Positions 1 through 64,000 of a stretch of DNA of 64,000 nt are shown in pieces. Origin of the DNA: Octopus vulgaris (Eukaryota). Every line of letters begins with the position of its first letter. The stretch's first letter is position 1. The notes beneath the pieces are model-generated. The model was not told where the DNA came from and did not search any database. It worked only from the letters and a program-made list of their open reading frames with translations. Where the stretch lies: NCBI GenBank assembly GCA_951406725.2, contig OX597832.1, positions 44,454,001 to 44,518,000 on the forward strand. Reading direction: 5' to 3'. The translations under genes were made by a program, and so were the position numbers.

Positions 1-484
1 GATGATGATGATGATGATGATGATGATTTGTTTGCATCTTGCTTAATATTTTCAAATATTTTTTAAAAATGGAAATGTTGGTTTGTAAATATTAAATGAA
101 GCCCCATCACTGGAATTTCAGTAACAGCAACAAAAATAGAAAAGTATATGGGAATTTCTTCACTGATTCTTGTTCTACTTACAGATAGAACATTCTAGAA
201 TAGACGGTATATATTCTCTTTGCTACCTTGAGAATATATATGTATATGGTACATTGGCTGTTAACTTTCCAAAAGTTTTGTAATGCCGCAATTATTGAAA
301 CAATGTAATTAGTTTATCAAGATCCAAGACATAATTACGAAGGGTGAACACGGGCGCTCAAAAATTTCGAATGTCTAAATTTAAAACAAGGAATATAAAA
401 GCCAGATGCAATCAACACATACATAATAATGGAATATTTACTGAGATACTTTATAAATATGAAACATACAAATATTGATTTCAC

Positions 485-490
485 TTTATT
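485..490 (-). promoter_or_regulatory. Candidate serpin polyadenylation signal AATAAA
   Basis: TTTATT on + about 320 nt past the stop, retained at the equivalent position in the paralogs; the region is AT-rich so chance matches are possible. Confidence 0.4.
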
Positions 491-808
491 CAACGAGAAA
501 ATAACGTTTACAGGCAACAGTAGATATATTGTTAAAATAGTAAACTTGCAAAGAAAGGATACTTTAAAAAGTGTCAAATTTTTCTGTCAATGTATAGCAT
601 ATACAAATTCATAATATTGATTTGGATTAATGTGGTATTATAATATATCATTGAATAGATATGACCTTGGTTCTACACGATTACAATTATAATGTCCTAA
701 GTCATTTTACTAAAAAAACGATTCTAAATAAATTTGTTCAGTTACATTCTCCACATAATACAATGTAGTATTCCATAAGAGGGAAATCTTTGACAGGGCA
801 ATATTATC

Positions 809-1969
809 TTATGTTGTAGGATTTGTTACTTTACCAATGAAATGGATAATTTTAGTTCGGTTGTCAACAATTAAAAATGTGAATGGGTGATTGACATCAA
901 AATCCATACAATTTAGAAAATAATCATCACACATCAAGCACCCAATATCAGTTGCAGCTGCAGCTTCCGTCCCTTCTTCATTAACATCAACAAATGCTTT
1001 ATGAAACATTTCACTGGCATAAATATTATTCTCACCACCAGTCATTCCAGATAAATCAGCTTTTAGAGGATCAAAAATATCAGGGAGTCCAAGGTTTTTC
1101 AAAACTTCAACCAACTGAAAACTACTCTCTAAACGAAATTTTGGCATATGTAATAGTAGACTCATCATTTTAAATCCTTTTCTGTCAACAATGTCTTTGA
1201 GAAATTGAGCATTAATCTCCTTCTCTAAAGCAGCAAGACCATTGATTTCATTGGGAAGAATTACAAACATACTAAATGCTTTTCCTATATAGGGTAACTC
1301 AACGACTTTATAGTTGTCGCTTATTTTGGTATTAAAATCTTCAGATGTATACATAAAATCATGAAATACAGTCTTGTCAGAACGTAAATAAAACTTTGTA
1401 GATTCTGTTGCATGTTCTGAGAATATTTTAGCCCACATTCCTTTAAAGTATACAGCATTAATAAGAACTAGAATTGATTGAGGTGTCAACCTTCCACTTT
1501 GTAACAGATCAGTAATTTTGTTATTTGTGTTATTCTTAACCCAATCATTAATAGTTATTCTTGTCTTCTCAGCATTTGTTATGAAGTCTACATTTTCAAT
1601 ATCTGAAAAGAAATATTTTACCATGTTGTTCTTGTAGTCTTCAGAAATAGGGAATATTTCACTGGCATACAAACGATTCACTGAATTGAATGTGACAAGT
1701 TTATCTGAGTTTTTCAAAAGTGAAAAATATTCTTTAAAAGCCAAAGCTACAGAATCTGGATTTGATGTTATCTTCAAAACATTTTCAATCTGTTTGGCAG
1801 AGTTTTGTCTTGCTCCCAAATAAACCATTGATAAAACAGTAGCAACACTGAATGGTGACATGAAGACATTTTCATTGGTTCCTGTAGCCACAGCTTGGTA
1901 AAGACTGTTTGTAAAATAATCAATTGAAGCAGCAAGGTTACCGATGTCTTGTTTCTCTGCTGAGTCCAT
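809..1969 (-). CDS. Serpin copy 1 (intact, 386 aa); RCL EEGTEAAAAT-DIGCLMC|DDYFLNC
   Basis: Serpin motifs SPFSV, INAVYFKGxW, hinge EEGTEAAAAT and signature FDVNHPFTFLI...FIGKVTNP in an uninterrupted ORF. Confidence 0.95.
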   Translation of the reverse strand: MDSAEKQDIGNLAASIDYFTNSLYQAVATGTNENVFMSPFSVATVLSMVYLGARQNSAKQIENVLKITSNPDSVALAFKEYFSLLKNSDKLVTFNSVNRLYASEIFPISEDYKNNMVKYFFSDIENVDFITNAEKTRITINDWVKNNTNNKITDLLQSGRLTPQSILVLINAVYFKGMWAKIFSEHATESTKFYLRSDKTVFHDFMYTSEDFNTKISDNYKVVELPYIGKAFSMFVILPNEINGLAALEKEINAQFLKDIVDRKGFKMMSLLLHMPKFRLESSFQLVEVLKNLGLPDIFDPLKADLSGMTGGENNIYASEMFHKAFVDVNEEGTEAAAATDIGCLMCDDYFLNCMDFDVNHPFTFLIVDNRTKIIHFIGKVTNPTT

Positions 1970-1986
1970 ATTGTATACGATAGTGT

Positions 1987-2030
1987 CTGGAGAATATAGA
2001 ATATGAAGAGAAAATATACGAAATAAATTC
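1987..2030 (-). promoter_or_regulatory. Putative 3' splice acceptor 17 nt upstream of the serpin ATG (conserved in all copies)
   Basis: Minus strand reads TTTTCTCTTCATATTCTATATTCTCCAG|ACACTATCGTATACAATATG, a pyrimidine tract plus YAG. Confidence 0.7.
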
Positions 2031-2550
2031 TTGCAAACATTTCAAAATAATTTATTAGACATTACTGTAATTAAAGACATCTATAAAAGCAAAGTCTGAA
2101 ATCTCTTCTGATCAAACTCTAATATTAACTTTTACATGAACATATTTCTTAACATAACACAGAGTTAATGTGTTTTAAACAGTTTTTAAAATAATTAAAA
2201 ATTTATATGATTAATTAATATAACCATTTTTTCTCCAATATTTATCTGATATTTGGCACATATCTTAAAAGTTTCATTTATAAGATGATGTTGGAACTTG
2301 TCCATGTTAGCATTTCAGAGACAAATTTGAATGGAGCAGGTTTAGTTTTCATTTTTTGCATATATGGTATCAATTACAATGATATACTCCACCTGCTGAG
2401 AGCCTGGTCAAATACTTGCAACAAAATGACATCCTCAAAAAAGGCCTTAATGTGCCTGGAGGTGATGTTGAACTAATTAGTGTAATACCAAGCTAGACCG
2501 GATCCTGTAAACCTAGACTCAATGGTTAATATTTAGTTTGTTGAATGACC

Positions 2551-2829
2551 TGTGGGATGACGTCAGCAGCTGGGTGCGTTGACCGGAAGCTGGGGCAACC
2601 GGAAGGGGTTGCTGTCAGGCGTGCGCAGGCAGCGGTCAATTGGGCCTTTCCAACGTGGGTCGTCCAAATGACAAGACGTGTGAGGACGGTCGCGAAGGGT
2701 CTGGATGAGCAGCTGCTATCTTTAGTGTTCGGGTTGGAGCTGTGTCGAAGGATTAGCTACCACAGAAGGGTCTCCATCACGAGGAAGAGAAGGTAGGTGC
2801 CTTTATATTCAAATAGTGCACACACCACA
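2551..2829. mobile_element. Solo LTR, 279 bp
   Basis: TGTGG...CCACA termini, 5-bp TSD TGACC, empty site at ~34514. Confidence 0.85.
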
Positions 2830-3589
2830 TGACCGTGTGAAGGAGAGGTGACGAGAATGGCTACTTTAGTACGCCGCACGGTCGATTACGATAAGTAGGA
2901 AAAAGGATGAATGAATATGAATGCCAGCAGGAAAAGAGAGACACAACCAGTCGAATGTTGAAGAGAAAGATTTTATTGATAGGTTAACATGTGTGTCTGT
3001 ATGTGTGTCATGTATACATAATAATAGACAGGCCGTCATGTATACATAATGTGTGTGCAGAAACGTGGATGTATGCGTGTGCGATGAGTACAGAGCATTG
3101 AAAGAGTCTATAATAGGACGTTAGAAGAATGCAATGCAGAGCAAGTTGAGGCACGTGTCATGCGTGAAGCTGTGGCTACTATGCAGAGCCGGTTACTTGG
3201 TACAGAAGGTTCTCGCAGGTTGTATCTGCTGTTAACCATGGTGAAATAATTCATGAACAGTGTTGAGTAGAGGCCATTGATTGGTTAAAATCTGAAAAAT
3301 TAAACTACGTTAAACTTACAAATTACAATTTTCTCAAGAGAGCCAAGAGAACAAATGTTTCATTTTGACACATTCTACCAGAATACGAAGTTTAAAAGTG
3401 TTTAGTTAACTAGAAATTGTGTTGAAAACTGCCGTTCAAAAGAAAAAGATCCTCCTTTTCTAATTGAAACCATTTTTCTGCAAGGCCTTCCACATGACCA
3501 TATCACACCATCCGACAAACTTTTTTTGGCTACATCCTTCAAGGAACATTTCTAGAGAATAGTAAGTTGAAGTGCGAGCAGATTATTGA

Positions 3590-4452
3590 TATTTTATATT
3601 ATTGAGCAAAAGAAGATTTAGCAAAGGGAATAGCCCAAGAATGCCGTATAGATTGGAGAAATTTTTACTGTGATATATGTGCAGAATATTATGTTGCACA
3701 AAACATTAAGCTCGGAGGGCCAAACCGAATTGTAGAGATAGATGAAAGAGCGTTTGTTAGAAGAAAATATAATGTTGGCCATCAGGTTAAAACGCAGTGG
3801 GTTTTTGGTGCTTTGGAAAGGGATACTAGAAGATGGTATTTGGTGGCAGTGGAAGATCGGACTGCGGACACTCTTTTAGAAATTATACAAGAGCGTATAT
3901 AGCCTGGTACAACTGTAATTTCTGACCTCTGGCGTTCGTATAATACGCTCAATCAGCTAGGATATAGGCATTTGACTGTGAATCATCATCATCATCATCA
4001 TCATCGTTTAACGTCCGTTCTCCATGCTAGCATGGGTTGGACGGTTCGACCGGGGTTCTGGGAAGCCAGAAGGCTGCACCAGGCTCCAGTCTAATCTGGC
4101 AATGTTTCTACAGCTGGATGCCCTTCCTAACGCCAACCACTCCGTGAGTGTAGTGGGTGCTTTTTACGTGCCACCTGCACAGGTGCCATGCGGAGCTGGC
4201 AACGGCCACGGTCAGATTGGTGTATTTTATGTGCCACCGGCAATAAATTTTGTTGATCCGGTAACATTTGCCACAACCAACCACATAGAATGTTTATGGA
4301 AGCATGTAAAGAATCGTAACAAAAGAGAAAATGGAACAGCCCGAAATTTACTTCAATCCCATCTCATTGAATTCATGTGGCATTATGAATTTAAGGACGA
4401 AATCTTTGGAAAGTTATTGGAACAAATTCAACATCTATACCCATGCATTTGA
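3590..4452 (+). mobile_element. Merlin (IS1016/IS1595-like DDE) transposase relic interrupted by a SINE
   Basis: Translates as LGGPNRIVEIDERAFVRRKYNVG...QWVFGALER...I*PGTTVISDLWRSY...HLTVNH / NFVDPVTFATTNHIECLWKHVK. Confidence 0.85.
3983..4240 (-). mobile_element. SINE/RTE-tail family with (GAT)n tail (also ~12140-12355, 16320-16578, 21960-22366, 39630-40030, 56475-56637)
   Basis: Recurrent CCATGCTAGCATGGGTTGGACGG...CTGGATGCCCTTCCTAACGCCAACCACTCC block next to CAT repeats. Confidence 0.8.
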
Positions 4453-6258
4453 AACCTTACAGAATAGAAGTATCTACAAAGCATTTGTTTTATATTTCGT
4501 TAAATTCTCTCAGTTGAAAATTATATTTTTATATTCTAAATAATTTGCAATTTCAGAAAATATATTAACTTTGCGTTTTTTAATTTGATAAATTCTACGG
4601 AAACAAACAAGTGACGTCAGATTGACGTCACACTTTTTTTCACTTTCCTCCTGACAGCTAATTCCGTAGTGGTGCCTGTAACAGGATGTAGCGCAACAAC
4701 TTGCTCTTTTGTTTTCTTACACACACGCCGCCTCAATTAAGGTCGGGTAAACATTTAAATTAACATTTTTTTGTTGATGCTCGTATCCCACCAATGGAGC
4801 ACGCGTGTGGCCCACTGGTATCATCATTAAAGGGGATGAGGAGTAAAAAAAAAAATCATAAATTTTCCAAACCATTTTTTCATAACAAGATGTTTCCCAT
4901 CATTTCGAAGGTTGTGGTGAAAAACAATCGGGAAAACCCTGTCCAAAAGGGAGAAATTCCAACTTATGTGGTCTTCTTGATCGGAAACTCCTCTCCCTGC
5001 TCCCTTAAAATTTTTTCCAAAAAAAATATCTTTATAATCTTAATCTATGCCGTTTGGAAGGTATTTATATAAAATTTCACTAAAAGATATCCATTTTCCT
5101 GAAAGTTATGAGGGAAAAAATAGGATTGTGTGAATTTTGCGAAAGTCCTCTCCTCATCCCTGTTTCGTTTACGCAAATTTTGTTTTCCAGATTCGTTAAC
5201 TTTTTTCTTCTTGTTCTGGTGGCCGGGTATTAAACTTGTAGTGTGATGGATGAAGAAGACAACAGAAAAAGAAGCAACGGGAGAAAGAAATACAAAAGGC
5301 CTTACCTCTTCGAAATCAGCGGTCTCTTTCACGAATTCGACACGTCTTAACGCTTTCCCGTCTATGTTGGAACTGTCCTGCTTGACAAACTCCTGCTGCG
5401 CATGCATTCTGCAGTCTTCCGCCCACTTCATCTATCACCAGTGCACCACTTAGCTCATCACATCCTATAACACCGACTGCCAACACCACAAAACTAGGTA
5501 GTAACCGATTCGCTGGCAGAAAAGTTAGCACGCCGGGCGAAATGCTTAGCGGTATTTCGTCAGCCATACGTTGTGAGTTCAAATTCCGCCGAGGTCGAGT
5601 TTGCCTTTCATCCTTTCGGGGTCGATAAATTAAGTACCAGTTACGCACTGGGCTTGATGTAATGGACTGAATACCTATGTCTGTCCTTGTTTGTCCCCCC
5701 TGTGTTTAGCCCCTTGTGGGCAATAAAGAAATAGGTATCCCAGACACTCCTATTAGATTGATACAGAAATTTAACCGTTTTCTTATTTTTTAAGGTAGGA
5801 TATGATTTTAGGAAGATTTGGCTGGTCTATTGACCACGAAGGGTTTTTCTCTTTGACTCATATCTAGATTTTGATGTCAGCCAAGTTTTTTAAAGAATGA
5901 AAGTTTTCGAAAATGAACACGTTAATAATAAATAATTTCCATTATTTTATTTCATACAAAAACATTCGGTTTGGAATGTCGTCGATAATGAAGAGACTTT
6001 GCGAAGAAAGTTCGAGCGACGTGGCAATGAATGTGAAGTAATTAGTATGTCGAGTTAGGTTCCTTGCTGATAGAGAGTTAAAATGGGAGAAACTTTTTTG
6101 TTTTAAAATTTCTATAGCGCAAAATAGAAGTTAACTGCAGCATAAAGTAGAAAAGAAGTTCTGCCGACGACCACGTAGACTGCAGTTGACTCCAGAAAGT
6201 GTACGGTAGACTAATTAACGATCTCGGCGTATAATGTGTGATGAACCAGAAATAATAA

Positions 6259-6657
6259 TCTCTCTATATATAAAACTGAGAACGTGTGTCTGTCTGTGTT
6301 TCCCTAAAACTTGAGAACTACGTAACCAATTTCATTCGAATTTTACACATGCCTTACTGAGGGTCCATGTAGTTTCATGGGCAAAAAACTGTTCAACTTA
6401 TTGCCTAGGGCGAGCCCATAGCAATATCATATCTTCTCCACTATGATTCCCTAAAACTTGAGAACTACAAAACCAATTTTATTCAAATTTTACACATGCC
6501 TTACTTTGGGACCATGTAGTTTCATGGGTAAAAAAACGTTCAACTTCTTGCCTAGAGCGAGCCCATAGCAATATCATATCTTCTCCACTATTTCTGTATT
6601 ACGTGTTAAAAGTGAAACAAAACATTTCTCTACTTTATGTCAGATACTTTCACTTTA
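6259..6657 (+). mobile_element. Helitron 5' portion, truncated at the duplication boundary
   Basis: Matches 20069-20468, including the ~150-bp internal dimer. Confidence 0.7.
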
Positions 6658-6680
6658 CTTTACCTTTCGTAAGATAGAAA

Positions 6681-6821
6681 ATGGAAGAAGAAGAAGAAGA
6701 AGAAGAAGAAGAAGAAGAAGAAGAAGAAGAAGAAGAAGAAAATGGAGAAGAAGAAAAAGAAGAAGGAGAAGGAGAAGAAGAAAAAGAAGAAGAAGAAACA
6801 GATGGCGAAGAAGAAGAAGAA

Positions 6822-6854
<33 letters not shown>

Positions 6855-6980
6855 AAGAAGATGGAGAAGAAGGAGGAGGAAGAAGAGAAGAAGATGGAGA
6901 AGAAGGAGGAGGAGGAGAAGGAGAAGAAGAAAAAGAAGTTGATGATGATGACGACGACAGCAATGATGAAGATGATGATG
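6681..6980. repeat. (GAA)n/(GAG)n/(GAT)n purine-rich microsatellite
   Basis: Seen directly in the sequence. Confidence 0.95.
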
Positions 6981-7194
6981 GGTGTAGTGATGACTAGAAC
7001 CACATTCATTATCTTTGAATGATGGATCGTTAGGGCCATTTGAGCATCAATGTTATTGACTCTAACCAGTTTCTCTGGAAATTACTGGTATGCCATTATA
7101 GACAATAGAATCAGAAGGAGCCTTCACTGTTCCATCACAACTGCTGGAGCTAGAGTAGGTTTTGACTGGTGATGGTAGGTGCCCCAACAGAATA

Positions 7195-7700
7195 CTGTAA
7201 ATCCTCGAGTATAATAAGCAGAGGATTTTTAGGAGGCTGTACCTCTGAAAAACCTAAACCTTGTGTATAATACGCACTCCTTCTCTAACTTGAGTCATGA
7301 GTAATTAAATCAGCAGCATGTAGTTGAACAAATACTTCTGCACATGCGTAATACAATAATGGTGATGTTCTTAACTGTTATATGGGAATGTAAATATGTT
7401 TGCAAATTGTTTTTATTACATGTTATTCTGTGTTCTAAATACTTTTATTTTGATAAATGTTGCTTACTGCAAGTTATGGATGATTCTTTTATGACTTCAT
7501 TGCTTTCAGGCTTAGCTTAAGGTATTTTCGTGCCCGACATTACAAAATGTGTCTGAATAAGCATTGCCGGACAGCAAATAGAGACTCGGACATTGCTTAG
7601 AAAATATTTTTCATTTTTAATCTCGTATAAAGTACGCACTAGGGATTTTGACCACTAAATTTTTAGGTAAAAAGTGCGGATTATACTTGAGGATTTACGG
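7195..7700. mobile_element. Tc1/pogo-type MITE
   Basis: TA|CTGTAAATCCTCGAGTATAA ... TTATACTTGAGGATTTACGG|TA. Confidence 0.8.
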
Positions 7701-8380
7701 TATGGTATATTGGTTTCCATAGGGGAAAAGCAAATCCCTAATTTGGGACATGATGTGCTACATTCTCTAGCTGCATCTGGCCCATAAACATGAGTGTTAC
7801 TGCCCATAACGCAGAAGAGAGGAAGTTTAACAAATGCATGAGCCTGACTGGCTGCTGTCTGTTTGTGCAGATTGCCATCAAGACCTTTGGTGTTCTTGGG
7901 CCCCTCACTGCTAATTCCTTCCACTAAATTAGGAAAGCAGTGGCCCGTGTGAAAAATGAACCCAGCAAAGTGGTATGGCTATTGTAGCGAGCATTGTTGG
8001 CCATTCGCTGTGATAATGCTTTTGCAGTTATGTCAGTGGAGTGCAGCTGAACATGCCATTTGGTCTGGGGTGTAAAACCTCTTACTCCTTCTCACCCCAT
8101 CTTTTGCTGCTTAATTCCCCCTTTTTTCTTTGTTTCCTCGGTGAGGTTACTCTCTCTTTACTCTTTTACTCTTTTACTTGTTTCAGTCATTTGACTGCAG
8201 CCATGCTGGAGCACCGCCTTTAATCAAGTAACTCGACCCCGAGACTTATTCTTTTTGTAAGACCAGTACTTATTCTATCGGTCTCTTTTGCCGAACCGCT
8301 AAGTAACGGGGACCTAAACACACCAGCATCGGTTGTCAAGCAATGCTAGGGGGACAAACACAGACACACAAACACACACA

Positions 8381-8420
<40 letters not shown>

Positions 8421-8859
8421 CATATATACGACAGGCTTCTTTCAGTTTCCGTCTACCAAATCCACTCACAAGGCTTTGGTTGGCCCGGGGCTATAGTAGA
8501 AGACATTTGTCCAAGGGGCCTCGCAGTGGGACTGAGCCCGGAACCATGTGGTTGGTAAGCAAGCTACTTACCACACAGCCACTCCTGCGCCTGTTTTGGT
8601 TTTTTTTTTCTTTTGCTCATTTAATCTTTTATACTGTTAATGTTTTTTTCTTTCTTTTCTTTCAATTCGACTTAAAAAAACAAATTTGAATGAGTTGAAG
8701 AACAAATATAAAGGAGGCAACTCTTAGCATGCTAATATCCTTTGCGTCAGAAATAAATTTAGTTGTTATTTTTAAGAGTCAATTTAGCCATGGTCAAGCA
8801 GACTTATGATTAAAGAGGTTCCAACATCCTTTCTTTTATTTTTTTTAATGTTGTGTAAA

Positions 8860-9250
8860 GCCCATGAGCAAATTATTGAATGGTTAAAAAGGTACAATCT
8901 TCTTTTCCAAAGACATACAACATCTCAAAAGAGTCCAGAAGCTGGCTACCCACATGGTTCTTGGTCTCAAGCATTTGTCTTATGAAGAAAGGCTGAAGAC
9001 GCTCGACCTTTATTCTCTAGAAAAACGCCGCCGCCGTGGTGATCTCATTCTCGCTCACAACATCATAAGCAGAAAGTGTAACCTCTCGAAAGAGCTGTTC
9101 TTCACTCCTGCTCCAGAGCATCGGCTGCGGGGTCACTCCAAAAGCTCTATCTGCGACGAATTCATCTCAATCGAAGGAGAGGGGCTTTCTCCGTCCGGGA
9201 TGCGGATCCATGGAATAAGCAGCCGGACGAGATAGTGAAGATGCCGACGA
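8860..9250 (+). mobile_element. CR1-clade LINE ORF2 3' fragment
   Basis: KDIQHLKRVQKLATHMVLGLKHLSYEERLKTLDLYSLEKRRRRGDLI...RLRGHS, typical of the CR1 RT C-terminus. Confidence 0.85.
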
Positions 9251-9734
9251 CCACATATATACGACAGGCTTCATTCAGTTTCCGTCTACCAAATCCACTC
9301 ACAAGGCATTGGTCGGCCCGAGGCTATAGCAGAAGACACTTACCCAAGATGCCACGCCGTGGGACTGAACCCGGGACCATGTGGCTGGTTAGCAAGCTCT
9401 TACCACACAGCCACTCCTGCACCTATACACACACGTGTGTGTGTGTTTATACACACGTGTTACACACATGTGTGTAACTTATCAGATTGACTGATTAAAG
9501 TAATTTATGGCTGCTTTATATTGTTTTAACTTACAAGGCATCCATTAACCATTTCTATATTATTTTTTATGTAGAAATAAAAGTCTTTCTTCCTTCTCTT
9601 CAAAAATATCTATGCCATTTAAACTTTCCTGTCAGCAAAGAGCATTTTGGTGCTAAGTTGAAAATACATTCTCAGACCATGTTTTCTATGAATCTATTTT
9701 AGTTGTTAAGATGTATATTATGTCACTTTATCTA

Positions 9735-10259
9735 TGAGGTCTGATCAAAAAATATCAGAACTTGTGCTATAAAAAGAAAACTATAACACAAATCAATTCA
9801 GTATTTAATCGCCTTCAAAGTAATCCTGTTCTAAAGACACACACTTTATCCAGTGCCGTTTCCATTGACGGAAGTATTCTTGGAACTTTTTTTTGGGGGG
9901 GGGGTGACAGTGAGCAGTTGCCGCATTGCATCCTCTTAGATTTCCATGATGTCTTGAAATCTTGTTCAAGTGGAATTTGATTTTTGACTTGTTTTTGGAG
10001 TCACAGCCAAAGACCCATGATTTATCACCTCTTATAACTGTTTTCAAAAGTTATCGTCTTCCTCAACACAATCAAGGAGATCCTGCACATTTGAAACTTG
10101 ACCTTTTTTTTTGAGATGACCACACTCTACACACTTTACTTCCAAGCATTGTTATAAACAACAGAAGTGTGCATGCGGGACAGGGTTCAAGGTGAATTTT
10201 CCAAGTGGCTTCATTGTAGATAACTCAGCAACAGCCCAATCCCTTTTGATCAGACCTTG
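9735..10259 (-). mobile_element. Internally deleted mariner element (single-end relics also at ~31165 and ~57487)
   Basis: TA|TGAGGTCTGATCAAAA ... TTTTGATCAGACCTTG|TA; the minus ORF VIRGDKSWVFGCD resembles the mariner ITGDETWVYGYD motif. Confidence 0.8.
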
Positions 10260-10412
10260 TATTATTATAATTCTATTCACATTCACAATGCATTCATTAT
10301 AAGAATGAATATCCCTATAATCACACCAGTATTTGACTGCTAATCTATTTCATTGATTTTGTAAAGGTAAAAGATATTATTGAACCAATTGTGTATCATA
10401 CTTAATGTCTGA

Positions 10413-10850
10413 GACCCCCTTCAGTCACGACACAGACCATGGGATTGCACCTAGAAAATTACCCTCTCAGTTGTGACTGGGCAAGTTTGTTTATGGAAGA
10501 CCAGCAGTCGCCCATGCATACCGGCCACCCCTCTCCATACCACCGATGTTATCTGAGGGAAAGGCAAAGGGGCCGATACAGCTTGGCACCTGTGTCGTCG
10601 TAACTCATTTCTCCAGCTGAGTGAACTGGAGCAATGTGATATAAAGTGTCTTGCTCAAGAACACAACACGCAGTGGTTAGGGCGTCGAGCTTTCGATCGT
10701 GAGGTTGTGAGTTCGAATCCCGGACCGTGCTGCGTGTTGTGTTCTTGAGCAAGACACTTTATTTCACGTTGCTCCAGTTCACTCAGCTGTAGAAATGAGT
10801 TGCGATGTCACAGGTGCGAAGCTGTATCGGCCCCTTTGCCTTTCCCTTGG
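10413..10850. mobile_element. tRNA-derived SINE family C as a back-to-back inverted pair
   Basis: 10555-10670 is the reverse complement of ~10731-10848; a tRNA-like GTGGTTAGGGCG...GAGTTCGAATCCC lies between the arms. Confidence 0.7.
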
Positions 10851-10873
10851 CTATGAGTATGTGCCATTGACAA

Positions 10874-11235
10874 TGTAGCAGCACAAGCAGTCAGCGCCAT
10901 ATTGGATGAGATCTTGCGGCATCCATTGCCATCTCCGAGACGGGAGCGAGACCTCACCTGCATTCATTTTTGCCATGCGAAAGATCACAACGAGGCTCGT
11001 GATAGAAAACTATATAAAGGGAAAACACTCTTCAAGTCTCTCTTCTTTGGCGCCGCTACACAGCAGCACTTGCTGAACACACCACTGGCTGGAGGCAATT
11101 TGCACCCGCATTATCGGAGCTTAAGATGGCAGCTGAGAGCAGCACCCTTCATTACCTTTCCTGTAAATAAACCAGTTGTAAATAGCATTTATAATTGAAG
11201 TCTTTTCTCTTCACCTGCTGGAAGCCTGAACTACA
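10874..11235 (+). mobile_element. Probable solo LTR
   Basis: TGTAG...CTACA termini with internal TATATAAA followed by AATAAA; no clean TSD. Confidence 0.5.
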
Positions 11236-11506
11236 TAAAGAACAAAAAGATGATGGAAGGAGATGATATTCCTCCAATATCATAAACCTTGCCTTCCATT
11301 ATTAAAACAATGTCTAACAGGACATGAACACATTTAGCATTCTCACCAACCACTGCTAGGACAATCTTCATATGCCTGATATAAATTGTGTTTTTAAACA
11401 AGCATGTCCATGTGTGATATTATTTCTGCATGAATACTACAGAAAGTTTGCCTTTTGTGATGTATTTACTTTACATATAATATCCAGATGGATATGTATA
11501 TATACT

Positions 11507-11732
11507 GGCGAGCTGGCAGAAACATTAGCACACCGGGCGAAATGCGTAGCCGTATTTCGTCTGTCATTACGTTCCGAGTTCAAATTCCGCCAAGGTCGAC
11601 TTTGCCTTTCATCCTTTCGGGGTCGATAAATTAAATACCAGTTACGCACTGGGGTCGACGTAATCGACTTAATCCCTTTGTCTGTCCTTGTTTGTCCATT
11701 CTGTGTTTAGCGCCTTGTGGGTAGTAAAGAAA
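11507..11732 (+). mobile_element. tRNA-derived SINE family A (also ~5512-5735, 18838-19430 x3, 22470-22680, 36875-37097, 63575-63745 on minus)
   Basis: TGGCAGAAAC...GAGTTCAAATTCC box B, followed by GCCTTTCATCCTTTCGGGGTCGATAAATTAAGTACCAG. Confidence 0.85.
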
Positions 11733-12325
11733 TATATATATTTAAGTATGCTGTGCATGAGAAGACCTGGCAGGACAAGTGGGACCATAAGCCATGACCT
11801 CAACATGGGATGTAGGCAATCCACATATGCATACCTTTCCTTCTAGGGACACAAAACTCTGCTTGCGAAGACTTGTTGAGGCAAGTGAAAATCAAAATCG
11901 AAATCGATCAACATCAATGGAAATTGCAGCTGTGATACCAGTGCCGGTGGTATGTAAGAGAACCATCCGAACATGGCCATTGCCAGCGCCGCCCTGACTG
12001 GCCTCATAAAAAGCGCCCACTACACTCACGGTGTGGTTGGCGTCAGGAAGGGCTTCTTAACCATACAGCAACACCTGTACCCTAGAAAATTTGACTGCTC
12101 CTGGTTGGGCTTGTACCATTTATTTTTTAGTCTGTTGCCAGCCCCGTCTGACACCTGTGCCGGTGGCACGTAAAAAGTACCCACTACACTCACGGAGTGG
12201 TTGGCGTTAAGAAGGGCATCCAGCCGTAGAAATACTGCCAGATCAGACTGGGCCTGGTGCAGCCTTCTGGCTTCCCAGACCCCAGTTTGAACCGTCCAAC
12301 CCATGCTAGCACGGAAAGCGGACGC

Positions 12326-12356
<31 letters not shown>

Positions 12357-13135
12357 GTTTGCATCTTGCTTAATATTTTCAAATATTTTTTAAAAATGGA
12401 AATGTTGGTTTGTAAATATTAAATGAAGCCCCATCACTGGAATTTCAGTAACAGCAACAAAAATAGAAAAGTATATGGGAATTTCTTCACTGATTCTTGT
12501 TCTACTTACAGATAGAACATTCTAGAATAGACGGTATATATTCTCTTTGCTACCTTGAGAATATATATGTATATGGTACATTGGCTGTTAACTTTCCAAA
12601 AGTTTTGTAATGCCGCAATTATTGAAACAATGTAATTAGTTTATCAAGATCCAAGACATAATTACGAAGGGTGAACACGGGCGCTCAAAAATTTCGAATG
12701 TCTAAATTTAAAACAAAGAATATAAAAGCCAGATGCAATCAACACATACATAATAATGGAATATTTACTGAGATACTTTATTAACATGAAACATACAAAT
12801 ATTGATTTCACTTTATTCAACGAGAAAATAACGTTTACAGGCAACAGTAGATATATTGTTAAAATAGTAAACTTGCAAAGAAAGGATACTTTAAAAAGTG
12901 TCAAATTTTTCTGTCAATGTATAGCATATACAAATTCATAATATTGATTTGGATTAATGTGGTATTATAATATATCATTGAATAGATATGACCTTGGTTC
13001 TACACGATTACAATTATAATGTCCTAAGTCATTTTACTAAAAAAACGATTCTAAATAAATTTGTTCAGTTACATTCTCCACATAATACAATGTAGTATTC
13101 CATAAGAGGGAAATCTTTGACAGGGCAATATCATC

Positions 13136-14297
13136 TTATGTTGAAGGATTTGTTACTTTACCAATGAAATGGATCATTTTAGTTCGGTTGTCAACAATTA
13201 AAAATGTGAATGGGTGATTGACATCAAAATCCATACGATTTAGAAAAAAATTATTACACAACAAGCACCCAAAATCAGTTGCAGCTGCAGCTTCCGTCCC
13301 TTCTTCATTAACATCAACAAATGCTTTATGAAACATTTCACTGGCATAAATATTCTTCTCACCACCAGTCATTCCAGATAAATCAGCTTTTAGAGGATCA
13401 AAAATATCAGAGAGTCCAAGCTTTTTCAAAACTTCACCCAACTTAAAACTACGCTCTAAACGAAATTTTGGCATATGTAAATCTAGACCCATCATTTGAA
13501 ATCCTTTTCTGTCAACAATGTCTTTGAGAAATTGAGCATTAATCTCCTTCTCTAAAGCAGCAAGACCATTGATTTCATTGGGAAGAATTACAAACATACT
13601 AAATGCTTCTCCTATATAAGGGTAACTCAACCACTTTATAGTTGTCGCTTATTTTTGTATTAAATCCTTCAGATATATACATAAAATCATGAGATACAGT
13701 CTTGTCAGAGCTTAAATAAAACTTTCTAGATGATGTTGCTTCTTCTGAGAATATTTCAGCCCACGTTCCTTTAAAGTACACAGCATTAATAAGAACTAGA
13801 ACCGATTGAGGTGTCAAACTTCCACTTGGTAACAGATCAGTAATTTTGTTATTTGTGTTATTCTTAACCCAATCATTAATAGTAATTCTTGTCTTCTCAG
13901 CATTTGTTATGAAGTCTACATTTTCAATATCTGAAAAGAAATATTTTACCATGTTGTTCTTGTAGTCTTCAGAAATAGGGAATTTTTCATTGGCGCACAA
14001 ACGATTCACTGAATTGGATGTGACGAGTTTATCTGAGTTTTTCAAAAGTGAAAAATATTCTTTAAAAGCTAAAGCTACAGAATCTGGATTTGATGTTATC
14101 TTCAAAATATTTTCAAACTGTTTGGCAGAGTTTTGTCTTGCTCCCAAATAAACCATTGATAAAACAGTAGCAACACTGAATGGTGACATGAAGACATTTT
14201 CATTGGTTCCTGTAGCCACAGCTTGGTAAAGACTGTTTGTAAAATAATCAATTGAAGCAGCAAGGTTACCGATGTCTTGTTTCTCTGCTGAGTCCAT
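13136..14297 (-). pseudogene. Serpin copy 2 with +1 frameshift near 13620 (possibly an assembly error); RCL AT-DFGCLLC|NNFFLNR
   Basis: ORFs 13599..14297 and 13136..13630 together give a full serpin; it reads TATAAGGGTAAC where paralogs read TATAGGGTAAC or TATAAGGTAAC. Confidence 0.85.
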
Positions 14298-14888
14298 ATT
14301 GTATACGATAGTGTCTGGAGAATATAGAATATGAAGAGAAAATATACGAAATAAATTCTTGCAAACATTTCAAAATATTTTATTAGACATTACTGTAATT
14401 AAAGACATCTATAAAAGCAAAGTCTGAAATCTCTTCTGATCAAACTCTAATATTAACTTTTACATGAATATATTTCTTAACATAACACAGAGTTAATGTG
14501 TTTTAAACAGTTTTTAAAATAATTAAAAATTTATATGATTAATTAATATAACCATTTTTTCTCCAATATTTATCTGATATTTGGCACATATCTTAAAAGT
14601 TTCATTTATAAGATGATGTTGGAACTTGTCCATGTTAGCATTTCAGAGACAAATTTGAATGGAGCAGGTTTAGTTTTCATTTTTTGCATATATGGTAAGA
14701 TAAGGTATCAATTACAACGATATATTCCACCTGCTGAGAGCCTGGTCAAATACTTGCAACAAAATGACATCCTCAAAAAAGGCCTTAATGTGCCTGGAGG
14801 TGATGTTGAACTAATTAGTGTAATACCAAGCTAGACCGGATCCTGTAAACCTAGACTCAATGGTTAATATTTAGTTTGTAGAATGACC

Positions 14889-15167
14889 TGTGGGATGACG
14901 TCAGCAGCTGGGTGCGTTGACCGGAAGCTGGGGCAACCGGAAGGGGCTGCTGTCAGGCGTGTGCAGGCAGCGGTCAATTGGGCCTTTCCAACGTGGGTCG
15001 TCCAAATGACAAGACGTGTGAGGACGGTCGCGAAGGGTCTGGGTGAGCAGCTGCTATCTTTAGTGTTCGGGTTGGAGCTGTGTCGAAGGATTAGCTACCA
15101 CAGAAGGGTCTCCATCACGAGGAAGAGAAGGTAGGTGCCTTTATATTCAAATCGTGCACACACCACA
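14889..15167. mobile_element. Solo LTR, duplicate of 2551-2829
   Basis: Same termini and TGACC TSD. Confidence 0.85.
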
Positions 15168-15927
15168 TGACCGTGTGAAGGAGAGGTGACGAGAATGGCT
15201 CCTTTAGTACGCCGCACGGTCGATTACAATAAATAGGAAAAAGGATGAATGAGTATGAATGCCAGCAGGAAAAGAGAGACACAACCAGTCGAATGTTGAA
15301 GAGAAAGATTTTATTGATAGGTTAACATGTGTGTCTGTGTGTGTGTCGTGTATATATAATAATAGACAGGCCGTCATGTATACATAATGTGTGTGCAGAA
15401 ACGTGGATGTATGCGTGTGCGATGAGTACAGAGCATTGAAAGAGTCTATAATAGGACGTTAGAAGAATGCAATGCAGAGCCAGTTGAGGCACGTGTCATG
15501 CGTGAAGCTGTGGCTACTATGCAGAGCCGGTTACTTGGTACAGAAGGTTCTCGTAGGTTGTATCTGCTGTTAACCATGGTGAAATAATTCATGAACAGTG
15601 TTGAGTAGAGGCCATTGATTGGTTAAAATCTGAAAAATTAAACTACGTTAAACTTACAAATTACAATTTTCTCAAGAGAGCCAAGAGAACAAATGTTTCA
15701 TTTTGACACATTCTACCAGTATACGAAGTTTAAAAGTGTTTAGTTAACTAGAAATTGTGTTGAAAACTGCCGTTCAAAAGGAAAAGATCCTCCTTTTCTA
15801 ATTGAAACAATTTTTCTGCAAGGCCTTCCACATGACCATATCACACCATCCGACAAACTTTTTTTGGCTACATCCTTCAAGGAACATTTCTAGAGAATAG
15901 TAAGTTGAAGTGCGAGCAGATTATTGA

Positions 15928-16772
15928 TATTTTATAGTATTGGGCAAAAGAAGATTTAGCAAAGGGAATAGCCCAGGAATGCTGTATAGATTGGAGAGAT
16001 TTTTGCTGTGATATATGTGCAGAATATTATGTTGCACAAAACATTAAGCTCGGAGGGCCAAACTGAATTGTAGAGATAGATGAAAGCGCGTTTGTTAGAA
16101 GAAAATATATTGTTGGCCATCAGATTAAAACGCAGTGGGTTTTTGGTGCTTTGGAAAGGGATACTAGAAGATGGTATTTGGTGGCAGTGGAAGATCGGAC
16201 TGCAGACACTCTTTTAGAAATTATACAAGAGAGTATATAGCCTGGTACAACTGTAATTTCTGACCTCTGGCGTTCGTATAATACGCTCAATCAGCTAGGA
16301 TATAGGCATTTGACTGTGAATCATCATCATCATCATCATCATCGTTTAACGTCCGTTCTCCATGCTAGCATGGGTTGGACGGTTCGACCGGGGTTCTGGG
16401 AAGCCAGAAGGCTGCACCAGGCTCCAGTCTAATCTGGCAATGTTTCTACAGCTGGATGCCCTTCCTAACGCCAACCACTCCGTGAGTGTAGTGGGTGCTT
16501 TTTACGTGCCACCTGCACAGGTGCCAGGCGAGGCTGGCAACGGCCACGGTCAGATTGGTGTATTTTATGTGCCACCGGCAATAAATTTTGTTGATCCGGT
16601 AACATTTGCCACAACCAACCACATAGAATGTTTATGGAAGCATGTAAAGAATCGAACAGCCCGAAATTTACTTCAATCCCATCTCATTGAATTCATGTGG
16701 CATTATGAATTTAAGGACGAAATCTTTGGAAAGTTATTGGAACAAATTCAACATCTATACCCATGCATTTGA
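15928..16772 (+). mobile_element. Merlin transposase relic (duplicate, same SINE insertion)
   Basis: Near-identical to 3590-4452 with an 18-bp deletion. Confidence 0.85.
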
Positions 16773-17417
16773 AACCTTACAGAATAGAAGTATCTACAAA
16801 GCATTTGTTTTATATTTCGTTAAATTCTCTCAGTTGAAAATTATATTCTTATATTCTAAATAATTTGCAATTTCAGAAAATATATTAACTTTGCGTTTTT
16901 TAATTTGATAAATTCTACGGAAACAAACAAGTGACGTCAGATTGAAGTCACACTTTCTTTTTCTTTCCTCCTGATAGCTAATTCCGTAGTGGTGCCTGTA
17001 ACAGGATGTAGCGCAACTACGTGCTCTTTTGTTTTCTTACACACACGCCGCCTCAATTAAGGTCGGGTAAACATTTAAAATAACATTTTTTTGTTGATGC
17101 TCGTATCCCACCAATGGAGCACACATGTGGCCCATTGGTATCATCATTAAAGGGGATGAGGAGTAAAAAAAAAAATCATAAGTTTTCCAAACCATTTTTT
17201 CATAACAAGATGTTTCCCATCATTTCGAAGGTTGCGGTGAAAAACAATCGGGAAAACCCAGTCAAAAGGGAGAAATTCCAACTTATGTGGTCTTCTTGAT
17301 CGGAAACTCCTCTCCCTGCTCCCTAAAAAATTTTTCCACCACAAATTTCTTTATAATCTTAATCTATGCTGTTTGAAAGGTATTTATATAAAATTTGATT
17401 AAAAGATATCCCTTTTC

Positions 17418-18415
17418 GGCAATGTTTCGTTTGTAGTAGCACGCTTGTAGCACGTTTCCGTCGATTTCCGTAAAAAACTTTTATTTTTTTACATATGGCT
17501 TTGCGGGAACATTTGAAGTAATGAGAGCGAAAGAGACTAAGAGGAAGCGATTTTATGACGAGGAAATTTCTTTTGAAGCTATGAAAGCATTGATGTACAT
17601 GTGTGTGTGTGTTTGATGGGGTGTGGGAGACAGACAGTATGTTGTGTAAGTGAAGTGCTTCTGTTAGTGTGTGTGAAGAGACAGAGAGAGTAATGTGTGA
17701 AAGAGAGAGATAACTGAAATTTTTTACTGGATTTATGGCTGCATGTATGTGTGTGTGTGTATGTATCTATGTATGTATGTGTGTATGTATGTGTGTGTGT
17801 ATGTATGTGCGCATGTATCTATGTATGTGTGTGTGTATGTATGGCCGATACAGTGTAATTTTTTACTCGGTGTATGTGTATATGTATGACTGAATGTATG
17901 TATGTATGTGTGTATGTATCTATGTATCTGTGTATGTGTATGTATGTATGTATGTATGGCCGATTCAGTCTAGGTATGTGTGTGTGTGTGTAAGTATGTG
18001 TAAAAAATTACACTGAATCGGCCATACATACATACATACATACTTACACATACACACATACATACATAGATACATACACACACACATACATATACACATA
18101 CATCGAGTAAAAAATTTCAGTTATCTCTCTCTTTCACACATTACTCTCTCTGTCTCTTCACACACACTAACAGAAGCACTTCACTTACACAACATACTGT
18201 GTCTCCCACACCCCATCAAACACACACACACCTGTACATCAATGCTTTCATAGCTTCAAAAGAAATTTCCTCGTCATAAAATCGCTTCCTCTTAGTCTCT
18301 TTCGCTCTCATTACTTCAAATGTTTTTTACGGAAATCGACGGAGGAAATCGACAATCGACGGAGGAAATCGACGGAAACGTGCTACAAGCGTGCTACTAC
18401 AAACGAAACATTGCC
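17418..18415. mobile_element. ~1-kb foldback/palindromic non-autonomous DNA transposon
   Basis: Termini GGCAATGTTTCGTTTGTAGTAGCACGCTTGTAGCACG and its reverse complement; arms complementary over hundreds of bp; absent at 5098 and ~36460. Confidence 0.85.
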
Positions 18416-20068
18416 CCATTGGCTCCTGAAAGTTATGAGGGAAAAAATAGGATTGTGTGAATTTTGCGAAAGTCCTCTCCTCCTCTCCGTTTCGTTTGCG
18501 CAAATTTTGTTTTCCAGATTCGTTAACTTTTTTCTTCTTGTTTTGGTGGCCGGGTATTAAACATGTAGTGTGATGGATGAAGAAGACAACAGAAAAAGAA
18601 GCAACGGGAGAAAGAAATACAAAAGGCCTTACCTCTTCGAAATCAGCGGTCTCTTTCACGAATTCGACACGTCTTAACGCTTTCCCGTCTATGTTGGAAC
18701 TGTCCTGCTTGACAAACTCCTGCTGCGCATGCATTCTGCAGTCTTCCGCCCACTTCATCTATCACCAGTGCACCACTTAGCTCATCACATCCTATAACAC
18801 CGACTGCCAACACCACAAAACTAGGTAGTAACCGATTCGCTGGCAGAAAAGTTAGCACGCCGGGCGAAATGCTTAGCGGTATTTCGTCTCCTACTACGTT
18901 CTGGGTTCAAATTCCGCCAAGGTCGAGTTTGCCATTCATCCTTTCGGGGTCGATAAATTAAGTACCAGTTACGCACTGGGGTCGATGTAATGGACTGAAT
19001 GCCTATGTCTGTCCTTGTTTGTCCCCTCTGTGTTTAGCCCCTTGTGGGTAATAAAGAAATAGGTATTTCGTCAGCGATACGTTGTGAGTTCAAATTCCGC
19101 CGAGGTCGACTTTGCCATTCATCCTTTCGGGGTCGATAAATTAAGTACCAGTTATGCACTGGGGTCGATGTAATGGACTGAATACCTATGTCTGTCCTTG
19201 TTTGTCCCCCCTGTGTTTAGCCCCTTGTGGGTAATAAAGAAATAGGTATTTCGTCAGCGATACGTTGTGAGTTCAAATTCGGCCGAGGTCGACTTTGCCT
19301 TTAATCCTTTCGGGGTCGATAAATTAAGTACCAGTTACGCACTGGGCTTGATGTAATGGACTGAATACCTATGTCTGTCCTTGTTTGTCCCCCCTGTGTT
19401 TAGCCCCTTGTGGGCAATAAAGAAATAGGTATCCCAGACACTCCTATTTGATTGATACAGAAATTTAACCGTTTTCTTATTTTTTAAGGTAGGATATGAT
19501 TTTAGGAAGATTTGGCTGGTCTATTGACCACGTAGGGGTTTTCTCTTTGACTCATATCTAGATTTTGATGTCAGCCAAGCTTTCTAAAGAATGAAAGTTT
19601 TCGAAAATGAACACGTTAATAATAAATAATTTCCATTATTTAATTCATACAAAAACATTCGGTTAATGTGAATAACTTGTCTTAATTTATCTAAAAAGAC
19701 GAAGTAAAAAAAAAAAATCTAATCTGCTACATGGTGAAGTTTTGCCGTGATTTGACTTTCAAATAATGCATGACAAAACTATGGAATGTCGTCGATAATG
19801 AAGAGACTTTGCGAGGAAAGTTCGACCGACTTGGCAATGAATGTGAAGTAATTAGTATGTCGAGTTAGGTTCCTTGCTGATAGAGAGTTAAAATGGGAGA
19901 AACTTTTTTGTTTTAAAATTTCTATAGCGCAAAATAGAAGTTAACTGCAGCATAAAGTAGAAAAGAAGTTCTGCCGACGACCACGTAGACTGCAGTTGAC
20001 TCCAGAAAGTGTACGGTAGACTAATTAACGATCTCGGCGTATAATGTGTGATGAACCAGAAATAATAA

Positions 20069-21795
20069 TCTCTCTCTATATAAAACTGAGAACGTGTGTC
20101 TGTTTGTGTTTCCCTAAAAGTTGAGAACTACATAACCAATTTCATTCAAATTTTACACATGCCTTAATCAGGGTCCATGTTTTTTTAATGGGCAAAAAAA
20201 ATGTTCAACTTCTTGCCTTGGGCGAGCCCATAGCAATATCATATCTTCTCCACTATGATTCCCTAAAACTTGAAAAGTACATAACCAATTTCATTCAAAT
20301 TATACACATGCCTTACTTAGGGTCCATGTAGTTTCATGGGCAAAAAAATGTTCAACTTCTTGCCTAGAGCGAGCCCATAGCAATATCATATCTTCTCCAC
20401 TATTTCAGTGTTACGTGTTAAAAGTGAAACAAAAACATTTCTCTATTTTATGTCAGATACTTTCACTTTAACAATAAAAGTTAGAGATAATAATAACAAT
20501 TGAATTATATGCAGTAAGTAATAATTACAATCAAACTAAAGTATAATATAATCGTAATATAACAAAAGTAAAAATAGCAGTTGGTATAAAACTGCATCAA
20601 TGACTTGAACTTGAATAAGTGATTTCACATGAATGGGAATAAATCAAAAATAAAATTAGTGTGCAGTATTGGAATAGCCCAGATGGAGCTGTGCACATAC
20701 CATTTACCACGGCTTTTACATTAGATTATTTGCTAATTAGCTAGCATTAAGTTTGGCTGCATGTAATGTCTGTTTTCTCGAACAGCCACTACTACTGAGT
20801 ACTGCTGTTGGTTTATTTTTTATACATAAAAGACCATAGCTTCAACTGCGTACTGCTTTTTGATTCACCGTAAGGATTGTTGTTATTATTATTATTATTG
20901 TTTATTGTTATCACGTTTGTTGGTTCCTAGTAAGGGAAACGTTGTTGTGTTACATTTGTTAAATAATTGTAAACTGTAACCCTCCTTCTTTGGGAAAAGG
21001 GGCTTTGGTTATTGTTTAAAAATTGAATTGTGTCCCTGTTTGGGGAAATTGACAATATTTTCACTGTTTATACGGAAGCATTTTTGTTAGAATGCCTTCG
21101 ATAGAAGAAAGTCCAAAAAATGAATTTCGCTGCAGCCGTCGGCGGGCGCGACCTCATTAAAATTAAAATGGAAGAAATACAAACCTATTTCGGATTGATC
21201 ACAGACAAAGATGGTGAATCTAGGATAACACCACCAAACGAAATAAAAAATTAAATTAAAGAAAAGACTATTGTCTATAAAGTATACAATGTAGAGAAAA
21301 AAAGATTTGAACACCTGGAGGAAAGCACCATCGTAAAGTGTCTTGGTGCGACTATGAAAGATATCTAACCAGAGGCAGTAAATTCACCACAATAGAAGCA
21401 AGGTTCGAGTCAACGGAGCGTGCAAGGGAGTACTTGACTCGAACCTTGCAAAGTGGAAATATTTTATTTTTACCTTTATATCTGGGACGTAGGACGTCCT
21501 GGATGAAAATTAAAAATGTCCCCCCAGAAGTAGAGGTAGGCTGGATTGTAGCCACACTTCTATACAAGAGGGAGGACAAGATACAATTGATCGAAATTGC
21601 AAGAGACAAGCCTACAATTCCAGTCTGTTATATATTTTGAATGTTGTTATCACTAGCGATATCAAGATATAACTTTGTATTTTGTATTTTATGTGTAGAT
21701 GTATATATATAGATGTACATGTAATATGTACACATATATACACATATATACATGCACTAGCACTATGACCCGGCAATAACGGGTCATAATGCTAG
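20069..21795 (+). mobile_element. Non-autonomous Helitron
   Basis: A|TCTCTCTCTATATAAAA 5' end; subterminal hairpin TATGACCCG-GCAATAA-CGGGTCATA and CTAG|T 3' end; no TSD. Confidence 0.8.
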
Positions 21796-22904
21796 TAATA
21801 AATAAAGATATTTTTTTCAACTAGCAAGGAAAATCATTAACTAATACTCGCCCGAACTTCTTTTTAAATATGGAGCAATATATGCATGAAATAAGTAAAT
21901 AATTAATGAACACATGTAAATAATTAATTAAGAAAATAATTAAGTAAATAATTAATGAACACAAGTGTGATCGTTGCCAGAGCAGCAAACTGCCTTCCGT
22001 TCCGGCGGCACGTAAAAAGCACCCTTTGAGTGTGATTGTTGCCAGCGTTGCCTTACTGGCACATGAAAAAACATTCAAGCAAGGTCGTTTCCAGTGCTGC
22101 TGGACTGGCACCTGTGCAGGTGGCACGTAAAAAACACTATTTGAGCATGGCCGTTGCCAGTACCACCTGACTGGCCCTAGTGCCAGTGGCATGTAAGAGT
22201 ACCCACTACACTCTCGGAGTGGTTGGCATTAGGAAGGGCATCCAGCTGTAGAAACTTTGGCAGATCAGATTGGAGCCTCGTGCAGCCATCTGGTTCACCA
22301 GACCTCAGTCAAATTGTCCAATCCATGCTAGCATGGAAAGTGGACGTTAAACGATGATGATGATGATTCTTGTTCCACTTATAGACAGAACACTCCAGAA
22401 TATATATTAATCATTCTCTCTGTTATTTTGAGAATGCCAACTTTGCTACATTACTAATTCGGCAATTAAGGCAGTGAGCTAGCAGAATCATTAACGTGCC
22501 AGGGGAAATGTTTGGTATTTCGCCTGTCACTACATTCTGAGTTCTAATTCCACCGAGGTCGACTTTGCATTTCATTCTGTTGGGGGTCAATAAAATAAAT
22601 ACCGGTGGTACACTGGGGTCAGTGTAATCGACTTGATACCGACTCCTCAAGCTGCACTTGTGGCAAAAATTTGAAATAATTATTAATTAGACAGTGCATT
22701 AATTAGACATATGCATGGTATTTATATGTATATAGTGTGTTGGCTGTTAACTTTTCAAAAGTTTTGTAACATCAAAATTACAGAATCAATGGAATTCTTC
22801 AATCAAGATCCAAGACTAAAATCCCTGAGGTTAATATGAGGGCTCAAGAATTTCAAATGTCTATATTTAAAAGAAAATAAAAGCCAGATGCAATTAACAC
22901 ATAC

Positions 22905-23310
22905 ATAGGCGCAGGAGTGGCTGTGTGGTAAGTAGCTTGCTAACCAGCCACATGGTTCTGGGTTCAGTCCCACTGCTGGCATCTTGGGCAAGTGTCTTCT
23001 GCTATAGCCCCGGGCCGACCAATACCTTGTGAGTGGATTTGGTAGATGGAAACTGAAAGAAGCCTGTCGTATATATGTATATATATGTATATATATGTAT
23101 GTGTGTGTGTGTGTGTTTGTGTGTCTGTGTGTTTGTCCCCCTAGCATGGTGTGTTTACGTCCCCGTCACTTAGCGGTCCGGCAAAAGAGACCGATAGAAT
23201 AAGTACTGGGCTTACAAAGAATAAGTCCTGGGGTCGATTTGCTCGACTAAAGGCGGTGCTCCAGCATAGCCGCAGTCAAATGACTGAAACAAGTAAAAGA
23301 GTAAAAGAGA
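22905..23310 (+). mobile_element. tRNA-derived SINE family B (also ~8150-8593 -, 9255-9424 -, 25490-25875 -, 26056-26296 +, 40544-40950 +, 63760-63930 -)
   Basis: GGAGTGGCTGTGTGGTAAG...GGTTCAGTCCC head, CTTGGGCAAGTGTCTTCT core, internal (TA)/(TG) microsatellite. Confidence 0.85.
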
Positions 23311-23531
23311 GAAAAAAGAGAATAATGATTAAATATTTACTGAGATGCTTTATTAATATAAACAGAAATAAAACTTACAAGCATTGATTTCACTTTATTC
23401 AATAAGTAAATAACGTTTACAGGCAACAATAAGTATATTGTTAAAATAATAAAAGATACGTTCAAGAGTGTAATATCTTTCCGTAAATGTACAACACATA
23501 CAAATTGATAATGTTGATTAAAATTAAAACT

Positions 23532-23862
23532 TATTTACGTTATTTACAATTGACAAGAATTTGTCCTCATCTTGTTTGTTGTTAACACATTTCAGCTGAT
23601 ATTCTATCTAGCATTCATCAGGTGTCTTGGGGAAATTTCGAAGCTGGGTTCTCATTCCTAAGGTATTTTTCGATGTTGCTGTTGTTGTTATCATCATCAT
23701 CATCATCATCATCATTATTCAGGCCACTGCCTGGAATTGAACGTGGGCATATGGCGTAGTCGTTAAGAGCACAGGCTACTAACTCCAAGATTCCGAGTTC
23801 GATTCCAGGCAGTGACCTAAATAATGATAATAATAATAGTAATAATAATAATAATAATAATC

Positions 23863-23910
<48 letters not shown>

Positions 23911-24455
23911 CAGTACCAGGCAGTGGCTCTCATGGCTTCTCATCTTAACTGATTGGAAGTGTTATCATGTACATTGTTTTGTCTTGGTATGAAAGATTGG
24001 CTTACAAAAATATTCTGCTCAATACCACAGATTTGCTTGTCAGTTGTTTGACCTCAACCAGTTGATCATGTCCCTTAGTGGCTGACGATATGTGCATCTC
24101 TGATTACGAGCAGAAGTAGTGGGGGAGCATCATAGCCATGTGTTGAGAGGGACTCTTCAGGGTTTGAATAATTCACCTCTGGAAACATGGGTGTTTCGTT
24201 CAACATCCTTAAACAACCCTTATTCAGGGACCTTTTGAGCTGGATGGGCTACTCGACCAGAAGAAAATTCTAAGTGGGCCCCACCTGCAAGGTCATGTGC
24301 TGTTGATCTTGATATGAGATCACCATGTCGCACACATATGGTTGTGATGCATGTGCCTAGTGTACCCTTATCAGACGGGTAGTCATGATGGGTATACTGG
24401 GCTTCGTATATTCTACACTAGTATCACTTTGATGGCATGCACTACTCTCTCACTC

Positions 24456-24508
<53 letters not shown>

Positions 24509-24684
24509 CAAAATCGCAAAATACCTTAGGAATGAGAGCCCAGGTTCGAAATTTCCCCAAGACACCTGATGAAGGCTGGAGGGTATATCAGCCGAATCAT
24601 TGTGTTAATAACAAACAAGATGAGGACAAATATCCATCAATTGTAAATAATGTATTTAATTCCTCATCTCTTAAATATAGAACT
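23532..24684 (+). mobile_element. Composite retroelement: inverted partial copy + tRNA-like head + (AAT)n with nested insert + hammerhead-bearing tail
   Basis: 11-bp TSD AAATTAAAACT (23521-23531, 24685-24695); inverted arms; tRNA-like A/B boxes at 23745-23817. Confidence 0.8.
24561..24606 (+). ncRNA. Degenerate hammerhead motif (GAAA core mutated to GAAT)
   Basis: GACAC-CTGATGA-AGGCTG-GAGGGTATAT-CAGCC-GAATC-ATT-GTGTT; inverted copies at 23584-23626 and 41220-41265. Confidence 0.55.
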
Positions 24685-24867
24685 AAATTAAAACTATTCT
24701 TATAATCTTTCATTGCATAGATATGTCCATGGTTCTGCACAATTACAACTATAATGGTTTAAGTCATTCTACTCAAAAATATTGTAAATGGATTTGCTGA
24801 GTTACGTTGTCTACATAATACAATCTAGTATCCCATAAGAGAAAAATCTTTGACAAGACAATATCAT

Positions 24868-25046
24868 CTATATCGTGGGGTTTGTTACTTTACCAATGAA
24901 ATGGATCATTTTAGTTCGGTCATCAACAACTAAAAACGTGAATGGGTGATTGACATCAAATTGCATCCCAATTCTCGACATATAATTTGAGACCACCATT
25001 CCACTTGCAGCAGCAGCTTCCGTTCCTTCGTATATAGTCGTATCTG
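24868..25046 (-). pseudogene. Serpin copy 3, in-frame 996-bp deletion leaving splice acceptor plus hinge/RCL/C-terminus only
   Basis: Matches copy 6 on both sides of the junction at ~25029 (GTTCCTTC|GTATAT); ORF is 87 aa versus 419 aa for the equivalent ORF of copy 6. Confidence 0.9.
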
Positions 25047-25098
25047 GAGAATATAGAATATGAAGAGAAAATATACAAAATAAATTTGTATAAACATT

Positions 25099-25405
25099 TG
25101 AGGCTACTGACCAGATCTCTAGATGGTGCAAAGTCCCCTTTCATCCCAAGGTAACATGGTGGTGGAACAATGTAGTTGACAGGGTCATTAGGGAAAAGAA
25201 ACAGGCATGGAAAGACTGGAAGAACGGTGGTAGCAGGGAATTGTATCAGATCGCCAGAAGGGAAAATAGGAGACAGGTTTACTTAGTCAGAGGGGAAGCA
25301 GATAAGAAAAAAATTTGTCAATGTTCTGTGTCGTGAGGACCAAAGACTTAAAGTGTTTTGTGTTGCAAGACAGTGTGTGAGAGAGAATCATGATGTTATA
25401 GGAGA
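25099..25405 (+). mobile_element. RTE-like LINE ORF fragment (duplicate at ~43687-43992)
   Basis: Translates as ATDQISRWCKVPFHPKVTWWWNNVVDRVIREKKQAWKDWKNGGSRELYQIARRE. Confidence 0.7.
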
Positions 25406-26834
25406 GATATACACACACACAAATACATGCATGCATGTACACGTACACACACACACATACACACTCATGCATGCATATTTTTATTATGAGTTACTCTCTC
25501 TTTTACTCTTTTACTTGTTTCAGTCATTTGACTGCGGCCATGCTGGAGCACCGCCTTTAGTCGAGCAAATCGACCCCGGGAATTATTCTTTGTATGCCCA
25601 GTACTTATTCTATCAGTCTCTTTTTGCCGAACCGCTAAGTGACGGGGACGTAAACACACCAGCATCGGTTGTCAAGCAATGCTAGGTGGACAAACACAGA
25701 CACACAAACATATACACACACATACATATATACGACAGGCTTCTTTCAGTTTCCGTCTACCAAATCCACCCACAAGGCATTGGTCGGCCCGGGGCTATAG
25801 CAGAAGACACTTGCCCAACCCGGAACCATGTGCTTGGTTAGCAAGCTACTTACCACACAGCCACTCTGCGCCTATATAAATATTTCTGTATAAATATTTC
25901 AAAATGTTGAGTTAGTATGAAGGACGTTGAGTAATTCTGCTTCAAAAAAATTAGATGAAAAACAAAACAAGAATAAAATAACTTGTTGGATTTATGAATG
26001 TTAAAAATCTCCAAACAATTATCAGATAATAGATGAACTGAGAACAATGGAATATTAGGCGTAGGAGTGGCTGTGTGGTAAGTAGCTTGTTAACCAACCA
26101 CATGGTTCCGGGTTCATCCCACTGTGTGGCATCTTGGGCAAATGTCTTCTGCTATAGCCCCGGGCCGACCAATGCTGTGTGAGTGGATTTGGTAGACGGA
26201 AACTGAAAGAAGCCTGTCGTATATATATATGTATGTGTGTGTTTGTGTGTCTGTGTTTGTTCCCCTAGCATTGCTTGACAACCGATGCTGGTGTGTAAAA
26301 GTTTTGTAATGCCACAATTATTGAAACAATGTAATTATTTTATCAAGATCCAAGACATAATTACGAAGGGTGAACACGGGGGCTTAAAAATTTCGAATGT
26401 CTAAATTTAAAACAAAGAATATAAAAGCCAGATGCAATCAACACATACAAAATAATGGAATATTTACTGAGATACTTTATTAATATGAAGCATACAAATA
26501 TTGATTTCACTTCATTCAACCAGAAAATAACGTTTACAGGCAACAGTAGATATATTGTTAAAATAGTAAACTTGCAAAGAAAGGATACTTTAAAAAGTGT
26601 CAAAATTTTCTGTCAATGTATGGCATATACAAATTCATAATATTGATTTAGATTAATGTGGTATTATAATATATCATTGAATAGATATGACCTTGGTTCT
26701 ACACAGTTACAATTATAATGTCCTAAGTCATTTTACTAAAAAAACCATTCTAAATAAATTTGTTCAGTTACATTCTCCACATAATACAATGTAGTATTCC
26801 CTAAGAGGGAAATCTTTGACAGGGCAATATCATC

Positions 26835-27988
26835 TCATGTTGTAGGATCTGTTACTTTACCAATGAAATGGATCATTTTAGTTCGGTCATCAACAACTAA
26901 AAACGTGAATGGGTGATTGACATCAAATTGCATCCCAATTCTCGACATATAATTTGAGACCACCATTCCACTTGCAGCAGCAGCTTCCGTTCCTTCTTCA
27001 TTAACATCAACAAATGCTTTATGAAACATTTCACTGGCATAAATATTCTTCTCACCACCAGTCATCCCAGATAAATCAGCTTTTAGAGGATCAAAAATAT
27101 CAGGGAGTCCAAGCTTTTTCAAAACATCACCCAACTTAAAACTACTCTCTAATGAAATTTTGGCATATTTAATTCTAGAAGCATCATTTTAAATCCTTTT
27201 CTGTCAACAATGTCTTTGAGAAATTGAGCATTAATCTCCTTCTCTAAAGCAGCAAGACCATTGATTTCATTGGGAAGAATTACAAACATACTAAATGCTT
27301 TTCCTATATAAAGTAACTCAACAACTTTATAGTTGTTGCGTATTTTTGTATTAAAATCTTCAGATATATACATAAAATCATGAGATACAGTCTTGTCAGA
27401 GCTTAAATAAAACTTTCTAGATGATGTTGCTTGTTCTGGGAATTTTTCAGCTCACATTCCTTTGAAGTATACAGCATTAATAAGAACTAGAACCGACTGA
27501 GGTGTCAAACTTCCACTTGGTAACAGATCGGTAATTTTGTTATTTGTGTTATTCTTAACCCAATCATTAATAGTAATTCTTGTCTTCTCAGCATTTGTTA
27601 TGAAGTCTACATTTTCAATATCTGAAAAGAAATATTTTACCATGTTGTTCTTGTAGTCTTCTGAAATAGGGAATTTTTCACTGGCATACAAACGATTCAC
27701 TGAATTGAATGTGACAAGTTTATCTGAGTTTTTCAAAAGTGAAAAATATTCTTTAAAAGCCAAAGCTACAGAATCTGGATTTGATGTTATCTTCAAAACA
27801 TTTTCAAACTGTTTGGCAGAGTTTTGTCTTGCTCCCAAATAAACCATTGATAAAACAGTAGCAACACTGAATGGTGACATGAAGACATTTTCATTGGTTC
27901 CTGTAGCCACAGCTTGATAAAGACTGTTTGTAAAATAATCAATTGAAGCAGCAAGGTTACCGATGTCTTGTTTCTCTGCTGAGTCCAT
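26835..27988 (-). pseudogene. Serpin copy 4, nonsense codon (Trp>TGA at 27452) plus 1-bp deletion near 27151; RCL AS-GMVVSNY|MSRIG
   Basis: Three consecutive ORF pieces reconstitute a serpin; two independent lesions. Confidence 0.9.
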
Positions 27989-28533
27989 ATCGTATACGAT
28001 AGTGTCTAGAGAATATAGAATATGAAAAGAAAATATACAAAATAAATTCTGGCAAACATTTCAGTATATTGTAGAAGACATCTATGAAAGCAATGTCTGA
28101 AATCTCTTCTGTTCAAACTTTAAATTTAACTTTTACATGAACATATTTTGTACGGTAACACTCAATATGATTTAAATAGATTTTAAAATAATTAAAAATT
28201 TATAAGATTTAATAATATAACCATTTCTTTCTTCCATTCTTTATGTGGCATTTGGCACATACCTTAAAATGATGTTGAAATGTTTTAGCTTAAATACGGT
28301 GATTATTTACAAAATAGATTTGAACATTATGTATCACATTTAGAATACAGTTAGGAAACAATAAAATTTGGGTTTTTGCATAAATCATTTCAGACCATTT
28401 TCATACAGAATTCTTAGATCACATTAGTGTGTTTTACACTCTCTTGAAATATTGAACAGGAACTGTTTTTCAGGAAATTCTTTTGCATTTCATCTCTTCA
28501 TATTGTATATTCTTTAGATGCCACGGAAATAAT

Positions 28534-29566
28534 ATGGACTAAGCAAAGAAACAAGACTTCGGTAACCTCGCTGCTTCAGTTGATTATTGTACAAAGAGTC
28601 TTTTTCAAGCTGTGTCTACAGGAACCGTTGAAAATGTTTTCATGTCACCATTCAATGTTGCTACCGTTTTATCAATGGTTTATTCTGGAGCAAGACAAAA
28701 CTCTGCCAAACAATTGAAAAGATTTTGAAAATAACTTTAAATACAGATCCTGTAATTTGAGGTTTTAAAGAATATTTTTCACTTTTGAAACACTCAGATG
28801 AACTTATTGCATTGAATTCAGTCAATTGTTTTAGTGCCAATGAAAAATTTCGTATTTCAGAAGACTAAAAGAACATTATTGCAAAAAATTTCTTTTCAGA
28901 TATTGAAAATGTAGACTTCATGACAAATATTGGAAAAGGAAGAATTAATATTAATTACAATGTTGTAAGACAACAAGATGCTAGAATTGTTAGTATGCTG
29001 GGCAAAATACTTAGTAGCAATTTGTCCATCTTGACATTCTGGAGTTGACATTGTCATCCTTTAGGGTTTGACAAAATAAGTACCAATTGAGCACTTGTGT
29101 TGCTGTAATTGATTTACCCCTACAATTAAATTGCTGGCCTTGCACCAAAATTTGAAAGCAGTTTTAATGATTGTGCTGAAAATAACACAAATAACATAAT
29201 TACCGATCTCTTAACAATTTGAAGTTGACACCTCAGTCGGTTCTAGTTCTTATTAATGCTGTGTACTTGAAAAGAATATGGCATAAAATATTCCTATAAA
29301 AAGCAACATCATCTAGAAAGACAATTTTAGCACAAAAATAAGCAACAGCTCTACAGTTGTTGAGTTACCTTATATAGGAAAAGCATTTAGTATGTTTGTA
29401 ATTCTTCCCAATGAAATCAATGGCCTTAATGCTTTAGTGAAGGAGATTAATGCTCAATTTCTCAAAGATATTGTAGACAGAAAAGGGATTTGAAATGATG
29501 CTTCTAGAATTAAATATGCCAAAATTTCGTTTAGAGAGTAGTTTTAAGTTGGGTGATGTTTTGAAA
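28534..29566 (+). pseudogene. Inverted serpin pseudogene, 3'-truncated before the RCL, SINE inserted at ~28965-29160
   Basis: Nucleotide similarity to the serpin CDS on the + strand with many stops and indels; ORF 29495 MMLLELNMPKFRLESSFKLGDVLK. Confidence 0.9.
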
Positions 29567-29804
29567 CCCTACAATCTGCTCAATCCAACTATAGGAAAAC
29601 TGATCTTTCTTACTGTTTCCACCAATGGCACACCCTCTGAAATATTTTCAAATCACTCACTACTGAAATGCAAACCGAGGCAAATTCATATGTAACCTGA
29701 CACCACGATGCCTGATTACTCATCACAGGCAAGTGTTGTCCTTGAAATACCACATCCTGCTAAATGCTGGCCAAGTGACACAACCATCTTGCCTGCTTCA
29801 CCAC

Positions 29805-30180
29805 ATGCCATCATCATCATCATCCATCATTTTGAATCCGGGTTTTGTCCTCATTAACGACGGTGGCCGGATCTACTTCAATGCCATAGCAATTGCCCTC
29901 ACACCATCTCACACATTTTTCGGCAATCCTCCCTTCTCAAGCCAACCATCCCAATCACCTCCTCCACTTGTTCCCTCCACCTGTTCCACAGTCTATTTCG
30001 CTTTTGCCGTCCATTTCCCTCAGACTCTAGCACCCTCTTCACAACTTGCCCCTCATCCCTCGTGTAGCATCTGTTACAAGAAGCAGTTGTTGCTGAAATA
30101 TCATACACTTAAGAATGTCATTCACTTGGCACCAACATTATGTTTGTTTCCCATAAATGAATTGATGTCGCTATGAGAGC
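29805..30180 (-). mobile_element. RTE-like LINE 3' end with (GAT)n tail
   Basis: Minus-strand peptide WREQVEEVIGMVGLRREDC followed by a short 3' UTR and GAT repeats. Confidence 0.55.
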
Positions 30181-30259
30181 AATAACAACCAGATGACTCA
30201 AACTGATCATTGGAGATTTAAATACATCAGCCCTTAAGCCACTCCAGATTTATTTTAAA

Positions 30260-30655
30260 CTAGCAGTATCGCCCGGCGTTGCTCGGGTTTGTAAGGGAAA
30301 TAACTATATAAGCATTTTTAGAGATGTAAAGTATAATAGCCATCTCAATATGGCTAACCACAAAGGGAGGGTGTTACTGTAGCTTTTTATGTTCTGAAAT
30401 TTAATAATACATTTTTAGAGAGTTACTTCCCTTATATATGCCAAAAATGCATTAAAAATGGGGAAAATTGATGGTAAATTATTTTTAAAATCGTAGACTC
30501 ATCGTAGATGCGCGCTATTACCCAGAAGGGCTCGATATGAATCACGACTATAAGATACCCGGTTTTGGTTAAACTGTACTGCAAAATGTGGGAGTAGTTA
30601 GGAATCTAAATCGTAGGAGACAGACAGCACACAACCTCACTTTTATATATAAAGA
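30260..30655 (-). mobile_element. Short non-autonomous Helitron (second family)
   Basis: Minus strand reads A|TCTTTATATATAAAAG ... CCCGAGCAACGCCGGG hairpin, then CTAG|T. Confidence 0.8.
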
Positions 30656-32210
30656 TTCTCTTAACTCTCTCCTTAAATATCGGATGATGTGAAAATGTTT
30701 GCAATTTCGAAAGTTTTAAATGATGTGCCATAGTCAAAGTTTTATTAAACTGAATATATTGGGTGATACTTTCTCTTGTTCACTCATTCTTATATATGTA
30801 TACACACAAACGGGTGTATATATATAACGTATACATGTTTACTCTCCCAGACTCTAGGCTTATGTGTCTCATTTGCTCTTTTCCTCTACTGGGCATTCCA
30901 TCCTGCCGCAGTTTTCATCAGATCAACTGATCCCACGGATTTGAGTCTGCTTCATAAGGTTTTAACTTATGCGGTATCCATTATCCATTTCCATATTACT
31001 TTATGTAGAAAGAAAAGGCTTTCTTCTTTTCTCTACAACAATATTTGTGCCACTTAAATTTCCGTCTCAGCAAAAAGTATTTTTGTGTTGAAAATATATT
31101 CTCAAATCATATTTTCTAATAATTTATTTAAGTTGTTAAGATGTATATTATGTCACTTTATCTATGAGGTCTGATCAAAAATTATCCGGCCTTGTGCTAT
31201 AAAAAAAAAACTACAACACATTTTAATTCAGCATTTAATCCTCTTTGAAGTAGTCCCATTCTGAAGCTACACAAATGACCCAACATTGTTTCCATTCATG
31301 GATGCTTTATGTACCATACACAGTATAAATACATCACAAAATTTCAATTTACTGCAGTATATATCTCCAGATAATATCCTTTAAGAACATGCTGCATATA
31401 AAAATACGATATATATCGAAGGCAGATGAAAATTGTTCTAGTTGCAAGTATGCTAGTTTCTAGCTGCAGCTGGTGAGTGTGTTAGATGTATTTCTGCCTC
31501 ATCTAAGCAGCTGGTTGCCTATGAGTATATGCTATTGATAACATCCAACAGGACCTGAATGCATCTAGTATCCTCACCAACCAACCAACCAACCACTGCT
31601 AGGACAATCTTCATATGCCTGATATAAATAGCATTTTCAAACACAGCATATCTATGTGAGGTTTTATCTCTGTATGAATACTGTATTGAATCAATGTAAT
31701 TTTTTAATGAAGATCTAAGACTAAAATACCAGAGACTATCAAGAGGGCTGAAGAAGTTGAAATGTCTACATTTGTAACAAAGCTATTAAAAGCCAGTTGC
31801 AATTAACACATACATTAAAATGGAATATTTACTGAGATGCTTTATTAATATAAACAGAAATAAAAACATACAAGCATTGATTTCATTTTATTTAACCGGT
31901 AAATAATGTTTACAGGCAACAATAAGTATATTGTTAAAATAATAAACTTGCAAAGAAAGGATACTTTAAAAAGTGTCATATTTTTCTGTCAATATATGGC
32001 AAGTACAAATTCATAATATTGATTTAGATTAATGTGGTATTATAATATATCATTGAATAGATATGACCTTGGGTCTGCCAGATTACAATTATAATGTCCT
32101 AAGTCATTTTACTAAAAAAACGATTCTAAATATATTTGCTCAGTTACATTCTCCACATAATACAATGTAGTATTCCATAAGAGGGAAATCTTTGACAGGG
32201 CAATATCATC

Positions 32211-33374
32211 TTATGTTGTAGGATTTGTCACTTTACCAATGAAATGGATCATTTTAGTTTGGTTGTCAACAATTAAAAATGTGAATGGATGATTGACGTC
32301 AAAATCCATACAATTTATAAAAAATCGTCCTGACACTTTCCTCCTTTCCATTCCACTTGCAGCAGCAGCTTCCGTTCCTTCTTCATTAACATTAACAAAT
32401 GCTTTATGAAACATTTCACTGGCATAAGTATTCTTCTTACCATCACTCATTCCAGATAAATCTGCTTTTCGAGAATCAAAAATATCAGAGAGTCCAAGCT
32501 TTTTCAAAACATCACGCAACTTAAAACTACTCTCTAAACGAAATTTTGGCATATGTAAATCTAGACCCATCATTTGAAATCCTTTTCTGTCTACAATGTC
32601 TTTGAGAAATTCAGCATTAATCTCCTTCTCTAAAGCAGCAAGACCATTGATGTCATTGGGAAGAATTACAAACATACTAAATGCTTTTCCTCTATAAAAT
32701 AACTCAACAACTTTATAGTTGTTGCTTATTTTTGTATTAAAAGCTTCAGATATATACATAAAATCATGAGATACAGTCTTCTCAGAGCGTAAATAAAACT
32801 TTCTAGATGATGTTGCTTGTTCTAGGAATTTTTCAGCCCACATTCCTTTGAAGTATACAGCATTAATAAGAACTAGAACCGTCAGAGTGGTCAAACTTCC
32901 ACTTGGTAACAGATCGGTAATTTTGTTATTTGTGTTATTCTTAACCCAATCATTAATAGTTATTCTTGTCTTCTCAGTATTTGTTATAAAGTCTACATTT
33001 TCAATATCTGAAAAGAAATATTTTACCATGTTGTTCTTGTAGTCTTCTGAAATAGGGAATATTTCACTGGCATACAAACGATTCACTAAATTGGATGTGA
33101 CAAGTTTATCTGAGTTTTTCAAAAGTGAAAAATATTCTTTAAAAGCTAAAGCTACAGAATCTGGATTTGATGTTATCTTCAAAACATTTTCAAACTGTTT
33201 GGCAGAGTTTTGTCTTGCTCCCAAATAAACCATTGATAAAACAGTAGCAACACTGAATGGTGACATGAAGACATTTTCATTGGTTCCTGTAGCCACAGCT
33301 TGGTAAAGACTGTTTGTAAAATAATCAATTGAAGCAGCAAGGTTACCGATGTCTTGTTTTTCTGCTGAGTCCAT
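32211..33374 (-). CDS. Serpin copy 5 (intact, 387 aa); basic RCL AS-GMERRKV|SGRFFINC
   Basis: Complete ORF; start placed at the conserved MDSAEK Met just downstream of the acceptor-like sequence. Confidence 0.95.
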   Translation of the reverse strand: MDSAEKQDIGNLAASIDYFTNSLYQAVATGTNENVFMSPFSVATVLSMVYLGARQNSAKQFENVLKITSNPDSVALAFKEYFSLLKNSDKLVTSNLVNRLYASEIFPISEDYKNNMVKYFFSDIENVDFITNTEKTRITINDWVKNNTNNKITDLLPSGSLTTLTVLVLINAVYFKGMWAEKFLEQATSSRKFYLRSEKTVSHDFMYISEAFNTKISNNYKVVELFYRGKAFSMFVILPNDINGLAALEKEINAEFLKDIVDRKGFQMMGLDLHMPKFRLESSFKLRDVLKKLGLSDIFDSRKADLSGMSDGKKNTYASEMFHKAFVNVNEEGTEAAAASGMERRKVSGRFFINCMDFDVNHPFTFLIVDNQTKMIHFIGKVTNPTT

Positions 33375-33885
33375 ATTGTATTTGGTAGTGTCTAGAGAAT
33401 ATAGAATATGAAGAGAAAACATACGAAATAAATTCTTGCAAACATTTCAAAATAATTTATTAGACATTACTGTAATTAAAGACATCTATGAAAGCAAAGT
33501 CTGAAATCTCTTCTGATCAAACTCTAATATTAACTTTTACATGAACGTATTTCTTAACATAACACAGAGTTGATGTGTTTTAAACACTTTTTAAAATAAT
33601 TAAAAATTTATATATACCATTTTTTCTCCATTATTTATCTGATATTTGGCACATATCTTAAAAGTTTCATTTATAAGATGATGTTGGAACTTATCCATGT
33701 TTACATTTCTGAGACAAATTTGAATGGAGCAGGTTTAGTTTTCATTTTTTGCATATATGGTAAGATAAGGTATCAAGTACAATGATATACTCCACCTGCT
33801 GAGAGCCTGGCCAAATACTTGCAACAAAATGACATCTTCACAAAAGGCCTCCAAGTGCCTTGAGGTGATGTTGAACTAATTAGTG

Positions 33886-34446
33886 TGTAAAGGGAACTGG
33901 TTGCTTCTTTACACTTTTGGGGTGCAACTTGGGTGCAACACAATTTCCTTTCCTTTTTGTTTCTAGAAAATACCAGTCGGTAACAAAACGCAACTTTAAA
34001 AATATATACGATTCTTTATTCTCTTATTCACAAATGAAGCATGATGGCATACTGGTATCCACCTAGTTCAACACAGCAAAGCTGAATTCTAACGTTTGTA
34101 AGATTCTTACAACAATTCAGCATTAATAGAACAGGTCAAATCCTAAGCGTCTGGGACAGGAGAATAGGCTGATCACACGTTTAAAAATACGTCCTTTCTC
34201 TTCTATCGCTGTGTCTCAAGTCAACGAAGCTATTAAGGAACGCGATAGAATTTCTTCCCCAGTCTCTAGCGCATGTGCATGAGGAAACTTCCTTATGCCT
34301 TTCCAGAAGGTTCCAGGAGGTTCCAACCCCGCACACGCATACTGAAGAAGGATGTACCGCACACGCACACTGAAGAAGGATGTACCGCACACACACACTG
34401 AAGAATGACGTTGCGTGTGCGCACATTGGAATATGACGTCAGTACA
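33886..34446. mobile_element. Solo LTR, 561 bp (Gypsy-like 4-bp TSD) with an internal ~28-bp tandem repeat
   Basis: TGTA...TACA termini, TSD AGTG, empty sites at ~2479 and ~14817. Confidence 0.85.
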
Positions 34447-35209
34447 AGTGTAATACCAAGCTAGACCGGATCGGGTAAACCTAGACTCAATGGTTAATAT
34501 TTAGTTTGTAGAATGACCGTGTGAAGGAGAGGTGACGAGAATGTCTCCTTTAGTACGCCGCACGGTCGATTACAATAAATAGGAAAAAGGATGAATGAGT
34601 ATGAATGCCAGCAGGAAAAGAGAGACACAACCAGTCGAATGTTGAAGAGAAAGATTTTATTGATAGGTTAACATGTGTGTCTGTGTGTGTGTCGTGTATA
34701 TATAATAATAGACAGGCCGTCATGTATACATAATGTGTGTGCAGAAACGTGGATGTATGCGTGTGCGATGAGTACAGAGCATTGAAAGAGTCTATAATAG
34801 GACGTTAGAAGAATGCAATGCAGAGCCAGTTGAGGCACGTGTCATGCGTGAAGCTGTGGCTACTATGCAGAGCCGGTTACTTGGTACAGAAGGTTCTCGC
34901 AGGTTGTATCTGCTGTTAACCATGGTGAAATAATTCATGAACAGTGTTGAGTAGAGGCCATTGATTGGTTAAAATCTGAAATATTAAACTACGTTAAACT
35001 TACAAATTACAATTTTCTCAAGAGAGCCAGAAATTGTGTTGAAAACTGCCGTTCAAAAGGAATAGATCCTCCTTTTTTAATTGAAACCATTTTTCTGCAA
35101 GGCCTTCCACATGACCATATCACGCCATCCGACAAATTTTTTTTGGCTACATCCTTCAAGGAACATTTCTAGAGAATAGTAAGTTAAAGTGCGAGCAGAT
35201 TATTGATAT

Positions 35210-35816
35210 TTTATATTATTGGGCAAAAGAAGATTTAGCAAAGGGAATAGCCCAGGAATGCCGTATAGATTGGAGAAATTTTTGCTGTGATATATGTGCA
35301 GAATATTATGTTGCACAAAACAATAAGCTCAGAGGGCCAAACTGAATTGTAGAGATAGATGAAAGAGCGTTTGTTAGAAGAAAATATAATGTTGGCCATC
35401 AGGTTAAAACGCAGTGGGTTTTTGGTGCTTTGGAAAGGGATACTAGAAGATGGTATTTGGTGGCAGTGGAAGATCGGACTGCGGACACTCTTTTAGAAAT
35501 TATACAAGAGCGTATATAGCCTGGTACAACTGTAATTTCTGACCTCTGGCGTTCGTATAATACGCTCAATCACCTAGGATATAGGCATTTGACTGTGAAT
35601 CATTCAATAAATTTTGTTGATCCGGTAACATTTGCCACAACCAACCACATAGAATGTTTATGGAAGCATGTAAAGAATCGCAACAAAAGAGAAAATGGAA
35701 CAGCCCGAAATTTACTTCAATCCCATCTCATTGAATTCATGTGGCGTTATAAATTTAAGGACGAAATCTTTGGAAAGTTATTGGAACAAATTCAACATCT
35801 ATACCCATGCATTTGA
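35210..35816 (+). mobile_element. Merlin transposase relic without the SINE
   Basis: Continuous HLTVNHSINFVDPVT; same internal stops as the other copies. Confidence 0.85.
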
Positions 35817-37742
35817 AACCTTACAGAATAGAAGTATCTACAAAGCATTTGTTTTATATTTCGTTAAATTCTTTCAGTTGAAAATTATATTTTTATATTC
35901 TAAATAATTTGCAATTTCAGAAAATATATTAACTTTGCGTTTTTTAATTTGATAAATTCTACGGAAACAAACAAGTGACGTCAGATTGAAGTCACACTTT
36001 CTTTTACTTTCCTCCTGACAGCTAATTCCGTAGTGGTGCCTGTAACAGGATGTAGCGCAACTACGTGCTCTTTTGTTTTCTTACACACACGCCGCCTCAA
36101 TTAAGGTCGGGTAAACATTTAAATTAACATTTATTTGTTGATGCTCGTATCCCACCAATGGAGCACGCGTGTGGCCCACTGGTATCATCATTAAAGGGGA
36201 TGAGGAGTAAAAAAAAAAAATCATAAATTTTCCAAACCATTTTTTCATAACAAGATGTTTCCCATCATTTCGAAGGTTGTGGTGAAAAACAATCGGGAAA
36301 ACCCTGTCCAAAAGGGAGAAATTCCAACTTATGTGGTCTTCTTGATCGGAAACTCCTCTCCCTGCTCCTAAAAATTTTTTCCAAAAAAAATTTCTTTATA
36401 ATCTTAATCTATGCCGTTTGGAAGGTATTTATATAAAATTTCACTAAAAGATATCCATTTTCCTGAAAGTTATGAGAGAAAAAATCGGATTGTGTGAATT
36501 TTGCGAAAGTCCTCTCCTCATCCCCGTTTCGTTTGCGCAAATTTTGTTTTCCAGATTCGTTAACTTTTTCTTCTTGTTCTGGTGGCCGGGTATTAAACTT
36601 GTAGTGTGATGGATGAAGAAGACAACAGAAAAAGAAGCAACGGGAGAAAGAAATACAAAAGGCCGTACCTCTTCGAAATCAGCGGTCTCTTTCACGAATT
36701 CGACACGTCTTCACGCTTTCCCGTCTATGTTGGAACTGTCCTGCTTGATAAACTCCTGCTGCGCATGCATTCTGCAGTCTTCCGCCCACTTCATCTATCA
36801 CCAGTGCACCACTTAGCTCATCACATCCTATAACACCGACTGCCAACACCACAAAACTAGGTAGTAACCGATTCGCTGGCAGAAAAGTTAGCACGCCGGG
36901 CGAAATGCTTAGCGGTATTTCGTCAGCGATACGTTGTGAGTTCAAATTCCGCCGAGGTCGAGTTTGCCTTTCATCCTATCGGGGTCGATAAATTAAGTAC
37001 CAGTTACGCACTGGGGTCGATGTAATGGACTGGATACCTATGTCTGTCCTTGTTTGTTCCCCCTGTGTTTAGCCCCTTGTGGGCAATAAAGAAATAGGTA
37101 TCCCAGACACTCCTATTAGATTGATACAGAAATTTAACCGTTTTCTTATTTTTTAAGGTAGGATATGATTTTAGGAAGATTTGGCTGGTCTATTGACCAC
37201 GTAGGTTTTTTCTCTTTGACTCATATCTAGACTTTCATGTCAGCCAAGCTTTTTAAAGAATGAAAGTTTTCGAAAATGAACACGTTAATAATAAATAATT
37301 TCCATTATTTTATTTCATACAAAAACATTCGGTTAATGTGAATAACTTGTCTTATTTTATCTAAAAAGACGAAGTAAAAAAAAAAAAAGAATTTAATCTG
37401 CTACATGGTGAAGTTTTGCCGTGATTTGACTTTCAAATAATGCATGACAAAACTATGGAATGTCGTCGATAATGAAGAGACTTTGCGAGGAAAGTTCGAG
37501 CGACGTGGCAATGAATGTGAAGTAATTAGTATGTCGAGTTAGGTTCCTTGCTGATAGAGAGTTAAAATGGGAGAAACTTTTTTGTTTTAAAATTTCTATA
37601 GCGCAAAATAGAAGTTAACTGCAGCATAAAGTAGAAAAGAAGTTCTGCCGACGACCACGTAGACTGCAGTTGACTCCAGAAAGTGTACGGTAGACTAATT
37701 AACGATCTCGGCGTATAATGTGTGACGAACCAGAAATAATAA

Positions 37743-39470
37743 TCTCTCTATATGTAAAACTGAGAACGTGTGTCTGTCTGTGTTTCCCTAAAACTTGAGA
37801 ACTACATAACCAATTTCATTCAAATTTTACACATGCCTTACTTAGGGTCCATGTTTTTTTAATGGGCAAAAAAATGTTCAACTTATTGCCTTGGGCGAGC
37901 CCATAGCAATATCATATCTTCTCCACTATGATTCCCTAAAACTTGAAAAGTACATAACCAATTTCATTCAAATTATACACATGCCTTACTTAGGGTCCAT
38001 GTAGTTTCATAGGCAAAAAAATGTTCAACTTCTTGCCTAGTGCAAGCCCATAGCAATATCATATCTTCTCCACTATTTCAGTGTTTCGTGTTAACAGTGA
38101 AATAAAAACATTTCTCTATTTTATGTCAGATACTTTCACTTTAACAATAAAAGTTAGAGATAATAATAACAATTGAATTATATGTAGTAAGTAATAATTA
38201 CAATCAAACTAAAGTATAATATAATCGTAACATAACAAAAGTAAAGATAGCAGTTGGTATAAAATTGCATCAATGACTTGAACTTGAATAAGTGATTTCA
38301 CATGAATGGGAATAAATCAAAAATAAAATTAGTGTGCAGTATTGGAATAGCCCAGATGGAGCTGTGCACATACCATTTACCACGGCTTTTACATTAGATT
38401 ATTTGCTAATTAGCTAGCATTAAGTTTGGCTGTATGTAATGTCTGTTTTCTCGAACAGCCACTACTACTGAGTACTGCTGTTGGTTTATTTTTTATACAT
38501 AAAAGACCATAGCTTCAACTGCGTACTGCTTTTTGATTCACCGTAAGGATTGTTGTTATTATTATTATTATTGTTTATTGTTATCACGTTTGTTGGTTCC
38601 TAGTAAGGGAAACGTTGTTGTGTTACATTTGTTAAATAATTGTAAACTGTAACCCTCCTTTTTTAGGAAAAGGGGCTTTGGTTATTGTTTAAAAATTGAA
38701 TTGTGTCCCTGTTTGGGGAAATTGACAATATTTTCACTGTTTATACGGAAGCATTTTTGTTAGAATGCCTTCGATAGAAGAAAGTCCAAAAATGAATTTT
38801 GCTGCAGCCGTCGGCGGGCGCGACCTCATTAAAATTAAAATGGAAGAAATACAAACTTATTTCGGATTGATCACAGACAAAGATGGTGAATCTAGGATAA
38901 CACCACCAAACGAAATAAAAAATTAAATTAAAGAAAAGACTATTGTCTATAAAGTATACAATGTAGAGAAAAAAAAGATTTGAACACCTGGAGGAAAGCA
39001 CCATCGTAAAGTGTCTTTGTGCGACTATGAAAGATATCTAACCAGAGGCAGTAAATTCACCACAATAGAAGCAAGGTTCGAGTCAACGGAGCGTGCAAGG
39101 GAGTACTTGACTCGAACCTTGCAAAGTGGAAATATTTTATTTTTACCTTTATATCTGGGACGTAGGACGTCCCGGATGAAAATTAAAAATGTCCCCCCAG
39201 AAGTAGAGGTAGGCTGGATTGTAGCTACACTTCTATACAAGAGGGAGGACAAGATACAATTGATCGAAATTGCAAGAGACGGGCCTACAATTCCAGTCTG
39301 TTATATACTTTGAATGTTGTTATCACTAGCGATATCAAGATATAACTTTGTATTTTGTATTTTATGTGTAGATGTATATATATATAGATGTACATGTAAT
39401 ATGTACACATATATACACATATATACACGCACTAGCACTATGACCCAGCAATAATGGGTCATAATGCTAG
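37743..39470 (+). mobile_element. Non-autonomous Helitron (duplicate of 20069-21795)
   Basis: Same termini and interior. Confidence 0.8.
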
Positions 39471-41167
39471 TAATAAATAAAGATATTTTTTTCAACTAGC
39501 AAGGAAAATCATTAACTAATACTCGCCCGAACTTCTTTTATAATATGGAGCAATATATGCATGAAATAAGTAAATAATTAATGAACACATGTAAATAATT
39601 AATTAAGTAAATAATTAATGAACACAAGTTTGATCATTGCCAGAGCAGCAAACTGCCTTCCGTTCCGGCGGCACGTAAAAAGCACCCTTTGAGTGTGATT
39701 GTTGCCAGCGTTGCCTTACTGGCACATGAAAAAACATTCAAGCAAGGTCGTTACCAGTGCTGCTGGACTGGCACCTGTGCAGGTGGCATGTAAAAATCAT
39801 ACTTTGAGCATGGCCGTTGCCAGTACCACCTGACTGGCCCTTGTGCCAGTGGCATGTAAGAGTACCCACTACACTCTCGGAGTGATTGGCATTAGGAAGG
39901 GCATCCAGCTGTAGAAACTTTGGCAGATCAGATTGGAGCCTCGTGCAGCCATCTGGTTCGCCAGACCTCAGTCAAATTGTCCAATCCATGCTAGCATGGA
40001 AAGTGGATGTTAAACGATGATGATGATGATTCTTGTTCCACTTATAGACAGAACACTCCAGAATATATATTAATCATTCTCTCTGTTATTTTGAGAATGC
40101 CAACTTTGCTACATTACTAATTCGGCAATTAAGGCAGTGAGCTAGCAGAATCATTAACGTGCCAGGGGAAATGTTTGGTATTTCGCCTGTCACTACATTC
40201 TGAGTTCTAATTCCACCGAGGTCAACTTTGCATTTCATTCTGTTGGGGGTCAATAAAATAAATACCGGTGGTACACTGGGGTCAGTGTAATCGACTTGAT
40301 ACCGACTCCTCAAGCTGCACTTGTGGCAAAAATTTGAAATAATTATTAATTAGACAGTGCATTAATTAGACATATGCATGGTATTTATATGTATATAGTG
40401 TGTTGGCTGTTAACTTTTCAAAAGTTTTGTAACATCAAAATTACAGAATCAATGGAATTCTTCAATCAAGATCCAAGACTGAAATCCCTGAGGTTAATAT
40501 GAGGGCTCAAGAATTTCAAAGCCAGATGCAATTAACACATACATAGGCGCAGGAGTGGCTGTGTGGTAAGTAGCTTGCTAACCAGCCACATGGTTCCAGG
40601 TTCAGTCCCACTGCTGGCATCTTGGGCAAGTGTCTTCTGCTATAGCCCCGGGCCGACCAATACCTTGTGAGTGGATTTGGTAGATGGAAACTGAAAGAAG
40701 CCTGTCGTATATATGTATATATATGTATATATATGTATGTGTGTGTGTGTGTGTTTGTGTGTCTGTGTTTGTCCCCCTAGCATGGTGTGTTTACGTCCCC
40801 GTCACTTAGCGGTTCGGTAAAAGAGACCGATAGAATAAGTACTGGGCTTACAAAGAATAAGTCCTGGGGTCGATTTGCTCGACTAAAGGCGGTGCTCCAG
40901 CATAGCCGCAGTCAAATGACTGAAACAAGTAAAAGAGTAAAAGAGAGAAAAAAGAGAATAATGATTAAATATTTACTGAGATGCTTTATTAATATAAACA
41001 GAAATAAAACTTACAAGCATTGATTTCACTTTATTCAATAAGTAAATAACGTTTACAGGCAACAATAAGTTTATTGTTAAAATAATAAAAGATACGTTCA
41101 AGAGTGTAATATCTTTCCGTAAATGTACAACACATACAAATTGATAATGTTGATTAAAATCAAAACT

Positions 41168-41471
41168 TATTTACGTTATTTACAATTGACAAGAATTTGT
41201 CCTCATCTTGTTTGTTGTTAACACAACATTTCAGCTGATATTCTATCTAGCATTTATCAGGTGTCTTGGGGAAATTTCGAACCTGGGTTCTCATTCCTAA
41301 GGTATTTTTCGATGTTGCTGTTGTTGTTATCATCATCATCATCATCATCATTATTCAGGCCACTGCCTGGAATTGAACGTGGGCATATGGCGTAGTCGTT
41401 AAGAGCACAGACTACTAATCCCAAGATTCCAAGTTCGATTCCAGGCAGTGACCTAAATAATGATAATAATA

Positions 41472-41528
<57 letters not shown>

Positions 41529-42275
41529 CAGTACCAGGCGGTGGCTCTCATGGCTTCTCATCTTAACTGATTGGAAGTGTTATCATGTACATTGTTTTGT
41601 CTTGGTATGAAAGATTGGCTTACAAAAATATTCTGCTCAATACCACAGATTTGCTTGTCAGATGTTTGACCTTAACCAGTTGATCATGTTCCTTAGTGGC
41701 TGACGATATGTGCATCTCTGATTACGAGCAGAAGTAGTGGGGGAGCATCATAGCCATGTGTTGAGAGGGACTCTTCAGGGTTTGAATAATTCACCTCTGG
41801 AAACTTGGGTGTTTCGTTCAACATCCTTAAACAACCCTTATTCAGGGACCTTTTGAGCTGGATGGGCTACTCGACCAGAAGAAAATTCTAAGTGGGCCCC
41901 ACCTGCAAGGTCATGTGCTGTTGATCTTGATATGAGATCACCATGTCGCACACATATGGTTGTGATGCATGTGCTTAGTGTACCCTTATCAGACAGGTAG
42001 TCATGATGGGTATATTGGGCTTCGTATATTTTACCCCAGTATCACTATGATGGCATGCACTGCTCTCTCACTCAATAATAATAATAATAATAATAACGAC
42101 AACATCGCAAAATACCTTAGGTATGAGAGCCCAGGTTCGAAATTTCCCCAAGACACCTGATGAAGGTTGGATGGTATATCAGCCGAAACATTGTGTTAAT
42201 AACAAACAAGATGAGGACAAATATCCATCAATTGTAAATAATGTATTTAATTCCTCATCTCTTAAATATAGAACT
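41168..42275 (+). mobile_element. Duplicate of composite element 23532-24684
   Basis: Same structure; TSD AAAT(C/T)AAAACT. Confidence 0.8.
42152..42197 (+). ncRNA. Degenerate minimal type I hammerhead ribozyme motif
   Basis: GACAC-CTGATGA-AGGTTG...CAGCC-GAAAC-ATT-GTGTT: both core boxes, stem II and stem I pairing (GACAC/GTGTT). Confidence 0.65.
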
Positions 42276-42458
42276 AAATTAAAACTATTCTTATAATCTT
42301 TCATTGCATAGATATGACCATGGTCTTGCACAATTACAACTATAATGCTTTAAGTCATTCTACTCAAAAATATTGTAAATAGATTTGCTCAGTTACGTTG
42401 TCTACATAATACAATCTAGTATCCCATAAGAGAAAAATCTTTGACAATACAATATCAT

Positions 42459-43613
42459 CTATATCGTGGGGTTTGTTACTTTACCAATGAAATGGATCAT
42501 TTTAGTTCGGTCATCAACAACTAAAAACGTGAATGGGTGATTGACATCAAATTGCATCCCAATTCTTGACATATAATTTGAGACCACCATTCCACTTGCA
42601 GCAGCAGCTTCCGTTCCTTCTTCATTAACATCAACAAATGCTTTATGAAACATTTCACTGGCATAAATATTCTTCTCACCACCAGTCATTCCAGATAAAT
42701 CAGCTTTTTGAGGATCAAAAATATCAGGGAGTCCAAGTTTTTTCAAAACTGCACCCAACTGAAAACTACTCTCTAAACGAAATTTTGGCATATTTAATTC
42801 TAGAAGCATCGTTTGAAATCCTTTTCTGTCAACAATGTCTTTGAGAAATTTAGCATTAATCTCCTTCTCTAAAGCAGCAAGACCATTGTTTTCATTGGGA
42901 AGAATTACAAACATACTAAATGCTTTTCCAATATAAGGTAACTCAACGACTTTATAGTTGTCGCTTATTTTTGTATTAAAATCTTCAGATTTATACATAA
43001 AATCATGAGATACAGTCTTGTCAGAGCTTAAATGAAACTTTCTAGATGTTGTTGCATGTTCTGGGAATTTTTTAGCCCACGTTCCTTTAAAATACACAGC
43101 ATTAATAAGAACTAGAACCGATTGAAGTGTCAAACTTCCACTTGGTAACAGATCGGTAATTTTGTTATTTGTGTTATTCTTTACCCAATCATTAATAGTT
43201 ATTCTTGTTTTCTCAGCATTTGTTATGAAATCTACATTTTCAATATCTGAAAAGAAATATTTTACCATGTTGTTCTTGTAGTCTTCAGAAAAGGGGAATT
43301 TTTCACTGGCATACAAACGATTCACGGAATTGAATGTGACAAGTTTATCTGAGTTTTGCAAAAGTGAAAAATATTCTTTAAAAGCCAAAGCTACAGAATC
43401 TGGATTTGATGTTATCTTCAAAACATTTTCAAACTGTTTGGCAGAGTTTTGTCTTGCTCCCAAATAAACCATTGATAAAACAGTAGCAACACTGAATGGT
43501 GACATGAAGACATTTTCATTGGTTCCTGTAGCCACAGCTTGATAAAGACTGTTTGTAAAATAATCAATTGAAGCAGCAAGGTTACCGATGTCTTGTTTCT
43601 CTGCTGAGTCCAT
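42459..43613 (-). CDS. Serpin copy 6 (intact, 384 aa); RCL AS-GMVVSNY|MSRIG
   Basis: Complete ORF with all serpin motifs. Confidence 0.95.
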   Translation of the reverse strand: MDSAEKQDIGNLAASIDYFTNSLYQAVATGTNENVFMSPFSVATVLSMVYLGARQNSAKQFENVLKITSNPDSVALAFKEYFSLLQNSDKLVTFNSVNRLYASEKFPFSEDYKNNMVKYFFSDIENVDFITNAEKTRITINDWVKNNTNNKITDLLPSGSLTLQSVLVLINAVYFKGTWAKKFPEHATTSRKFHLSSDKTVSHDFMYKSEDFNTKISDNYKVVELPYIGKAFSMFVILPNENNGLAALEKEINAKFLKDIVDRKGFQTMLLELNMPKFRLESSFQLGAVLKKLGLPDIFDPQKADLSGMTGGEKNIYASEMFHKAFVDVNEEGTEAAAASGMVVSNYMSRIGMQFDVNHPFTFLVVDDRTKMIHFIGKVTNPTI

Positions 43614-44469
43614 ATCGTATATTGTCGTATCTGGAGAATATAGAATATGAAGAGAAAATATACAAAATAAATTCTTATAAACATTTGAGGCTACTGACCA
43701 GATCTCTAGATGGTGCAAAGTCCCCTTTCATCCCAAGGTAACATGGTGGTGGAACAATGTAGTTGACAGGGTCATTAGGGAAAAGAAACAGGCTTGGAAA
43801 GACTGGAAGAACGGTGGTAGCAGGGAAATGTATCAGATCGCCAGAAGGGAAACTAGGAGACAGGTTTACTTAGTCAGAGGGGAAGCAGATAAGAAAAAAA
43901 TTTGTCAATGTTCTGTGTCGTGAGGACCAAAGACTTAAAGTGTTTTGTGTTGCAAGACAGTGTGTGAGAGAGAATCATGATGTTATAGGAGAGATATACA
44001 CACACACAAATACATGCATGCATGTACACGTACACACACACACACACACACTCATGCATGCATATTTTTATTATGAGTTCTGTATAAATATTTCAAAATG
44101 TTGAGTTAGTATGAAGGACGTTGAGTAATTCTGCTTCAAAAAAATTAGACGAAACACAAAACAATAATAAAATAACTTGTTGGATTTATGAATGTTAAAA
44201 ATCTCCAAACAATTTCAGATAATAGATGAACCGAGAACAATGGAATATTACATAAATGGAATAATGATTAATACTGACTATACACTGAAACAGACCTAAA
44301 CACACAGAGGTTCTTGCTAGCAGTATGAGAAGACAATTGCTTTTTAATGTTTACATGACTCTTGGCATGCAGAGCAAAGTGGTTAGTGGCATGTACTGGA
44401 TGTACATGAGAGCCAAGAAGAATTGCGAAGCATTGAAGTCACAAAGGATTATAAGAAGCACCAAAGAGA

Positions 44470-44906
44470 TGTAAAGGAACTGTCTGGAACAGGTTGGGTC
44501 TTTTGCACTGTTTGGGTGCAACACAATTTCCTTCTTTGTTTCCAAAAACTACCGGAGTCAGGAACAAGAAAGCAACCTTAAAAAATATGACACTTTATTT
44601 CGTTATTTACATAAAGAAGACACGTTGGTAAATTGGTAGCCTCTTGGTGTAGGTACCGCAAGACTGAAGTTAAACATTTGTAAAGATGAACCTCACAACA
44701 ACTCAAGCAGCAACAGAGCCGGTCAAATCCCAAGCGTCTGGGACAGGAGAATAGGCTGATAACACGTTAAACACGTCTTCTCTCTTCAACGAACGCCATA
44801 GAATTCTCGTTCCCAGTTTTTAGCGCATGTGCATTAGGGAACATCCTTAGGCCTTTCCAGAAGGTTCCAGCCCCGCACACGCACACTGAAGAATGACGTC
44901 ACTACA
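44470..44906. mobile_element. Solo LTR, 437 bp, same family as 33886-34446
   Basis: TGTA...TACA termini, TSD GAGA, shared block AAGCGTCTGGGACAGGAGAATAGGCTGAT. Confidence 0.85.
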
Positions 44907-45160
44907 GAGATATGACTGACAAACTCTTAGGGGTTGAAAGAATTTGGTGTGGTGGTGGGTAGAGGAAGTGGTGCAAAGAGATTCCAGAGGTGAGTGGTTG
45001 GGGGAGTGGAATCTAGAATGTCTTTCAGAGAGAAATTTGAATAGAGCAGGTTTAGCTTTAGTTTTTAGCATCTATGGTAAGATAATGTATCAGATACCAC
45101 GACATACTCCACCTGCTGGGAACCTGGCTAAAACATTGCAACATCCTCAAAAAAGGCTTC

Positions 45161-45573
45161 GGATATTTTCGGTTTAACCGGCAGTTTTTAAAAATAATTT
45201 CCACGTAACTATACACTTTTAAACTTCTTATACTGGTAGAATGAGTTTATAAGACATCTTTTTCTCTTGGCTTTATTGAGAAAATTCTATAGTTTGTAAG
45301 ATATTTGTTGTTTTTTTTCCTCCAATTTCTGCAATTTCAACTAATCAATGACGTCTATTGAGGTGAAAACATTCTGTGCCGTTTGAATATGTCCCTCGTT
45401 TAAGAAACAGATTGGGTTTATTTACATTTCTGAAGAAAAAAAGATAGCCTTCCCCCGTACCCCTAACCCTAAAATAGATTGAAATGCAATAGATCGATAC
45501 AAGGATCATAATTACAGGTGACAATTTCATATGACACCGCTTGAAAAAACTGCTGGTCAAACTGAAAAGATCC
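45161..45573. mobile_element. MITE, 413 bp, Merlin-type (GG termini, 8-bp TSD)
   Basis: Imperfect TIR GGATATTTTCGGTTTAACCGGCAGTTTTT / AAAAACTGCTGGTCAAACTGAAAAGATCC; TSD AAGGCTTC. Confidence 0.8.
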
Positions 45574-46422
45574 AAGGCTTCCGTGTGCCTGGAAGTGATG
45601 TTGAACTGATTAGTATAATATCTACCTATACCTGATCATGTAAACCTCGACTCAACAGTATCCTGAACACTCCTATTCAGATTATTTTCCTAAGAGAAAT
45701 TTATACAGAAATTTATTCAACAGATTGGTTTCTTTTTTTTTTAAGAAGGTAGGATATGATTTTAGGGAGATTCAGTTGTTATTCTAACTGGTCTATTGAC
45801 AACGTAGGGTTTCTCTCGTTGACTCACATCTGGATTTTGATGTCAGCCAAGTTTTCTTAAAGAATGAAAGCATTCGAAACTGAACACGTTGTTAATAAAT
45901 AATTTCCATTGTTTTACTGCATACGAAAAACGTTCTTTTGAATAACTTGTTTTACTTTATGTAAAAAGGGAAAGTGAAAAATATTCTAATCTGTTGTGGA
46001 GAAGTTTTGTTGTGATTTGATTTTCAAGTAAAGCATAACAAAACCATGGAAGATCATGAATTGTGGATAGAATTTGTTTGGTAAGTTCGACCGTTGTCGC
46101 AATGAATGTGAAGTAATTAGTGTGGCGAGTTACTTCCCTTGTTGATAAAAATAAAATGGTAAATCCTTAAATACTTAAAAATGTTTCAGCTCTAGGCTGC
46201 GGCCATACTGTGGCACCACTGTTGAATGAGCTACACTAGCATGTGAAACCACCTCTGATACGTGCCACTTGATCAACAAGGGAGTTCAATGCCGCTGCCC
46301 GCATCTGTGTTTCCTGCCGAAAGGTAGGTTCATTTGGGACCCCGACATGAAGAGATCCAGTTAGAACGTCATACACTAAGATCGTTCAACCACTTTATTC
46401 TACAGATGCCACGGAATATAAT

Positions 46423-46619
46423 ATAGACTCAGCAAAGAAAGAAGACATCGGTAACCTCACTGCTTCAGTTGATTATTGTACAAAGAGTCTTTTTCAAGCT
46501 GTGACTACAGGAACCGTGGAAACTGTTTTCATCTCACCATTCAGTGTTACTACTATTTTATTGATGGTTCATTCTGGAGCAAGATAAAACTCTGTCAAAC
46601 AGTTTGAAAATATTTTGAA
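46423..46619 (+). pseudogene. Short inverted serpin 5' fragment (start codon mutated to ATA)
   Basis: ATAGACTCAGCAAAGAAAGAAGACATCGGTAACCTC matches the serpin N-terminal coding sequence. Confidence 0.85.
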
Positions 46620-47197
46620 TATATAGTATGTTGATTGATAACTTTTCAAAAGTTTTGTAGTAACACCACAATTATTAAATAAATGTAATTTTTTAATGAA
46701 GATCTAAGACTAAAATACCAGAGACTATCAAGAGGGCTGAAGAAGTTGAAATGTCAATATTTGGAACAAAGCTATTAAAAGCCAGATGCAATTAATGCAT
46801 ACATTAAAATGGAATATTTACTGAGATGCTTTATTAATATAAACAGAAATAAAAACATACAAGCATTGATTTCTCTTTATTTAACCAGTAAATAATGTTT
46901 ACAGGCAACAATAAGTATATTGTTAAAATAATAAACTTGCTAAGAAAAGACACTTTAAAAAGTGTAATATTTTTCTGTCAATATATGGCAAGTACAAATT
47001 GATAATATTGATTTAGATTAATGTGGTATTATAATATATCATTGAATAGATATGACCTTGGTTCTACATAGTTACAATTATAATGTCCTAAGTCATTTTA
47101 CTAAAAACAATTCTAAATAAATTTGCTCAGTTACATTCTCCACATAATACAATGTAGTATTCCATAAGAGGGAAATCTTTGACAGGGCAATATCATC

Positions 47198-48350
47198 TTA
47201 TGTTGTAGGATTTGTTACTTTACCAATGAAATGGATCATTTTAGTTCGGTTATCAACAATTAAAAATGTGAATGGGTGATTGACCTCAAAATCCATACCA
47301 ATTTGTGCGGAAACTGCCATCACGACCATTCCAGTTGCAGCAGCAGCTTCCGTTCCTTCTTCATTAACATCAACAAATGCTTTATGAAACATTTCACTGG
47401 CATAAATATTCTTCTCACCACCAGTCATTCCAGATAAATCAGCTTTTTGAGGATCAAAAATATCAGAGAGTCCAAGCTTTTTCAAAACATCACCCAACTG
47501 AAAACTACTCTCTAAACGAAATTTTGGCATATTTAATTCTAGAAGCATCGTTTGAAATCCTTTTCTGTCCACAATGTCTTTGAGAAATTGAGCATTAATC
47601 TCCTTCTCTAAAGCAGCAAGACCATTGATTTCATTTGGAAGAATTACAAACATACTAAATGCTTTTCCAATATAAGGTAACTCAACAACTTTATAGTTGC
47701 TGCTTATTTTTGTATTAAAATCTTCAGATATATACATAAAATCATGAGATACAGTCTTGTCAGAGCTTAAATAAAACTTTCTAGATGATGTTGCTTGTTC
47801 TGGGAATTTTTCAGCCCACATTCCTTTAAAGTACACAGCATTAATAAGAACTAGAACCGACTGAGGTGTCAAACTTCCACTTGGTAACAGATCAGTAATT
47901 TTGTTATTTGTGTTATTCTTTACCCAATCATTAATAGTAATTCTTGTCTTCTCAGCATTTGTTATGAAGTCTACATCTTCAATATCTGAAAAGAAATATT
48001 TTACCATGTTGTTCTTGTAGTCTTCTGAAATAGGGAATTTTTCATTGACGCACAAACGATTCACTGAATTTAATGTGACAAGTTTCTCTGAGTTTTTGAG
48101 AAGTGAAAAATATTCTTTAAAAGCTAAAGCTACAGAATCTGGATTTGATGTTATCTTCAAAACATTTTCAAACTGTTTGGCAGAGTTTTGTCGCTCCCAA
48201 ATAAACCATTGATAAAACAGTAGCAACACTGAATGGTGACATGAAGACATTTTCATTGGTTCCTGTAGCCACAGCTTGATAAAGACTGTTTGTAAAATAA
48301 TCAATTGAAGCAGCAAGGTTACCAATGTCTTGTTTCTTTGCTGAGTCCAT
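47198..48350 (-). pseudogene. Serpin copy 7 with 2-bp deletion at ~48192 (possibly an assembly error); RCL AT-GMVVMAV|SAQIG
   Basis: Span is 1153 bp versus 1155 bp for intact copies; TTTTGTCGCTCCC versus TTTTGTCGCGCTCCC in copy 11. Confidence 0.85.
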
Positions 48351-48896
48351 ATTGTATACGATAGTGTCTAGAGAATATAGAATATGAAGAGAAAATATAC
48401 AAAATAAATTCTGGCAAATATTTCAGTACATTGTAGAAGACATCTATGAAAGCAATGTCCGAAATCTCTTCTGTTCAAACTTTAAATTTAACTTTTACAT
48501 CAACATATTTCGTACGGTAACACTCAATATGATTTAAATAGATTTTAAAATAATAAAAAATTTATAAGATTTAATGATATAACCATTTCTTTCTTCCATT
48601 CGTTATCTGGCATTTGGAACATACCTTAAAATGATGTTGAAATGTTTTAGCTTAAATACGGTGATTATTTTCAAAATAGATTTGAACATTATGTATTACA
48701 TTTAGAATACAGTAAGGAAACAATAAAATTTGGGTTTTTGCATAAATCATTTCAGACGATTTTCATACAGAATTCTTAGATCACATTAGTGTGTTTTACA
48801 CTCTCTTGAAATATTAAACAGAAACTGTTTTTCAGGAAATTCTTCTGCATTTCATCTCTTCATATTGTATATTCTTCAGATGCCAGGGAAAACAAT

Positions 48897-49308
48897 ATGG
48901 ACTCAGCAAAGAAACAAGACATCGGTAACCTCGCTTCTTCAGTTGATTACTGTACAAACATTCTTTTTCAAGCTTTGTCTATAGGAACCGTTGAAAATGT
49001 TTTCATGTCACCATTCAATGTTGCTACCGTTTTATCAATGGTTTATTCTGGAGCAAGACAAAACTCTGCCAAACAATTTGAAAATAACTTTAAATACAGA
49101 TCCTGTAATTTGGGGTTTTAAAGAATATTTTTCACTTTTGAAACACTCAGATGAACTTATTGCATTGAATTCAGTTAATTGTTTTAGTGCCAATGAAAAA
49201 TTTCGTATTTCAGAAGACTAAAAGAACATTATTGCAAAATATTTCTTTTCAGATATTGAAAATGTAGACTTCTTAAGAAATGTTGAAAAAGGAAGAATTA
49301 ATATTAAT
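48897..49308 (+). pseudogene. Inverted serpin 5' fragment followed by a truncated SINE
   Basis: ORFs 48897 and 48991 translate to the serpin N-terminus with a frameshift and stop. Confidence 0.9.
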
Positions 49309-50208
49309 TACCATGTTGTAAGGCAACGAGATGCTAGAATTGTTAGTATGCTGGGCAAAATACTTAGTAGCACTTTGTCCATCTTTACATTCTGGTGTTG
49401 ACATTGTCATTCTTTTGGGATTGGAAAAATAAGTACCAATTGAGCACTTGTGTTGCTGTAATTGATTTACCCCTACAATTAAATTAAATCTCATTACTGA
49501 TTCTCGGTCTAATTAAAGGTATAACATTTCGGAAAATATATCAGACATTGTCATTGCTACCTTCAGAATGCCAAACTTAATACATAATTAATCAGAGAGT
49601 TTGTAACGTAACCACATATATGCATGGTATGAATATGGTACATTGGCTGTTAACTTTTCAAAAGTTTTGTAACACCACAATTATTGAATCAATGTAATTT
49701 TTTGATCAAGATCTAAGACTAAAATACCAGAGACTATCAAGAGGGCTGAAGAAGTTGAAATGTCTACATTTGAAACAAAGCTAATAAAAGCCAGATGCAA
49801 TTAACACATACATTAAAATGGAATATTTACTGAGATGCTTTATTAATATAAACAGAAATAAAAACATACAAGCATTGATTTCACTTTATTTAACCAGTAA
49901 ATAATGTTTACAGGCAACAATAAGTATATTCTTAAAATAATAAGCTTGCTAAGAAAAGACACTTTAAAAAGTGTCAAATTTTTCTGTCAATGTATGGCAA
50001 GTACAAATTCATAATATTGATTTAGATTAATGTGGTATTATAATATATAAATGAATAGATATGACCTTGGTTCTACACGATTTCAACTGTAATGTCCTCA
50101 GTCATTTTACTAAAAAAACGATTCTAAAAATATTTGCTCAGTTACATTCTCCACATAATATAATGTAGTATTCCATAAGAGGGAAATCTTTGACAGGGCA
50201 ATATCATC

Positions 50209-51363
50209 TTATGTTGTAGGATTTGTTACTTTACCAATGAAATGGATCATTTTAGTTCGGTTGTCAACAATTAAAAATGTGAATGGGTGATTGACATCAA
50301 AATCCATACCAATTTGTGCTGACATTAACGTCATGACCATTCCAGTTGCAGCAGCAGCTTCTGTTCCTTCTTCATTAACATCAACAAATGCTTTATGAAA
50401 CATTTCACTGGCATAAATATTCTTCTCACCACCAGTCATTCCAGATAAATCAGCTTTTAGAGGATCAAAAATATCAGAGAGTCCAAGCTTTTTCAAAACT
50501 TCACCCAACTGAAAACTACTCTCTAAACGAAATTTTGGCATATTTAATTCTAGAAGCATCGTTTGAAATCCTTTTCTGTCTATAATATCTTTGAGAAATT
50601 GAGCATTAATCTCCTTCTCTAAAGCAGCAAGACCATTGATGTCATTGGGAAGAATTACAAACATACTAAATGCTTTCCCTATATAAGGTAACTCAACCAC
50701 TTTATAGTTGTCGCTTATTTTTGTATTAAAATCTTCAAATTTATACATAAAATCATGAGATACAGTCTTGTCAGAGCTTAAATAAAACTTTCTAGATGAT
50801 GTTGCTTGTTCTGGGAATTTTTCAGCCCACATTCCTTTAAAGTACACAGCATTAATAAGAACTAGAACCGACTGAGGTGTCAAACTTCCACTTGGTAACA
50901 GATCAGTAATTTTGTTATTTGTGTTATTCTTTACCCAATCATTAATAGTTATTCTTGTCTTCTCAGCATTTGTTATGAAGTCTACATTTTCAATATCTGA
51001 AAAGAAATATTTTACCATGTTGTTCTTGTAGTCTTCTGAAATAGGGAATTTTTCATTGGCACACAAACGATTCACTGAATTGAATGTGACAAGTTTATCT
51101 GATGTTTTCAAAAGTGAAAAATATTCTTTAAAAGTCAAAGCTACAGAATCTGGATTTGATGTTATCTTCAAAACATTTTCAAATTGCTTGGAAGAGTTTT
51201 GTCTTGCTCCCAAATAAACCATTGATAAAACAGTAGCAACACTGAATGGTGACATGAAGACATTTTCATTGGTTCCTGTAGCCACAGCTTGATAAAGACT
51301 GTTTGTAAAATAATCAATTGAAGCAGCAAGGTTACCAATGTCTTGTTTCTTTGCTGAGTCCAT
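50209..51363 (-). CDS. Serpin copy 8 (intact, 384 aa); RCL AT-GMVMTLM|SAQIG
   Basis: Complete ORF with all serpin motifs. Confidence 0.95.
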   Translation of the reverse strand: MDSAKKQDIGNLAASIDYFTNSLYQAVATGTNENVFMSPFSVATVLSMVYLGARQNSSKQFENVLKITSNPDSVALTFKEYFSLLKTSDKLVTFNSVNRLCANEKFPISEDYKNNMVKYFFSDIENVDFITNAEKTRITINDWVKNNTNNKITDLLPSGSLTPQSVLVLINAVYFKGMWAEKFPEQATSSRKFYLSSDKTVSHDFMYKFEDFNTKISDNYKVVELPYIGKAFSMFVILPNDINGLAALEKEINAQFLKDIIDRKGFQTMLLELNMPKFRLESSFQLGEVLKKLGLSDIFDPLKADLSGMTGGEKNIYASEMFHKAFVDVNEEGTEAAAATGMVMTLMSAQIGMDFDVNHPFTFLIVDNRTKMIHFIGKVTNPTT

Positions 51364-51909
51364 ATTGTATACGATAGTGTCTGGAGAATATAGAATATGA
51401 AGAGAAAACATACAGAATAAATTCTGGCAAACATTTTAGTATATTGTAGAAGACATCTATGAAAGCAATGTCTGAAATCTCTTCTGTTCAAACTTTAAAT
51501 CTAACTTTTACATGAACATATTTTGTACGGTAACACTCAATATGATTTAAATAGATTTTAAAATAATTAAAAATTTATAAGATTTAATAATATAACCATT
51601 TCTTTCTTCCATTCTTTATCTGGCATTTGGCACATACCTTAAAATGATGTTGAAATGTTTTAGCTTAAATACGGTGATTATTTTCAAAATAGATTTGAAC
51701 ATTATGTATTACATTTAGAATACAGTAAGGAAACAATAAAATTTGGGTTTTTGCATAAATCATTTCAGACGATTTTCATACAGAATTCTTAGATCACATT
51801 AGTGTGTTTTACACTCTCTTGAAATATTAAACAGAAACTGTTTTTCAGGAAATTCTTCTGCATTTCATCTCTTCATATTGTATATTCTTCAGATGCCAGG
51901 GAAAACAAT

Positions 51910-52322
51910 ATGGACTCAGCAAAGAAACAAGACATCGGTAACCTCGCTTCTTCAGTTGATTATTGTACAAACAGTCTTTTTCAAGCTGTGTCTACAGGAA
52001 CCGTGGAAAATGTTTTCATGTCACCATTCAATGTTGCTACCGTTTTATCAATGGTTTATTCTGGAGCAAGACAAAACTCTGCCAAACAATTTGAAAATAA
52101 CTTTAAATACAGATCCTGTAATTTTGGTTTTTAAAGAATATTTTTCACTTTTGAAACACTCAGATGAACTTATTGCATTGAATTCAGTTAATTGTTTTAG
52201 TGCCAATGAAAAATTTCGTATTTCAGAAGACTAAAAGAACATTATTGCAAAATATTTCTTTTCGGATATTGAAAAGGTAGACTTCATGACAAATATTGAA
52301 AAAGGAAGAATTAATATTAATT
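51910..52322 (+). pseudogene. Inverted serpin 5' fragment followed by a truncated SINE
   Basis: ORFs 51910 and 51878; same lesions as the 48897 fragment. Confidence 0.9.
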
Positions 52323-53222
52323 ACCATGTTGTAAGGCAACGAGATGCTAGAATTGTTAGTATGCTGGGCAAAATACTTAGTAGCACTTTGTCCATCTTTA
52401 CATTCTGGGGTTGACATTGTCATTCTTTTGGGATTGGAAAAATAAGTACCAATTGAGCACTTGTGTTGCTGTAATTGATTTACCCCTACAATTAAATTAA
52501 ATCTCTTTACTGATTCTCGGTCTAATTAAAGGTATAACATTTCGGAAAATATATCAGACATTGTCATTGCTACCTTGAGAATACCAAACTTAATACATAA
52601 TTAATCAGAGAGTTTGTAACGTAACCACATATATGCATGGTATGAATATGGTACATTGGCTGTTAAGTTTTCAAAAGTTTTGTAACACCAAAATTATTGA
52701 ATCAATGTAATTTTTTAATGAGGATCCAAGACTAAAATACCAGAGACTATCAAGAGGGCTGAAGAAGTTGAAATGTCTACATTTGAAACAAAGCTAATAA
52801 AAGCCAGATGCAATTAACACATACATTAAAATGGAATATTTACTGAGATGCTTTATTAATATAAACAGAAATAAAAACATACAAGCATTGATTTCACTTT
52901 ATTTAACCAGTAAATAATGTTTACAGGCAACAATAAGTATATTCTTAAAATAATAAGCTTGCTAAGAAAAGACACTTTAAAAAATGTCAAATTATTATGT
53001 CAATGTATGGCAAGTACAAATTCATAATATTGATTTAGATTAATGTGGTATTATAATATATAAATGAATAGATATGACCTTGGTTCTACACGATTACAAC
53101 TGTAATGTCCTCAGTTATTTTACTAAAAAAACGATTCTAAAAAATATTTGCTCAGTTACATTCTCCACATAATACAATGTAGTATTCCATAAGAGGGAAA
53201 TCTTTGACAGGGCAATATCATC

Positions 53223-54377
53223 TTATGTTGTAGGATTTGTTACTTTACCAATGAAATGGATCATTTTAGTTCGGTTATCAACAATTAAAAATGTGAATGG
53301 GTGATTGACATCAAAATCCATACCAATTTGTGCTGACATTAACGTCATGACCATTCCAGTTGCAGCAGCAGCTTCTGTTCCTTCTTCATTAACATCAACA
53401 AATGCTTTATGAAACATTTCACTGGCATAAATATTCTTTTCACCACCAGTCATTCCAGATAAATCAGCTTTTAGAGGATCAAAAATATCAGAGAGTCCAA
53501 GCTTTTTCAAAACTTCACCCAACTGAAAACTACTCTCTAAACGAAATTTTGGCATATTTAATTCTAGAAGCATCGTTTGAAATCCTTTTCTGTCTATAAT
53601 ATCTTTGAGAAATTGAGCATTAATCTCCTTCTCTAAAGCAGCAAGACCATTGATGTCATTGGGAAGAATTACAAACATACTAAATGCTTTCCCTATATAA
53701 GGTAACTCAACCACTTTATAGTTGTCGCTTATTTTGGTATTAAAATCTTCAGATATATACATAAAATCATGAGATACAGTCTTGTCAGAGCTTAAATAAA
53801 ACTTTCTAGATGATGTTGCTTGTTCTGGGAATTTTTCAGCCCACATTCCTTTAAAGTACACAGCATTAATAAGAACTAGAACCGACTGAGGTGTCAAACT
53901 TCCACTTGGTAACAGATCAGTAATTTTGTTATTTGTGTTATTCTTTACCCAATCATTAATAGTTATTCTTGTCTTCTCAGCATTTGTTATGAAGTCTACA
54001 TTTTCAATATCTGAAAAGAAATATTTTACCATGTTGTTCTTGTAGTCTTCAGAAATAGGGAATTTTTCATTGGCACACAAACGATTCACTGAATTGAATG
54101 TGACAAGTTTATCTGATGTTTTCAAAAGTGAAAAATATTCTTTAAAAGCCAAAGCTACAGAATCTGGATTTGATGTTATCTTCAAAACATTTTCAAATTG
54201 CTTGGAAGAGTTTTGTCTTGCTCCCAAATAAACCATTGATAAAACAGTAGCAACACTGAATGGTGACATGAAGACATTTTCATTGGTTCCTGTAGCCACA
54301 GCTTGATAAAGACTGTTTGTAAAATAATCAATTGAAGCAGCAAGGTTACCAATGTCTTGTTTCTTTGCTGAGTCCAT
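53223..54377 (-). CDS. Serpin copy 9 (intact, 384 aa); RCL identical to copy 8
   Basis: Complete ORF; differs from copy 8 at about 3 residues. Confidence 0.95.
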   Translation of the reverse strand: MDSAKKQDIGNLAASIDYFTNSLYQAVATGTNENVFMSPFSVATVLSMVYLGARQNSSKQFENVLKITSNPDSVALAFKEYFSLLKTSDKLVTFNSVNRLCANEKFPISEDYKNNMVKYFFSDIENVDFITNAEKTRITINDWVKNNTNNKITDLLPSGSLTPQSVLVLINAVYFKGMWAEKFPEQATSSRKFYLSSDKTVSHDFMYISEDFNTKISDNYKVVELPYIGKAFSMFVILPNDINGLAALEKEINAQFLKDIIDRKGFQTMLLELNMPKFRLESSFQLGEVLKKLGLSDIFDPLKADLSGMTGGEKNIYASEMFHKAFVDVNEEGTEAAAATGMVMTLMSAQIGMDFDVNHPFTFLIVDNRTKMIHFIGKVTNPTT

Positions 54378-54923
54378 ATTGTATACGATAGTGTCTGGAG
54401 AATATAGAATATGAAGAGAAAACATACAAAATAAATTCTGGCAAACATTTCAGTATATTGTAGAAGACATCTTTGAAAGCAATGTCTGAAAGCTCTTCTG
54501 TTCAAACTTTAAATTTAACATTTACATGAACATATTTTGTACGGTAACACTGAATATGATTTAAATAGATTTTAAAATAATTAAAAATTTATAAGATTTA
54601 ATAATATAACCATTTCTTTCTTCCATTCTTTATCTGGCATTTGGAACATACCTTAAAATGTTGTTGGAAGGTTTTAGCTTAAATACGGTGATTATTTTCA
54701 AAATAGATTTGAACATTATGTATCACATTTAGAATACAGTAAGGAAACAATAAAATTTGGGTTTTTGCATAAATCATTTCAGACCAATTTCACATAGAAT
54801 TCTTAGATCACATTAGTGTGTTTTACACTCTTTTGAAATGTTAAATAGAAACTGTTTTTCAGGAAATTCTTCTGCATTTCATCTCTTCATATTGTATATT
54901 CTTCAGATGCCAGGGAATACAAT

Positions 54924-56231
54924 ATGGACTCAGCAAAGAAACAAGACATCGGTAACCTCGCTTCTTCAGTTGATTATTGTACAAACAGTCTTTTTCAAGC
55001 TGTGTCTACAGGAACCGTGGAAAATGTTTTCATGTCACCATTCAGTGTTGCTACCGTTTTATCAATGGTTTATTCTGGAGCAAGACAAAACTCTGCCAAA
55101 CAATTTGAAAATATTTTGAAAATAACTTTAAATGCAGATCCTGTAATTTTGGTTTTTAAAGAATATTTTTCACTTTTGAAACACTCAGATGAACTTATTG
55201 CATTGAATTCAGTTAATTGTTTTAGTGCCAATGAAAAATTTTGTATTTCAGAAGACTAAAAGAACATTATTGCAAAATATTTCTTTTCGGATATTGAAAA
55301 TGTAGACTTCATGACAAATATTGAAAAAGGAAGAATTAATATTAATTACAATGTTGTAAGGCAACGAGATTCTAGAATTGTTAGTATGCTGGGCAAAATA
55401 CTTAGTAGCACTTTGTCCGTCTTCACATTCTGGGGTTGACTTTGTCATCGTTTTGGGTTTGACAAAATAAGTACCAATTGAGCAGTTGTGTTGCTGTAAT
55501 TGATTTACCCCTACAATTAACCTGCTGGACTTACACCAAAATTTGAAAGCAGTTTTAATGATTGAGCTGAAAGTAACACAAATAACAAAATTACCGATCT
55601 GTTACCAAGTGGAAGTTTGACACCTCAGTCGGTTCTAGTTCTTATTAATGCTGTATACTTTAAAGGAATATGGGGTGAAGTATGCCCAGAACTACCAACA
55701 TCATCTAGAAAGACAATTTTAGCACAAAAATAAGCAACAGCTCTACAGTTGTTGAGTTACCTTATATAGGAGAAGCATTTAGTATGTTTGTAATTCTTCC
55801 CTATGAAATCAATGGCCTTAATGCTTTAGTGAAGGGTAAGTAATTCCCAATTTCTCAAAGGCATTGTAGACAGAAAAGGATTTGAAATGATACAGCTAGA
55901 ATTAAATATGCCAAAATTTCGTTTAGAGAGTAGTTTTCAGTTGGGTGATGTTTTGAAAAAGCTTGGACTCCCTGATATTTTTGATCCTCTAAAAGCTGAT
56001 TTATCTGGAATGACTGGTGGTGAGAAGAATATTTATGCCAGTGAAATGTTTCATAAAGCATTTGTTGATGTTAACGAAGAAGGAACAGAAGCTATGGCTG
56101 TAATTAGAGAAGGATGATATTTTCATCAGCATACCTGAGGCAATGTTAATCAAGCATTCACAATTATAATTGTTGACAACTGAGGTATAATGATCCATTT
56201 CATTGGTAAAGTTACAAACCCTACAATATAA
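54924..56231 (+). pseudogene. Near full-length inverted serpin pseudogene with SINE insertion (~55355-55550) and a degenerate RCL (EEGTEAMAVIREG*)
   Basis: ORFs 54924 and 55887, and a terminal CATTTCATTGGTAAAGTTACAAACCCTACAATATAA (HFIGKVTNPTI*). Confidence 0.92.
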
Positions 56232-58681
56232 GATATTGCCCTGTCAAAGATTTTCCTCTTATGGAATATTACATTGCAATACATAGAGAATGTAACTGAG
56301 CAAATTTTATCCAACATCCTCGTTTTCAAATAAGTCTTGCAGTAAGTACTGAGCCCGAAGATTGCTTGGAGACATATGGCATGTTATATAAATCTGCCAA
56401 ATTAATGTACCTCTACAGTCTGAAAACGTTAGTAGCTATTTTATAAATTTCTGTACATACTAAATGATATATTATCATCATCATTTAGCGTCCGCTTTCC
56501 ATGCTAGCATGGGTTGGACGGTTCAACTGGGGTCTGTGAAGCCAGAAGGCTGCATGAGGCCCAGTCTGATCTGGCATTGTTTCTACGGCTGGATGCCCTT
56601 CCTAATACCAACCACTCCGTGAGTGTAGTGGGTGCTTTATATATATAATATATATATATACAATTGTCATTAATTGTGTTGATGATGCAGAGTATCACCT
56701 ACATTGCTAGAAATTAGAGCTAAAAGCCCTGATAGCTGCAGGAAGCACATGTCTATACACTGAGAGGGGAAATAACCACCCTACAAAGAGTGGGATCACC
56801 ATACTAGTTTCGTTTTGCTTGGAATTAAAGCCCATCAATTGTGCCTACTCCATTGCTTGATGGTTTGGATAAATCCCAGCTGTCAGTATATAGAATTTAC
56901 CATACGAATCAATGCATGATTCAGCAAAATGGTAATGTGAAAATTATAAGAGGACAAAGGTAGCTAAATGTAATATAAAAGCAAAAATGAAAGATTCAGT
57001 TGTCACTAACTGTGATTGAGAGTACAGGGTAGCTTTCACGTTACTAGAAATAAGAGCTAAAATACCTTACAGCCATCTACAGTTCTGCTTCATCTGAAGA
57101 CCTTGGTACAATCAAGATGACTTACCCTACTTTGTATAAAGCATCTTTACAAGATTCCTTCTTACTCTGGAGCAATGTCCCTCAGAAACTGCACATATTC
57201 CTCTAATCTGCACAATCCAACTATAGGAAAACTGAGCTTTCTTATTGTTTCCACCAATGGCATACCCTCTTAAAGATTTTTAAATCACTCATTACTGATA
57301 TGCAAACCAAGGCAAATTCATGCGTAACCTGACACCATGAAGACTTTCTTCTTTTCTCTACAACAATATTTGTGACATTTAAATTTCCCTCTAAGAAAAA
57401 AATATATTTGTGTTGAAAATATATTCTCAAACCATATTTTCTTTTAATTTATTTAAGTTAAGATGAATATTATATTACTTTATCTATGAGGTCTGATCAA
57501 AAATTATCAGGCCTTGTGCTACAAAAAAAAAACTACAACATATTAATTCAGCATTTAATCCACTTTGAAGTAGTCCCATTCTGAAGCCACACAAATGACC
57601 CAACATCATTTCCATTGATGGAAGCATTATGTATCATACACAGTATAAACACATCAAAAAAGATCAATTTACAGCAGTATATATCTCCAGATAATACACT
57701 ATAAGATCTTGTTGCATTTAGAAATATAATATGTATCAAAGGCAGATGAAAATTGTTCTAGCTGCAACTGGTAAGTATGCTAAATTCATTTCTGCCTCAT
57801 CTAAGCAGGTGGTTGGCTATGAGTATATAGTATTGACAACATATATACACAAATGGATGTGTACATATGTTTATTCAAATATTTTTTTATATGGAAATGT
57901 TGGTTTGTAGATATTAAATGAAACCTCATTCCTGGAATTTCAGTAACACCAACAAAACTTAAAAAGTATATAAGAATTTCTTTACTGATTCTTGGTCTAA
58001 TTAAAGGTATAACATTTCAGAAAAAATATTAGACATTTTCTTTTCTAACTTCAGAATGCCAAACTTACTACATTATTAATTACAGAAGTTGTAACATAAC
58101 CACATGTATGCATAGTATGTATATGTATGTGGTATGTTGGTTGATTACTTTTCAAAAGTTTTGTAACACCAAATTACATCAATGTAATTTTTTAATGAAG
58201 ATCTAAGACAAAAATACCAGAGATTAACAAGAGGGCTCAAAATATCGAAACGTCTACATTTCAAAGAAAGCTAATAAAAGCCAGATGCAATTAACACATG
58301 CATTAAAATGGAATATTTACTGAGATGCTTTATTAATATAAACAGAATCAAAACTTACAGGCATTGATTTCACTTTATTTAACCAGTAAATAATGTTTAC
58401 AGGCAACAATAAGTATATTCTTAAAATAGTAAACTTGCTAAGAAAAGACACTAAAAAGTGTCGTATTTTTCTGTCAATATATGGCATATACAAATTGATA
58501 ATATTGATTTAGATTAATGTGGTATTATAATATATCAATGAATAGATATGACCTTGGTTCTACACAATTACAATTATAATGTCCTCAGTCATTTTGCTAA
58601 AAATATTTGTTCAGTGACATTCTCCACATAATACAATGTAGTATTCCATAAGAGGGAAATCTTTGACAGGGCAATATCATC

Positions 58682-59836
58682 TTATGTTGTAGGATTTGTT
58701 ACTTTACCAATGAAATGGATCATTTTAGTTCGGTTATCAACAATTAAAAATGTGAATGGGTGATTGACATCAAATTTCATACCAATTTTTGCACAGAATC
58801 CCACCATGACCATTCCAGCTGCAGCAGCAGCTTCCGTTCCTTCTTCATTAACATCAACAAATGCTTTATGAAACATTTCACTGGCATAAATATTCTTCTC
58901 ACCACCAGTCATTCCAGATAAATCAGCTTTTAGAGGATCAAAAATATCAGGGAGTCCAAGCTTTTTCAAAACTTCACCCAACTGAAAACTACTCTCTAAA
59001 CGAAATTTTGGCATATTTAATTCTAGAAGCATCGTTTGAAATCCTTTTCTGTCCACAATATCTTTGAGAAATTGAGCATTAATCTCCTTCTCTAAAGCAG
59101 CAAGACCATTGATTTCATTTGGGAAGAATTACAAACATACTAAATGCTTTTCCTATATAAGGTAACTCAACAACTTTATAGTTGTCGCTTATTTTTGTAT
59201 TAAAATCTTCAGATATATACATAAAATCATGAGATACAGTCTTGTCAGAGCTTAAATAAAACTTTCTAGATGATGTTGCTTGTTCTGGGAATTTTTCAGC
59301 CCACATTCCTTTGAAGTATACAGCATTAATAAGAACTAGAACCGATTGAGGTGTCAAACTTCCACTTGGTAACAGATCAGTAATTTTGTTATTTGTGTTA
59401 TTCTTACCCAATCATTAATAGTTATTCTTGTCTTCTCAGCATTTGTTATAAAGTCTACATTTTCAATATCTGAAAAGAAATATTTTACCATGTTGTTCTT
59501 GTAGTCTTCTGAAATAGGGAATTTTTCACTGGCATACAAACGATTCACTGAATTGAATGTGACAAGTTTATCTGAGTTTTTCAAAAGTGAAAAATATTCT
59601 TTAAAAGCCAAAGCTACAGAATCTGGATTTGATGTTATCTTCAAAACATTTTCAAACTGTTTGGCAGAGTTTTGTCTTGCTCCCAAATAAACCATTGATA
59701 AAACAGTAGCAACACTGAATGGTGACATGAAGACATTTTCATTGGTTCCTGTAGCCACAGCTTGATAAAGACTGTTTGTAAAATAATCAATTGAAGCAGC
59801 AAGGTTACCGATGTCTTGTTTCTCTGCTGAGTCCAT
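58682..59836 (-). pseudogene. Serpin copy 10 with a -1 (~59405) and a +1 (~59120) indel, possibly assembly errors; RCL AA-GMVMVGF|CAKIG
   Basis: Three ORF pieces spanning exactly 1155 bp; no nonsense codons in the serpin frames. Confidence 0.85.
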
Positions 59837-60383
59837 ATCGTATATGATAGTGTCTAGAGAATATAGAATATGAAGAGAAAATATACAAAATAAATTCTGG
59901 CAAATATTTCAGTATATTGTAGAAGACATCTATGAAAGCAATGTCTGAAATCTCTTCTGTTCAAACTTTAAATCTAACTTTTACATGAACATATTTTGTA
60001 CAGTAACACACAAGGTGTTTAAAACAGTTTTTATAATAATTAAAAATTTATAAAGATTTAATGATATAACCATTTCTTTCTTCCATTCTTTATCTGGCAT
60101 TTGGAACATACCTTAAAATGTTGTTGGAAGGTTTTAGCTTAAATACGGTGATTATTTTCAAAATAGATTTGAACATTATGTATCACATTTAGAATACAGT
60201 AAGGAAACAATAAAATTTGGGTTTTTGCATAAATCATTTGAGACCATTTTCAAACAGAATTCTTAGATCACATTAGTGTGTTTTACACTCTCTTGAAATA
60301 TTAAACAGAAACTATTTTTCAGGAAATTCTTCTGCATTTCATCTCTTCATATTGTATATTCTTCAGATGCCACGGAATAGAAT

Positions 60384-60808
60384 ATGGACTTAGCAAAGAA
60401 ACAAGACTTCGGTAACCTCGCTGCTTCAGTTGATTATTGTACAAAGAGTATTTTTCGAGTTGTGTCTACAGGAACCGTGGAAAATGTTTTCATGTCACCA
60501 TTCAGTGTTGCTACCGTTTTATCAATGGTTTATTCTGGAGCAAGACAAAACTCTTCCAAACAATTTGAAAATATTTTGAAAATAACTTTAAATACAGATC
60601 CTGTAATTTGAGGTTTTAAAGAATATTTTTCACTTTTGAAACACTCAGATGAACTTATTGCATTGAATTCAGTCAATTGTTTTTGTGCCAATGAAAAATT
60701 TCGTATTTCAGAAGACTAAAAGAACATTATTGCAAAATATTTCTTTTCAGATATTGAAAATGTAGATTTCATGAGAAATGTTGAAAAAAGAAGGATTAAT
60801 ATTAATTA
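60384..60808 (+). pseudogene. Inverted serpin 5' fragment followed by a truncated SINE
   Basis: ORF 60384 MDLAKKQDFGNLAASVDY..., followed by stops. Confidence 0.9.
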
Positions 60809-61707
60809 CCATGTTGTAAGACAACAAGATGCTAGAATTGTTAGTATGCTGGGCAAAATACTTAGTAGCACTTTGTCCATCTTTACATTCTGGGGTTGAT
60901 GTTGTCATCCTTTTGGGTTTGACAAAATAGATACGAATTGAGCACTTGTGTTGCTGTAATTGATTTACCCCTACAATTAAATTAAACCTCTTTACTGATT
61001 CTTGGTCTAATTAAAGGTATAATGTTTCAGAAAATATATCAGACATTGTCATTGCTACATTCAGAATGCCAAACTTACTACATAATTAATTAGAGAGTTT
61101 GTAACGTAACCACACATATGCATGGTATGAATATGGTACATTGGCTGTTAACTTTTCAAAAGTTTTGTAACACCACAATTATTGAATCAATGTAATTTTT
61201 TGATCAAGATCTAAGACTAAAATACCAGAGACTATCAAGAGGGCTGAAGGAAGTTGAAATGTCTACATTTGAAACAAAGCTAATAAAAGCCAGATGAAAT
61301 TAACACATACATTAAAATGGAATATTTACTGAGATGCTTTATTAATATAAACAGAAATAAAAACATACAAGCATTGATTTCACTTTATTTAACAAGTAAA
61401 TAATGTTTACAGGCAACAATAAGTATATTCTTAAAATAATAAACTTGCTAAAAAAAGACACGTTAAAAAGTGTCATATTTTTCTGTCAATATATCGCACA
61501 TACAAATTCATGATATTGATTTAGATTAATGTGGTATTATAATATATAAATGAATAGATATGACCTTGGTTCTACATGATTATAATTATAATGTTCTAAG
61601 TCATTTTACTAAAAAAACGATTCTAAATATATTTGTTCAGTTACATTCTCCACATAATACAATGTAGTATTCCGTAAGAGGGAAATCTTTGACAGGGCAA
61701 TATCATC

Positions 61708-62862
61708 TTATGTTGAAGGATTTGTTACTTTACCAATGAAATGGATCATTTTAGTTCGGTTGTCAACAATTAAAAATGTGAATGGGTGATTGACATCAAA
61801 ATCCATACCAATTTGTGCTGACAATGCCATCATGACCATTCCAGTTGCAGCAGCAGCTTCCGTTCCTTCTTCATTAACATCAACAAATGCTTTATGAAAC
61901 ATTTCACTGGCATAAATATTCTTCTCACCACCAGTCATTCCAGATAAATCAGCTTTTAGAGGATCAAAAATATCAGGGAGTCCAAGCTTTTTCAAAACAT
62001 CACCCAACTGAAAACTACTCTCTAAACGAAATTTTGGCATATTTAATTCTAGAAACATCGTTTCAAATCCTTTTCTGTCTATAATGTCCTTGAGAAATTC
62101 AGCATTAATCTCCTTCTCTAAAGCAGCAAGACCATTGATTTCATTTGGAAGAATTACAAACATACTAAATGCTTTTCCAATATAAGGTAACTCAACGACT
62201 TTATAGTTGTCGCTTATTTTTGTATTAAAATCTTCAGATATATACATAAAATCATGAGATACAGTCTTGTCAGAGCTTAAATAAAACTTTCTAGATGATG
62301 TTGCTTGTTCTGGGAATTTTTCAGCCCACGTTCCTTTGAAGTATACAGCATTAATAAGAACTAGAACCGATTGAGGTGTCAAACTTCCACTTGGTAACAG
62401 ATCAGTAATTTTGTTATTTGTGTTATTCTTTACCCAATCATTAATAGTTATTCTCGTCTTTTCAGCATTTGTTATAAAGTCTACATTTTCAATATCTGAA
62501 AAGAAATATTTTACCATGTTGTTCTTGTAGTCTTCTGAAGTAGAGAATTTTTCATTGGCATACAAACGATTCACTGAATTGAATGTGACAAGTTTCTCTG
62601 AGTTTTTGAGAAGTGAAAAATATTCTTTAAAAGCCAAAGCGACAGAATCTGGATTTGATGTTATCTTCAAAACATTTTCAAACTGTTTGGCAGAGTTTTG
62701 TCGCGCTCCCAAATAAACCATTGATAAAACAGTAGCAACACTGAATGGTGACATGAAGACATTTTCATTGGTTCCTGTAGCCACAGCTTGATAAAGACTG
62801 TTTGTAAAATAATCAATTGAAGCAGCAAGGTTACCGATGTCTTGTTTCTTTGCTGAGTCCAT
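61708..62862 (-). CDS. Serpin copy 11 (intact, 384 aa); RCL AT-GMVMMAL|SAQIG
   Basis: Complete ORF with all serpin motifs. Confidence 0.95.
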   Translation of the reverse strand: MDSAKKQDIGNLAASIDYFTNSLYQAVATGTNENVFMSPFSVATVLSMVYLGARQNSAKQFENVLKITSNPDSVALAFKEYFSLLKNSEKLVTFNSVNRLYANEKFSTSEDYKNNMVKYFFSDIENVDFITNAEKTRITINDWVKNNTNNKITDLLPSGSLTPQSVLVLINAVYFKGTWAEKFPEQATSSRKFYLSSDKTVSHDFMYISEDFNTKISDNYKVVELPYIGKAFSMFVILPNEINGLAALEKEINAEFLKDIIDRKGFETMFLELNMPKFRLESSFQLGDVLKKLGLPDIFDPLKADLSGMTGGEKNIYASEMFHKAFVDVNEEGTEAAAATGMVMMALSAQIGMDFDVNHPFTFLIVDNRTKMIHFIGKVTNPST

Positions 62863-64000
62863 ATTGTATACGATAGTGTCTAGAGAATATAGAATATGAA
62901 GAGAAAATATACAGAATAAATTCTGGCAAATATTTCAGTATATTGTAGAAGACATCTATGAAAGCAATGTCTGAAAGCTCTTCTGTTCAAACTTTAAATT
63001 TAACTTTTACATGAACATATTTTGTACAGTAATACTCAATATGATTTTAAAATAATAAAAAAATTATAAGATTTAATAATATAACCATTTCTTTCTTCCA
63101 TTCTTTATCTGGCATTTGGCACATATCTTAAAATGATGTTGGAAGGTTTTAGTTTAAATACAAACAGTTGAATATTTGAGATTTATCATAAAACCTGAGA
63201 TGGTCTCAGGTCGGAAAAAATTAAGGTTTGACAATATGTTATTTTTAAGATCTTTAATTCACTTTTAAATTATCATGTTAAGATTATTTTTGATAAAGCA
63301 AAATAGATGTAATACATCTGAATGCTAAATGCCTAAATGTCTGAGATGAATGTTGAAGATTATTTTCAATGTGAGGTTTATAGTCCAAAAAGTTATAATC
63401 TTATCTGAATTACATTGATATTCGGTATAGGTGGTTGTCCTCAAAAATAGAAGCTCAAATTGAACTCCGACGTCTGGCAGCTGACTTGGCAGACACCCAT
63501 AAAGTTATTAACCATCTTACAAACAGTAACTCTTTTATTGGCAGAATCTTACATTCTGAGCAAGAAGTAGCTTTCCTCCAAAATACCTATTTCTTTATTA
63601 CCCACAAGGGGCTAAACATAGAGGGGACAAACAAGGACAGACAAACGAATTAAGTCGATTACATCGACCCCAGTGCATAACTGGTACTTAATTTATAGAC
63701 CCCGAAAGGATTTCGCCCGGCATACTAACGGTTCTGCTAGATCGCACACACACACATACACACACACATAAAGGGCTTCTTTCAGTTTCTAGTTGTCAAA
63801 TCCTCTCACAAGGATTTGGTTGGCCTGAGGCTTATAGTATAAAACACTTGCCTAAGGTGCCACACAGTGAGATTGAACCCAGAACCATGAGGTTGGAAAG
63901 CAAACTTCTTACTAGACAGCCATGCCTGTATCTATTTAGTGGATGTGTTATAAATTCCATGTCCCAAACTTTGTTCTGTGTGCAACAGTGTCAATATATG

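What the first reader, a model, noticed from the sequence alone, without database searches (positions are those of the whole stretch)
910..946. Six of six RCL substitutions between sister copies 1 and 2 change amino acids, while their flanks are almost identical
Seen: 910-946 versus 13237-13273 differ at 6 of 37 nt, all nonsynonymous (I>F, M>L, D>N, D>N, Y>F, C>R). By eye, the adjacent ~800 bp of non-coding DNA (1-808 vs 12328-13135) differs at only about 4 positions. The coding loop is diverging much faster than nearby non-coding DNA. Inference: strong recent positive selection, or a short conversion tract from an unseen paralog.
Basis: seen in the sequence. Interest (0 to 1): 0.8.

Follow-up and report, generated by a model that had tools for sequence, protein, structure and literature searches.

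The report
Fast-changing bait loops in octopus serpins
Two neighbouring copies of an octopus protease-inhibitor (serpin) gene differ by six amino-acid-changing letters in the bait loop that meets the protease, likely because selection favours new loops while gene conversion likely reshuffles the rest of the gene; this pattern is long known from other animals' serpin clusters.

Summary
In detail: 910-946 and 13237-13273 differ at 6 of 37 nt, all nonsynonymous, and the 3' flanks differ at 4 of 808. The window is an Octopus tandem serpin array with 10 full-length copies. '6 of 6' alone is weak (neutral P 0.11-0.32). The flank chosen is the most alike stretch: upstream DNA differs by 2.6% and the coding sequence by 4.3%, synonymous sites included. 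The loop is still faster than every yardstick (14% of nonsynonymous sites; P 0.02 to 1e-6). A third sister puts 5 of 6 changes on copy 1; the predicted P1 (Cys) is unchanged. Both copies are patchworks of other paralogues, and copy 2 has a frameshift. No donor loop was found, but no genome was held. All 6 short-loop types have an identical O. sinensis counterpart; 0 of 6 long-loop types do. Best reading: diversifying selection on serpin loops plus gene conversion, known since Hill and Hastie 1987 and Ohta 1994. The scan noted similar arrays in three bacteria. New member of a known kind.

The parts
910..946 (-). Six nonsynonymous differences in the reactive-centre loop of copy 1 (P6 I/F, P2 M/L, P1' D/N, P2' D/N, P3' Y/F, P7' C/R)
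   Evidence: P numbers counted from the hinge consensus quoted in PMC2770083
13237..13273 (-). The matching loop segment of copy 2
809..1969 (-). Copy 1 (c01): intact 386-aa serpin CDS, long-loop class
   Evidence: PF00079, E 7e-107; model pLDDT 91.9
953..979 (-). Hinge P17-P9 of copy 1 (E331-A339), matching the inhibitory consensus
929..931 (-). Predicted P1 residue Cys347, same in copy 1, copy 2 and P0123; aligns to SERPINB3 Ser354
   Evidence: P1 assignment is inferred from the hinge count
1..808 (.). 3' flank of copy 1, 4 mismatches to 12328-13135; more alike than upstream DNA
1337..1474 (-). Segment of copy 1 (codons 166-211) sharing I166, M178, K181, H186, R196, F202, D211 with paralogue P0135/P0005 rather than with copy 2: likely conversion tract
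   Evidence: contigs of a P0135-like locus carry copy-1 letters here (X16 record 17, inferred from depths)
1415..1428 (-). Tract of at most 14 nt where the window's copy 1 has copy-2 letters (I182, S184) but the copy-1 contigs of X1 and X2 have K182, P184: polymorphic micro-conversion or polishing error
1987..1988 (-). AG splice acceptor after a pyrimidine tract, 17 nt before the ATG; present before all 10 full-length copies
   Evidence: named isoforms join a signal peptide at this point
1970..6657 (.). Upstream DNA shared by copy 1, copy 2 (14298-20470) and c05 (33375-38143); copy 1 vs copy 2 differ at 82 of 3160 three-way sites
13136..14297 (-). Copy 2 (c02): long-loop serpin with a one-base frameshift; scaffold 10 residues from O. 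sinensis P0134 and 12 from P0122c but 30 from copy 1
13618..13619 (.). Extra base that shifts the frame of copy 2 near codons 225-226
   Evidence: no laid contig showed the insertion (not proof of absence)
13408..13527 (-). Segment of copy 2 closer to c05 (4/120) than to copy 1 (10/120): likely conversion tract
32211..33374 (-). c05: intact 387-aa long-loop serpin
26835..27988 (-). c04: short-loop copy with a premature stop and a frameshift
42459..43613 (-). c06: intact 384-aa short-loop serpin
47198..48350 (-). c07: short-loop copy with a 2-nt deletion near codon 53; O. sinensis P0124 shows the same shifted N-terminus
50209..51363 (-). c08: intact short-loop serpin
53223..54377 (-). c09: intact short-loop serpin, loop identical to c08
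58682..59836 (-). c11: short-loop copy with two frameshifts
61708..62862 (-). c12: intact short-loop serpin
24869..25044 (-). Internally deleted c06-like fragment that keeps only the start and the loop end

Best explanation
The six changes lie in the bait loop of two octopus serpin copies and were likely favoured by diversifying selection, mostly in copy 1, while gene conversion likely reshuffles the rest of the gene among neighbours. Shown: the genes are serpins with an inhibitory-type hinge; the loop diverges faster than scaffold, synonymous and flanking sites; each copy shares different segments with different paralogues. Inferred: copies 1 and 2 got their loop and 3' end from one recent ancestor (duplication, or conversion of copy 2's 3' end by the copy-1 lineage); copy 1 then gained I342, D348, D349, Y350 and C354 plus 11 private scaffold changes, several on sheet C under the loop, and most of those that alter charge make it more acidic. 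With P1 Cys kept, this would retune subsite and exosite contacts, for example toward a more cationic protease, rather than switch primary specificity. The target protease, and whether it is the host's or a parasite's, is unknown.
For: Loop pN 0.14 vs scaffold pN 0.039, gene pS 0.041, upstream 0.026 and local block 0.007 (P 0.008, 0.018, 0.0009, 1.5e-6). Third sister P0123 polarises 5 of 6 changes to copy 1; 5 seen vs 0.56 expected at copy 1's upstream rate (P 0.0003; 4 gives 0.003). Replicates in the long-loop class: c05 vs P0122a 3/18 vs 5/361 (P 0.004) while the c04-plus-fragment model between the same blocks is identical over 338 residues; c02 vs P0123 6/17 vs 17/367 (P 0.0002). 0 of 6 long-loop types but 6 of 6 short-loop types have an identical O. 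sinensis loop (P 0.002). 7-8 of 16 copy-1-derived changes lower charge vs 13% expected, and copy 1 has the most acidic loop and net charge of 25 sequences. Copy-1 tip scaffold omega 1.19 vs 0.29 background (P 0.006), with every column invariant in an 83-serpin alignment kept and a native-like model. Positions 270 and 272 (strand 267-276) are the most variable scaffold sites in 31 octopus serpins; copy-1 R160 and S270 align to SERPINB3 N167 and R279, listed as positively selected in PMC4136820 (overlap P 0.03, post hoc). Conversion: 41% of informative site pairs incompatible, reached by 0 of 200 no-recombination simulations; segment-wise nearest neighbours switch.
Against: 6 of 6 nonsynonymous is not significant by itself: only about 9 synonymous sites lie in the loop, so an old neutral tract cannot be excluded from this pair. 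In the short-loop class the loop omega is 2.9 only if it shares the scaffold's synonymous rate; given its own rate it is 0.62 and not different from 1. Copy-1 scaffold omega is not above 1 (P 0.76), and its 11 private changes equal the neutral expectation of 11.5 at the upstream rate. P1 is unchanged and three of six changes are conservative. C354R is a CpG transition and C354 is shared with c05. Copy 2 is frameshifted, so it may be free of selection. A neighbour-site recombination test was not significant (P 0.36). Codon models assume one tree, which conversion violates. The charge and SERPINB3-overlap tests were chosen after seeing the data. Net charge of copy 1 (-12) is close to P0134 (-11) and copy 2 (-10).
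Confidence: 0.6

Rival explanations
1. The loop differences are older than the duplication. They came in by a short conversion tract from an unseen paralogue, or the duplication captured two old alleles whose loops had already diverged, and the flanks were homogenised afterwards.
For: Short polymorphic tracts occur in this gene (1415-1428). Copy 2's scaffold relatives P0134 and P0122c carry unrelated 387-type loops, so whole loops are exchanged. Synonymous sites in short-class loops are also diverged (rate 4.9x), as Ohta's account predicts. A further block of the array appears to lie left of the window.
Against: No donor in the window or among the loops of the named octopus proteins retrieved. 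D348-D349 and 11 scaffold residues are private to copy 1 among 31 sequences, so a donor would itself need to have evolved them. The directional charge shift spans loop and scaffold.
Confidence: 0.24
2. Relaxed constraint plus chance: redundant copies drift, the exposed loop tolerates any change, and the cluster of six is a fluctuation.
For: Whole-gene dN/dS between the copies is about 1.1; a 37-nt window with 6 changes arises by chance with P 0.39 in a blind scan; 4 of 10 copies are broken; PMC2770083 reads labile loops in Drosophila clusters as partial redundancy.
Against: Relaxation cannot exceed the neutral rate, yet the loop exceeds all neutral yardsticks and does so again in c05 vs P0122a. 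Copy 1 keeps an open frame and all invariant residues and recurs almost unchanged in contigs of two studies.
Confidence: 0.11
3. Assembly artefact: copies 1 and 2 are two haplotypes of one locus placed in tandem, or the differences are consensus errors.
For: Flank divergence of 0.5-2.6% could be allelic; the extra base in copy 2 looks like a blend of the two spellings found in copy 1 and in other copies and was not seen in any laid contig.
Against: The copy-1 loop is held exactly in X1 and X2 and two copy-2 letters in X16. Copy 2's scaffold markers I64 and E230 recur in O. sinensis P0134. Upstream DNA is shared three ways with c05. Even as alleles the six changes would be real and would point to balancing selection.
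Confidence: 0.05

Closest known systems
Accelerated evolution of serpin reactive centres (Hill and Hastie 1987; Ohta 1994), as summarised in PMC3966226 and PMC4136820
   Same: Duplicated serpins with a hypervariable loop, explained by selection together with gene conversion.
   Different: Described there from vertebrate and insect serpins; here a cephalopod array, with the change caught between very recent copies. I saw the two originals only as references and as described in those papers.
Human and ape SERPINB3/SERPINB4 tandem duplicates (PMC4136820; PDB 2zv6, 4zk0)
   Same: Young tandem pair with selected sites in the loop (351-358) and at scaffold sites 167 and 279, which align to copy-1 loop residues, R160 and S270.
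   Different: About 35% identity only; SERPINB3/B4 have known target proteases and differ at P1 (recalled), whereas P1 Cys is shared here. Related octopus isoforms have a signal-peptide leader; clade B serpins do not (recalled).
Drosophila serpin clusters, Spn42D with labile Spn42Db/Dd loops beside conserved ones (PMC2770083)
   Same: One cluster holds loops conserved across species and loops that change quickly, as with the short-loop and long-loop classes here.
   Different: Old duplicates with little copy-number change, against recent near-identical copies with conversion here.
Selection against gene conversion at a target site (Innan's RHCE/RHD model, as described in PMC3966226)
   Same: A peak of fixed differences inside homogenised sequence.
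   Different: Here many paralogues exchange sequence, and no population sample was available to separate shared polymorphism from fixed differences.
Insect serpins with alternative loop exons (Manduca serpin-1, Drosophila Spn42Da, PpSerpin-1; PMC2770083, PMC10513286)
   Same: Loop diversity produced from one locus; named O. sinensis isoforms X1-X3 share one signal peptide on different serpin bodies.
   Different: There only the loop exon alternates; here each exon is a whole serpin domain, and shared-leader splicing is only suggested by annotation.

Membership tests
Serpin superfamily (PF00079) | Profile match over the whole domain | tested here: met
   E 6.7e-107, residues 17-384
Serpin superfamily (PF00079) | Serpin fold with an exposed loop | tested here: met
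   Model pLDDT 91.9, loop 336-349 below 50; TM 0.92 to antithrombin 1oyh, 0.88 to SERPINB3 2zv6
Inhibitory serpins | Hinge consensus P17-P9 E[EKR]G[TS]x(AGS)4 | tested here: met
   EEGTEAAAA in copies 1 and 2; consensus from PMC2770083
Inhibitory serpins | Cleavage at P1-P1' and covalent trapping of a protease | not testable with these tools
   No assay; P1 Cys347 is inferred from the hinge count and the alignment to SERPINB3
Serpin clusters with accelerated loop evolution | Loop amino-acid change faster than the scaffold between paralogues | tested here: met
   copy 1 vs 2, c05 vs P0122a, c02 vs P0123
Serpin clusters with accelerated loop evolution | dN above dS within the loop itself | tested here: inconclusive
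   6 N, 0 S in about 9 synonymous sites, P 0.11-0.32; short-loop class omega 2.9 or 0.62 depending on the model
Serpin clusters with accelerated loop evolution | Gene conversion among paralogues | tested here: met
   Incompatibility 0.41, 0 of 200 simulations reach it; switching nearest neighbours; the neighbour-site test alone was not significant
Vertebrate clade B (ov-serpins), suggested by the label 'leukocyte elastase inhibitor-like' | No cleavable N-terminal signal peptide (recalled) and vertebrate clade ancestry | tested here: inconclusive
   Related octopus isoforms carry a hydrophobic leader; copy 1's own first exon was not found; no tree with vertebrate clades was built. Not filed under clade B.
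Alternatively spliced serpin cassettes | One leader joined to mutually exclusive exons in transcripts | tested here: inconclusive
   Acceptor before all 10 copies and no leader exon found in 64 kb; shared leader in named isoforms; no spliced reads seen (one search covered 780-1820 only)

The most novel reading that the evidence does not exclude
The array is a two-speed protease-inhibitor repertoire read from a shared signal-peptide exon: whole-domain serpin exons are chosen by alternative splicing, the short-loop exons keep fixed baits for host proteases, and the long-loop exons are a diversifying arm whose loops are swapped by conversion and refined by positive selection within O. vulgaris. 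Copy 1 is a recently selected, expressed, acid-shifted inhibitor aimed at a cationic protease of a parasite or microbe.
Probability: 0.2. Interest if true: 0.6.

Novelty: new member of a known kind. Interest (0 to 1): 0.3.

Why it matters
Fast loop evolution with gene conversion is a textbook serpin pattern, so a specialist would not be surprised by the finding itself. The value is local. Four library searches listed no paper whose title or abstract describes this octopus array. It offers recent duplicates with a conserved and a labile loop class side by side, which makes the old question of what drives loop turnover (host or parasite proteases) testable in a farmed cephalopod. Serpin transcripts are reported from O. 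vulgaris haemocytes and one rises with Aggregata load (PMC4199593, PMC5736919), though neither was tied to this array.

Tried and rejected
Whole-genome donor search: no genome held; only the window and the retrieved proteins were searched. Expression: no RNA holder listed. X1 and X2 gave few long contigs dominated by copy 1, unlike the many short paralogue contigs of X12 and X16, which is what a transcriptome would give, but the library type is only guessed. Absence of copy 1 in X12 and X16: no copy-1 letter at several private sites, but contigs drop variants and cannot show absence, so this is not used. Frameshift of copy 2: no laid contig showed it; not proof that it is an error. A-to-I-like bias: the copy-1-derived changes read are of mixed types, with no clear A-to-G excess by eye; dropped. 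P1 = Asp348 (caspase-type bait): needs a longer loop register than the hinge count gives and has Asp at P1'; speculation from recalled caspase preferences, not pursued. Signal-peptide exon: tblastn with seven leaders found no convincing hit in the window; the P0138 leader hits + strand repeats at 5047, 17366 and 36411, opposite to the genes. Neighbour-site recombination test: not significant. No complex prediction was run, as no target protease is known. Earlier notes on this genome: none.

Full report
What the region is. The window (35% GC) holds 10 full-length minus-strand copies of a serpin coding exon, one internally deleted fragment and several inverted partial copies. Copy 1 (809-1969) encodes a 386-residue serpin (PF00079, E 7e-107). 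Its closest homologues are Octopus sinensis, O. vulgaris and O. bimaculoides proteins at 86-89% identity (8000 candidates scored, best 120 listed). Named O. vulgaris proteins lie on a contig of the same length as the one holding copy 1, and P0128 contains the window's c07 to c02, so the window is most likely O. vulgaris. No whole genome was held. The model is a native-like serpin with an exposed low-confidence loop at 336-349.

The observation. It is correct: 6 of 37 nt differ between 910-946 and 13237-13273, giving I342F, M346L, D348N, D349N, Y350F and C354R, and 1-808 differs from 12328-13135 at 4 positions. Counting from the hinge consensus quoted in PMC2770083, these are P6, P2, P1', P2', P3' and P7'. 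The predicted P1, Cys347, is the same in both copies and aligns to SERPINB3 Ser354. Contigs from two studies hold the copy-1 loop exactly, and a third run holds copy-2 letters at 921 and 925 (4 of 24 listed runs; the tool hid 10 variant rows and 172 contig rows). One of these runs could be the assembly's own source.

How much is more than chance. Six of six nonsynonymous is expected 11-32% of the time under neutrality. Over the whole CDS the copies differ at 50 of 1161 nt, with pN 0.044 and pS 0.041. The densest 37-nt window is 1378-1418, not the loop, and a blind scan reaches six with P 0.39. The 3' flank is the most alike part of the duplication: 0.5% against 2.6% upstream (82 of 3160 sites, P 6e-5). 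Taken as a region named in advance, the loop (6 in about 42 nonsynonymous sites) still exceeds scaffold pN (P 0.008), gene pS (P 0.018), upstream DNA (P 0.0009) and the block 1-1083 in which it sits (7 of 1046, P 1.5e-6). The acceleration is therefore real, between about 3.5-fold and 24-fold depending on the yardstick.

Who changed. A third 386-residue sister outside the window, P0123, has F, M, N, K, F, R at the six sites. This puts five changes on copy 1 (349 by the shorter mutational path) and one on copy 2. Five is far above the 0.56 expected from copy 1's upstream rate (P 0.0003). Copy 1 also has 11 scaffold residues seen in none of 30 other octopus serpin sequences (9 window copies and 21 outside sequences; I left out fragments, truncated models, duplicates of window copies or of each other, and homologues under 80% identity). 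Five of the 11 (189, 191, 208, 270, 272) fall in strands 189-196, 199-216 and 267-276 of the model, which I take from general knowledge to be sheet C under the loop; bioRxiv 10.1101/391482 describes variable loop-facing residues on s2C and s3C. Of the 16 derived changes, 7-8 lower net charge against 13% expected (post hoc P 0.0004-0.003) and 1-2 raise it; copy 1 has the most acidic loop and net charge of 25 sequences, though only narrowly for net charge. Its scaffold branch has omega 1.19 against 0.29 elsewhere (P 0.006), not distinguishable from 1; 11 changes equal the neutral expectation at the upstream rate and exceed it only if the pair is as young as its nearest flanks.

Mosaic history. 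Copy 2's scaffold is 10 residues from O. sinensis P0134 and 12 from P0122c but 30 from copy 1, and those two relatives carry unrelated 387-type loops. Copy 1 shares seven residues in codons 166-211 with P0135; copy 2 is closer to c05 than to copy 1 over 1081-1200. The window's copy 1 has copy-2 letters at 1420 and 1425 where the copy-1 contigs of X1 and X2 do not, a tract of at most 14 nt. Among the 10 copies, 41% of informative site pairs are incompatible, a value reached by 0 of 200 simulations without recombination, although a neighbour-site test was not significant. So conversion is active, and a short tract from an unseen donor cannot be excluded. No donor loop was found in the window or among the retrieved octopus proteins. 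Copy 2 carries an extra base at 13618-13619 that looks like a blend of two spellings found in other copies and was seen in no laid contig; it may be a real frameshift or a consensus error.

Two classes of loop. Domain order in P0122 and accession order suggest that the block c05-c04-fragment-c02-c01 is repeated left of the window (inferred). Between the blocks the c04-plus-fragment model is identical over 338 residues, while c05 and P0122a differ at 3 of 18 loop and 5 of 361 scaffold residues (P 0.004). All 6 short-loop (384-residue) types have an identical loop among 13 O. sinensis proteins; none of the 6 long-loop (386/387) types does, the nearest being 6-12 edits away (P 0.002; P0009 and P0136 left out as truncated; the O. 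sinensis set may be incomplete). Against a simple reading, the short-loop class gives loop omega 2.9 if synonymous rate is shared with the scaffold but 0.62 if the loop has its own rate: those loops are old and shielded from homogenisation rather than quickly changing.

Mechanism. Most likely the long-loop serpins are under diversifying selection at the loop and nearby surface, on a background of ectopic conversion. Copy 1 would keep Cys at P1 but present a more acidic prime side and surface, retuning which protease it traps best. Faster loop change, mosaic ancestry and the charge shift are shown; selection as the cause, the P1 assignment, inhibitory activity and the target are inferred or unknown.

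Comparison with what is known. Ohta's review (PMC3966226, passages) states that reactive-centre hypervariability arises from gene conversion followed by selection and describes Innan's model of selection against conversion. The SERPINB3/B4 study (PMC4136820, passages) lists selected sites in the loop and at 167 and 279, which align to copy-1 R160 and S270. The Drosophilid survey (PMC2770083, passages) reports conserved and labile loops within one cluster. Hill and Hastie 1987 and Ohta 1994 I saw only as references and as described there. PMC5736919 and PMC4199593 (passages) report octopus serpin transcripts without linking them to this array. PMC10513286 I saw as abstract and outline, and 10.1101/391482 as passages. 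Searches for an octopus serpin array listed no paper that describes it in title or abstract; subscription journals are mostly absent from the library and no supplements were read. Earlier scan notes describe comparable arrays in three bacteria; they did not alter my reading.

Verdict. Real, partly as interpreted, and an instance of a known process in a lineage where I found no description. Interest 0.3.

Noticed in passing
window 1987-1988 and the same site before all 10 copies: Each copy starts with a conserved splice acceptor 17 nt before the ATG, no signal-peptide exon was found in 64 kb, and named O. sinensis isoforms X1-X3 share one leader on different serpin bodies. This hints at whole-domain alternative exons from a shared leader.
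   Followed up: partly
window 28460-29566, 46396-46623, 48815-49485, 51828-52498, 54848-56308, 60302-60983: Inverted, degenerate partial serpin copies (about 83-86% identical) sit head to head about 540 nt upstream of most short-loop copies; they could form long double-stranded RNA in a read-through transcript.
   Followed up: no
window 13618-13619: The frameshifting base in copy 2 looks like a superposition of the spelling in copy 1 and that in other copies; possibly a consensus error.
   Followed up: partly
window 1382-1500 in run X1: A second contig carries 13 of the 14 copy-2 letters of this segment while neighbouring contigs are copy-1 type, hinting at a recombinant allele; contig simplification could also produce this.
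   Followed up: partly
window 47198-48350 (c07): The 2-nt deletion near codon 53 gives the same shifted N-terminus as O. sinensis P0124, so the lesion likely predates the species split, yet the loop is identical in both.
   Followed up: partly
window 32211-33374 (c05): Loop with a basic run (ERRKV) unlike any other copy in the window; a near twin (P0122a) differs at three loop residues.
   Followed up: partly
codons 270 and 272 (copy 1 positions 1154-1162): The most variable scaffold sites in 31 octopus serpins (8 and 6 residue types), a likely exosite that changes with the loop.
   Followed up: partly
P0122, P0127, P0128: Public gene models fuse several array copies into single multi-domain proteins of 571-1736 residues, probably an annotation artefact of the shared acceptors.
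   Followed up: no
window 12328-26057 vs 31684-44250; 46620-63161: Nested duplications: a roughly 13-kb unit shared by c02 and c05 regions, and a roughly 3-kb unit repeated through the right end of the window.
   Followed up: partly
window 6670-6940 and 8888-9235: A long GAA-rich simple repeat and a short ORF that resembles the end of a LINE reverse transcriptase (recalled likeness, not searched).
   Followed up: no

Follow-up and report, generated by a model that had tools for sequence, protein, structure and literature searches.

The window analysed here, a 64,000-nucleotide stretch of the Octopus vulgaris genome (assembly GCA_951406725.2, contig OX597832.1, positions 44,454,001 to 44,518,000), carries 11 minus-strand segments between positions 809 and 62862 that each encode a serpin reactive centre loop (RCL). 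Six are intact serpin bodies bearing five distinct RCLs, four are broken and one is an RCL-only fragment; the 11 serpin copies of the preliminary description thus stand as RCL-bearing segments but not as full copies, r3 being only a fragment and r2, r4, r7 and r10 being broken. The array extends to the left beyond the window with four further full bodies and one further fragment, giving 14 full bodies (9 intact, 5 broken) in the whole array, and a plus-strand serpin gene, separate from the array, also lies left of the window. The list below also includes features absent from the preliminary description, namely splice acceptors, six inverted partial serpin copies that fall within the window, and a pair of shared 5′ exons (terminal exons are predicted as such; a slash marks the P1–P1′ bond).

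809..1986, minus strand: terminal exon r1, intact, 386 aa, RCL TDIGCLMC/DDY, acceptor at 1986/1987
13136..14314, minus strand: terminal exon r2, broken (+1 at codon 226), RCL TDFGCLLC/NNF
24868..25043, minus strand: mini-exon r3, acceptor and 5 codons fused in frame to the hinge, RCL SGMVVSNY/MSR and C-terminus; 58 codons
26835..28005, minus strand: terminal exon r4, broken by a stop (TGA, codon 179) and a frameshift (−1, codon 279), RCL SGMVVSNY/MSR
28534..29566, plus strand: degenerate inverted partial serpin copy that faces r4 head-to-head and covers the r4 acceptor in antisense
32211..33391, minus strand: terminal exon r5, intact, 387 aa, RCL SGMERRKV/SGR
42459..43630, minus strand: terminal exon r6, intact, 384 aa, RCL SGMVVSNY/MSR; best match of O. 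sinensis isoform X3 (P0001)
46393..46623, plus strand: short degenerate inverted serpin fragment, whose 231-nt arm lies 2.7 kb away from the r6 acceptor
47198..48367, minus strand: terminal exon r7, broken (−2 at codon 53), RCL TGMVVMAV/SAQ
48829..49308, plus strand: inverted partial copy covering the r7 acceptor in antisense; the arms are 82% complementary and separated by 410 nt
50209..51380, minus strand: terminal exon r8, intact, 384 aa, RCL TGMVMTLM/SAQ
51842..52321, plus strand: inverted partial copy, antisense arm over the r8 acceptor, 83–86% complementary
53223..54394, minus strand: terminal exon r9, intact, 384 aa, RCL TGMVMTLM/SAQ
54856..56231, plus strand: longest degenerate inverted serpin copy, first 491 nt 85% complementary to the r9 acceptor region
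58682..59853, minus strand: terminal exon r10, its frame broken twice in this assembly (codon 144, −1; codon 240, +1), RCL AGMVMVGF/CAK
60316..60806, plus strand: inverted partial copy covering the r10 acceptor in antisense with a 491-nt arm of 83% complementarity
61708..62879, minus strand: proximal terminal exon r11, intact, 384 aa, RCL TGMVMMAL/SAQ; exact transcript contigs, one ending at the acceptor
62880..64000, minus strand: 3′ end of the first intron, which leaves the window toward the two shared single-copy 5′ exons
G000:C19:44529209-44529348, minus strand, right of the window: 23-codon leader exon, donor 12.3 kb upstream
Donor G000:C19:44521456, minus strand, right of the window: ATG-less 5′ exon, donor 4.6 kb upstream

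The duplicated block of about 1.17 kb comprises an in-frame splice acceptor, a serpin domain contained in one intronless exon, its own stop and a polyA signal. In 14/14 full bodies the acceptor, a pyrimidine tract followed by AG, lies exactly 17 nt before the ATG and is in phase 1, in frame with the leader donor, and AATAAA or ATTAAA follows 207–365 nt beyond the stop. All three bodies tested matched Pfam Serpin PF00079 over profile positions 4–370 of 370 (E 1e-106 to 1e-111), and PDB serpins were matched at E 1e-68; a Pfam search with the window open reading frames at 3606, 4012, 8888 and 21311 returned no match, and a single-sequence AlphaFold model of r5 (mean pLDDT 38) was set aside. Spacers between bodies vary in length, the shortest being about 1.9 kb and the longest more than 10 kb, and the upstream intron common to the duplicated units reaches only about 280–290 nt before the acceptor (60 nt in r6). 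The r3 mini-exon is the product of an internal deletion.

The leader exon, a signal peptide by hydropathy, occurs once on the minus strand in 194 kb, and a genome search with it gave three matches: two are leaders, one of the array and one of the plus-strand gene, and the third is a weak 58-nt hit on C4; the ATG-less 5′ exon is likewise single-copy, and both lie outside the repeats. Each of the two was seen joined to an acceptor in contigs from transcript runs, which are presumed to be RNA (the records carry no RNA label) and in which each junction is represented by one contig among the loose ends listed. The leader 3′ end, whose sequence occurs in the 194 kb only at G000:C19:44529212, appeared as a contig loose end at an acceptor, identical or one base off, in 3/4 runs (3 studies, 2 organisms), and a loose end at the r11 acceptor matched the unique donor C19:44521456 in 1/4 runs. 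Leader-joined contigs could not be assigned to a particular body, a common CAG explaining their placement at r8 or r9, and the one long contig of this kind differs from r10, r9, r8 and r11 at 10, 12, 13 and 16 positions, respectively, in 686 nt. Long exact contig cover in the organism A runs is confined to r11; the 3′ regions of r7–r10 are also covered by contigs, though relatives are placed at the best-fitting site and expression cannot be ranked from contigs. Neither contig depth nor a lack of cover over a body was counted as evidence on expression. A minor, low-depth GT-AG joint from the spacer (54652) to an acceptor indicates that internal 5′ exons exist. Among three candidates for short transcript-derived proteins combining the leader with differing body starts there was one hit, and it was without the leader.

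The presence of acceptors in leader phase in 14/14 bodies, with a polyA signal on every block, supports a terminal-exon model, while the single leader for 14 bodies and the short common upstream intron support one gene. We consider it probable that the locus is one serpin gene in which one or other of two single-copy 5′ exons would be joined to a terminal exon chosen from 14 (9 of them intact). Every such terminal exon encodes a complete serpin with an individual bait loop and a predicted different protease target. Such a gene would have arisen when a single coding exon was tandemly duplicated without its leader. In the sister cluster two close-match bodies have one leader each, so that a leader with one body looks ancestral; the Amphioctopus fangsiao serpin P0016 (62% identical) belongs to this sister group, which in G000 has one leader per gene. 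Splicing from the leader would yield secreted forms of 413–416 aa and splicing from the ATG-less exon cytosolic forms of 384–387 aa, with the proximal r11 as the default block; to use a distal block, the splicing machinery would presumably have to bypass the acceptors and polyA sites that precede it. Gene conversion may homogenize the scaffold while selection holds the RCL types apart, and each product would inhibit by the suicide-substrate mechanism, with P1 as the main determinant of its target, perhaps, as a guess, in a defensive role in blood or mucus.

The near-constant scaffold and hypervariable RCL reported in the preliminary description were borne out, with scaffold identity of 88–99% (mean 92%) and a mean RCL identity of 30% among the 9 intact bodies of the whole array. 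The eight distinct RCLs with their P1 and P1′ letters (hinge Glu as P17) and the body lengths of 384, 386 and 387 aa were also confirmed; in the 386-aa forms P1 hangs on the placement of a one-codon gap and may lie one residue earlier. Serpin targets are mainly set by P1, with L, M, Y and F pointing to chymotrypsin or elastase-like proteases and an R/K-rich loop possibly to a trypsin or convertase-like target. The small-residue, inhibitory-type hinge recognized earlier proved invariant, P17–P9 reading EEGTEAAAA in 15/15 full bodies including the plus-strand gene, with zero amino-acid changes; P8 is T or S in 14/15 and A in r10. The array hinge thereby agrees with the consensus of inhibitory serpins, P17–P9 E[EKR]G[TS].(AGS)4, as stated in PMC2770083.

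Non-synonymous divergence (pN) reaches 0.457 in the RCL, 12 times the 0.037 of the scaffold, and is 0 in the hinge, while synonymous divergence (pS) is 0.28 in the RCL versus 0.08 in the scaffold. Scaffold omega is 0.36 (9 intact bodies), and RCL omega is 1.0 on the scaffold tree and 1.4–3.0 on the RCL's own tree (p=0.03–0.52, seven fits), the RCL-only fits together spanning 1.0–3.0 (p 0.03–0.9) with one 3-sequence fit at the upper bound. Positive selection, which the active diversification first proposed would entail, is only borderline when the RCL is tested on its own tree. The site model M2a returned p=4e-22 with sites P7–P3′, but under recombination; we rejected it as proof of selection because a local tree suits the RCL much better than the tree of the scaffold does (lnL −313 vs −358) and recombination among bodies is significant (p=0.0005). 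In the scaffold tree, three O. bimaculoides bodies fall outside a clade of 25 of our own and O. sinensis bodies (96/94), and the O. bimaculoides L/S and Y/M loop types are common to the other species despite separate scaffolds. Scaffolds sorting by species, with some RCL types running across species, fit gene conversion.

The proximal RCL types, contrary to the lineage-specific origin that had been supposed, are kept across Octopus species; the r6, r8/r9, r10 and r7 loops are identical in O. sinensis, and in the O. sinensis protein set the proximal loop types recur, together with six more sequences whose loops are of the distal type. Octopus RefSeq models named ‘leukocyte elastase inhibitor’ (P0001, P0129, P0135, P0127, P0003) appear to represent the orthologous locus, and in this automatic annotation three bodies are already isoforms of one name; our literature search found no paper on these models. 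The O. sinensis isoforms X1, X2 and X3 have a common leader and best match r11, r10 and r6 (as protein names, not gene ids or exon coordinates). X4 is X1 without the leader; X3 differs from X1 at residues 26, 27 and 29, directly after the junction, and at 30 positions in total; X2 is the same as X1 as far as residue 246, and its model may be a chimera. In O. bimaculoides, P0003 and P0005 have a common leader and bodies 30 positions apart, and the LC/S body carries the leader in P0005, a different 5′ end in P0139 and none in P0140. The models of these two species thus speak, with some conflicts, for the use of several bodies as alternatives. Annotated models at the array, of 571, 1126 and 1736 aa, fuse up to five serpin loops. 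A multi-domain serpin polyprotein is ruled out by the own stop and polyA signal on every body, and P0125, a candidate of this kind, merely runs into the broken r10 frame.

Antisense arms lie over the acceptors of r4, r7, r8, r9, r10 and E, a body outside the window. Predicted folding energies of arm-bearing regions are −580 to −632 kcal/mol versus −287 and −314 for two controls; as a sign of regulation this was set aside, the control r5 acceptor being paired too. Nor is the link between arms and broken bodies significant (4/6 vs 1/8, Fisher p=0.09; 3/5 vs 1/7, p=0.22, with the duplicate collapsed). A docking-site search by antisense blastn of 11.7 kb of the first intron against 16 acceptor flanks (600 nt) found nothing convincing. 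Its hits were confined to a dispersed repeat and a single 18-nt match in 4 flanks (E 0.32), and pairings of short length would escape a search of this kind.

The strongest alternative, which we regard as unlikely, is one working gene with a mostly silent tail, the 5′ exons being spliced essentially only to r11 and the downstream blocks being duplication debris or RCL donors by gene conversion, with the antisense arms helping to silence them. The restriction of long exact contigs to r11, the 5/14 broken bodies with an r7 break shared with O. sinensis, the arms over six acceptors and the significant recombination would all suit such a tail. It accords less well with the low scaffold omega and invariant hinge of the 9 intact bodies (which conversion from r11 could mimic), with the loops preserved in O. 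sinensis, with the distinct junction of isoform X3 or with the contigs over the r7–r10 3′ regions, best-fit placements though these are.

Independent tandem serpin genes, as implied by the comparison with rodent Serpina1/a3 clusters in the preliminary description, would have their own spacer promoters and be translated from MDS into mostly leaderless cytosolic proteins; we find this model improbable. Every body does have its own ATG, the ORF is complete in 9/14, the O. sinensis annotation treats a minimum of nine other array proteins as products of separate ‘-like’ genes that lack the leader, and both the low-depth joint from an internal spacer exon and the spacer- or repeat-derived 5′ exons of P0122 and P0139 are in line with local starts. 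Yet the duplicated unit comes without a leader exon: both demonstrated 5′ exons are single-copy and outside the repeats, the spacers vary whereas about 290 nt upstream of the acceptor are common to all units, and the acceptor is in frame with the leader throughout. Finally, an assembly artefact, in which tandem-placed haplotypes and indel errors created copies, loop variants and breaks, is very improbable and would explain at most one duplication and two or three breaks. In its favour are a 17.5-kb block present twice with 99.5% identity, in which E corresponds to r4, F to r5 and one fragment to the other, and single-base indels in r2 and r10, the latter body being unbroken in O. sinensis (P0135). 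Against it, the remaining long repeats show just 93–98% similarity, the r7 frame break recurs in O. sinensis P0122 and the independent O. sinensis protein set has the same proximal and six distal-type loops.

Beyond one gene with alternative whole-serpin terminal exons, we tentatively raise a more far-reaching possibility, namely an octopus serpin repertoire gene of independent, new design, in which two shared 5′ exons (secreted or cytosolic) would be spliced across up to 118 kb to about nine whole-domain exons, giving some 16–18 inhibitors with a conversion-uniform scaffold and loops that persist proximally and turn over distally, and in which the acceptor-pairing inverted duplicates would act as silencers, possibly A-to-I edited, that set exon choice. 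The one-gene reading, if right, would add to insect RCL-exon cassettes and mammalian gene clusters a third, intermediate way of diversifying serpins, found in animals with poorly known immune diversification, and it would correct present annotations, which fuse up to five loops or split the array into leaderless genes. For studies of specificity the array also supplies a natural set of scaffolds that are nearly identical but differ in their loops, and it poses testable questions on the choice of one among many terminal exons across >100 kb and on the part of antisense duplicates and RNA editing in that choice. No published description of such an array in octopus, or in cephalopods, was found in the literature searched, in agreement with the preliminary description.

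Vertebrate clade B serpins (ov-serpins) are without a cleavable signal peptide and have a multi-exon coding region. Despite the name ‘leukocyte elastase inhibitor’, the array is not clade B-like, having a leader exon and a domain encoded by a single exon; identity to the vertebrate serpin B hits is no higher than about 36–41%. In rodent and other mammalian serpin clusters the genes are independent and multi-exon, and promoter and leader are present in every one of them; hypervariable reactive centres in tandem clusters were reportedly described by Hill and Hastie (1987) and Ohta (1994), both as cited in PMC3966226. The rodent Serpina1/Serpina3 and mammalian SERPINB3/B4 clusters resemble the array in their tandem whole-domain duplicates with hypervariable reactive centres, and conversion with selection lifts loop dN and dS there, both of which are raised in the octopus loop as well. 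Unlike those clusters, one 5′ exon set serves the whole octopus array, with one leader for 14 bodies in place of one per copy; internal promoters may nevertheless exist.

According to PMC6191721, Drosophila PGRP-LC and pipe splice a constant 5′ part to one of several duplicated 3′ cassettes with a proximal bias, PGRP-LC providing an immune repertoire from a single gene; the octopus array differs in its protein family and in having long antisense arms, whereas our antisense search found no docking-site/selector pairing. In Drosophila Spn42Da (Spn4), Manduca sexta serpin-1 and Pteromalus PpSerpin-1, a common serpin core is combined with a cassette that starts at the hinge end, of 44–50 aa in PpSerpin-1 (PMC2770083, PMC10513286, PMC3966226). 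The octopus array has no shared constitutive core with a cassette beginning at the hinge; compared with these insect genes, its cassette is the whole 384–387-aa domain and only the leader is common. With a whole-domain cassette, conversion and selection are needed to hold the scaffolds similar, and residues of sheet C are free to vary with the loop. Whole-domain swapping is new relative to insect RCL-exon swapping, and the octopus design probably arose independently of insect or nematode systems.

The serpin array is real, although the preliminary description, which saw 11 tandem serpin copies, partly misdescribed it. A six-frame translation, together with a BLAST search using the last copy, recovered, between 809 and 62862, ten full-length serpin bodies on the minus strand and one fragment limited to the reactive centre loop (RCL), together designated r1–r11 with r3 as the fragment, plus six degenerate partial copies on the plus strand of the window. 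The eight distinct RCL types and the P1|P1′ letters first assigned to them held, while r2, r4, r7 and r10 proved to be disrupted by frameshifts or a stop; the intact copies number 6 of 11 and carry five distinct loops. A Pfam Serpin match spans each of the three bodies tested, and the closest named proteins, at 90–92% identity, come from Octopus species. The flanks examined (90 kb to the left and 40 kb to the right; 194 kb with the window) contribute four further minus-strand bodies (B, C, E and F, of which E is broken), a second RCL fragment and, at the far end, a plus-strand serpin (A+). The whole minus-strand array thus holds 14 full bodies, nine of them intact with eight distinct loops. 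A genome search, whose counts are lower bounds, also located related serpins at two further places on C19, the contig carrying the array, and on C1.

Features of the array and its relatives
Window 24868-25043, minus strand: r3, a mini-exon of 58 codons that carries the RCL only; its acceptor is intact and keeps frame with the leader
Near G000:C19:44436193: second RCL-only fragment, a copy of r3
G000:C19:44400545-44403887 (flanking stretch L014), plus strand: A+, a separate serpin gene that carries its own leader and is convergent with the array; RCL SGMVAMAM|SVQ
G000:C19:53833557-53859000; C19:30561582-30562658; C1:20062514-20070322: other intronless serpin bodies
Window 54652-54912, minus strand: spacer segment whose GT donor (54651) is joined GT-AG to a serpin acceptor by a single contig of low depth

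Several Octopus homologues are 410–413 aa long and open with a hydrophobic 23-residue leader. The minus strand of the 194 kb holds a single copy of this leader (75210-75278, in window numbering extended rightward), with a phase-1 donor 12.3 kb upstream of r11; a second leader, 80% identical, belongs to A+, and a genome-wide DNA search with the leader yielded both, plus one weak short match. Each of the 14 bodies is preceded by a pyrimidine tract and an AG; the AG lies 17 nt ahead of the ATG and keeps frame with the leader donor. A polyA hexamer follows every stop at 207–365 nt. The hydrophobic core of the leader reaches a 9-residue mean of up to 2.8, and its end, T-V-S at the exon junction, is compatible with the (−3,−1) rule for signal-peptide cleavage. 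Because a poly-T tract and TAG precede the leader exon (G000:C19:44529348, minus strand; flanking stretch L021) and one contig exceeds the 140-nt leader exon by about 26 letters, another non-coding exon is probably present upstream. Two close-match genes near 53.85 Mb, a sister cluster whose O. sinensis counterparts have the non-canonical hinge EKGTDAHAAS, have one leader each, and the upstream intron sequence common to the array repeats is only about 280–290 nt; the ancestral gene therefore looks like a leader plus one coding exon, of which the coding exon alone would have multiplied here. A+ has an O. sinensis orthologue (protein P0138).

Evidence that several bodies are in use comes from the names and sequences of annotated proteins of other species. 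O. sinensis isoforms X1, X2 and X3 have a common leader and best match r11, r10 and r6, in array order, with 8, 15 and 15 differences; X4 is X1 without the leader. X3 departs from X1 immediately past the junction, and X2, identical to X1 through residue 246, may be chimeric or converted. In O. bimaculoides, P0003 and P0005 place one leader on different bodies, but other records show the second of these bodies with another 5′ end, or with none. At least nine more proteins of O. sinensis are annotated as separate leaderless genes. We consider it likely that the array is one gene with several bodies used as alternative terminal exons, a confidence held at this level because such use rests on the annotation of other species, with conflicting records.

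Four Logan contig sets, presumed to be RNA (4 of 24 runs listed), were aligned to 43450-63449. Among the matches listed, one contig in each of three runs breaks at an acceptor and runs on into the leader 3′ end (163, 26 and 127 loose letters), with a motif that within the 194 kb occurs at 75212 only; these leader-joined contigs could be assigned to no particular body. Bases near the start of the exon that tell the bodies apart fall at positions 2, 5, 7, 8, 9 and 15 for r6, at 7, 9 and 10 for r5 and F, at 9 and 15 for r10, and at 44 for r7–r9. In one run, a loose end of 15 letters at the r11 acceptor corresponds to a unique site at 67457, directly before a GTAAGC donor, in exon sequence that is single-copy in the genome and has no ATG within 345 nt upstream of the donor. 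This second, ATG-less 5′ exon would explain the leaderless 384-aa forms. Exact contigs cover r11, one stopping at its acceptor, and contig presence does not rank expression. O. sinensis P0122 uses a spacer exon adjacent to the one at 54652-54912. Among the differences recorded over 43450-63449, T>C as read on the plus strand, or A>G for the serpin strand, ranked first in two runs, at 13 of 41 and 23 of 60 places, but did not do so in the remaining pair (2 of 22 and 6 of 55), with a minority of the places itemised; A-to-I editing or repeat noise is possible.

P0122 also changes frame at the same place as r7, so the r7 break is real. The O. sinensis counterpart of r10 is unbroken, and the single-base indels in r2 and r10 could be assembly errors. 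Spliced to the leader, r3 would give an 81-aa peptide of leader, hinge, loop and C-terminus; r3 and its copy are probably a deletion relic. A 17.5-kb direct duplication (window 17599-35140 versus G000:C19:44428755-44446304; 99.5% identity), which may be recent or an uncollapsed haplotype, has 60 mismatches; three of them, each non-synonymous, lie within the 48-nt F/r5 loop.

A head-to-head degenerate copy lies at six bodies (E, r4, r7, r8, r9 and r10); r11 has no upstream arm. At r7–r10 the arms are about 490 nt long, 82–86% complementary and 410 nt from their partner; they precede it in transcription and span the acceptor, with which pairing is predicted. These arms may plausibly act in silencing; the association of arm presence with broken bodies was not significant. 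Elsewhere in the window, three fragments (3606-4452, 16350-16772 and 35520-35816; two pieces tested without a Pfam match) resemble an IS1595/Merlin-type DDE transposase, and ORF pieces (8888-9235, 21311-21640 and 38984-39313; two likewise without a match) resemble decayed LINE-type retroelements.

In the mechanism we propose, transcription would begin beyond the right edge of the window, either 5′ exon (leader or ATG-less) would join one acceptor, and the RNA would terminate at the polyA site of that block, yielding a secreted or cytosolic serpin according to the 5′ exon chosen. Serpin specificity is largely set by P1, whose position in the 386-aa forms is uncertain by one residue. Since the array hinge agrees with the inhibitory consensus quoted in PMC2770083, each product is predicted to be a suicide-substrate inhibitor. 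Serpin transcripts have been reported from hemocytes of O. vulgaris (PMC4199593), and a serpin that rises with parasite load has been described (PMC5736919); these are not necessarily from this array.

Among the nine intact bodies, pN/pS is 0.457/0.284 in the RCL (P8 to the loop end, 16 codons) and 0.037/0.078 in the scaffold, with a hinge pN of 0. Scaffold omega is 0.36 (P = 5e-10 versus 1). For the RCL, omega is 1.0 with the scaffold tree; on a local tree it is 2.5 (P = 0.07), or 1.6 with 14 sequences including broken ones and A+ (P = 0.22). With free branch lengths, seven fits yielded 1.4–3.0 except for one that reached a bound (P = 0.03–0.52, two below 0.05). Positive selection on the RCL is borderline: M2a beats M1a (P = 4e-22; sites P7-P3′), yet an incompatibility permutation test detects recombination (P = 0.0005; scaffold alone 0.002), which inflates such tests and makes the result unsafe. 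Loop changes between close pairs, which are informative but not independent of one another, are three non-synonymous and no synonymous for F versus r5, six and none for r1 versus r2, and none and one for r4 versus r6. The most variable scaffold sites (184-189, 208, 211 and 267-272) align beside antithrombin Y253, E255 and H319, which we take to be sheet-C exosite residues, suggesting that exosites may vary along with the loop.

In a 38-row protein tree built with the loop removed (E, identical to r4, left out), a clade (96/94) unites 25 bodies of O. vulgaris and O. sinensis and excludes the three O. bimaculoides bodies. All three Octopus species have one and the same L|S loop and share the Y|M type, and Argonauta carries a near-identical AM|SAQ loop; for the distal loops of r1, r2, r5, B, C and F, none of the O. 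sinensis proteins compared offered an identical match. This pattern of species-grouped scaffolds and loop types kept across species fits gene conversion plus selection at serpin reactive centres, as reviewed in PMC3966226.

We found no published description of this array, or of any whole-domain serpin cassettes, in a search outside which most subscription journals lay. Tandem 3′ cassettes occur in other protein families, in PGRP-LC and pipe (PMC6191721). The alternative-cassette serpins of insects follow the same logic as the octopus array, but their serpin core is shared among products, and for this reason the octopus locus works like them without belonging to them.

Follow-up and report, generated by a model that had tools for sequence, protein, structure and literature searches.

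The window that we analysed, a 64,000-nt stretch of Octopus vulgaris DNA, contains eleven minus-strand serpin copies and six plus-strand pseudo-copies, as found by tblastn and self-comparison; and the locus is an Octopus serpin array. In the interpretation to which we give slightly better than even chances, the eleven minus-strand copies—the cassettes—would be alternative terminal exons of a single secreted-serpin unit with a leader exon to the right of position 64000, and the inverted copies would be neutral by-products. This probable array of whole-domain cassettes with a shared leader, whose basis is gene models, outweighs as a finding the fold-back hairpin that had been predicted between cassettes and inverted copies.

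Each minus-strand copy is a single exon that opens with a phase-1 acceptor and encodes a complete serpin domain, in which the reactive loop is hypervariable. A pyrimidine tract plus AG is located exactly 17 nt upstream of the ATG in all ten full copies, with the acceptor phase preserved in every one, and translation of the 17-nt stretch in frame gives the linker DTxxY[N/D] that the leader-bearing proteins have. The four full proteins examined match PF00079 over their full length (E 4e-110 to 1e-109), the alignment with antithrombin-III spans residues 9-383, and the hinge EGTEAAAA, with its small residues, is found in 11/11 cassettes and is degenerate in the inverted copy p9. By domain and hinge, the cassettes belong to the serpin superfamily (PF00079) and would be of its inhibitory type, with covalent protease inhibition predicted. 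Identity in the reactive loop is 34%, versus 91% over the remainder, as measured in 14 of the 15 pairings among intact copies; and the P1 residues, which we take to be those reached by counting from the hinge, are predicted as Leu, Phe, Met, Val, Tyr, and Cys. Downstream, the stop is followed 208-354 nt on by an AATAAA or ATTAAA in all eleven copies, which hexamers lie in AT-rich DNA and were counted with no null computed.

The ATGs of the ten full copies are at 1969, 14297, 27988, 33374, 43613, 48350, 51363, 54377, 59836, and 62862; the eleventh copy, near 25043, has an internal deletion. Intact frames, all on one strand, are found in six copies (1, 5, 6, 8, 9, and 11). From left to right on the minus strand, cassette 1 (809..1986) encodes an intact serpin of 386 aa with a predicted P1 Cys; cassette 2 (13136..14314) is frameshifted, likewise with a predicted P1 Cys; in cassette 3 (24868..25043) an internal deletion has fused the acceptor to the hinge region; cassette 4 (26835..28005) carries a premature stop plus a frameshift; and cassette 5 (32211..33391) is intact, with 387 aa and a predicted P1 Val. 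Cassette 6 (42459..43630), intact with a predicted P1 Tyr, is the closest to the leader-bearing O. sinensis isoform X3; it is constrained (dN/dS 0.16-0.25) and has just ~76 nt of proximal upstream DNA in common with other copies. Cassette 7 (47198..48367; predicted P1 Val) has a 2-nt deletion, cassette 9 (53223..54394) is intact with a predicted P1 Met, cassette 10 (58682..59853; predicted P1 Phe) is frameshifted in this assembly, and cassette 11 (61708..62879) is intact, with a predicted P1 Leu and 376/384 aa identical to CAI9736913.1. Cassette 8 (50209..51380), the member around which the hairpin was analysed, combines a phase-1 acceptor, the 17-nt linker, the ATG at 51363, and an intact 384-aa serpin (PF00079, E 4e-110) with a predicted P1-P1' of Met-Ser; its pyrimidine tract and acceptor AG (51382-51381) occupy 51381..51410, and its AATAAA (49885..49890, minus strand) lies 319 nt past the stop. 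Broken cassettes make up 3/5 of the paired and 2/6 of the unpaired copies, numbers too small to interpret.

Since the assembly was built from polished nanopore reads, according to the accessible part of its description (10.1101/2023.05.16.540928), single-base frameshifts may be errors. The frameshift of copy 7 is implied by an O. sinensis model too. Three proteins encoded in the window have exact counterparts in the database; for six ORFs that are partial or pseudogenic, the protein collection searched contained no entry. In the O. vulgaris annotation as many as six cassettes are fused, giving a single protein of 1736 aa. Rfam gave no family at gathering score in 46000-64000, and Pfam no match for two transposase-like ORFs.

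The leader, as present in the database proteins, is a hydrophobic stretch of 23 residues followed by six linker residues; and its best 11-residue hydropathy, of 2.0-2.8 where the leaderless start has 0.9, suggests that those 23 residues are a putative signal peptide. In the O. vulgaris model CAI9736913.1 this leader precedes the 376 residues identical to copy 11, which junction would place the leader exon to the right of position 64000. Within the window, an ungapped scan for the leader reached at best 9/23 residues, tblastn gave no match, and an HMM of six leaders scored a maximum of 8 bits, versus 55-60 for close controls; since the distant Argonauta leader reached no more than 9.4 bits with that HMM, one that has diverged strongly might have escaped it. 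A generic scan for an ATG, a hydrophobic stretch, and a donor returned one weak leader-like candidate, at 30210.

Database gene models suggest that several cassettes share the leader exon. The O. sinensis isoforms X1, X2, and X3 are identical over residues 1-25, and between X1 and X3 there are 30 differences, spread from residue 26 to residue 413. X3 is closest to copy 6 and X1 to copy 11; X3 consists of the leader joined to a copy-6-type linker and body. From the names, the identical leader, and the consecutive accessions we infer that X1-X4 belong to one gene. The name is not unique in O. sinensis, where a second gene has it as well. Two O. bimaculoides proteins likewise have a common leader and 30 differing positions, and RefSeq assigns the second body another N-terminus (XP_014777248.1). 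Among the O. sinensis proteins of this clade, the leader is present in 3/16, with an internal Met start in eleven, another leader in one, and an odd N-terminus in one; and additional leader types occur in the cluster or clade. All the junction evidence for the shared leader consists of automated gene models: two region searches for transcript-derived leader junctions returned only RefSeq and UniProt models, among the 1/3 and 3/4 candidates that matched.

We considered whether the leader-sharing models might be annotation artefacts, either because reads had been mis-mapped among near-identical paralogues or because duplicates of the leader had been collapsed. That the O. vulgaris annotation chains cassettes together, and that the assembly derives from polished nanopore reads (10.1101/2023.05.16.540928, in the part available), would be in keeping with such an origin, as would isoform X2: its differences from X1 are confined to residues 247-398, and the complete agreement of the two over residues 1-246 may mean that X2 is chimeric. 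The pattern recurs, however, in the annotations of two species, and the linkers of X3 and X1 already differ in the 17 nt with which the exon begins, by which difference junction reads would be distinguishable. We regard an artefact as quite improbable.

A second alternative, which we consider rather unlikely though deserving of more weight than the artefact, is an ordinary tandem cluster, with the leader on copy 11 only and the other copies transcribed from local promoters as 384-387-aa cytosolic serpins beginning at the internal Met; in paired copies transcription would start in the spacer and the inverted copy would not be co-transcribed. The spacer sequences would allow such a local start. 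A donor-like 9-mer, at 51632..51640 on the minus strand in unit 8 (G at 51637), recurs at -274 in 5/5 paired copies (the others at 28262, 48624, 54651, and 60111) among only ten sites on the window's minus strand, with a G>A change in copies 1, 2, 5, and 11 and the region missing in copy 6; yet the five occurrences amount to one inherited event. Of five copies scanned over 550 nt, three have a TATA-like word—copy 8 at -216—but 0.76 such words are expected in that length, and neither copy 6 nor copy 11 has one. The kilobases of upstream DNA that copies 1, 2, 5, and 6 have in common, and the internal Met starts of 11/16 O. sinensis models, several with more than one transcript accession, also speak for the local promoters. 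Against these points stand the leader of X3, attached to a copy-6-type linker and body, and the acceptor phase held in 10/10 copies; moreover, a tandem cluster would leave the death of all six inverted copies unexplained.

If the shared leader is accepted as the preferred reading, a long pre-mRNA would be transcribed from right to left across the array, the leader would be spliced to a single cassette, and the RNA would end at the poly(A) site of that cassette, the products being secreted inhibitors that differ in the P1 residue. An inverted cassette would be unusable with a leader in cis, and therefore all six would have been dead from the start; those copies would descend from one old inversion and have been carried along in a tandem unit of ~3 kb. 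Under the shared-leader model the antisense arms would be intronic and co-transcribed for the mRNAs that use cassettes further left; upon polymerase read-through an arm would pair with the acceptor and first 420 nt of the nearest cassette, which pairing would lower the use of the masked cassette and offer a substrate to ADAR.

The same layout of a common exon and many variable 3' exons is known from Drosophila mod(mdg4), whose trans-splicing from independent promoters, as presented in the available part of PMC12692577, suggests a further arrangement, namely that the octopus cassettes have their own promoters and acquire the leader in trans. Such a scheme would reconcile the leader-bearing models with local promoters; however, the confinement of the intact cassettes to one strand and the death of 6/6 inverted copies are what cis-splicing predicts, and we hold trans-splicing to be very improbable.

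Five serpin/inverted-copy pairs had been proposed from the sequence at 546-548 bp, and we recovered all of them at the same positions, with ATG-to-ATG distances of 546, 547, 547, 547, and 548 bp for copies 4, 7, 8, 9, and 10. The plus-strand partners are p4 (28461..29566), cut at coding nt ~870; p7 (48822..49308); p8 (51835..52321), with its ATG at 51910, an 11-nt deletion, and stops; p9 (54849..56308), full length into the 3' UTR; and p10 (60323..60806). To these we add p6 (46393..46623, plus strand), a sixth inverted fragment that the original prediction lacked, at 2810 bp from copy 6: p6 retains ~13 nt of the acceptor tract, together with ~200 nt of coding sequence, and has thereby lost the greater part of the arm. 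The arm stops at coding nt ~423 because a SINE-like insertion of ~220 bp sits there in 5/5 copies: at 52312..52495 on the plus strand in unit 8, where it is 64% identical to the repeats at 5518, 18845, and 36881 (E ~1e-9), and at 28946-29165, 49299-49482, 55337-55556, and 60797-60980 in the other units.

All six inverted copies are broken, form one clade at 100/100 support, and are 82-85% identical to any gene. Their dN/dS is 0.77-0.93 among themselves, versus 0.16-0.28 between genes (4-5 pairs each), and 0.54-0.89 between gene and pseudo-copy (4-5 pairs), where by our own arithmetic ~0.6 is expected with one lineage neutral throughout; which pattern fits an inverted copy neutral from birth. 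An origin as a retrocopy of a spliced mRNA was rejected, the inverted copy having retained ~57 nt of intron before the AG. In p9, patches of coding nt 450-524 and 825-974 are 99-100% identical to genes. The inverted unit, spacer plus arm, is present in O. sinensis as well, where the 22-codon first exon of a gene model corresponds to the antisense of the p7 arm (48850-48785) in 22/22 residues; that model starts inside the arm on the gene strand and may be an ab initio extension. The supposition of a transcription start on the right-hand side of the inverted copy gains support from the model starting in the arm and from the apparent position of the leader exon beyond 64000, and the donor-like site in the spacer detracts from it.

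The hairpin proposed over the 3' splice site formed in silico, and in that fold the acceptor was masked; its dimensions are a stem of ~490 bp and a loop of ~400 nt instead of the 450 and 450 first given. In unit 8 (50941..52321, minus strand) the arm 52321-51835 is predicted to pair in the pre-mRNA with the gene arm 51437-50941, the two being 82.9% identical over 498 columns. The fold, which had been suggested for the minus strand of 50950-52322, yields a stable stem with a predicted energy of -607.7 kcal/mol for 50940-52325; 422/498 gene-arm bases are paired, the longest helices measure 47, 44, and 28 bp, and pairing probabilities are ~1 for the acceptor AG and for the greater part of the pyrimidine tract. 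The five paired units fold at -581 to -634 kcal/mol, and four unpaired copies, over an equal span, at -286 to -310 kcal/mol. An extension of the stem into the loop showed no homology (score 25, with 93/500 shuffles equally high). An RNA that contains both arms would very probably form a duplex.

Whether the inverted copies might be maintained as RNA regulators—masking acceptors, directing N-terminal editing, or yielding siRNAs, and so tuning cassette use—was weighed against the properties of that duplex. The stable predicted fold over the acceptor, the fixed spacing in five units, the presence of spacer and arm in O. sinensis in 22/22 residues, and the two to four exact runs of at least 21 nt per pair would be consistent with such a role. 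Exon skipping through an intragenic inverted duplication, moreover, has precedent, according to the portion of PMC6549551 at hand; and editing in octopus is situated mostly in introns and 3' UTRs, though it very rarely changes splice sites, as stated in the part of PMC9699675 available. A bias toward G-U pairs, by contrast, is absent, with 17-24 wobble-permitting versus 21-24 mismatch transitions (p 0.63-1.0), and the plus strand folds equally well or better in 5/5 units. The divergence of the arm resembles that of the loop, with 38/486 and 38/396 variable columns, respectively, over the five units (p=0.40), the SINE having 20/174 (p=0.16). When the five arms were each matched with nine gene arms, the own partner gave the best pairing in only one case, and the stretches that match genes at 99-100% fall outside the retained arm. 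Maintenance as RNA regulators is, in our estimation, improbable.

The deletions, cited as informative for comprising three states that all keep the arm, lose that value upon inspection: those states represent one full-length copy plus two deletion events, the deletions of p7, p8, and p10 sharing one inherited breakpoint; and two random left breakpoints would spare the arm with a probability of 0.43-0.71. Selection on the hairpin was rejected, the wobble bias, the divergence of arm versus loop, the partner specificity, and the deletion pattern all being negative; these tests are low in power (38 variable columns), and some weak selection on the hairpin may be present. After those four negative tests for a maintained duplex, the fallback of the original prediction, that of a passenger of duplication, is the best fit; and the inverted copies, judged from sequence, look like neutral passengers, with the hairpin as a by-product. 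A bolder version of the shared-leader array can be formulated, in which one promoter and one signal-peptide exon serve at least a dozen serpin exons, each a whole domain, and the role of selector strands falls to the inverted pseudo-cassettes, whose pairing register, together with melting by ADAR, would choose among the near-identical acceptors. The antisense arm can pair with the preceding or the following cassette at duplex energies that lie no more than ~35 kcal/mol apart, and we regard that version as highly doubtful.

With respect to known systems, the closest likeness is to insect serpin genes of the serpin-1 type, to which Manduca sexta serpin-1 belongs and which the accessible part of PMC10513286 describes with PpSerpin-1 of Pteromalus: they combine a shared 5' part with tandem alternative terminal exons—an arrangement that is suggested in the octopus by gene models—concentrate the diversity in the reactive loop, and occur in forms with and without a signal peptide; alternative C-terminal exons are there reported for 192/731 insect serpin genes. 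As in those genes, each variable exon of the octopus array has its own stop and 3' hexamer, a putative poly(A) signal. In the insect genes, exemplified by PpSerpin-1, splicing takes place at the hinge, and variation is confined to the C-terminal part with the loop (PMC10513286, same part); in the array of this mollusc, on the other hand, the junction would be at the end of the predicted signal peptide, with the whole 384-aa domain as the variable exon. Drosophila mod(mdg4) resembles the array in joining common 5' exons to one of many variable 3' exons and differs in doing so by trans-splicing from independent promoters, to go by the available part of PMC12692577, while the octopus strand pattern favours cis-splicing, and only the signal peptide would be shared. 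The MANBA case, in which an inverted exon plus splice site within the same pre-mRNA is proposed to form a hairpin that forces skipping, concerns a new, fully complementary disease allele (PMC6549551, in the part consulted), whereas the octopus arm is an old copy of 83% identity, fixed, multiplied, and situated beside terminal exons.

In protocadherin, UGT1A, GSTD1, and Dscam, as would be the case in the octopus locus, a single common part is combined with variable exons that are paralogues set in a row. In clustered protocadherin and UGT1A the 3' part is shared and the promoters vary, in Anopheles GSTD1 the folded domain is shared, and the docking-selector elements of Dscam, short and conserved, illustrate that RNA pairing can steer exon choice; unlike those elements, the octopus arms are not conserved. 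At loci of the mod(mdg4) type, the functional variable exons may be on either strand, which feature is absent from the octopus array with its six broken inverted copies out of six.

Should the shared leader prove true, the copies annotated as separate cytosolic genes under the name of "leukocyte elastase inhibitor-like" would be secreted isoforms of one gene, and the diversification of serpins by terminal exons would extend from the loop-only exons of insects to the whole-domain cassettes of a cephalopod; that condition would also pose a splicing puzzle, as the leader must skip up to ten near-identical strong acceptors. If the leader serves copy 11 alone, the locus would be a tandem cluster of the ordinary kind, in which a pseudogene is carried along as a passenger. 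The hairpins, for their part, offer a natural comparison of paired versus unpaired copies for the effects of dsRNA on splicing and editing in a high-ADAR animal.

We found no paper on this locus in the literature outside subscription journals. The word "serpin" is absent from the accessible part of the assembly paper (10.1101/2023.05.16.540928), and the available part of PMC12758981 contains nothing on this layout; neither "elastase" nor "serpin" had a match in the readable supplements of PMC9699675, and the supplements of PMC9712504, to the extent accessible, gave none. A haemocyte transcriptome reports, in the part available, six serpin transcripts, listed without gene structure (PMC4199593).

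The window contains segment pairs of 96–97% identity (1–5098 and 12328–17417; 19245–25029 and 36914–42620; 46621–52495 and 49633–55520), which represent recent segmental and tandem duplications, although some could be uncollapsed haplotypes. Further inverted repeats, of 83–89% identity, are located at 17418–18415, 10556–10847, and 23536–24654; if the minus-strand serpin cassettes were indeed alternative terminal exons under a single leader exon, these repeats, too, would constitute intronic dsRNA.

Two of the plus-strand inverted pseudo-copies contain patches that are 95–100% identical to the genes: p9 (54849–56308, beside copy 9) at nt 450–524 and 825–974, and p4 (28461–29566, beside copy 4) at nt 675–870. 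Since the remainder of both pseudo-copies is only about 85% identical, these patches suggest gene conversion between the inverted repeats. Outside the window, entries on the same contig (CAI9736902.1, 903.1, 905.1, and 906.1) comprise additional serpin copies, a second, Argonauta-like leader type, and a 76-aa ORF that shares the degenerate ending of p9 in 24 of 25 residues; both the array and the pseudo-copy lineage therefore extend past the window.

The O. vulgaris annotation includes multi-serpin proteins of 571, 1126, and 1736 aa, in which cassettes are chained through a donor-like junction at the cassette end—a chaining that is probably an annotation artefact, though the phase of the junction fits. 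This phase-1 donor-like site lies within the last 41 nt of the coding exon in every cassette (e.g., 50209–50249 in cassette 8). Copy 3 (24868–25043) is a remnant that retains the acceptor, with the linker that precedes the ATG fused directly to the hinge before the reactive loop, thus forming a loop-plus-C-terminus exon that bears the loop of copies 4 and 6.

Three mutually related remnants (3412–4452, 15750–16772, and 35029–35820) resemble a DDE transposase in appearance; the two ORFs tested from them gave no Pfam matches. Upstream of copies 5 and 6 are located related elements of ca. 430–570 bp with TG...CA ends (33873–34447 and 44472–44903; 71% identical to each other), which by eye resemble solo LTRs and might possibly serve as local promoters. 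Finally, the window scan returned, on the gene strand, a sole generic candidate for an ATG followed by a hydrophobic stretch and a phase-1 donor, at 30210 on the minus strand; its donor is weak, and this leader-like sequence sits in an insertion unique to the unit of copy 4.
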